Shown one piece after another: positions 1 through 20,000 of a stretch of DNA of 20,000 nt. The notes under the pieces were generated by a model, which saw nothing but the letters and a program-made list of their open reading frames with translations, was not told where the DNA came from and did no database searches. This DNA comes from an uncultured virus (IMG/VR IMGVR_UViG_3300028048_000131). Its lineage: Duplodnaviria > Heunggongvirae > Uroviricota > Caudoviricetes. The stretch's first letter is position 1. Every line of letters begins with the position of its first letter. The translations under genes and the position numbers were made by a program. The stretch lies in IMG/VR virus record IMGVR_UViG_3300028048_000131. The stretch is one strand, 5' to 3'.

Positions 1-445
1 AGCTGTTCATCATCAAAAACGTCTATATCAGCTACGCTAATAAGATTGTTCCGTCATAACTCTATGTAACTACAGACACTATAACAGGGATCTGCTTGAT
101 CCTCCACTACAGATTAGGACTTGCCATAGGATTCCTGCCGAACTAGGGATTACCTCCTCTATTGACAGGTCTGGCCATATAGGATATTTCTCCAAGACTT
201 ATTATAATAGCTGGAGTAGTTCCCTAATATCTCTTGTCAGGAGAAAACGCACATCCGACTTTTACACAGTCCTTATTGAGATTCCCTTTTGGATCATACA
301 TAAGGGAGACCAGTCTCTAATCCTTGATGTTCCGACTGTCGGCAAAGAAGTTGTTAAGAATATCCTTTATGTACTTGACAACCCGGCTCTGCTGTCCGAA
401 AGCATCAGGAAGAGTACTTTTTTCTGTATAATCAGTAAGATTCAT
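1..445 (-). CDS. Virion protein, possibly tail terminator/completion-like (runs off window; TAG-recoded)
   Basis: ATG at 445 overlaps the upstream TGA (ATGA). The frame stays open to base 2 with 7 TAG (317, 224, 143, 107, 62, 32, 23) and no TAA/TGA: MNLTDYTEKSTLPDAFGQQSRVVKYIKDILNNFF...TTPAIIISLGEISY...LLA*LI*TFLMMNS. Function inferred from position and general resemblance. Confidence 0.7.
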
Positions 446-1266
446 TCAAAGGCCTTCTTCCACTAGTCACCGCTTATGAAAGCTTCCTGTAAAACCTGTT
501 GTGCTCTTGGAGTGTGAAGCACGTCGGAAAGCTCTAATAGGTGCATCTTCAACTGATATATAAGCGGCACATGCTTGAATTTGGAAGCTATATCAGCTTG
601 CTCTATATAAAACCGCTGATCAGTGTTATCATCTACCCAGACATCCCCGAGTTCTATAATGGGCCAGGCTGTACACTTAGCCTGTAGTATCACAGATTTG
701 GTGCTCCCTATCTGCTGTATACCCTAATTGGAACTCTATCCTACCTATAATATATTCATAGGAATAGCTCTGTAATAGCCACCCTTGATGCCTGTTCCAA
801 GACACACAGGACAGTGCTAGTTCACAGGAGAGTCATCCTAGAAGTGCATACAGGCAGGGCACTTCTAGCCATAGATGATCTTCTTCATAAGATATCCGGT
901 GCGGCCTGTTTTCTACATCTAAAGCTAGCTGAGACGAATAAGATTGCTTGCCTAGGAACTATATGGATAGCTCAGAGTGATCCCTGCCTGCTGGGGCTAA
1001 GAATAGTACTGCTGACCGTCCGCATTCATTCTAACTCTGTAGTAGTCGTTATTGTATTTGTTGCGGTTGGTTCTTCTATTATCTATATAACAATAGCTTA
1101 CAGGCAGGCCCTCTGCTAAAGTCTACCACGTTCCACCACTGCGAGCATATTCTACTGACAGTAAAGTGTCCTAAGGCAGTGTTATTCCTGCGTCGAACTA
1201 CCAGGAGAGCGCCCTTGAATTATTGGCCAATATAAATACTTTTAAAGCTTTGAACGGACTGGACAT
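442..1266 (-). CDS. Putative neck/head-closure protein with CxxC...CxxCxGxG zinc finger (274 aa; TAG-recoded)
   Basis: ATG 1266-1264 overlaps the upstream TGA (TGATG) and the gene ends TGA at 442. Contains G*KCPACMHF*DDSPVN*HCPVCLGTGIKGGYY, includes track ORF 463..693, and has more than a dozen internal TAG and no other stop. Confidence 0.75.
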
Positions 1267-2171
1267 CAATGCCACCAGCGCTAAGTACTTTCAAGATAGA
1301 TATCAGAGATGCTTCCCATACACTCAAGCATATTCAGCTAGCTCTTTTTAGTCTGCACCCAGCTTTTCCATTCTTGCAGGGCATTCTGAGCGAGCTGCAT
1401 GTACATCTGTCCCTTGTCATTATCATCGTAAGTGAGACCTGCGTTGGCATGTCTCATCTGGTTTCTCATATATCTGTAAGAAGCCATCTTGAAGAGATAA
1501 CCCGAAGCTCCTGTGCAAAGGTTGCTTCTAAAAGGAAAAGTAGAAACAGTAAGATTCCTGGAAAGCTGAGGAGGCATCTAGTTCCAGTCCTGTACTGCGC
1601 GGTCCATGCATCTGGCAATAACGATGTCTGAGAACTAAAGGTCATTGAGGAGCTAGTTCTGCTGGCCTGAAGTGTCATACATCTACATTCTTACCTAAGC
1701 AATGGTAAGCGGCCTGAAGCCACAAGGGCACGGACTCGCCAGGGAATGCTCTATCTAAAGACAGCATTTAAAGATATGTCTGAGAACTCCGTCCTAGTCC
1801 CTGCACTGGAACTAGGCATAGTGAAGCCCCTAATTGCATTCAGTCTGCTAAGGGCCCAGAGAAAAAGTTACTTTTCCATTACCCTGATACTAACAGGGAA
1901 CTTCAAAAATATAGCAGCCTCTGTTCTAAGCAAGACACGCCAATTTTACATTATCAGTAGAATATAACTCTGCGGGAATAGTTCCCTACAGATCTTGTGT
2001 AAGCTGTACGATAAAGTCCGCAGTAAGTCCTGCAGTAGTTCTTATTACAGGCACTCCATAAGAAGAAGCTGCATGTCCGGTGGCCGCTTGGGAAGCCTGC
2101 CCGTCGGCGCCTCCACCGCCCCCAATACCGCCAGCTCCTGGAGTTGCTTCAGGTATGCAAATATCAGCCAT
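1266..2171 (-). CDS. Putative head-tail adaptor/neck protein (301 aa; TAG-recoded)
   Basis: AGGAGG RBS before ATG 2171. Track ORFs 1986..2171 and 1338..1577 are in the same frame and join through 15 TAG, ending TGA at 1266. Motifs PLTIA*VRM, LLDNL*FSD, QDWN*MPP. Function is inference. Confidence 0.75.
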
Positions 2172-2407
2172 TAATTAATCCTCCTGTGTGCAAATAAAGG
2201 CATAAACATAAAAGCAGCACATATACAAATAGTTATAGGCCAGCCATATCCTTTTTGTTCTGGCTCAGGATCCTTTAGATCTGCTGTCTTCTTTGCGGAG
2301 ACTTCTACTTGTACAATAGTCGCAGGTTCTTCAGCATGGCTCTATGAGGTCTAAAAAATACACCCGCATAGGCATAGGCAAGTCAACAGCAGACACAATA
2401 AGCGCAT
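2171..2407 (-). CDS. Small lipoprotein with C-terminal transmembrane segment (u-spanin-like topology; 78 aa; TAG-recoded)
   Basis: MRLLCLLLTCLCLCGC (lipobox-like LCGC) IF*TS*SHAEEPAT...GYGWPITICICAAFMFMPLFAHRRIN-TAA. TGATG overlap upstream and TAATG overlap downstream; TAG at 2351 and 2342. Confidence 0.65.
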
Positions 2408-2697
2408 CATTTATCCTTAAGTTGATCTTGTATATCTTTAAGAACCGAAAGCAGCTGTGTTTGTAAAGGATCAGGGGGCAGCGGGCACTGATTAAAAGTT
2501 CCATCGGAGTTGCAGCACGGGAATCTACTGCGGCGTTCCTGACAGAGTGCCTCGGAGACTTTGTCCGTAAGTTTATTGTCCAGCGTCATGAACTTGTTTT
2601 CCAAGTGATCAAGGCGCTTGGTGAGGAAGGCTATAAGCCAGGCGAAGCCTCCTAAGATGGCTGCCACAATTGATATGACCTGAACTGAAGTAAACAT
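2407..2697 (-). CDS. Single-pass membrane protein, holin-like candidate (96 aa)
   Basis: N-terminal hydrophobic helix (VISIVAAILGGFAWLIAFL) then a coiled-coil-like segment. AAGGA RBS, ends TGA, directly upstream of the lipoprotein gene. Confidence 0.6.
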   Translation of the reverse strand: MFTSVQVISIVAAILGGFAWLIAFLTKRLDHLENKFMTLDNKLTDKVSEALCQERRSRFPCCNSDGTFNQCPLPPDPLQTQLLSVLKDIQDQLKDK

Positions 2698-2739
2698 GCT
2701 GTTCCTTATATAGTTTCTTTATAAAGGGGGGCGGGTAAG

Positions 2740-2769
2740 TTGAAGTTTGAAGGCTGTGGTGTAAGTTAT
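2740..2769 (+). promoter_or_regulatory. Sigma70-like promoter (TTGAAG-N16-TAAGTT)
   Basis: Same spacing and GRTG-TAAGWTA context as the promoters at 3345 and 3480; lies just upstream of the AGGAGG RBS of the 2785 gene. Confidence 0.5.
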
Positions 2770-2784
2770 GGAAAAGGAGGAATT

Positions 2785-3348
2785 ATGAAGAACTTCGAAG
2801 AGTACATCTTGAGTTACACAGTGCAGCCTATAGCAGGAGTTTCTACACTAAGAGGAGTTAAAGCGGACCTGACAGTATCACTGCCGCTATTCTATAAAGA
2901 CTATAGGGAGGAACACCCTGATAGCACTGAAACAGAGGCTATAGAGGCTTTATGGAAGCTTGTGGATAAGTGGTCTAAGGAGAATCATATAGAAGAACTC
3001 GGATGTACATTGCAGGCAACGGACGAAGAAACGGAGAAAGTTAGAAGAAGTGAGACAAAATATTTGAAGAGTCTCGAGGAATATATTATTCCGGAAGATC
3101 TTAAGTCAGGACAGTTGCCACACACTTTGGCTAGGTATGACTACTATACAATGGTGAAGGATTATATGGCAGAACATCCAGAAGCGGACTCCAGGCAGTT
3201 ATTGCGAGACCTTATGCAATTTACCTCAGGGACAGGAAATCCCAGAACTATGTTAAAGGCCGTGGGGGATATATCTGATTCAGAGTCTCTGGTAAGTTTT
3301 ACTGTATATGAAACAGTGGGTTATAATAAAGGGTCTTTTCTGGCTTGA
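2785..3348 (+). CDS. Hypothetical protein (187 aa); C-terminus weakly resembles the GatB/YqeY tail domain
   Basis: AGGAGG plus 4 nt then ATG 2785 is a better start than TTG 2740. Ends TGA with no internal TAG. Segment MVKDYMAEHPEA...LLRDLMQFTSGTGNPRTMLKAV. Confidence 0.75.
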   Translation: MKNFEEYILSYTVQPIAGVSTLRGVKADLTVSLPLFYKDYREEHPDSTETEAIEALWKLVDKWSKENHIEELGCTLQATDEETEKVRRSETKYLKSLEEYIIPEDLKSGQLPHTLARYDYYTMVKDYMAEHPEADSRQLLRDLMQFTSGTGNPRTMLKAVGDISDSESLVSFTVYETVGYNKGSFLA

Positions 3349-3374
3349 CAAAAACAGAAGAAGATGTAAGATAA
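3345..3374 (+). promoter_or_regulatory. Sigma70-like promoter (TTGACA-N16-TAAGAT)
   Basis: Perfect -35 TTGACA at 3345-3350 and TAAGAT at 3367-3372; GATGTAAGATAA is repeated exactly in the 3480 promoter. Confidence 0.65.
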
Positions 3375-3412
3375 TAGTACAAGAGGTTGGAGCCGCCTAC
3401 TTCTTGGCACAA

Positions 3413-3473
3413 GTGACCCTTCTGCGGTCCTCCAGAAGAGAGCTTCGGGCGAGGTGCCCGGGCAGAGGGCCAT
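3413..3473 (+). ncRNA. Candidate small structured RNA (three-way junction)
   Basis: GC-rich island between two promoters. Pairings: GTGACCCT/AGGGCCAT, TCTG/CAGA and CGGGC-GAGGT-GCCCG; loop sequences CCTC and GAGG are complementary. No family recognised. Confidence 0.3.
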
Positions 3474-3479
3474 TTAAGG

Positions 3480-3509
3480 TTGACTTTTAGGTACAGTGAT
3501 GTAAGATAA
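3480..3509 (+). promoter_or_regulatory. Sigma70-like promoter (TTGACT-N16-TAAGAT) upstream of the amber tRNA
   Basis: TTGACT at 3480-3485 and TAAGAT at 3502-3507; same -10 context as the 3345 promoter. Confidence 0.62.
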
Positions 3510-3636
3510 AATATGAGCAGCCACTCCGGAGGGTTGTGAGGTTCCTGAAAAGGAGCTGTCCGGAAGTTCTTTGAAAAGCGCTTATGAAAGATATAAAGAG
3601 TTTTCATAAGTCGTTGCTAATAAAGCATTTATAACT

Positions 3637-3710
3637 GCCCGGGTCGTCTAAAAGAAGGATACTGCGCTCTAAACGCGGAGATTGGATTGCAAAATTCCAG
3701 CCGGGTACCA
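3637..3710 (+). tRNA. Amber-decoding tRNA, anticodon CUA, on a tRNA-Glu-type scaffold
   Basis: 74-nt cloverleaf with encoded CCA. Acceptor GCCCGG(G)/(G)CCGGGT-A73, D-stem GTCT/GGAT, anticodon stem CTGCG/CGCGG with loop CT-CTA-AA (anticodon 3669-3671), 4-nt variable loop AGAT, T-stem TGGA(T)/(T)TCCA. Has U11-A24, U13.G22, A46 and no position 47. Confidence 0.9.
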
Positions 3711-3720
3711 AGCAATTTAC

Positions 3721-3782
3721 AGAGGGCTAGAGAGTGCAGCTCGAAAACCTGTTCCCTAGCAGGCCGCCCTCTTTCTTTTTTC
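3721..3782 (+). terminator. Stem-loop plus T-tract after the tRNA (terminator/attenuator in the endonuclease leader)
   Basis: AGAGGGC (3721-3727) pairs with GCCCTCT (3766-3772), followed by TTCTTTTTT; alternative inner GCTAG/CTAGC pairing. Confidence 0.5.
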
Positions 3783-3812
3783 ACCTAGGGAAGTAACAAT
3801 AGGGAGTTATTT

Positions 3813-5015
3813 ATGACACCACAAGAAGCCTGTAATTTTCCACTCGATCTAGAGAATCATTATGGTTACGTATATTGTGTAACCTTTCCTTCCAGTAAAA
3901 AGTATATAGGACAATCCAAGCGTCCCTGGAAATACCGTTGGAAGTGTCACCACTCGGATACATCGTTTTGTCCTGCAATGAAAAATGCCTTGCAAAAATA
4001 TAATACAGAAGAGCTCGTCTGGGAACTTTTGTGTTATGCGGATTCTCCACAAGAATTAACGGATAAGGAAACTTATTATATACAAAAACTATCCACACTC
4101 GCTCCTGGAGGATACAACATTTCTCTTCCTTGTAAGGCTTATCCATACCCAGAAGAAAAAGCAGATAGGATCCGGTTAGGTCTTGCTCTACACCATTTAC
4201 GTAAGACTAATTCTGACGCTACTATAGAAGACGCCAAATATTATATTGCACACAAGGACGACAAGCCTCCTAAATTAGAGAAAGGCTCTCCGGAGTGGAT
4301 AGAGAAGTATAGAATAGCCACAGAAAAAAGAAGAGCTACTATGCAGGCGCGAGGTAAAAACATGAGTGATATCATGAAAAGGGTAGCTAAAGAAAAACCA
4401 TCTATGAATCAAGGAATGTGTGTAGCTCTTATAGTATATGAAACAGGCGAGCAGTTCGAATCCATAGCGGATTTTTGTAATAAATATAACGTTATAAGTT
4501 CTTGCGCATCCTTTTGCTTACAGAAGAAGAATAAAGAAATAGGCGGAATGCATATCTACCCGGCCTCCTGTACTCAAGAGGAATTGCAAGAGTATATAAA
4601 GTTCTGGAATGAGCCTAAAAAAGTTCCTAAAGGTATTCTTACCTGTGTTGAGACAGGCAAAACTTATAGAACGGCTAAAGAAGCAGCGGACGAGCTCTGT
4701 GTACTAAGAAGCAGGATCCACATGGCAACAAGGCGTAATTTACCTGTAAATGGATTTCATTTTATATATGCCCCGGCTGTAGGCGTAAATCCTAATGGTG
4801 GAAAGTCTGTTAAGTGTCTAGAAACCGGTAAGATCTATACATCCCAAAGGGAGGCAGCTAGAGATATACTAAAGGTAACAGACGAGGGGAAAGCCAAGGC
4901 AGGTGCAGACCAGATAAAGAAAGTTATTGAAGGCTCACGTAAGGACTTCCATGGATATCATTTTACTTATGTGGCTACAGGTTCACCCTTAACAATTTCT
5001 CAGGAGCTCCTCTAA
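3813..5015 (+). CDS. GIY-YIG homing endonuclease with three C-terminal NUMOD1-like repeats (400 aa)
   Basis: GYVYCVT...KKYIGQS...RWKCH...WELL...ELTDKETYYIQ...GGYNIS. Repeats VYETGEQFESI, CVETGKTYRTAKEAA and CLETGKIYTSQREAA. GGGAG RBS, ends TAA, no internal TAG. Confidence 0.9.
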   Translation: MTPQEACNFPLDLENHYGYVYCVTFPSSKKYIGQSKRPWKYRWKCHHSDTSFCPAMKNALQKYNTEELVWELLCYADSPQELTDKETYYIQKLSTLAPGGYNISLPCKAYPYPEEKADRIRLGLALHHLRKTNSDATIEDAKYYIAHKDDKPPKLEKGSPEWIEKYRIATEKRRATMQARGKNMSDIMKRVAKEKPSMNQGMCVALIVYETGEQFESIADFCNKYNVISSCASFCLQKKNKEIGGMHIYPASCTQEELQEYIKFWNEPKKVPKGILTCVETGKTYRTAKEAADELCVLRSRIHMATRRNLPVNGFHFIYAPAVGVNPNGGKSVKCLETGKIYTSQREAARDILKVTDEGKAKAGADQIKKVIEGSRKDFHGYHFTYVATGSPLTISQELL

Positions 5016-5575
5016 TGCTCTCCAAAGAAGATCTTCATCAGATGGCACGCATGTGTAGCTTTCCACAGAGCCCCTTTGTAGTTTTTCTTCGTCGTCTTTC
5101 TCATAACCGCAGCAAGAAGTGCATTCAGTATAACAATCGTTGCTATACTGTAATATACAATACACACTCTAAACGGGTTACTTTACTTCCTTCAGAAGAA
5201 CCTCTCATTGGTCCTCCGTCTCCCTTTAAAAAGAGAAGAAGAATAGATCATGACAAGCACACAAAGAAGCGCCTCCTTCAGCGCTTTAATATAGAGGCTT
5301 CCGACGAAGATCTTAAACAGATGGCTTCTATGTGCTCTACTAAGTACTGCCATATAAAACTTCCCTTTAAGTCTGCATCTCAAAAAGAGGGTCGGACCAG
5401 AAACCTCATACACTTTAAAGACCGGGATATGCTTGCTGTATATGAACCGGAAAGCGACAGTATTATAACTGCTATGCCTACCGAATATATGTTTAAGGAA
5501 GAGCGAGAATGGCTGTACTGTTCAAAACGAGTAAGATATAAACAACTGCTGAAACATACAAAGGCCCTTCAATGA
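5015..5575 (+). CDS. Hypothetical protein with an internally duplicated domain (186 aa)
   Basis: TAATG overlap with the endonuclease gene. Repeat units SKEDLHQMARMCS / SDEDLKQMASMCS and YTVIYNTHSKRVTLLP / LAVYEPESDSIITAMP. Confidence 0.75.
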   Translation: MLSKEDLHQMARMCSFPQSPFVVFLRRLSHNRSKKCIQYNNRCYTVIYNTHSKRVTLLPSEEPLIGPPSPFKKRRRIDHDKHTKKRLLQRFNIEASDEDLKQMASMCSTKYCHIKLPFKSASQKEGRTRNLIHFKDRDMLAVYEPESDSIITAMPTEYMFKEEREWLYCSKRVRYKQLLKHTKALQ

Positions 5576-5811
5576 TCCTCTCCAAGCTCCTCAAAGCTCT
5601 CTCCACGCTGTTTCTACTATTACTTTCCATAGTACTGGCAGGGCTTTCAATCCTAATTTCTGTTATAATTTTTCTGTATTACCCTATACTGCTCCTGTTT
5701 ATTACACCCTTCATACCTATGCTTATGTTCTTATGGTATGTAGATAAGCGCTTCACAGTATTGGAAAAAGAAGAACAACAACTACAAGAACACTTAAAGG
5801 AGACAAAATGA
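5572..5811 (+). CDS. Small membrane protein (79 aa)
   Basis: ATGA overlaps at both ends; long hydrophobic stretch (about two TM helices) and a charged tail. Confidence 0.75.
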   Translation: MILSKLLKALSTLFLLLLSIVLAGLSILISVIIFLYYPILLLFITPFIPMLMFLWYVDKRFTVLEKEEQQLQEHLKETK

Positions 5812-6122
5812 AACTGCTTAACTGCCCCTTCTGCGGAGCCCGCCCTGTTTATGATGAAGAGAATCAGACTGTGCACTGCCCTACTGTAGATTGCGCTATC
5901 GGGGATTTCTATATAAATCCTGAAGAATGGAATAAAAGGGCCCTAAACAACAAGCTTCTGCTGAAGTATCTGTTTGATACGCAAACAGTATATATAGGAG
6001 CTGAATTCGATCTGGTCCAGGAGCATATATGCCGCTGCTGCGGAAGATCTGGTAAAAAATACTCAAAAGTGAATCATAAGAGGGGCTGTGAAGTTAAGAA
6101 GCTCCTGGACTTGATATACTAA
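5808..6122 (+). CDS. Lar-like (restriction alleviation family) zinc-ribbon protein (104 aa)
   Basis: KLLNCPFCG...VHCPTVDC...EEWNKR pattern typical of the Lar family; AAGGAG RBS; ends TAA. Confidence 0.65.
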   Translation: MKLLNCPFCGARPVYDEENQTVHCPTVDCAIGDFYINPEEWNKRALNNKLLLKYLFDTQTVYIGAEFDLVQEHICRCCGRSGKKYSKVNHKRGCEVKKLLDLIY

Positions 6123-6137
6123 AAATTGGAAGCATAC

Positions 6138-6719
6138 ATGAGAGTGTGGAAAGATATACCTTCTATACCTGATTATCAAGTAAGTTCTGACGGAAAGGTT
6201 AGAAGAAAAGAAAGATATTCTGTTTTTTACGCCAAGAGAATGGGAGGAAGAACAGACAAAGTATCACTAATAAAAAGACACCAAAAAGCTAAAGAGCTAA
6301 GAATACAGTCGTGTTTTGTGTACCCCTCTGTTTCTATTAAAGATAGAATTCGCCAGGTACATAGATTGGTAGCTCAAGCATTTATTCCAAACCCATAGAA
6401 CAAACCTTGTATAAACCATAAAGATGGGAACAAATATAATAGTTGCGTGGAAAACCTAGAATGGTGTACCTACAGCGAAAATGAATTACACTCACACAGG
6501 GTACTAGGTAAGAAAAGTAAGCCTATGACGTAGCAGACAAAGAGAAAGGCCCTGCAAGTTAGAAAAACGAATTACCTTAGTAGATGTCTGGCACTTTTAG
6601 GAGAGAAAGAAACTACTAAGAAAACTAATACGCAGCTTGCTTTATAGCACGGCGTGAGTCGAAGAACAATACAGCAACAATTAAAAGATGCAAAAGCATC
6701 TAGAAAGGAGACAAAATGA
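6138..6719 (+). CDS. NUMOD4-HNH homing endonuclease with C-terminal HTH (193 aa; TAG-recoded)
   Basis: WKDIP..PDYQVSSDGKVR (NUMOD4), then [41 protein letters not shown] (HNH), which continues past TAG 6396. Further TAG at 6531 and 6645; ends TGA 6719 in an ATGA overlap. Confidence 0.9.
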
Positions 6720-6865
6720 GTGAACAAAAAGTTTGCGGAAAACGCACCGAAGTTTACTCTCGATAACGTATCTGTGGCTACTATCGTCCCGTTACCAACT
6801 GGAACCAGGGAAAGCGGGAAGAATTTAAAGATCGTAAGCTCTATAAAGTAAATGCCCCATCCTGA
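6716..6865 (+). pseudogene. Stand-alone NrdD C-terminal glycyl-radical domain interrupted by an in-frame TAA
   Basis: MSEQKVCGKRTEVYSR-TAA-RICGYYRPVTNWNQGKREEFKDRKLYKV matches the NrdD C-terminal YSRxxGYxRPVxxWNxGKxxEFxDR motif. Strong AAGGAG RBS; TAA at 6764-6766. Confidence 0.7.
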
Positions 6866-7277
6866 TACATTCTAGTACATTCCTAAGCCGGGTAACGGTT
6901 ATGTGTACCACATAACCTCCGGCAAGAAACATTATATAGGTATCTCCACTACACCCTTCTCCAGAAGATGGGAACGCCATAAAGCTCCTGACTCAGGCTG
7001 TACAAAGCTTGTGAAGGAGCTTAATCGTCTTCGGGCTACAGGCAACTGGGCCCAACTTAATGTATAGATCCTCAAAGAAGCTCGTAATGCCCAGCTTGAC
7101 AAGCTGTAGAAGAAGTACATAAAGAAGTATGCTTCTTATAAGAGCATCTACGGAATGAACTCCACTCCGGGAGGTAGAGATGTCACTCCTGCCTCTATGC
7201 ACATGAAAAAGCTCTTCAGGAGAACTAAAAGGAAGATTCAAAAGACCCAGGAAACTTTTTCCTGGGACCTTATATAA
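6852..7277 (+). CDS. Small GIY-YIG nuclease (141 aa; TAG-recoded, catalytic Glu position encoded by TAG)
   Basis: GYVYHIT...KHYIGIS...RRWERH...LNV*ILKE...QLDKL*KKYIKKY...YGMNSTPGG. TAG at 6873, 7065 and 7107; ends TAA. Missing from the ORF track. Confidence 0.88.
7240..7266 (-). terminator. Rho-independent terminator for the minus-strand 8323-7270 genes
   Basis: CCCAGGAAA/TTTCCTGGG stem (7246-7266) followed on the minus strand by TCTTTT, 3 nt after the TAA at 7270. Confidence 0.6.
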
Positions 7278-7650
7278 ACTTCTTCAAGTACTCTATGGCC
7301 CTTATTATAATATTAGGCTTAGAAGTTCTCTACCACCATGAAGGACCATAAATAAGCTTCTTGCAATGCTTTTCCACAAAGCAGTCGATACACCTGGTTC
7401 CCACCATATTACTCTAAGGAACTCTTTTCTTGCAGACACAACATCTACACTGCTTATTTTGAAGCTTCTATTTAAGAAGCTGCAGATACTTGTTTATTTC
7501 CCCATATACCAGCTATTGATAGTAATAAATAGGCAGCCCTTTGCTGGTTATATCAATATGGTCCGGCTAGATCTAAAGAACATGCAGGATACGCCGGATC
7601 TTACTCTAGGAGACATTGTAGTGGGCTGCCATTTGAGCCCTGGTTATCAT
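7270..7650 (-). CDS. HTH plus CxxC/CxxC zinc-finger protein, putative regulator (126 aa; TAG-recoded)
   Basis: MITRAQMAAHYNVS*SKIRRILHVL...CRCCVCKKRVP*SNMVGTRCIDC...RAIEYLKKFI-TAA; TGATG overlap at the start. Confidence 0.7.
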
Positions 7651-7820
7651 CAGAAAACAAACTTATGTCCAATTACACAGCCAGCTATAAAAGCAGCTGC
7701 AATAGCTAGAATACTTAGACCGAACAGCCAGTAATTGTTTTTATTTATAATATGACGGCTGTTGATAAGAATTTTCTACAGTTCCTGTAATTTTTCGCTG
7801 TCTGTCATTTTGTCCCTCAT
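7650..7820 (-). CDS. Small membrane protein (56 aa; one TAG)
   Basis: MRDKMTDSEKLQEL*KILINSR...YWLFGLSILAIAAAFIAGCVIGHKFVF-TGA; ATGA and TGATG overlaps. Confidence 0.65.
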
Positions 7821-8323
7821 GCGTATATCAAGCTCCATCCAGTGGGAGCTTCTGTTACATTCTGATAAGCCATATATCTGGAAAGCTATATGGTATAAAT
7901 ATTGTCGTTGCTGATAGTTAAAGAATCTGTCTATACAGAGTACATGGCCCCATTGTTTGTTATAAGATCCACAGGGCGTCTCTTATTCTTTGTAGGTGTA
8001 AAATAGTACTTGCCCCCGCCGCCATCGACTACATTCACAATAGGCTCTCTGTAAGTAGCCACCAAGTCATACTGATCTGCAAGCTCCGAGACATCGAGAA
8101 CATTTATAAGATCTGCTATAGTCAGAATATGTGGCTTGTGCTTTATAAAGGAAGGCAAAGAACTGTCAGAGATATCCCAATCAGCAACATAGTTCATATA
8201 GTAGCGCTGATTAAGATGGTTCCAGTACATCTAACCTGTTTGTGTATTAAGCGCAATATACTAGGACAGCCCGTTTGTAAGCATGTCCAATCTCTATGTA
8301 TTGCCTGTGAAAAATTTAAGCAT
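7817..8323 (-). CDS. Hypothetical protein (168 aa; TAG-recoded)
   Basis: GAGGTG RBS before ATG 8323. Extends track ORF 7931..8230 through 5 TAG (8294, 8261, 8231, 7931, 7886) to TGA at 7817. Confidence 0.7.
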
Positions 8324-8354
8324 CAGATCACCTCGTTTACTAAGCTTTACAGGT

Positions 8355-8401
8355 AAAAAAGACCTCCGGCGAGAACCAAGGAGGCAGATCCTCGCCGGAG
8401 G
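8355..8401 (-). terminator. Rho-independent terminator
   Basis: 11-bp stem CCTCCGGCGAG/CTCGCCGGAGG followed on the minus strand by TCTTTTTT, downstream of the 8445..9167 gene. Confidence 0.65.
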
Positions 8402-8444
8402 AAGAAAGGAGAAAAGAGTATGAAACTCTAATCAGGAGATTTCG

Positions 8445-9167
8445 TCAAATTCCCAACAATGTTCTGAGATCTTCATAGGTCTTACATTTCTTTACAGCTG
8501 TTTTAGTAGTTGCTGCAAATTCTTCCGGATGGTTATCGGTCAAATATGCATAGAGCATGTTGTAGTCCTTGCTGTTAAGCCATCCCTCTACCTGCTCTTT
8601 TTCAGAGGGCTCTTTCTTTTCTGTGAATACAGATACTCCGTCTGCTTTGGGCAGATTATTATGAGAGGTAGAAGTGAACACATTAGAAGTCTTTTCTTCA
8701 ATAGGTTCCGCCTTGCCGTTCTTCAAAGCTACTTCTTTAATGTCGCTTTTAGCAGTCTCTTCGGTTTTCATTCCCATAGAAGCTGCCATACCTGCAGATT
8801 TCCCGGCAATAATAGTGCCTCCGCCAGAACCATTAAGATCCTTTTTCTCAGCTTTTGCAGGTTCTAGTTTAATCGGCTTTGCCTTTGGGGCTTCTTCCTG
8901 TTTTTCGATCTGGATGTTAATAGAGCCCTCCGGGGAGATCTGAATAGTGTTCTCTGAAGTCACAACCTGTGTATCAATACGCAGAGTGCCTCTCTTTACA
9001 GCGTTTTCGCATTCAATTTTATCTGCTCTACTGATAATAGAGAAAAGATCATAGGGGAGTGTAATAGTTTCTCCTCCTCGAATAGAGATTCTCTTTCCTC
9101 TTCCTGCTTTTAAAGTGTACGGGGTTCTGTTAAGATTCGTAATTGCGGTTTTTACACTGGCTACCAT
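8445..9167 (-). CDS. Hypothetical protein downstream of the major capsid gene (240 aa)
   Basis: AAAGGAG RBS, intact ORF ending TGA, no TAG; two compact regions joined by a Lys/Glu-rich linker. Confidence 0.8.
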   Translation of the reverse strand: MVASVKTAITNLNRTPYTLKAGRGKRISIRGGETITLPYDLFSIISRADKIECENAVKRGTLRIDTQVVTSENTIQISPEGSINIQIEKQEEAPKAKPIKLEPAKAEKKDLNGSGGGTIIAGKSAGMAASMGMKTEETAKSDIKEVALKNGKAEPIEEKTSNVFTSTSHNNLPKADGVSVFTEKKEPSEKEQVEGWLNSKDYNMLYAYLTDNHPEEFAATTKTAVKKCKTYEDLRTLLGI

Positions 9168-9217
9168 AAAATACTCCTTTCTGAGTTGTTGTTTATGTAA
9201 ATGTATATGTACAAGGC

Positions 9218-9249
9218 AAAAAATAAAGCCCGCAGATTTCTCCGCGGGC
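9218..9249 (-). terminator. Rho-independent terminator after the major capsid gene
   Basis: Minus strand reads GCCCGCGGA-GAAA-TCTGCGGGC-TTTATTTTTT. Confidence 0.8.
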
Positions 9250-9272
9250 CTTACTTACCGATCAGATATTAA

Positions 9273-10295
9273 TCAGTTGCTTCCGCTTTCGCTATCGGAA
9301 CCAGCCGGAATGGCATCGGTCCAGTAGGTTGCATTAGCAGCTTCGGCGGGATCTAGGCTGTAAGTAACCTTGCAGACACCAGCACGGTTGGCGATAACGC
9401 CGCCGATGGTTTCATGTGCGAAGAAGGTCAGCTCGATGTTGTCCTTTTCGTCAGTAACCATATTAACATCTTCGTAGGTGTAGAACTTGCCGTAGAATTC
9501 CGGTTCGGTGAAGATCCACTGATCATAGTAATCACAAACGGTTTCCTTGGAGGTGACGAGGACATCCAGGCCGTTGAGTTTCTGATAGCGGACGCCATCG
9601 AACAGCATATCCTGGGCCATATCGCCGCCGATTGCATCGCGACCGAAGATAGCCATCTTGTTGTACAGGATTTCGTGCATAATGGACTTCGAGGCTTTCA
9701 GTTTGCCTTTGGTCAGAGCCATACCATCCAGACCGTTGGTGAAGCCGAAGCGGTCCCAGGGCTGATAGATAGCACGACGGACACCAAATTCGGCAATCTG
9801 TGCGGACTGATCGTTCCAGTCACCGACGATGGCCTGGTTTTCAGCATGCCAGGTTTCATCTTCGACATCCATGATGTCTTTCAGCATCAGGTCGTACAGG
9901 ATGTCCAGCATCGGCATCTTGTAGCCAGTCAGACGGATTTTGTCGATGTGATATTTCGGAGTCATGATCCGATTGAATTCACAACGCATTTTACGTCCGT
10001 TGAAGGTTGCTCCGGTGGTCGGGGCTTCGAAGGACACCATGCTGGCGCCTTCGGAGTTGAAGTCCAGTTCAACGATCATGCTCGGCAGATCGGAAACTTC
10101 GTTGACATCGAAGTCATCGGCAGTAACTTGTACCGGGGGAAGCAGTTTGCGGTAAACTGCATTCTCACGAATACGGGTACGGAAATAGGTGGTACCAGGC
10201 AGCCCAGCTGTCTTTACCATAGTAGAGTCATTGCTCAGGAGCTTGTCTTTGAATTCCTGATCAATAGCTTTAATCTGTTCAGAAGTGTAAGCCAT
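9273..10295 (-). CDS. Major capsid protein (probable HK97 fold; 340 aa)
   Basis: Size, position after protease-scaffold-decoration genes, high-expression-like codon bias, own terminator, and motifs RIRENAVYRKLLPP and KDIMDVED resembling large-phage capsid proteins. No TAG; ends TGA. Confidence 0.78.
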   Translation of the reverse strand: MAYTSEQIKAIDQEFKDKLLSNDSTMVKTAGLPGTTYFRTRIRENAVYRKLLPPVQVTADDFDVNEVSDLPSMIVELDFNSEGASMVSFEAPTTGATFNGRKMRCEFNRIMTPKYHIDKIRLTGYKMPMLDILYDLMLKDIMDVEDETWHAENQAIVGDWNDQSAQIAEFGVRRAIYQPWDRFGFTNGLDGMALTKGKLKASKSIMHEILYNKMAIFGRDAIGGDMAQDMLFDGVRYQKLNGLDVLVTSKETVCDYYDQWIFTEPEFYGKFYTYEDVNMVTDEKDNIELTFFAHETIGGVIANRAGVCKVTYSLDPAEAANATYWTDAIPAGSDSESGSN

Positions 10296-10315
10296 ATTTC
10301 TTATTCCTGTGTTAT

Positions 10316-10334
10316 GGGGCCTTATACAGGCCCC
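10316..10334. promoter_or_regulatory. Intergenic GC hairpin just upstream of the capsid gene RBS
   Basis: GGGGCCT-TATAC-AGGCCCC; the T-tract follows only on the + strand. May stabilise capsid mRNA or stop antisense transcription. Confidence 0.45.
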
Positions 10335-10349
10335 TTTTGTTTACTTAGA

Positions 10350-10937
10350 TCAAGCCTTGCCCGGGAAGAACACGGTCCAGAAGCAGAGACGATTGTTACC
10401 TTCGCCGTTCACATTGAAGGAAGCTTTGGAACGGAAGGGAACCCGACTGACGATACCGACGATGGTCTCGTTGCCATAGATGGTCTGAGAACCAGCTGCG
10501 GTAACTTTACCGGTATCAGCTGCTTTCAGGGCAGTGTTTACGGTGTAGTCAGCAGCAGCATCAAATTCGGAGGTTTCCAGTTCAAAACCGCCAGTGGCAA
10601 CATAAGCCGGGAGACGGCCACCAACCAGAGAAGTAGCCAGGACTTCACCGGTCTTTGCGCCGACCGCGCCAGTCATCACATCCGGATCGAAGGCGTTCTT
10701 GCGGGAGAACATTGCCATCGGATACTTGTTTCCGCTGCCTTTCGGGCATCCCAGTTTGAATTTGCCTTCGGCGTTCAGGGACACAACGGACCCACGGACG
10801 ATTTTTGCTGCGCTATCAGAAGCAGCTTCACTCAGAGGCGCAGTAAAGATCAGCTGGTTGGAGACTTCCAGATCGCCAGCCTTTACATCGCAGTAGTTTT
10901 CATACTGCTGATTCACTGTTCTAGTAATTTTAGCCAT
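10350..10937 (-). CDS. Probable capsid decoration/cement protein (195 aa)
   Basis: Gly/Ala/Val-rich beta-type sequence (IVRGSVVSLNAEGKFKLG, GGFELETSEFD, IVGIVS) immediately upstream of the capsid gene; no TAG. Confidence 0.62.
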   Translation of the reverse strand: MAKITRTVNQQYENYCDVKAGDLEVSNQLIFTAPLSEAASDSAAKIVRGSVVSLNAEGKFKLGCPKGSGNKYPMAMFSRKNAFDPDVMTGAVGAKTGEVLATSLVGGRLPAYVATGGFELETSEFDAAADYTVNTALKAADTGKVTAAGSQTIYGNETIVGIVSRVPFRSKASFNVNGEGNNRLCFWTVFFPGKA

Positions 10938-10949
10938 TTTTTATTCCTT

Positions 10950-11357
10950 TTAGTTCAATGTGAGACCTAGTTCTTTGGCAACTTCTGCATAAGCTCTCTC
11001 CCTTTCATTCATGGGAGCTTCGCTTTTTCCGATCAGAGTGCCTCCATCCAGGTTCACAGATTCAGTCTTTATAAGGGTACTAGCGTCTGCGGCTTTCTTG
11101 CAGAGAGCTGTAATCACTCGAAGGGAAGCGTTCGGGTCAGCACCAAGCAGACGCATAGATTCATCTGCCTGATCTTCACTAAGGCTTCCCATCTTCACGA
11201 GAGCTTCTACAGACTCTTTCAGAAGGACCGGATCAGCAAAGCTAGCCTGCTTCTTAAGCAGCAGGGAATTCTGAAGGTGAGAGATCTCCTCTTCATATTT
11301 CCTACACTGCTCAGTAGCATCCAATGCAATCTGTTTCCAGTCTTCTGCCATGATCAT
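10950..11357 (-). CDS. Helical head-assembly/scaffold-like protein (135 aa)
   Basis: ATGA overlap with the upstream gene, coiled-coil-like N-terminus, KKQAS motif, ends TAA, no TAG. Confidence 0.65.
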   Translation of the reverse strand: MIMAEDWKQIALDATEQCRKYEEEISHLQNSLLLKKQASFADPVLLKESVEALVKMGSLSEDQADESMRLLGADPNASLRVITALCKKAADASTLIKTESVNLDGGTLIGKSEAPMNERERAYAEVAKELGLTLN

Positions 11358-12661
11358 GCCTTCTTGGAAAGAACTTTCATCAGGTTCGCGCCGCGGCGGG
11401 TAGAAGCCAGCTTGACAAGAGTCTGCTGACGCGCATCTTTGACAGCTGCATGATAAGCAGCCTCTTTTCCCATATCTTCAGCAGGAGCTTCTTCCTTAGC
11501 AGGCTCTTCAGCAGGTGCTTCTGCCGGAGCTTCCGGAGCAGCTTCTCCACCTTCACCTTCCATCTCAGCAGCAACAGCCTGAATTACTTCTTCAGGAGAG
11601 ATGCCCTGCTTGGCAGCTTCATCGAGAATCTGCTGGGCCTGGGCCATGTCTTCTTCGGAGGGCTCTTCATCGCCTTCGCCGGCTCCCATCAGTTCCTGGG
11701 CAGCTGCTTCAAGCAGCACTTCAGGTTCGACACCCATCTGTTCAGCAGCATCAACAACATCGCTGACAGCCTGTGCAATATCATCACCGGAGACCGGCTG
11801 ACCGAGCATTTCAGAAACCTGAGCAGCTGTTTCATCGAGACCATCCATAAAGGCAGCTTGTTCCTGTTCGGCACCAGCCAGATCAGAGAGGGCTTCGCCT
11901 TCAGCTTCGGCCTGTATTTCGGCGGCAGCTTCCGGATCCTCTGCAACAGCCGCATCAAGTGCAGCAGCGGCATCTTCCGGGGACATTTCATTTTCAGCTG
12001 CAAGGGCATCAATTTCAGCAGCCTGTTTTTCCATCAGCTTATGTTCAACTGCAATATTGAACAGCGGATTAGTTTCCTGCAGCTTCTGGAAAGAGACCTG
12101 GATATCGCTAGCAATTTTAATAAAATCTTCTTCAGATTTAACATCATTCAGAGAAGCAATCTTATGCAGAACTTCAGTAGCGGTAGTAACTTCTTCTTCC
12201 TTGGCGGAAGCTTCTTTCTTCAGCTGTTCTTCTTTGGCTTTTTCTTCAGCTGCTTTCAGGGCAGCTTCTTTAGCCATTTCAGACTTTACAACAGATTCGA
12301 TCCGAGTACGGAAAGCAGCGGATTTGACTACTTCCGCCGGGGTACCGGCAGGGGTTCCGCACGGGTACATTTTGTCAACAGCAGTACCGGTTTCAGCCAG
12401 TACTTTTTCAGCCTTCTTGTCATCATCGCCTTCGATCTTCTTATCAGCGATTTCAACAGTGCCTTTCAGTTCGGCATCAACAGATTTGTCGGAAGCATAA
12501 TTGCCCTTAGTGGCAGACTCAGTTTCCTTCTGCATCTGATCGCCAATAGCAGGCTGTGCAGCATCCAGCTGCTTGTGTGTAATTTCCTGTGCTTCTTTCT
12601 TCAGGACACCGGCAGCATCTGCAAGCGCCATGAGATGAGCAGCTCTTTTACTAATTCCCAT
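11354..12661 (-). CDS. Acidic Ala/Glu-rich scaffold protein (435 aa)
   Basis: Very acidic and helical, located between the protease and capsid genes; more than 60 Glu, all encoded by GAA/GAG; many K-x-A-[AS] motifs. Confidence 0.7.
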   Translation of the reverse strand: MGISKRAAHLMALADAAGVLKKEAQEITHKQLDAAQPAIGDQMQKETESATKGNYASDKSVDAELKGTVEIADKKIEGDDDKKAEKVLAETGTAVDKMYPCGTPAGTPAEVVKSAAFRTRIESVVKSEMAKEAALKAAEEKAKEEQLKKEASAKEEEVTTATEVLHKIASLNDVKSEEDFIKIASDIQVSFQKLQETNPLFNIAVEHKLMEKQAAEIDALAAENEMSPEDAAAALDAAVAEDPEAAAEIQAEAEGEALSDLAGAEQEQAAFMDGLDETAAQVSEMLGQPVSGDDIAQAVSDVVDAAEQMGVEPEVLLEAAAQELMGAGEGDEEPSEEDMAQAQQILDEAAKQGISPEEVIQAVAAEMEGEGGEAAPEAPAEAPAEEPAKEEAPAEDMGKEAAYHAAVKDARQQTLVKLASTRRGANLMKVLSKKA

Positions 12662-12696
12662 ATTAATGGTTCCTTTTTCAGTTAAGGGTACTGTTA

Positions 12697-14217
12697 TTAA
12701 GGGTTTACCGTTCTGTAACGGGCCAGTTTCTGCATGGCCAGATTACAGGTATCTTCACTATTACGAGCAGCAAAACTCAGTACATATCTTGCATAAGTTC
12801 TGCGGAACTCCTAACCAACCAAACTTGCTGTTTTCTAAATGTCCTCCTTCTCCTTTTCTTCTTTTTCAGTCTCCTATTTCTAGGATTCCTTCTAAGGTTC
12901 CTTATCGGACTCTTTGAGTTTCTCAACAAATTCTTTTTTATTGTCTTCTGTTTCCTGCTTGCCGGGAGCTCCCAGATGGATCTCAATACGAATAGATCTT
13001 CCGTTGAGAGCCGGTCTGCTGATACCCATATCAGGTACGAAGCTCTCCAGAACATTGGCAAGATTCAGATCTGCAGGAAGGGCTGTATCAAAGCTGCCAT
13101 CCAGCATATGCCCTCTGAACTGAGGATCATTTTCCATGTCCTGCATGAGATGCTCACAATCGCAGGGGCAGTTATCAGCGAACATGTCAAAGAAAGCCTT
13201 TTCGGGAGACTCCTTCCCCATCAACTTAAATAAAGCTCTCGGGGAAAGCAAGATAGCTTTTCTATTACATTGATCAAGAACTTCATCGGCATCAAAATTC
13301 TATACCGCGTGTAGAAAATCATCTTCTACATTCTTGTCATCTACAAACAGCGGATCATCCTAAGTCTTACAAAGAATCTCTTTCTAGATCTTAGAAAGCT
13401 TTGAAAGAGTAGCTGCAATTTTATTAAAAGAGATAGAAGGACGGAATCCGTTCATAAGGTACTTAGAAGAAATTGCTTCCTAAGCCTTTTCCCCAGAAGC
13501 GACTTTTCTAAGCACATATGCCATAGTGTCTGCAGGAACATTCACACCGGAGATATCATAGAACTTAGGATTATCATTGATCATGGCCACTCTGGTACCG
13601 TCTTCAAGAAGGAGCCCTGCATGTTTCTTAATGTGCTAGCAGTGCTCATCAAGAGTGTGCGCACGATGCCCACATGCGGTACAGGCGTCCGTTTGGACGG
13701 TACAGCCAATAGAAAGGAAAATGTCCTGTCCAGAGGCTCTCTTATGAAGACGCTCCGCCCACTTATCTGCATCAACTTCTATAAGAAGCTATCCTCTGTG
13801 CATAGGTTCGTTATACACAGCCGCCTTTACAATACCGGAAGGAGCTTCGTCTGTACGATGCTCTTGATATACATAAGCTCCATCAAGATATGTCTTATGA
13901 CAGTTCTTCAATCCATCTCCCACATGCACTGTAAGAGAAGCTTCTTTTGCAAGAGGCGGATGGAAGTCATAAGGGCCTTCATTATAAGCATCGTTATTAC
14001 GATTGGGACCAAATACTTCAGAGGCACATGTAGTAATAACATGCAGATAAGCTTTCTTTTCGATAGGCTTCAGCTCTTTGATTTCTTTTTCAAAGGCTGC
14101 TGCCCGTTTCTGCATAGAAGCTGTCTTATCGAGCCCTCTGGAGCTCACTTTGAGGATCTCTACAGGAGTATCTCCACGAAGGTCCTATGAATTGGGAACA
14201 ATTGTTTTATATAGCAT
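12697..14217 (-). CDS. Probable prohead maturation protease (506 aa; TAG-recoded)
   Basis: Track ORFs 13789..14148 and 12892..13251 are one frame, from ATG 14217 to tandem TAA TAA at 12697/12694. Motifs FGPNRNNDAY, VYQEH, MHRG*LLI, LSIGCTV..DACTACG...EHC*HIK and FYDISGVNVPAD; lies ahead of scaffold and capsid genes. Confidence 0.75.
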
Positions 14218-14218
14218 A

Positions 14219-15952
14219 TTAGTTGCCTTTCCCAAGAAGAACATCCTGCTGATATCTTTCAGGATGTGCGGCATAATACTGCTGCAAGGACTGCAGTAAA
14301 GCTGCTTTCTGTTTAGAATCCAACTGATTCAGAGAAGGCTTGCCTTTAAACTTAAGCTGTGTACCTGCGCGACGGACAGCTTGAATATTTGACTTATTGA
14401 GAAGATTCTTTTTAACAGTATCCTGGAACTGCTTAATATAAGCTTCAGTAGCTTTGACTTCTTCTCTGCGACGAGCTTCGTAATCTTTTTCCTACTCCTA
14501 CTTATCGGTCTTGATCTTATCCAGAACAGCATCAAAGTCTTTACCAAGATCTTTTTCAAGCAGCCCGTGAGGAGCCACATTGGCAAGTGCCCCGGAGATA
14601 GAAGGAAGAACTTCCGACAGGCTTTTTCCTTTGGTCTCTGCCTAAGGTTTCTTGGAGGCAACTGTTTCAGGAGCCAGTTCTTTACGCTTCTCCTCTGTCT
14701 AAGTAACCTTCTTAAGAATGTCCGCAGTAGCAGCAAGGTCCGCTTTATTGGTGCGATTCCCTGCAAGCAGTCTGGAAGCTACTTCAGCTTTCAGATATTC
14801 ACGCATACGAGGACTTGCCATATCCTGATTAGTGGCAATAGTATCTTCGACAGCTTTTTCGATTTCAGCTGCAGGATACTGGGCAAAATCAGGATTGGCC
14901 AGCATATCGATAAGACGCATGCGTTTGTCCTGATATTTATCCTTGCTGAGAAGCTAAAGAGAAATAGCTTCCTACGGAGAGTATCCTTTAGAGGGATTCA
15001 GAAAAGGGGCGGACTGCCCGAGGATACTTTCGGACTGCCCAACCACTCCCTTCGTACCCGCTAACAGCGCATTTACAGGAACACTTACAGCATTTGCTGC
15101 AATGTCCTTCAACATAGTATAGCCAGGCCCTACAGCTTCTTTACAGAGGGCTAACTTTTTCAGCTTGCCTTCGATCTCCACAGCTTCTTTAGCCATTCTG
15201 CGAACACTTGCAGTCTTCATCATAAGAAGATCTCTCTTGGTGTCCACTATATCGGACTGCTGAATGGTCTTCTCAACGTACTCGACAACAGGAGACTTTG
15301 GAAGGATAGCATAAGCTGCGTGCTTCTTCAGGGCCTCCTCTGGAACTTTCCCTGTAAAGAGCTTATTATAAGTATCTCCATAAACAGTTGCCAGAAGCTT
15401 TGCTGTTTTAACATCGCCAGAGAGCATTTCAGCTGCACGCTTTACCATCCGTTCCAGCTGCTAGTTTTCCCGAAGGAAAGTATCGTGCTGTTCCTGGAAA
15501 GCGGCTTCTTCTTTGATCATATAATCTTCGAGTCTCTGGAGGAGCTGCAGAGGAGTGACTTCCTTGACAGGCTGTTCCTGCTTGGGAACTGAAGCGGCTT
15601 TTTTAAGTTCGGCCTTATGCACTTCAAAGACAAAAGGAGTGTTTACAGAAGCTGCTTTGGAAAGACCTTCTTCACATCCTCGTATAGAAGCTACTTTATT
15701 GAAGTCCGCCAGAGGAAAGTCCTCGGCCTTTTCACTTTCAGGGCGCTTACCGATAGTAACTACAGAGATCCTTCGATTGAAAGCCTGTGTAGCTGTCTTG
15801 GTCAGCTCCTTGGGAACATTGGATTCTGTGAGCTGTTTGGCGAGAATCTCACTTCTGTCCTGATCGGAGGCCAGCGCCATAGAGGCTGCCTTCTAAATAG
15901 CATCCGTGAGCTTGAATTCAGTAATTCTGTCCAGTTTTTTCAGGTCTTCCAT
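14219..15952 (-). CDS. Large helical putative head-internal protein (577 aa; TAG-recoded)
   Basis: Track ORFs 15461..15880, 14972..15448 and 14699..14920 share one frame separated only by TAG. Runs from ATG 15952 to TAA 14219, 1 nt from the next ATG; many K-x-A-[AS] motifs. Confidence 0.78.
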
Positions 15953-15953
15953 A

Positions 15954-16832
15954 TCAGGCCTTTTCCTCTTTATGTGTAATTTTCTATATTACCTAATTAG
16001 TGGGATCGTTTCCGGTAGAAGCTGTGATTTCGACTTGAGTATATGTACGTACGCTGGCATCAAGTCCGGAGGCAATAGTGTCCATCAAGCCCTCCTGGCC
16101 CTAGGAAGTATCCTGCTTATTCTAAAGAATAAATGCATGATCCTCGCGGTTTTTCATAGCTTGCTACATTGACGATACATATATCTAGATAGGCACGTTA
16201 AGATTCTGTGCCATATAATCGAACAGTTGTTTGTTTCTGGCATCTCTCCACATAGCCTACATAGCTTCTTTGGCACTTTTCCCGGAGTTACCGAAGCGGA
16301 GACTGTGCAGAGCTGCTTCCAAAGAGTGATAGTGAGCAAGTGCTCTGGCTCTGAAGAGGTTCATAGACTTACCCTGTCTGGCAGGCTATAGAAGCATCTG
16401 CTAGAACCATTCGGCAATTCCCTGCACTCCCTGAAGATCGCAGAAAAGATCTGCATACATCTTTGCCTGTACAGGTGAGAGCCATTTAAGCTTCTGGGAA
16501 GTTTTCTAAGGAGTAAGTCCGTATATGATACAGGCCTATAGAGCAGCTTTCAGCTGGGAGCTGTTATCCATGCTTCCCAGCATCATAACCTGCCAGGCAT
16601 CCGGATACTTGGCTCTAATGAACTATCTGCTGGAAAGATTCCTGCAAGCTCTTTGTATACGGGCAAAATAAAGAACTATGGGCTAGTAAGTAACCAGACA
16701 CGCTTTATCTTTCATGTCTGACAGTGCAAGCTTCTGTGCTTCCTGCCAGCGCCAGTCCGGGGCACGCAAAAAAGAGTCCCGAGTGAACTCAGGGCTCTTT
16801 TTGAAAGGTGCTTTTTCGTTACTTACAGGCAT
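15954..16832 (-). CDS. Hypothetical protein (292 aa; heavily TAG-recoded, absent from the ORF track)
   Basis: AGGA RBS and ATG 16832: MPVSNEKAPFKKSPEFTRDSFLRAPDWRWQEA...LKAAL*ACII...N*VI*KITHKEEKA-TGA. About a dozen TAG; exactly fills the gap between its neighbours. Confidence 0.75.
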
Positions 16833-16845
16833 TGTTCCTAGGCCA

Positions 16846-18939
16846 TTATTGCATCATCGTGCCCGTCTGCAGGTCCCCGGCATCAGGACTTTCACCGGTA
16901 CCAAGACTTCTAAGTTTAACGAATATAGTCAGCTAAGACAAGTCCTTAATAGTATTCTGCAGCGACTTTTCCAGTGCTTTCATCTTTACTGCGCCGTAGC
17001 GCTCTTCAAGGTCCTGCATATGGCATCTGTACATGAAAAGCATCTGGCAGAGCTTATCCAGAGTCTGCATGAAGTCAGGTACGATGTCCATAATGGCAGC
17101 ACCCGGATCAGCTTCCTGCATAAGGAGCTTGAACACAGATACATCGAAAACTTCCTTTACACCAGCTTCAGTAGCTTTCTGTACAGTATCAACTATCTGA
17201 TTGCTGTCTTCCAGTGCTTTGTTCTGAAGATCTTCGGTAGTTACTTCCGGGGGTTCTTCAGTAGTTTCAGTCATACTGATATCTGCAGGTTTCCATGCAG
17301 TGGAGTCGTCTTCCTAAGAATCTCCGATAAGCTCAGCTTTCTTATGCAGCAGGAAAGTAGTGGTATAAAGCTTGCCAATCTCCCCTGCGCCAGCCATTTT
17401 AAGCATAGTCTTTGCATCCTGAGGACAAATACCATAGTTCTTCACCAGGTGCAGACAAGCTTCTTTTTCCATGAACCGATCAGAGGGCTTGGAAGCAGGC
17501 CCGTAGAAAGAAATCTCCTGTCCATCGGAAGTCATTTTGATCTTAGTGGTGGACTTATTGATGAATCTTTCAATTGTTCTGCCAAGATCTGCAATTCCAA
17601 CATACAGCCCCTTCGAGGAGGCTTTCTCATTGGAGATAAGAATCACACGGGTACCCTGCGGGACTTCAAGAACTCTGTCATATTGCAGAGAAGATCTCAG
17701 TTTATCGTCCTAAGACTCTTTGATAGTCATATTGTAAGAATAGAAAGATCCGTCTGAAGAGGACTTGGAAAATCCTCCGCGAACTTCCAGAACAGCCCCG
17801 GAGGGCAGTACCAAAAGAAGATCACTGTAGTTAGGATCTGCAGAAGAGAACTTTTCACCAAGATCTTCCGGCTTCAGTTCCTTGATAGTATCCTTGATAG
17901 CCGTAACAGCAGGCACTTCAAAGGCTTTGCCGTCCTTGATAATATAGGACTTGAACCCACCGTAGTGCTTCATCTCATCCCTACCATCCACATAGAAAGG
18001 ATCAGAGGTATATGCGCCTTTCAGTCCCCACGGGCTCTGTCCTTTGATGGGATTGGCAAGAACGTAAGTAATGTCTTCTGTATCTCCGTTACCCATCAGT
18101 ATCTAGCACTTACAGGAAACTTCAGGAGTTACGAAAGCATTGGTAAGGTTCTTCTTTTCGATTACTTTAATGGAGCTGTCACGGTCATCCCAGTCAACTT
18201 TCTAAGCTCTCTTGATTACATATCCGTCTTTCCAGAGAATCTTTTTCTGATCATCTGTAAGCAGAGAAGCTCTCTTGTCCATAACTGTAATCAGTTCAGT
18301 TTCAGGATCATCAGGATACTTTTCACAGGCTTTCTTGGCAAATCCCTTAATATCCTACGGAGAGTAGAATTTGAAGGTTTCATTGATAAAGTCCGTATTG
18401 CTGAGATAATCCATGAACTTAAGAGCAGCCTTTTTGCCCATCTTAAGAACAGTATCAAAAACGGTGGTTTCCTTAAAGGAAGCATTCTTCAGAACAGGAT
18501 CGATAGGCTCTCTTGAACGGGCGCTGCCGGGGGTCTTGCCATAAAGGTTGGCATCTTCAGGAGGAATAGATTCGGCTCTGCCGACATCGTTTTTATTCTT
18601 TACCCAGTTCAACCAGGCATCAGACAGCGGCAGGAAAGTCTGCAGACCGGGAACTTCCATGATCTCATCGATGTAGATCTTGCCATTCTGGAACACAGCA
18701 GGAACATAAACAAGGTTCTCGCCCAATTTATAAACAACAATACAGACAGCGAAAGAATTGTCGTCGTTCTTATCGAGAAGCTGAACAGCTACCTGATAAT
18801 CGCTCAGGCTGGGGTATTTATCCGTGATCTGCGCATTTGCCAGAATACCAAACTGCTGTTCAAAAGAAGGCCCCTCCCCAGGTTCACCTTGGGCCTTTTT
18901 ATACAGGGTGCCTGCTTCAACAATTAATTTCTTTGACAT
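16846..18939 (-). CDS. Large putative virion/head-internal protein (697 aa; TAG-recoded)
   Basis: Track ORFs 18355..18939, 17710..18096, 17314..17646 and 16933..17274 are in one frame joined by TAG; ends TAA at 16846; K-x-A motifs throughout. Confidence 0.8.
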
Positions 18940-18963
18940 CTGCGTGTTCCTATTTAAGTTGCG

Positions 18964-20000
18964 TCATTTCGCTGGGTTATAAGGTTCTACAATGATTTTA
19001 TCGACAAAGGAAGGACTGTCGTATCTATCTGTTATTCCCTTCCTTGCAGCATCGAACAAAGTGTCTTTAAGCCGCTCTCCGCTAAGTCTCGGAAGCCAGT
19101 TCTTGTCCTGCATGACAAACTGCTTGGAAGAAACAAACTGAGGTTCGAATGGAGGAGGCTGCGGATTGGTCACTATAGATGTAGTGCCGTATTTCTAAAG
19201 CTTCTTCGCTACAGAAGGAGTTATACGAGTTCCTATACTGTAATATAAAACAGGTTTCTACAGGTACTTGCCAATGGAATCTTTCAGAGAAGTTTCCTTG
19301 CTGTCGTCTCTGGGAACCCACTTGTCGAGGATGTCATCGTAATCGACAAGATCCCCCGGATAGTAACCGCCAAATCCATCAGGGTCTGTAATGCGGACCT
19401 TATTTATCATAGCTCTGGAGAACTCTTCAAGGTTTCTTCTTAAAGTGCCTGCTCCGGTTTTTGGAAGGATCTCGGAAAGCTTCTTGGTAAAGTAATGGCG
19501 GCCCTCTCCTATGCCTTTATATTTTACAATCTACATAGGATTAGGTACTCCATTGGTGAGCATATCGCCAGCTTCTACCACGTCACCGACTTTAACTTTC
19601 ACTGTACGGGCTACTGGAGAATATACAGTAGAAGTGCCTACAGTTATGTAGTTGCCGCCCTGAGGAGCTTTGCGGATCTAAGTTACACGTCCATCTGTAG
19701 TTGCCAGTACAGCGCCCCCTGGAAATACTTTAGGAGCAAGTAGCATACGCTGCACAGAATCAAAGCCTGTCGGCTGATCAGAGCCTTCAACGTCTTCATG
19801 ACGAACTCCTCCCATGCCGGAAGAGTGCTTGGACGATATACCCGACTGCGTAAGAGGCTCAATAAAGCTCTTTACAGAGTTCAGCGCTACATAAGAACCT
19901 ATTGCAGGGAATTTCCCATTTTCCTGTATTCCTGCACATCTGGCACAAACTCCATTATGTGCCTTACAAGTAACAGGACTGCGAATGATAAACTAGTCCT
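18964..20000 (-). CDS. Phage multisubunit RNA polymerase beta'-like subunit, C-terminal part (TAG-recoded)
   Basis: D*FIIRSPVTCKAHNGVCARCAG (RpoC Zn site RS..C-x6-C-x2-C), FIEPLTQSGISSKH (trigger loop), VKVGDVVEAGDMLTNGVPNPM*I, LSGERLKDTLFDAARKG. TAG at 19993, 19678, 19531, 19258 and 19195; ends TGA. Confidence 0.88.

Follow-up and report, generated by a model that had tools for sequence, protein, structure and literature searches.

UAG is read as glutamate in two nuclear codes, those of peritrich ciliates (NCBI table 30) and Blastocrithidia (NCBI table 31); table 30, which we checked, gives both TAA and TAG as E. For phages, the available text of the preprint by Borges et al. names TAG to Gln and TGA to Trp as the sole changes seen where the code of the phage differs from that of its host, attributes this limit to the acceptance of suppressors by GlnRS and TrpRS, and describes synthetases as rarely found in code-change gene sets; on that partial account, a Glu code would need another charging route. 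In the available portions of other phage papers TAG = Gln is assumed or shown. For the code 15 phages the assignment comes, in those portions, from alignment and tRNA isotype calls, with metaproteomics for two crAss-like phages, and the Lak paper, in which some TAG codons align with E, concludes Q. We found no report of TAG = Glu in phages in the literature that could be searched, and to that extent the original prediction of a previously undescribed phage code holds.

The DNA analysed here (the window, 20,000 nucleotides, IMGVR_UViG_3300028048_000131) is one part of a ~190 kb phage from a cattle-gut metagenome. We put at roughly 85% the probability that this phage has a private code that assigns TAG to Glu as a sense codon and keeps only TAA and TGA as stops; the amino acid at TAG we infer from conservation and composition. 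An identical overlap of 127 bases allowed the window to be joined to an IMG/VR contig, giving 126.5 kb of phage. With TAG read through, the window contains the following features.

2..445, minus strand: gene with no family name, 7 TAG (first of the block 2..2410)
442..1275, minus strand: gene with no family name, 15 TAG
1266..2171, minus strand: gene with no family name, 15 TAG
2171..2410, minus strand: gene with no family name, 2 TAG
2407..6122, mixed strands: TAG-free block of six genes (0 TAG), contains the tRNA(CUA) gene
2407..2697, minus strand: gene of the TAG-free block
2740..3348, plus strand: gene of the TAG-free block
3637..3710, plus strand: tRNA gene, anticodon CUA (reads UAG), from the Rfam tRNA model and ARAGORN -mt
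3720..3790, plus strand: structured RNA element followed by a T run (terminator-like), directly 3' of the tRNA
3813..5015, plus strand: GIY-YIG homing endonuclease of the TAG-free block (PHROG homing endonuclease match)
5015..5575, 5572..5811 and 5808..6122, plus strand: genes of the TAG-free block
6126..6719, plus strand: HNH endonuclease, 3 TAG (Pfam NUMOD4, HNH_3), in the TAG-bearing block 6126..8323
6852..7277, plus strand: GIY-YIG gene, 3 TAG (Pfam GIY-YIG match)
7270..7650, minus strand: small gene, 7 TAG
7817..8323, minus strand: small gene, 5 TAG
8445..9167, minus strand: first gene of the TAG-free capsid block 8445..12661
9273..10295, minus strand: major capsid protein (PHROG major head protein; 112 homologs)
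10350..10937 and 10950..11357, minus strand: genes of the capsid block
11354..12661, minus strand: Glu-rich gene of the capsid block, 66 GAR, 0 TAG
12697..14274, minus strand: late gene, 12 TAG (TAG-bearing block 12697..19998)
14219..15952, minus strand: late gene, 8 TAG
15954..16832, minus strand: late gene, 13 TAG
16846..18939, minus strand: late gene, 6 TAG
18964..19998, minus strand: RNA polymerase beta'-like gene, continues past the window, 5 TAG within it

The 101 in-frame TAG codons are spread over 13 of the 24 gene-sized frames, 11 on the minus strand and two (6126..6719 and 6852..7277) on the plus strand. The original prediction had placed TAG-broken genes on both strands, as we find, and had counted 14; the fourteenth would be 3687..5015, whose single TAG precedes the likely ATG at 3813. 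None of the 23 genes whose 3' end lies inside the window stops at TAG (TGA 14, TAA 9), in agreement with the earlier claim. ORFs of at least 100 aa cover 0.61 of the joined 126.5 kb under code 11 and 0.88 when TAG is read through, a comparison that had been proposed with the prediction, whereas read-through of the other stops gives only 0.69 (TGA) and 0.71 (TAA). Homology runs on across the in-frame stops, with tblastn alignments to standard-code relatives spanning 165 TAG sites. No TAG occurs in 68 of the 144 ORFs of the joined DNA; within the window these lie at 2407..6122 and 8445..12661, so that both the tRNA-containing block and the bulk capsid genes are free of TAG. A density jump for TAG only, homology across stops, a tRNA(CUA) and a TAG-free gene set together identify an alternatively coded phage. 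NCBI tables 30 and 31, in which UAA and UAG are both Glu, were rejected since TAA ends 9 of the 23 window genes and 66 of the 144 ORFs, and TAA read-through leaves coding density low.

The tRNA with anticodon CUA, the key mechanistic part and absent from the original prediction, sits in a 464-base intergenic gap on the strand of the TAG-free gene block. At 28.0 bits (E 8.8e-4) it matches the full length of the Rfam tRNA model, just under the gathering score of 29, and it is detected by ARAGORN in -mt mode only, the standard mode missing it. The molecule forms a full cloverleaf with an encoded CCA end, the anticodon loop CUCUAAA and a 4-nt variable region; the D loop and T loop are unusual, and the acceptor stem has a G.G mismatch at its base. 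The adjoining element at 3720..3790 scores 39.9 bits as int-alpA RNA in Rfam, above the gathering score of 35.8.

The TAG recoding pattern is shared by 14 further recoded relatives, namely 13 metagenome loci and G002, from a human-gut clade. G002 and nine of the 13 loci (L102, L104–L108, L110, L112 and L114) have a tRNA(CUA) gene close to the capsid gene, and the other four (L103, L109, L111, L113) show its 3' exon only; every recoded relative whose sequence reaches this site has the gene there. Searches of 22 standard-code loci of at least 7 kb and of the standard-code relatives G003–G007 gave none. The presence of tRNA(CUA) thus goes with recoding across the relatives. The recoded phages have three different tRNA(CUA) scaffolds, and the anticodon loop CUCUAAA is common to the window tRNA and those of the relatives. 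A 252-nt intron interrupts the anticodon loop of the gene in G002 and in five of the metagenome loci; it matches Rfam Intron_gpI along the whole model (31 bits, E 5e-6), short of the gathering score of 50. Alleles that lack the intron are identical to the spliced sequence, and the window tRNA has no intron. In the G002-type tRNA the variable region is 6 nt long, and by BLAST this tRNA is closest to tRNA-Trp (14 of 28 typed matches).

The identity set of E. coli GluRS comprises U11-A24, U13.G22..A46, no residue 47, G1-C72, U2-A71 and U34 U35 C36 A37. The window tRNA has U11-A24, U13.G22, A46 and the 4-nt variable region, and its D stem is that of E. coli gltT. In a small and biased 87-tRNA reference, tRNAs for Trp, Thr, Gln, Gly and Asp share this combination, and the likeness to tRNA-Glu in D stem and variable region is not specific. 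In the acceptor stem and anticodon the tRNA-Glu set is replaced by G1.U72, C2-G71 and C34 U35 A36, and of the anticodon-loop identities only U35 and A37 are kept.

Could TAG = Glu be right and 3637..3710 not be the working decoder, the real one being either a tRNA of the host or one encoded in the unrecovered ~78 kb of the phage? We consider this unlikely. The Rfam score below threshold, the non-canonical T and D loops, the G.G mismatch, detection by ARAGORN in -mt mode only and the lack of a close copy of this tRNA in 151 Bacteroidota genomes fit such a reading, but have to be set against the full cloverleaf, the encoded CCA, the anticodon loop shared with the relatives and the intergenic position in the corresponding region close to the capsid gene. 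The tRNA(CUA) of L114 likewise has odd D and T loops, yet is called by standard ARAGORN.

The residue at TAG was read from the five standard-code relatives, which provided 645 aligned residues over the 165 TAG sites; as these relatives are kin and the cells are not independent, the effective unit is the 165 sites rather than the 645 cells. The homologs, which the prediction had asked to be tabulated, have E 221 times, D 86, K 49, N 40 and Q 37 (E 34.3%, D 13.3%, Q 5.7%), and are not mainly Gln. The phage's own GAR codons gave an almost identical profile (E 33.7%, D 13.4%, Q 7.7%), and its CAR codons a different one (Q 27.2%, E 11.5%). By log-likelihood E is the best residue, ahead of Q by 213 nats and of D by 250 nats; BLOSUM62 conditionals also assign E, 164 nats over D, and among codons with at least 15 cells single out TAG alone as departing from the standard code. 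Where at least four relatives are invariant, TAG corresponds to E at 23 of 33 sites and to Q at one (controls: GAR to E 76/112, CAR to Q 51/92); 24 such sites fall in ORFs that start in the window, 16 of them E and none Q.

Individual sites were also named in the original prediction. E is present in all five standard-code relatives at D[TAG]FIIRS (19993–19995), as proposed, and at NPM[TAG]I (19531–19533) in three, the other two having D. In the HNH family (120 homologs) E is the plurality at both alignable TAG columns: E 55/120 and Q 9/120 at FIPNP[TAG]NKP, and E 23, K 19 and Q 6 of 120 at LAL[TAG]HGVS. The acidic run at 12835–12894 has to be given up as evidence for Glu because it aligns only to gaps or K, and bacterial RNA polymerase alignments gave nothing informative at TAG sites. 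Across 442–2171, 30 TAG sites align with standard-code relatives and nine are E in 5/5; the composition given earlier for the gene 1266–2171 is exact (15 TAG, 8 GAR and 17 CAR in 301 codons).

These data bear on a reading in which TAG is sense but not plain Glu, being either ambiguous (Glu/Gln or Glu/Asp) or a modified or non-standard acidic residue. Conservation reveals just the best-fitting standard residue and D ranks second; there are also three different tRNA(CUA) scaffolds, each a candidate for charging with Glu. The near-equal TAG and GAR profiles nevertheless leave no surplus of Q or D for a mixture to explain, and E is ahead of D by 164–250 nats, making this reading quite improbable. 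Plain Glu is the residue to which the columns point.

Composition gives the same answer. Per gene, the GAR fraction falls with the TAG fraction (slope -0.88, r -0.44, p 2e-7), whereas the slope for CAR is +0.07 and not significant. GAR and CAR make up 7.6% and 3.3% in TAG-free genes and 3.05% and 4.0% in genes with at least 4% TAG; GAR codons are replaced by TAG about one for one. A Gln reading would therefore imply 9.4% Gln and 3% Glu in the TAG-rich genes, against 3.3% and 7.6% in the TAG-free ones.

The recoded relatives were analysed in the same way. In G002, 835 of 2512 cells at TAG are E, which is best by 645 nats, and E exceeds Q by 218 nats in L104 and by 97 nats in L114. TAG of G002 faces 10.6–12.9% of the window phage's GAA/GAG codons and 2.2–2.6% of its CAA/CAG codons. 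Opposite the window phage's TAG, G002 has CAG 32 times and GAA plus GAG 22 times, and the window phage is about as likely to have TAG where G002 has GAA as where it has GAG, CAG or GAC. In our reading the CAG excess reflects near-saturation of G002 Glu sites by TAG, the pattern itself not favouring Glu.

Ordinary code 15, with TAG = Gln and the Glu signal arising from single GAG to TAG changes tolerated as Glu-to-Gln, is very improbable on these data. It would agree with the TAG recodings found in the available phage literature, and the accessible part of the Lak paper explains E-aligned TAG likewise. Those 32 pairings with CAG fit it too, as does P0233, the nearest homolog of the HNH endonuclease in the database (84% identical), which has Q at two TAG columns; this Q may be an artefact of table 15 translation of the database entry. 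A related strain shows a single CAG to TAG change, adjoining an indel. Against this, the share of Q at TAG columns (5.7%, with E at 34.3%) falls short of the 7.7% found at genuine Glu codons and is far below the 27.2% at genuine Gln codons, invariant sites are E in 23 of 33 cases and Q in one, and code 15 would swap most conserved Glu residues for Gln. The original assignment of TAG to Glu, not Gln, is supported because the relatives' residues at TAG columns, the depletion of GAR and not CAR, and two more recoded lineages together with the HNH family all favour it, three independent kinds of sequence evidence.

Contigs of two RNA-Seq libraries (other sample, other study) equal the window at 400–2695 and 2790–4000 with no differing letters. 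An artefact, whether systematic G-to-T consensus errors at GAG or chimeric assembly, has no supporting point that we could find and is refuted as far as contigs allow, since these RNA-library contigs are identical over 3.5 kb including 32 TAG codons, GAG is still common, TAG is missing from 68 of the 144 ORFs on this DNA, and the 14 further recoded relatives display the same pattern.

We suggest that transcription of the TAG-free block supplies the tRNA(CUA) ahead of the need for the TAG-bearing genes, and that this tRNA would be charged with Glu and would outcompete release factor 1 at UAG; the TAG-bearing genes could in this way be delayed or gated, an effect also proposed for TAG = Gln phages. 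G001–G005 yielded no gene of the RF-1/RF-2 family, and the recovered 126.5 kb of the window phage neither a GluRS nor another synthetase; candidate charging enzymes for this phage are the GluRS of its host and one encoded by the phage in the ~78 kb not recovered. In the G002 clade the obvious candidate is phage-encoded. G002 carries a TAG-free gene for a compact GluRS of 356 aa (Pfam tRNA-synt_1c, 142 bits), missing from 5/5 standard-code relatives. It aligns over 351/356 residues to T. maritima GluRS residues 24–486 (VIA Z 32.1, rmsd 2.6), has the class I catalytic domain and whole fold of a bacterial GluRS, and contains motifs that we take to be HIGH-like and KMSKS-like. We regard it as a divergent, compact member because its NCBIfam gltX_bact score of 203 bits is below the cut-off of 290.

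Tentatively, and at somewhat short of even odds, we propose that a ~190-kb gut-phage lineage of cattle and people runs a private TAG = Glu code via tRNA(CUA) of at least three builds, one clade having a compact GluRS that may form a natural orthogonal synthetase/tRNA pair turning amber into Glu inside a standard-code host. If true, this would break the rule that phages, relying on the GlnRS and TrpRS of the host, can change TAG to nothing but Gln and TGA to nothing but Trp.

The window phage resembles the eukaryotic table 30 and 31 codes in apparently reading UAG as Glu; those codes also reassign TAA, which the phage keeps as a stop, and they are cellular codes, whereas here a virus overrides its host, with no common descent. 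Group I introns in tRNA anticodon loops are known from cyanobacterial tRNA-Leu and tRNA-fMet. The split tRNA(CUA) of G002 and five loci is similar, but in the G002 type the host gene of the intron is an amber suppressor. As in the code 15 phages (crAss-like, Lak, the phAss-1 group and the Borges clades, as far as described in the available texts), TAG is concentrated in late or structural genes and missing from early blocks, TAA and TGA serve as stops, tRNA(CUA) is phage-encoded and tRNA introns can occur; the difference is that their TAG is Gln and the TAG columns of the window phage are Glu. Like the code-change gene sets of phages, which combine a suppressor tRNA with a release factor or synthetase, G002 pairs tRNA(CUA) with a TAG-free synthetase, but unlike the sets with GlnRS or TrpRS, its enzyme is the 356-aa compact GluRS.

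When TAG is read through, 13 of the 24 gene-sized frames in the window (two on the plus strand, the other 11 on the minus strand) carry a total of 101 in-frame TAG codons, and all 23 genes whose 3′ ends lie inside it stop at TGA (14) or TAA (9). The original prediction's observation of genes interrupted by TAG is thereby confirmed, and its codon counts for the gene at 1266-2171 were exact. Through its final 127 bases the window overlaps, without a mismatch, one end of the IMG/VR contig G001 (106,679 bases; CheckV completeness 57%), and we therefore treated the two as 126,552 bases of one phage. Comparison of coding density over this DNA also favours TAG read-through: coverage by ORFs of at least 100 amino acids is 0.61 under code 11 and 0.88 when TAG is read through, vs. 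0.69 for TGA and 0.71 for TAA. In a greedy set of 144 ORFs, TAG occurs in frame 502 times (1.3% of codons), and 68 of the 144 are TAG-free. The genes referred to below are:

3813-5015, plus strand: GIY-YIG homing endonuclease
6126-6719, plus strand: HNH homing endonuclease
6852-7277, plus strand: GIY-YIG homing endonuclease
9273-10295: major capsid protein
right end of the window: RNA polymerase β′-like gene
L008:7687-16779 (G001), plus strand: fused β/β′ RNA polymerase with inteins, 3030 amino acids, 47 in-frame TAGs

The capsid block on the minus strand (8445-12661) has 137 GAR (Glu) codons and no TAG, though it is structural; the recoded codon seems to be avoided by the most heavily made proteins. 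The segment 11354-12661 (minus strand) by itself has 66 GAR codons and no TAG. The three homing endonuclease genes lie within 3.5 kb; the first is without TAG and the other two have three each. The polymerase gene of G001 is split by intein/LAGLIDADG endonuclease domains (Pfam Intein_splicing, LAGLIDADG_2 and LAGLIDADG_3), and other named genes of this contig encode a GNAT, an HD-domain protein and methyltransferases.

A large protein collection held 112 homologs of the capsid protein, and an alignment of 36 of them led to six near-complete IMG/VR genomes and 57 metagenome loci. One genome, the human-gut phage G002 (192,052 bp, with terminal repeats), has a capsid protein 71% identical to that of the window and is itself TAG-recoded: coverage rises from 0.58 to 0.87 on TAG read-through, with 1236 in-frame TAGs. 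The other five genomes, G003-G007 (164-179 kb), are standard-code; their capsid proteins are 40-48% identical to that of the window, and their code 11 coverage is 0.87-0.90. Thirteen metagenome loci (L102-L114) are recoded, with L110 lying on a contig of 191,643 bp, and the remaining 22 loci of at least 7 kb are standard-code. A blastn search of GenBank phages with a 7.3 kb query gave no match, tblastn with the RNA polymerase found relatives only at ≤ 31.5% identity, and single-protein searches for related loci returned only the same record. A pattern from the left end of the window had no match in IMG/VR; about 78 kb of the phage lies outside the recovered DNA. When a genome collection was scanned for the capsid protein, the only matches were two MAG contigs, both short and distant (Bacteroidales and Acholeplasmataceae), which are no usable host clue.

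To assess the amino acid at TAG, we translated the ORFs with X in place of TAG and searched the five standard-code genomes with them by tblastn; each site contributed one cell per genome, taken from the best alignment. The 687 TAG cells (165 sites) contained E 221 times, D 86, K 49, gaps 42, N 40, Q 37, S 34 and A 33, plus others. Without the gaps, 645 residues remain, of which E makes up 34.3%, D 13.3%, K 7.6% and Q 5.7%. In the same alignments the phage's GAR codons face E at 33.7%, D at 13.4%, Q at 7.7% and K at 7.1%, and its CAR (Gln) codons face Q at 27.2% and E at 11.5%. When substitution frequencies are estimated from the alignments themselves, TAG is best read as E, and Q and D trail in log-likelihood by 213 and 250 nats respectively. 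BLOSUM62 conditionals place E ahead of D by 164 nats, and with them all other codons with at least 15 cells come out standard. Because the five reference genomes are related to one another, we also counted per site, calling a site invariant where at least four references aligned and agreed. The 33 invariant TAG sites comprise 23 E, two K, two A, two gaps and one each of Q, N, F and D; as controls, E occupies 76 of 112 invariant GAR sites and Q 51 of 92 CAR sites. ORFs starting in the window contribute 82 TAG sites (including five in the part of the polymerase gene beyond base 20000, one straddling the end and one in a spurious antisense ORF), of which 24 are invariant, 16 of them E and none Q.

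The same glutamate signal appears in other recoded lineages. In G002, 2512 cells include 835 E, and E is the best reading by 645 nats; in the recoded loci L104 and L114, E leads Q by 218 and 97 nats respectively. Among 120 homologs of the HNH endonuclease, a family that extends well beyond this group of phages, E is the plurality residue at both alignable TAG columns (55 E vs. 9 Q, and 23 E vs. 6 Q), and the third column is mostly gaps. Composition agrees with the glutamate reading independently of the alignments. In ORFs of at least 100 codons the GAR fraction drops as the TAG fraction rises (slope -0.88, r = -0.44, p = 2e-7), and the CAR, GAY and AAR fractions do not change. If TAG were glutamine, Gln would go from 3.3% in TAG-free genes to 9.4% in TAG-rich genes and Glu from 7.6% to 3.05%; TAG as glutamate keeps both within the normal range. 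The original prediction that TAG stands for glutamate and not glutamine is thus supported by the residues at TAG columns, the invariant sites, the composition and the other recoded lineages. Recoding is a confirmed observation, and its interpretation as TAG = Glu is, on these sequence comparisons, strongly supported.

Some results do not point to glutamate. Opposite this phage's TAG, G002 has TAG 84 times, CAG 32, GAC 21, GAA 11 and GAG 11, and the rate of this phage's TAG per G002 codon is about equal for GAA, GAG, CAG and GAC, with no pull to Glu. In the reverse direction, G002 TAG lies opposite 10.6-12.9% of this phage's GAR codons vs. 2.2-2.6% of its CAR codons. We take the asymmetry to mean that the Glu sites of G002 late genes are mostly TAG already. 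G002 is CAG-rich, and its CAG faces this phage's GAA 56 times out of 597; replacement of Glu by Gln seems to be common in the G002 clade, apart from the TAG question. A related strain in sequencing run X5 has one CAG to TAG change, with an adjoining indel; the 298-base contig that carries it keeps seven TAG codons unchanged, with 11 of its 16 changes synonymous. The nearest HNH homolog in the databases (P0233, 84% identical) has Q at two of three TAG columns, and the next relatives have E. These Q residues may come from a table 15 translation in a public collection and would then be circular as evidence; if such records are table 15 translations, any residue count would be biased towards Gln. 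In the β part of the RNA polymerase, comparison with the PDB is uninformative, since the residues that face TAG there are K, R or D and the positions are variable.

Contigs identical to window positions 400-2695 and 2790-4000 were found in one DNA run (probably the source) and in two RNA-Seq libraries that belong to a different study and sample, with no other letter over the matched spans. The RNA-library contigs exclude an error of a single assembly and give no sign of editing. They are no proof of transcription, because they are contigs rather than raw reads and DNA can occur in RNA libraries. In one RNA library (run X3) the contig of the tRNA region described below has a depth of 10.1 vs. 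2.3-5.8 in its neighbours, contig depth being no measure of expression.

Standard ARAGORN settings gave no tRNA in the window or G001, and mitochondrial-type settings gave one with an anticodon that reads UAG. This tRNA(CUA), an RNA element beside it and the corresponding gene of G002 are:

3637-3710, plus strand: tRNA of 74 bases, anticodon CUA, encoded CCA
3720-3790, plus strand: int-alpA RNA (Rfam, 39.9 bits, above the gathering score), 10 bases 3′ of the tRNA
G002 90597-90924, minus strand: split tRNA(CUA), in the matching region near the capsid gene and beside a tRNA(CAU)

The window tRNA matches the Rfam tRNA model end to end with 28.0 bits (gathering score 29; E = 8.8e-4 for 491 bases searched). 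It is encoded on the strand of the TAG-free block around it, in the 464 bases that separate 2740-3348 from 3813-5015. The int-alpA element lies directly upstream of the GIY-YIG homing endonuclease gene, and its outer stem and T run are terminator-like. Its type could not be read from BLAST: among phages it matched only a Gordonia phage tRNA-Gln (E = 0.05), and a search of 151 Bacteroidota genomes found nothing. The tRNA has a D stem and a 4-nt variable region in common with E. coli tRNA-Glu, features that are not Glu-specific in a small tRNA reference set, and its acceptor pairs differ from the GluRS identity set. At a low threshold ARAGORN made numerous false calls, and its candidates at 75721-76085, 104529-104996 and 17936-18030 of the joined DNA were rejected as poor cloverleaves inside coding sequence. 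A further tRNA-like sequence in G001 (11975-12057, plus strand; L002 1501-1583) scores 36.2 bits with the Rfam tRNA model and is not called by ARAGORN. It has perfect acceptor and T arms, an almost absent D arm, the anticodon loop CUUAUAC (anticodon UAU) and an extra region of 24 nt able to form its own 6-bp stem.

An intron of 252 bases interrupts the anticodon loop of the G002 tRNA(CUA); its match to the group I intron model spans the whole model and scores 31 bits (E = 5e-6), which is less than the gathering score. The same split gene occurs in five metagenome loci (L102, L106, L107, L110 and L112), and L104, L105 and L108 have an intron-less tRNA(CUA), a presence/absence polymorphism of the 252-nt group I-like intron; the L104 and L105 genes equal the spliced sequence exactly and L108 has one extra D-loop base. 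Four further recoded loci retain the 3′ exon only, and L114 has a third tRNA type. No tRNA(CUA) was found in the standard-code relatives (G003-G007 and the 22 loci of at least 7 kb), so that the tRNA goes with recoding. Common to all three types are the anticodon loop CUCUAAA, U11-A24 and U13.G22, but their acceptor stems, anticodon stems and loops are different. In the G002 type, the 5′ half is similar to tRNA-Trp, and the T arm and acceptor stem are similar to those of one bacterial tRNA-Glu. BLAST typing was uninformative for it as well: phages gave mixed Asn, Arg, Trp and 'TERM' matches, and 300 small-genome bacteria of one phylum gave Trp 14, Thr 7, Leu 2, Lys 2 and one each of Gln, Glu and Gly. 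A similar intron copy at G002 9121-9417 was rejected as a tRNA intron since it is not inside a tRNA; it lies at the end of a 462-aa ORF, beside a TnpB-like ORF (9572-10702). The tRNA genes of G002 are two tRNA(CAU) and the suppressor only; G003 has 23, with 22 in a 6-kb cluster (22427-28458), and G004 has none.

G002 also encodes a TAG-free protein of 356 amino acids in which Pfam recognizes the catalytic domain of Glu/Gln synthetases (142 bits). Among NCBIfam models, that of bacterial GluRS scores highest, with 203 bits against a cut-off of 290, and GlnRS models are far lower. The predicted structure (pLDDT 90.5) aligns over the whole length of the protein with complete bacterial GluRS (Z = 32, 351 residues, rmsd 2.6 Å; 463-residue target chain). 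We therefore interpret the modelled protein as a compact, rather than truncated, GluRS. Absence of the anticodon-binding part was considered and rejected: Pfam misses this domain, but the fold aligns over the whole of GluRS. The enzyme belongs to a set of 13 clusters (354-385 aa) that is well separated from cellular GluRS, with a drop in score from 239 to 154 bits. A search of IMG/VR with the short-GluRS alignment kept 80 loci, with G002 the only close member and the rest at ≤ 48% identity, mostly ≤ 37%. The five standard-code relatives have no compact GluRS gene, and none was found in the 126.5 kb of the window's phage, whose remaining part corresponds to G002 93.7-171.7 kb. No gene of the RF-1/RF-2 family was found in G001-G005. 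A plausible sequence of events is that tRNA(CUA) would be made from the TAG-free block, would be charged with Glu by a GluRS of host or phage, and would then allow the TAG-bearing genes to be read. Together with its tRNA(CUA), the compact phage GluRS is a candidate for a natural orthogonal pair that decodes amber as Glu.

Stop recoding is known in phages, and in the searchable papers TAG is treated as Gln, with annotation tools using table 15. If TAG is glutamate here, table 15 is wrong at 1.3-2.1% of all codons, and at ≥ 5% in some late proteins, and trades a charged for a neutral residue at many conserved sites. Such errors would distort homology searches, structure prediction and metaproteomic databases, the last through the 0.984 Da mass difference between Glu and Gln, which resembles deamidation. 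The preprint of Borges et al. gives TAG to Gln and TGA to Trp as the sole changes seen and explains them by host GlnRS and TrpRS. Cook et al. (2024) and the phAss-1 paper treat TAG as Gln, and a 2026 jumbo-phage survey uses code 15. Of the suppressor isotypes called in the theta-ribozyme paper, Gln makes up 69%, Trp 19%, Ile 10% and Tyr 1%; none is Glu. In the searchable literature we found no phage paper on TAG to glutamate, and the tRNA isotype tables of PMC10879173 and the supplements of Borges et al. might list such suppressors. The Lak paper describes some TAG codons aligned with E, read there as GAG-to-TAG changes under a Gln code, and Peters et al. (2022) report Gln by mass spectrometry in two crAss-like phages. 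If TAG is glutamate in the phage studied here, the choice of amino acid for reassigned phage stops would be less constrained than has been proposed.

Follow-up and report, generated by a model that had tools for sequence, protein, structure and literature searches.

A candidate glutamate-delivering amber tRNA in a large cattle-gut phage that uses TAG as a sense codon

Several phage groups read the amber codon TAG as an amino acid. In reports on crAss-like phages, Lak phages, the clades of Borges et al. and phAss-1, that amino acid is glutamine (10.1101/2021.08.26.457843, PMC10607447, PMC10879173). The isotypes predicted for phage suppressor tRNAs in one of these sources comprise Gln, Trp, Ile and Tyr but not Glu (PMC10879173), and for some recoded phages no suppressor tRNA is reported to have been found (PMC10607447, PMC13037316). 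Our literature search found no paper reporting TAG as Glu in phages. Here we describe a tRNA with anticodon CUA encoded in a 20,000-nt stretch of DNA (the window) from a large cattle-gut phage, the genome of which is incomplete. As reported for phages of genetic code 15, there is a phage tRNA(CUA), in-frame TAG occurs in many genes while others are TAG-free, and the host's own code is presumably the standard one.

The tRNA(CUA) gene and its surroundings

The element at 3637-3710 is real, and its sequence is as the first-pass annotation described it. It has the four arms of a cloverleaf, a 7-nt anticodon loop (CUCUAAA) with U33 and a purine at position 37, and a 3' CCA at 3708-3710 that is preceded by A73. 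The acceptor strands (3637-3643 and 3700-3706) form six of seven pairs, beginning with G1.U72 and including a G7.G66 mismatch. Positions 8 and 9 are U8 and C9, the D-stem (GUCU/GGAU) pairs as G10.U25, U11-A24, C12-G23 and U13.G22, and A26 is present. All five pairs of the anticodon stem are formed, the variable loop (AGAU) has 4 nt with no nucleotide 47, and the T-arm (UGGAU/UUCCA) has four of five pairs. The T-loop, UGCAAAA, keeps U54, C56, A57 and A58 and has G in place of U55. Position 53:61 is U.U, where 98 of 101 reference tRNAs have G-C, and the D-loop (AAAAGAA, 7 nt) has a single G instead of the canonical G18 G19. The canonical elbow (G53-C61, U54 U55 C56 R57 A58, G18 G19) is therefore not found here, and given U.U at 53:61, G55 and the one-G D-loop the elbow may be impaired. 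In place are U8-A14, A15-U48, U54-A58 and C56. The degenerate T-loop and D-loop had gone unmentioned in the first-pass annotation.

Against the Rfam tRNA model (RF00005) the gene scores 28.0 bits end-to-end (model positions 1-71; E 1e-3 in 551 nt). This is below the gathering score of 29 bits, and it is thus missing from a whole-window scan at that cut-off. ARAGORN found no tRNA in the window at default or relaxed thresholds (-ps, -ps90, -ps80, -ps70), due to the non-canonical T-loop. A covariance model built from 75 bacterial tRNA-Glu genes matched 3637-3710 with 42.1 bits (E 1.3e-10 for a search of both strands of the window), and its second-best match in the window reached 11.1 bits. The minimum free energy fold is the cloverleaf, with ordinary energy (z = -0.63). 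A custom cloverleaf scan, which is blind to intron-split tRNA genes, gave no other credible CUA cloverleaf in the window and its sister contig G002 (126 kb together). G002 and the window's contig overlap by 127 nt. Other CUA cloverleaves returned by the scan in G002 and in the related genome G001 were chance-like, without T-loop and without CCA, and were rejected.

The cloverleaf is conserved as a discrete unit. In an 18,953-nt related phage contig from a different study (run X4), 3635-3710 is matched with 2 differences. Upstream of 3635 that contig does not resemble the window, 91 other letters take the place of 3711-3785, and neither flank could be aligned at 80% likeness. Retention of the unit between diverged flanks is evidence for more than chance. 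Exact-pattern scans of viral_contigs with the anticodon arm, the D-arm plus loop, and the loop plus T-arm gave 0 matches each, as did the D-arm plus loop pattern in metagenome_contigs. An identical contig of 1750 nt from an RNA library (run X1) carries the tRNA locus, which is no proof of transcription. Coverage by two other runs (X5 and X6) was limited to short stretches at a distance from the tRNA.

Two upstream sites that had been annotated as sigma70-like promoters are indeed predicted as such by their consensus matches. The sequence GATGTAAGATAA is common to both, and the combination with GATGTAAGATAA is unique to the tRNA locus in the window and the 106-kb sister contig. The second site lies about 130 nt 5' of the tRNA. 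The leader regions 3378-3479 and 3513-3636 have fold-energy z-scores of -1.14 and -2.33, respectively, and gave no RNA family match. The int-alpA motif downstream of the tRNA is likely the terminator of the tRNA unit. In G001, by our own reading, a hairpin occupies a similar place 3' of the tRNA.

Table 1. Coordinates of the features discussed (window positions, except the last row, which refers to locus L070 of the relative G001).
Feature	Position	Strand	Details
TAG-rich gene	442..1275	-	15 in-frame TAG in 277 codons; GAA+GAG only 2.5% of codons
TAG-rich gene	1266..2171	-	15 in-frame TAG in 301 codons
Promoter-like site 1	3345..3372	+	TTGACA-16-TAAGAT; 10/12 matches in consensus scan; putative function
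Promoter-like site 2	3480..3507	+	TTGACT-16-TAAGAT; 9/12 matches in consensus scan; putative function
tRNA(CUA)	3637..3710	+	74 nt, encoded CCA; anticodon 3669-3671, D-arm 3646-3660, T-arm 3683-3699
int-alpA RNA motif RF02996	3720..3790	+	39.9 bits vs gathering 35.8; three-way junction, terminal U-run
TAG-free block, five ORFs	8445..12661	-	includes major head protein 9273-10295
TAG-bearing gene	12697..14274	-	12 TAG; residue 162 column E in 50/50 standard-code relatives
TAG-bearing gene	14219..15952	-	8 TAG
TAG-bearing gene	15954..16832	-	13 TAG; E majority at 7/13 TAG columns
TAG-bearing gene	16846..18939	-	6 TAG; 697 aa
RNA polymerase beta'-like protein, C-terminal part	18964..19998	-	5 TAG; PF04998 homologs; runs off window
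tRNA(CUA) of G001 (L070)	exons 1490-1457, 1204-1163	-	252-nt group-I-like intron

The meaning of TAG

TAG is a sense codon in this phage, in keeping with the earlier reading of the element as an amber-reading tRNA. We identified 92 in-frame TAG codons in 11 ORFs of the window. The fraction of the window in stop-free frames of at least 150 codons increases from 0.56 to 0.87 when TAG is read through, and all eight TAG-free ORFs end in TGA or TAA. For the five ORFs of the TAG-free block, the code of the host suffices. The major head protein encoded there had no confirmed relative in viral_contigs, and a whole-window megablast against GenBank phages gave no match. Searches for the RF-1 domain (PF00472) in G001 and G002 gave no match.

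We aligned the TAG positions by tblastn with 65 standard-code relatives (764 TAG cells). TAG is aligned to E in 41% of cells, to D in 19% and to Q in 8%, and the column majority is E at 15 of 40 TAG columns, D at 7 and Q at 3. In the RNA polymerase beta'-like fragment, the residue 156 column is E in 63 of 65 relatives and the residue 247 column in all 65. Counting against Glu is one Q-majority TAG column with 38 Q and 11 F. By likelihood, E ranks first in the window (10.1 nats ahead of D, 12.1 ahead of Q), in G002 (by 3.3 over D and 12.4 over Q) and in G001 (by 21.4 over Q). Codon composition agrees. Five ORFs have more TAG than GAA+GAG, which are down to 1.4-3.8% of codons; reading TAG as Glu restores 4.8-8.2%, and Gln is already at 2.0-5.8%. 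Alignment with Gln in standard-code relatives, as expected for genetic code 15, is not what TAG displays. The database proteins of close relatives do have Q at TAG columns, toggling with E among them, probably as a product of code-15 gene calling. By alignment and composition Glu is thus the best-fitting residue, as the first-pass annotation had proposed in preference to Gln.

Affinities of the tRNA and its relatives

The identity set of bacterial GluRS comprises U11-A24, U13-G22:A46 and the lack of nucleotide 47, along with the anticodon-loop determinants U34, U35, C36 (among the strong ones) and A37 (PMC9976931). U1-A72 is the first-pair rule of tRNA-Gln (PMC2811023, PMC9976931). The window tRNA has U11-A24, U13.G22 with A46, a 4-nt variable loop with no nucleotide 47, and G1.U72 rather than U1-A72, all as previously noted. 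However, the tRNA-Gln of our sample have these structural marks too, all 20 of them with a 4-nt variable loop. In the anticodon loop we find C34, U35, A36 and A37, so the U34 and C36 determinants are absent. Position 36 deviates because amber reading demands A36; C34 is also what naturally occurring CUC isoacceptors have, which make up 28 of the 89 typed tRNA-Glu.

The D-arm had been offered as a Glu mark, but it is not specific to Glu: UCGUCUA...AGGAYA was found in 112 ARAGORN-typed tRNAs (120 genome loci), of which 89 are Glu, 20 Gln and 3 other. Because 20 tRNA-Gln have it, the proposed contrast with a GCCA/AGGC D-stem fails for tRNA-Gln in general. Among 109 tRNAs of 20 isotypes from five bacterial genomes, the nearest neighbours are tRNA-Glu. 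The best pairwise match is a tRNA-Glu(CUC), with 54 of 71 positions identical, and the mean isotype score is 13.2 for Glu vs 6.0 for the next (4.0 for tRNA-Asp). Of the features of the window tRNA, G1.U72 is present in 27/81 tRNA-Glu and 0/20 tRNA-Gln, A73 in 39/81 vs 3/20, and C27-G43 in 54/81 vs 3/20. Reference tRNA-Gln have U1-A72 in 19/20 cases and G73 in 17/20, and pairs 2:71 and 3:70 of the window tRNA are both C-G. Its A15-U48 pair is tRNA-Gln-like, as is the 7-nt D-loop (18/20 tRNA-Gln, 0/81 tRNA-Glu), and G31-C39 occurs in 0/81 tRNA-Glu, C-G being present in 80/81.

A Glu-vs-Gln profile gives only +2.5 bits, and isotype covariance models score 42.1 for Glu vs 35.8 for Gln, a margin of +6.3 bits (0 to +15 for unrelated tRNAs, +27 to +37 for real tRNA-Glu and -17 to -41 for real tRNA-Gln); neither value exceeds those of unrelated tRNAs. 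The Glu score of 42 bits also compares with 78-100 for real tRNA-Glu. The description of a tRNA-Glu body thus holds only in part: the nearest tRNAs are Glu(CUC), and G1.U72, A73 and the 4-nt variable loop resemble Glu, but the 7-nt D-loop resembles Gln and the margin is only +6.3 bits. The build appears to exclude a Gln-type body and leans to Glu. It is no proof of Glu independent of the protein evidence, and with margins of only +2.5 and +6.3 bits the earlier claim of such support was overstated.

We rejected a Trp origin of the anticodon loop (a single base separates CUCUAAA and CUCCAAA), as Trp is not among the nearest isotypes and 109 of the 112 typed tRNAs with the D-arm signature are Glx. 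At 116 loci that include five standard-code relatives, none of the 39 distinct phage tRNAs identified by ARAGORN was a tRNA-Glu; thus, a direct ancestor was not found. The tRNA clusters of the standard-code relatives are not at the syntenic place.

The syntenic recoded relative G001, which by its alignments appears to read TAG as Glu, has a tRNA(CUA) at the matching position, preceded by tRNA(CAU). Its spliced anticodon loop is also CUCUAAA, and like the window tRNA it starts with G, has U11-A24, U13.G22 and a D-loop of 7 nt, and ends in an encoded CCA. Unlike the latter, it is intron-split, with canonical D- and T-loops and a D-stem of GUUU/GAAC. Overall identity is only about half, it comes nearest to tRNAs for Arg and Lys, and it lacks the bacterial Glx D-arm. 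The intron scores 31 bits against Rfam group I, under the cut-off of 50. BLAST of the G001 exons and intron against the window and G002 found no counterpart.

G001 also encodes a truncated GluRS-type protein of 356 aa with no in-frame TAG (TIGR00464, 202.9 bits). PF00749 is its only Pfam match, and alignment to solved GluRS extends only over residues 3-232. Similar short proteins form 13 clusters, one of them on a 177-kb contig. The gene was found in none of five standard-code relatives, and PF00749 and tblastn searches detected none in the window or G002, which is 106 kb long, is rated 57% complete and spans the interval syntenic to the G001 gene.

Metagenome CUA tRNAs with the window-type D-arm separate by first base. 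For those that start with G, Glu-minus-Gln margins range from -1.5 to +26.5 bits; for those that start with U, from -6 to -27 bits. The +6.3 bits of the window tRNA fall within the G-starting group. Of 27 other CUA tRNAs in this D-arm class, 8 have a non-canonical T-loop, and G1.U72, as in the window tRNA, is present in 8 of 27 valid metagenome CUA cloverleaves. The G-starting tRNAs (e.g., L308, L322, L323, L337 and L354), which lie on TAG-recoded contigs, share the D-arm signature and CUA loop with the window tRNA, score at least as well with the Glu as with the Gln model (within 1.5 bits), and some have odd T-loops. Unlike the window tRNA, most of them combine a normal T-loop with a GG-bearing D-loop of 8 nt. 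In their flanks, reading through TAG raises the coverage by stop-free frames. Their contigs share few proteins with the window, or none, and are not close relatives. A composition test of TAG meaning on the metagenome Glx-type CUA loci gave a noisy signal.

Decoding model, alternatives and comparison with known systems

We consider it likely that the window encodes the phage's own amber-reading tRNA and that this tRNA delivers glutamate. Its own sigma-70-like promoters would drive its transcription, in a genome region that can do without TAG reading, and the int-alpA-type hairpin and U-run would close the unit. Once processed, it would be loaded with Glu by a glutamyl-tRNA synthetase, presumably that of the host or one encoded in the unassembled part of the phage genome. 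U11-A24, U13.G22 with A46, the lack of nucleotide 47, U35 and A37 would serve as marks for this enzyme, and we infer that the odd elbow of the T-loop and D-loop still functions. Without U1-A72, the GatCAB cue on Glu-tRNA(Gln), and without G73, the tRNA would be neither loaded with Gln nor converted. Ribosomes would then read the 92 in-frame TAG codons of the 11 ORFs, TAG being the majority Glu codon in some genes. As the genome is incomplete (57% for G002), another decoder or synthetase may lie elsewhere.

Could the element be a decaying or non-decoding remnant, with the true decoder, perhaps intron-split, in the unassembled genome? The degenerate T-loop and D-loop, the G7.G66 mismatch, the blank ARAGORN result and an Rfam score one bit under the cut-off would all suit this reading, and G001 does use a canonical intron-split tRNA(CUA) of the kind to which our cloverleaf scan is blind in an incomplete genome. 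However, 76 nt kept with 2 changes amid unalignable flanks is not expected of a remnant. The perfect anticodon stem, CCA, U8-A14, A15-U48, U54-A58 and C56 are in place, odd T-loops recur in the same D-arm class, and the G001 exons had no BLAST match in the window or G002. We thus regard decay as improbable. Somewhat more credit, though well short of an even chance, goes to a functional suppressor charged by a minimal phage GluRS like that of G001 instead of the host enzyme, as a self-contained pair. The 13 clusters of such proteins, their absence from the five standard-code relatives, and the handicap that A36 poses for an anticodon-reading host GluRS (PMC9976931) argue for it. Against it, neither the window nor G002 has the gene, even though G002 spans the syntenic interval. 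Moreover, the window tRNA keeps the bacterial Glx D-arm, which fits use of the host enzyme, whereas the nearest tRNAs of the G001 tRNA are Arg and Lys.

Alternatives in which TAG has another meaning fare worse. Glutamine is the assignment in published recoded phages (10.1101/2021.08.26.457843, PMC10607447, PMC10879173), and the 7-nt D-loop, A15-U48, the occurrence of the D-arm in 20 tRNA-Gln and the Q at TAG columns of relatives' database proteins are in line with it. However, Q is the majority at 3 of 40 columns vs 15 for E and is 12.1 nats worse, and under this assignment the two TAG-richest genes would have about 10% Gln and 2.5% Glu. The tRNA lacks U1-A72, has A73 and C-G at both 2:71 and 3:70, and scores worse with the Gln model; the database Q toggles with E in close relatives, as expected of TAG translated under code 15. 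We therefore think glutamine very unlikely. Aspartate, the second most common majority residue (7 of 40 columns) and the likelihood runner-up in the window and G002, is the least probable of the alternatives, since E is 10.1 nats better, D is also the majority at 27 of 254 columns under ordinary Glu codons, and the tRNA body is nearest tRNA-Glu (13.2) and not tRNA-Asp (4.0).

Beyond this phage, we tentatively propose, at less than even confidence, that in one lineage of large cattle-gut phages TAG now stands for Glu and is the majority Glu codon of a subset of genes. Its decoding would depend on Glx-derived tRNAs that have the GluRS marks, lack U1-A72 and are in some cases too deviant or intron-split for standard finders. 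At least one relative would add its own minimal GluRS without a detectable anticodon-binding domain. If so, this would be a natural, largely anticodon-blind synthetase and suppressor pair, and orthogonal translation pairs could be modelled on the G001 enzyme as a natural template. Phage TAG recoding is annotated as Gln by default, and part of the database translations on that basis would be systematically wrong, as may be the case for relatives' proteins with Q where standard-code relatives have invariant E. A Glu assignment would also broaden the range of host synthetases that phages can exploit. That this tRNA is missed by ARAGORN and at the Rfam cut-off offers one explanation for recoded phages without a suppressor tRNA. 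The split between G- and U-starting tRNAs suggests a rule by which the first base pair decides whether TAG is Glu or Gln.

Bacterial tRNA-Glu(CUC) (e.g., L286 in genome G012, L122 and L146) share U8 C9, the D-stem GUCU, G1.U72, A73 and a variable loop of AGAU(C) with the window tRNA. As the first-pass annotation recognized, the anticodon is one step away: the loop of natural tRNA-Glu(CUC) such as L286 is CUCUCAA, which differs from CUCUAAA at position 36 only. Besides the CUA anticodon, the window tRNA departs from them in its 7-nt D-loop without GG (vs 8-12 nt), G31-C39 in place of C-G, the T-loop UGCAAAA and U53.U61. Some ciliate nuclear codes use TAA and TAG for Glu. These have the same outcome, a stop codon turned to Glu, but are eukaryotic and nuclear and involve no conflict between the codes of virus and host. 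The code-15 phages share the phage tRNA(CUA); they differ in that Glu is the residue that fits here, in the first pair of the tRNA, which is G1.U72 and not U1-A72, and in its non-canonical T-loop.

TAG usage and the residue at TAG

TAG is a sense codon in this phage. With TAG read as sense, stop-free frames of 150 codons or more cover 0.87 of the window instead of 0.56, a gain that was found, among 67 related loci, only in those of G001 (a syntenic relative) and G002 (a sister contig). We identified 92 in-frame TAGs in 11 ORFs, and eight TAG-free ORFs ending in TGA or TAA. The TAG-free set includes a block of head genes and the genes around the tRNA. The division into two classes is sharp: the head block has no TAG, whereas in neighbouring genes TAG makes up as much as 78% of a gene's presumed Glu codons.

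Judged from alignments, Glu is the residue that best fits TAG. Window ORFs with X at each TAG were compared with 65 standard-code loci using tblastn. Of 764 TAG cells, 41% are aligned with E, 19% with D and 8% with Q; in the same alignments E stands opposite 32.5% of ordinary Glu codons, and Q opposite only 16% of ordinary Gln codons. Several TAG columns have invariant or near-invariant E (50/50, 65/65 and 63/65). When each column is counted once (n = 40), the majority residue is E in 15, D in 7 and Q in 3. Likelihoods from the same alignments place Glu first for the window (ahead of Asp by 10.1 nats and of Gln by 12.1), for G002 (+3.3 over D, +12.4 over Q) and for the 218 columns of G001 (+21.4 over Q). 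Against Glu are one column with a Q majority (38 Q, 11 F) and D majorities in about a sixth of TAG columns. Codon composition agrees with TAG = Glu: in the five ORFs where TAG outnumbers GAA and GAG together, these two make up only 1.4-3.8% of codons. TAG counted as Glu brings the share back to 4.8-8.2%; that of Gln is 2.0-5.8% even without TAG.

In the public protein database, entries from the closest relatives have Q at these sites. For example, P0001 (99% identity) has Q at all five TAG positions, and across P0001-P0033 close relatives switch between E and Q, and distant ones have E. The Q probably comes from code-15 gene calling and translation of TAG, in which case these entries would be mistranslated.

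Build and relationships of the tRNA(CUA)

The sequence described at this locus by the first-pass annotation was borne out. The acceptor stem pairs at six of its seven positions: G1.U72 is followed by five Watson-Crick pairs, and G7.G66 is mismatched. U8 and C9 come next. The D-stem, GUCU/GGAU, has four pairs (G10.U25, U11-A24, C12-G23, U13.G22) and closes a 7-nt loop, AAAAGAA, with a single G. After A26 comes a perfect anticodon stem (5/5 pairs) with the loop CUCUAAA, a 4-nt variable loop (AGAU), a T-arm of UGGAU/UUCCA with the loop UGCAAAA, then A73 and an encoded CCA. The tertiary partners U8-A14, A15-U48, U54-A58 and U13.G22 with A46 are kept, as is the partner of C56, the one D-loop G. Positions 53:61 form U.U, where 98 of 101 parsed reference tRNAs have G-C, and position 55 is G in place of U. 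The minimum free energy fold is a cloverleaf, with ordinary energy (z = -0.63). The Rfam tRNA model aligns to the element end to end at 28.0 bits (E 1e-3, 551 nt searched), one bit below its gathering score, and so the element is missing from a whole-window scan at that cut-off. ARAGORN did not report it even at thresholds lowered to 70%, due to U53.U61, G55 and the single-G D-loop.

Run unfiltered on the entire window, a covariance model trained on 75 bacterial tRNA-Glu genes gave 42.1 bits (E 1.3e-10) at the element, and at most 11.1 bits elsewhere. When the window and the 106-kb contig G002 were scanned for CUA cloverleaves, no second credible one turned up. Run X4, a DNA run from a different study, contains an 18,953-nt contig that differs from window 3635-3710 at two positions. 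Upstream of 3635 this contig is unlike the window, and 3711-3785 is replaced in it by 91 other letters; it realigns to 3786-3868 with ten differences. Thus, the match to the Glu model, the lack of other CUA cloverleaves and the conservation in X4 make the tRNA more than chance; it is a discrete, conserved unit. The adjoining homing-endonuclease gene differs at 63/562 positions in another X4 contig. Searching viral and metagenome collections for exact patterns of the tRNA yielded no additional copies.

The D-arm had been taken as specific to tRNA-Glu, a claim that does not hold. We scanned one genome for each of 185,579 species for UCGUCUA, 5-10 nt, AGGAYA, 5 nt, CU, and obtained at least 120 loci. 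Among the matches listed, ARAGORN typed 89 as Glu, 20 as Gln and one each as Gly, Arg and Pro, and 16 loci were without a typed tRNA. The signature is therefore Glx rather than Glu. Other features of parsed tRNAs carrying this D-arm are compared with the window tRNA below.

Features of tRNA-Glu as well as tRNA-Gln sharing the D-arm pattern, and of the window tRNA
Feature	tRNA-Glu (81)	tRNA-Gln (20)	Window tRNA
Pair 1:72	G-C 54/81, G.U 27/81	U-A 19/20	G.U
Discriminator A73	39/81	3/20	A
Pair 3:70 = C-G	68/81	6/20	C-G
Pair 27:43 = C-G	54/81	3/20	C-G
D-loop length	8-12; 7 in 0/81	7 in 18/20	7
Pair 31:39	C-G 80/81	A-U 13/20	G-C

A naive profile omitting anticodon and D-stem favours Glu by +2.5 bits, where left-out true Glu tRNAs gave +24.5 to +74.3 and true Gln tRNAs -99.8 to +8.2. 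Isotype covariance models gave 42.1 bits for Glu and 35.8 for Gln, a margin of +6.3, where reference Glu loci have about +27 to +37, Gln loci -17 to -41 and unrelated tRNAs 0 to +15. In a comparison with 109 distinct tRNAs that cover all 20 isotypes and come from five bacterial genomes, the closest is a tRNA-Glu(CUC) (54/71 identical) with G1.U72, A73, the loop CUCUCAA and the variable loop AGAUC, and Glu is the best isotype on average (13.2, next 6.0). We read the body as probably descended from, or mimicking, tRNA-Glu(CUC), which one anticodon change would turn into an amber reader; the D-loop would have been shortened and, like the T-arm, have degenerated. On this reading, the build rules out an acceptor end of the tRNA-Gln type. 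It does not by itself prove Glu. Thus, the main thrust of the first-pass annotation, an amber tRNA delivering Glu, stands, but its claim that the build shows Glu independently of the proteins was overstated, given the margin of +6.3 and the 7-nt D-loop.

Similar tRNAs occur elsewhere. The same D-arm followed by the loop CUCUAA was found at 63 loci in JGI metagenome contigs, with a plausible cloverleaf in 27 (22 distinct). Their first pair is G.U in 8, G-C in 5, C-G in 2, U-A in 7, U.U in 4 and U.C in 1. Glu-minus-Gln margins are -1.5 to +26.5 bits for the G-starting tRNAs, among which the window tRNA falls, and -6 to -27 for those starting with U. Seven further U-starting tRNAs (L305, L307, L315, L316, L324, L339, L342) have an extra element of ~18 nt after the anticodon arm; for these the Gln model scores far above the Glu model (margins down to about -35). 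T-loops other than UUCRA (e.g., AUCAUCC, GGCAGCA, CUCGACC) are present in 8 of the 27 (L313, L320, L322, L328, L338, L351, L356, L364). A deviant elbow is therefore not unique to the window tRNA, and may turn up repeatedly in phage amber tRNAs. The stop-free-frame coverage of many flanks of the metagenome tRNAs rises when TAG is read through.

Genome context and the relative G001

The window is part of a large phage genome. Its proteins include one that resembles RNA polymerase beta' (PF04998), the major head protein (phrog_2522) and several homing endonucleases, three of which flank the tRNA locus. Window 19874-20000 is identical to G002 106553-106679 (127 nt, both contig ends; G002 is an IMG/VR contig of 106,679 nt), which makes G002 an adjacent part of the same phage. 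The assembly seems to have broken at this overlap, within the RNA polymerase gene, and the pieces could be joined. Many RNA polymerase beta' homologues in this phage group (e.g., P0006, P0026, P0073) have intein-type domains (PF14528, PF05203, PF01079, PF14890), and the G001 copy is ~146 residues longer.

Features of the window, G002 and G001
Feature	Position	Strand	Remarks
tRNA(CUA)	window 3637-3710	+
Anticodon CUA	window 3669-3671	+
int-alpA RNA motif (RF02996)	window 3720-3790	+	39.9 bits, cut-off 35.8; ends in U-run
Homing endonuclease, GIY-YIG	window 3813-5015	+	0 TAG
Homing endonuclease, HNH	window 6126-6719	+	3 TAG
Homing endonuclease, GIY-YIG	window 6852-7277	+	3 TAG
Head-gene block	window 8445-12661	-	0 TAG
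tRNA-like element	L069 1501-1583 = G002 11975-12057	+	Rfam 36.2 bits
tRNA pair	L070 1573-1163 = G001 about 91007-90597	-	tRNA(CAU), 7 nt, then split tRNA(CUA)
Split tRNA(CUA) exons	L070 1490-1457 + 1204-1163	-	252-nt group-I-like intron
GluRS-type protein, 356 aa	L237 718-1788 = G001 19638-20705	-	0 TAG

The tRNA-like element of G002, which ARAGORN did not call, practically lacks a D-arm; its loop is CUUAUAC (anticodon UAU), and 24 nt are inserted ahead of the T-arm.

G001 (192,052 nt, terminal repeats, rated complete) is syntenic with the window, with about 65-70% nucleotide identity in conserved genes. Two tRNA genes lie between its homologues of window ORF 1266-2171 and of the second GIY-YIG gene. 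The intron of the split tRNA scores 31 bits with RF00028, under the cut-off of 50, and pieces of it recur at more than ten places in G001. Splicing at the U|G and G|A junction gives the anticodon loop CUCUAAA, identical to that of the window tRNA. The body is canonical (D-loop with GG, T-loop UUCGAAU); its D-loop is 7 nt long, and it has G1-C72, U11-A24 and U13.G22. Among bacterial tRNAs it is closest to Arg and Lys rather than Glx, whereas the window tRNA is closest to Glu. A hairpin 3' of the split tRNA resembles in design the int-alpA hairpin, which begins 10 nt past the CCA of the window tRNA.

The short GluRS-type protein of G001 has, by inspection, HIGH-type and KMSKS-type motifs of class I synthetases. 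It scores 202.9 bits with bacterial GluRS (TIGR00464, cut-off 290) and only 24 bits with GlnRS. Pfam identified PF00749 only, and the protein aligns to solved GluRS over its residues 3-232 only (residues 15-298 of 481 in the solved enzyme); no anticodon-binding domain was detectable. Similar proteins form 13 clusters (354-385 aa, one on a 177-kb contig), and the next scores are cellular GluRS. The G001 protein belongs to this small clade, which is found on phage-sized contigs. The gene was found in 0/5 standard-code relatives.

Proposed expression and charging, and comparison with other recoded phages

The window tRNA would be made from its own promoters, for which there are promoter-like sites, and its transcript would end at the int-alpA-type hairpin with its U-run. 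The tRNA region would need no TAG reading, and host ribosomes could therefore express the surrounding genes.

GluRS would then charge the tRNA. Glu identity depends to a major extent on U11-A24, on the U13-G22:A46 triple and on nucleotide 47 being absent; the acceptor pairs contribute weakly and the discriminator is dispensable, and one GluRS charges no tRNAs other than those that combine the augmented D-helix with deletion of nucleotide 47 (PMC9976931). Position 36 necessarily deviates from the Glu determinants in a CUA anticodon. A non-discriminating GluRS accepts both tRNA-Glu and tRNA-Gln, thus tolerating C or G at this position, and is plausible as the host charging enzyme. The tRNA may instead be charged by a phage GluRS encoded in an unassembled part of the genome. 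G001 has such a gene; none was found in the window or in G002, though G002 spans the syntenic interval. Glu on the tRNA would stay Glu, because bacterial GatCAB recognises the U1-A72 pair (PMC2811023, PMC9976931), which is absent here.

Published sources on recoded phages assign TAG differently. For phages with a code unlike that of the host, a preprint by Borges et al. (10.1101/2021.08.26.457843) describes only TAG to Gln and TGA to Trp. TAG is assigned to Gln in phAss-1 (PMC10607447) and treated as Gln in a jumbo-phage survey (PMC13037316), and suppressor tRNAs were predicted in a theta-ribozyme study to be of the Gln, Trp, Ile and Tyr isotypes (PMC10879173). Full-text searches gave no report of TAG = Glu in phages. 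Among phage suppressor tRNAs, that of the window stands apart by its amino-acid assignment and by an unusual shape that evades tRNA finders. For suppressor tRNAs of code-15 phages Gln is reported, whereas Glu is the best fit here; and where a TAG bias of late genes has been described in code-15 phages, the major head protein of this phage is instead spared.
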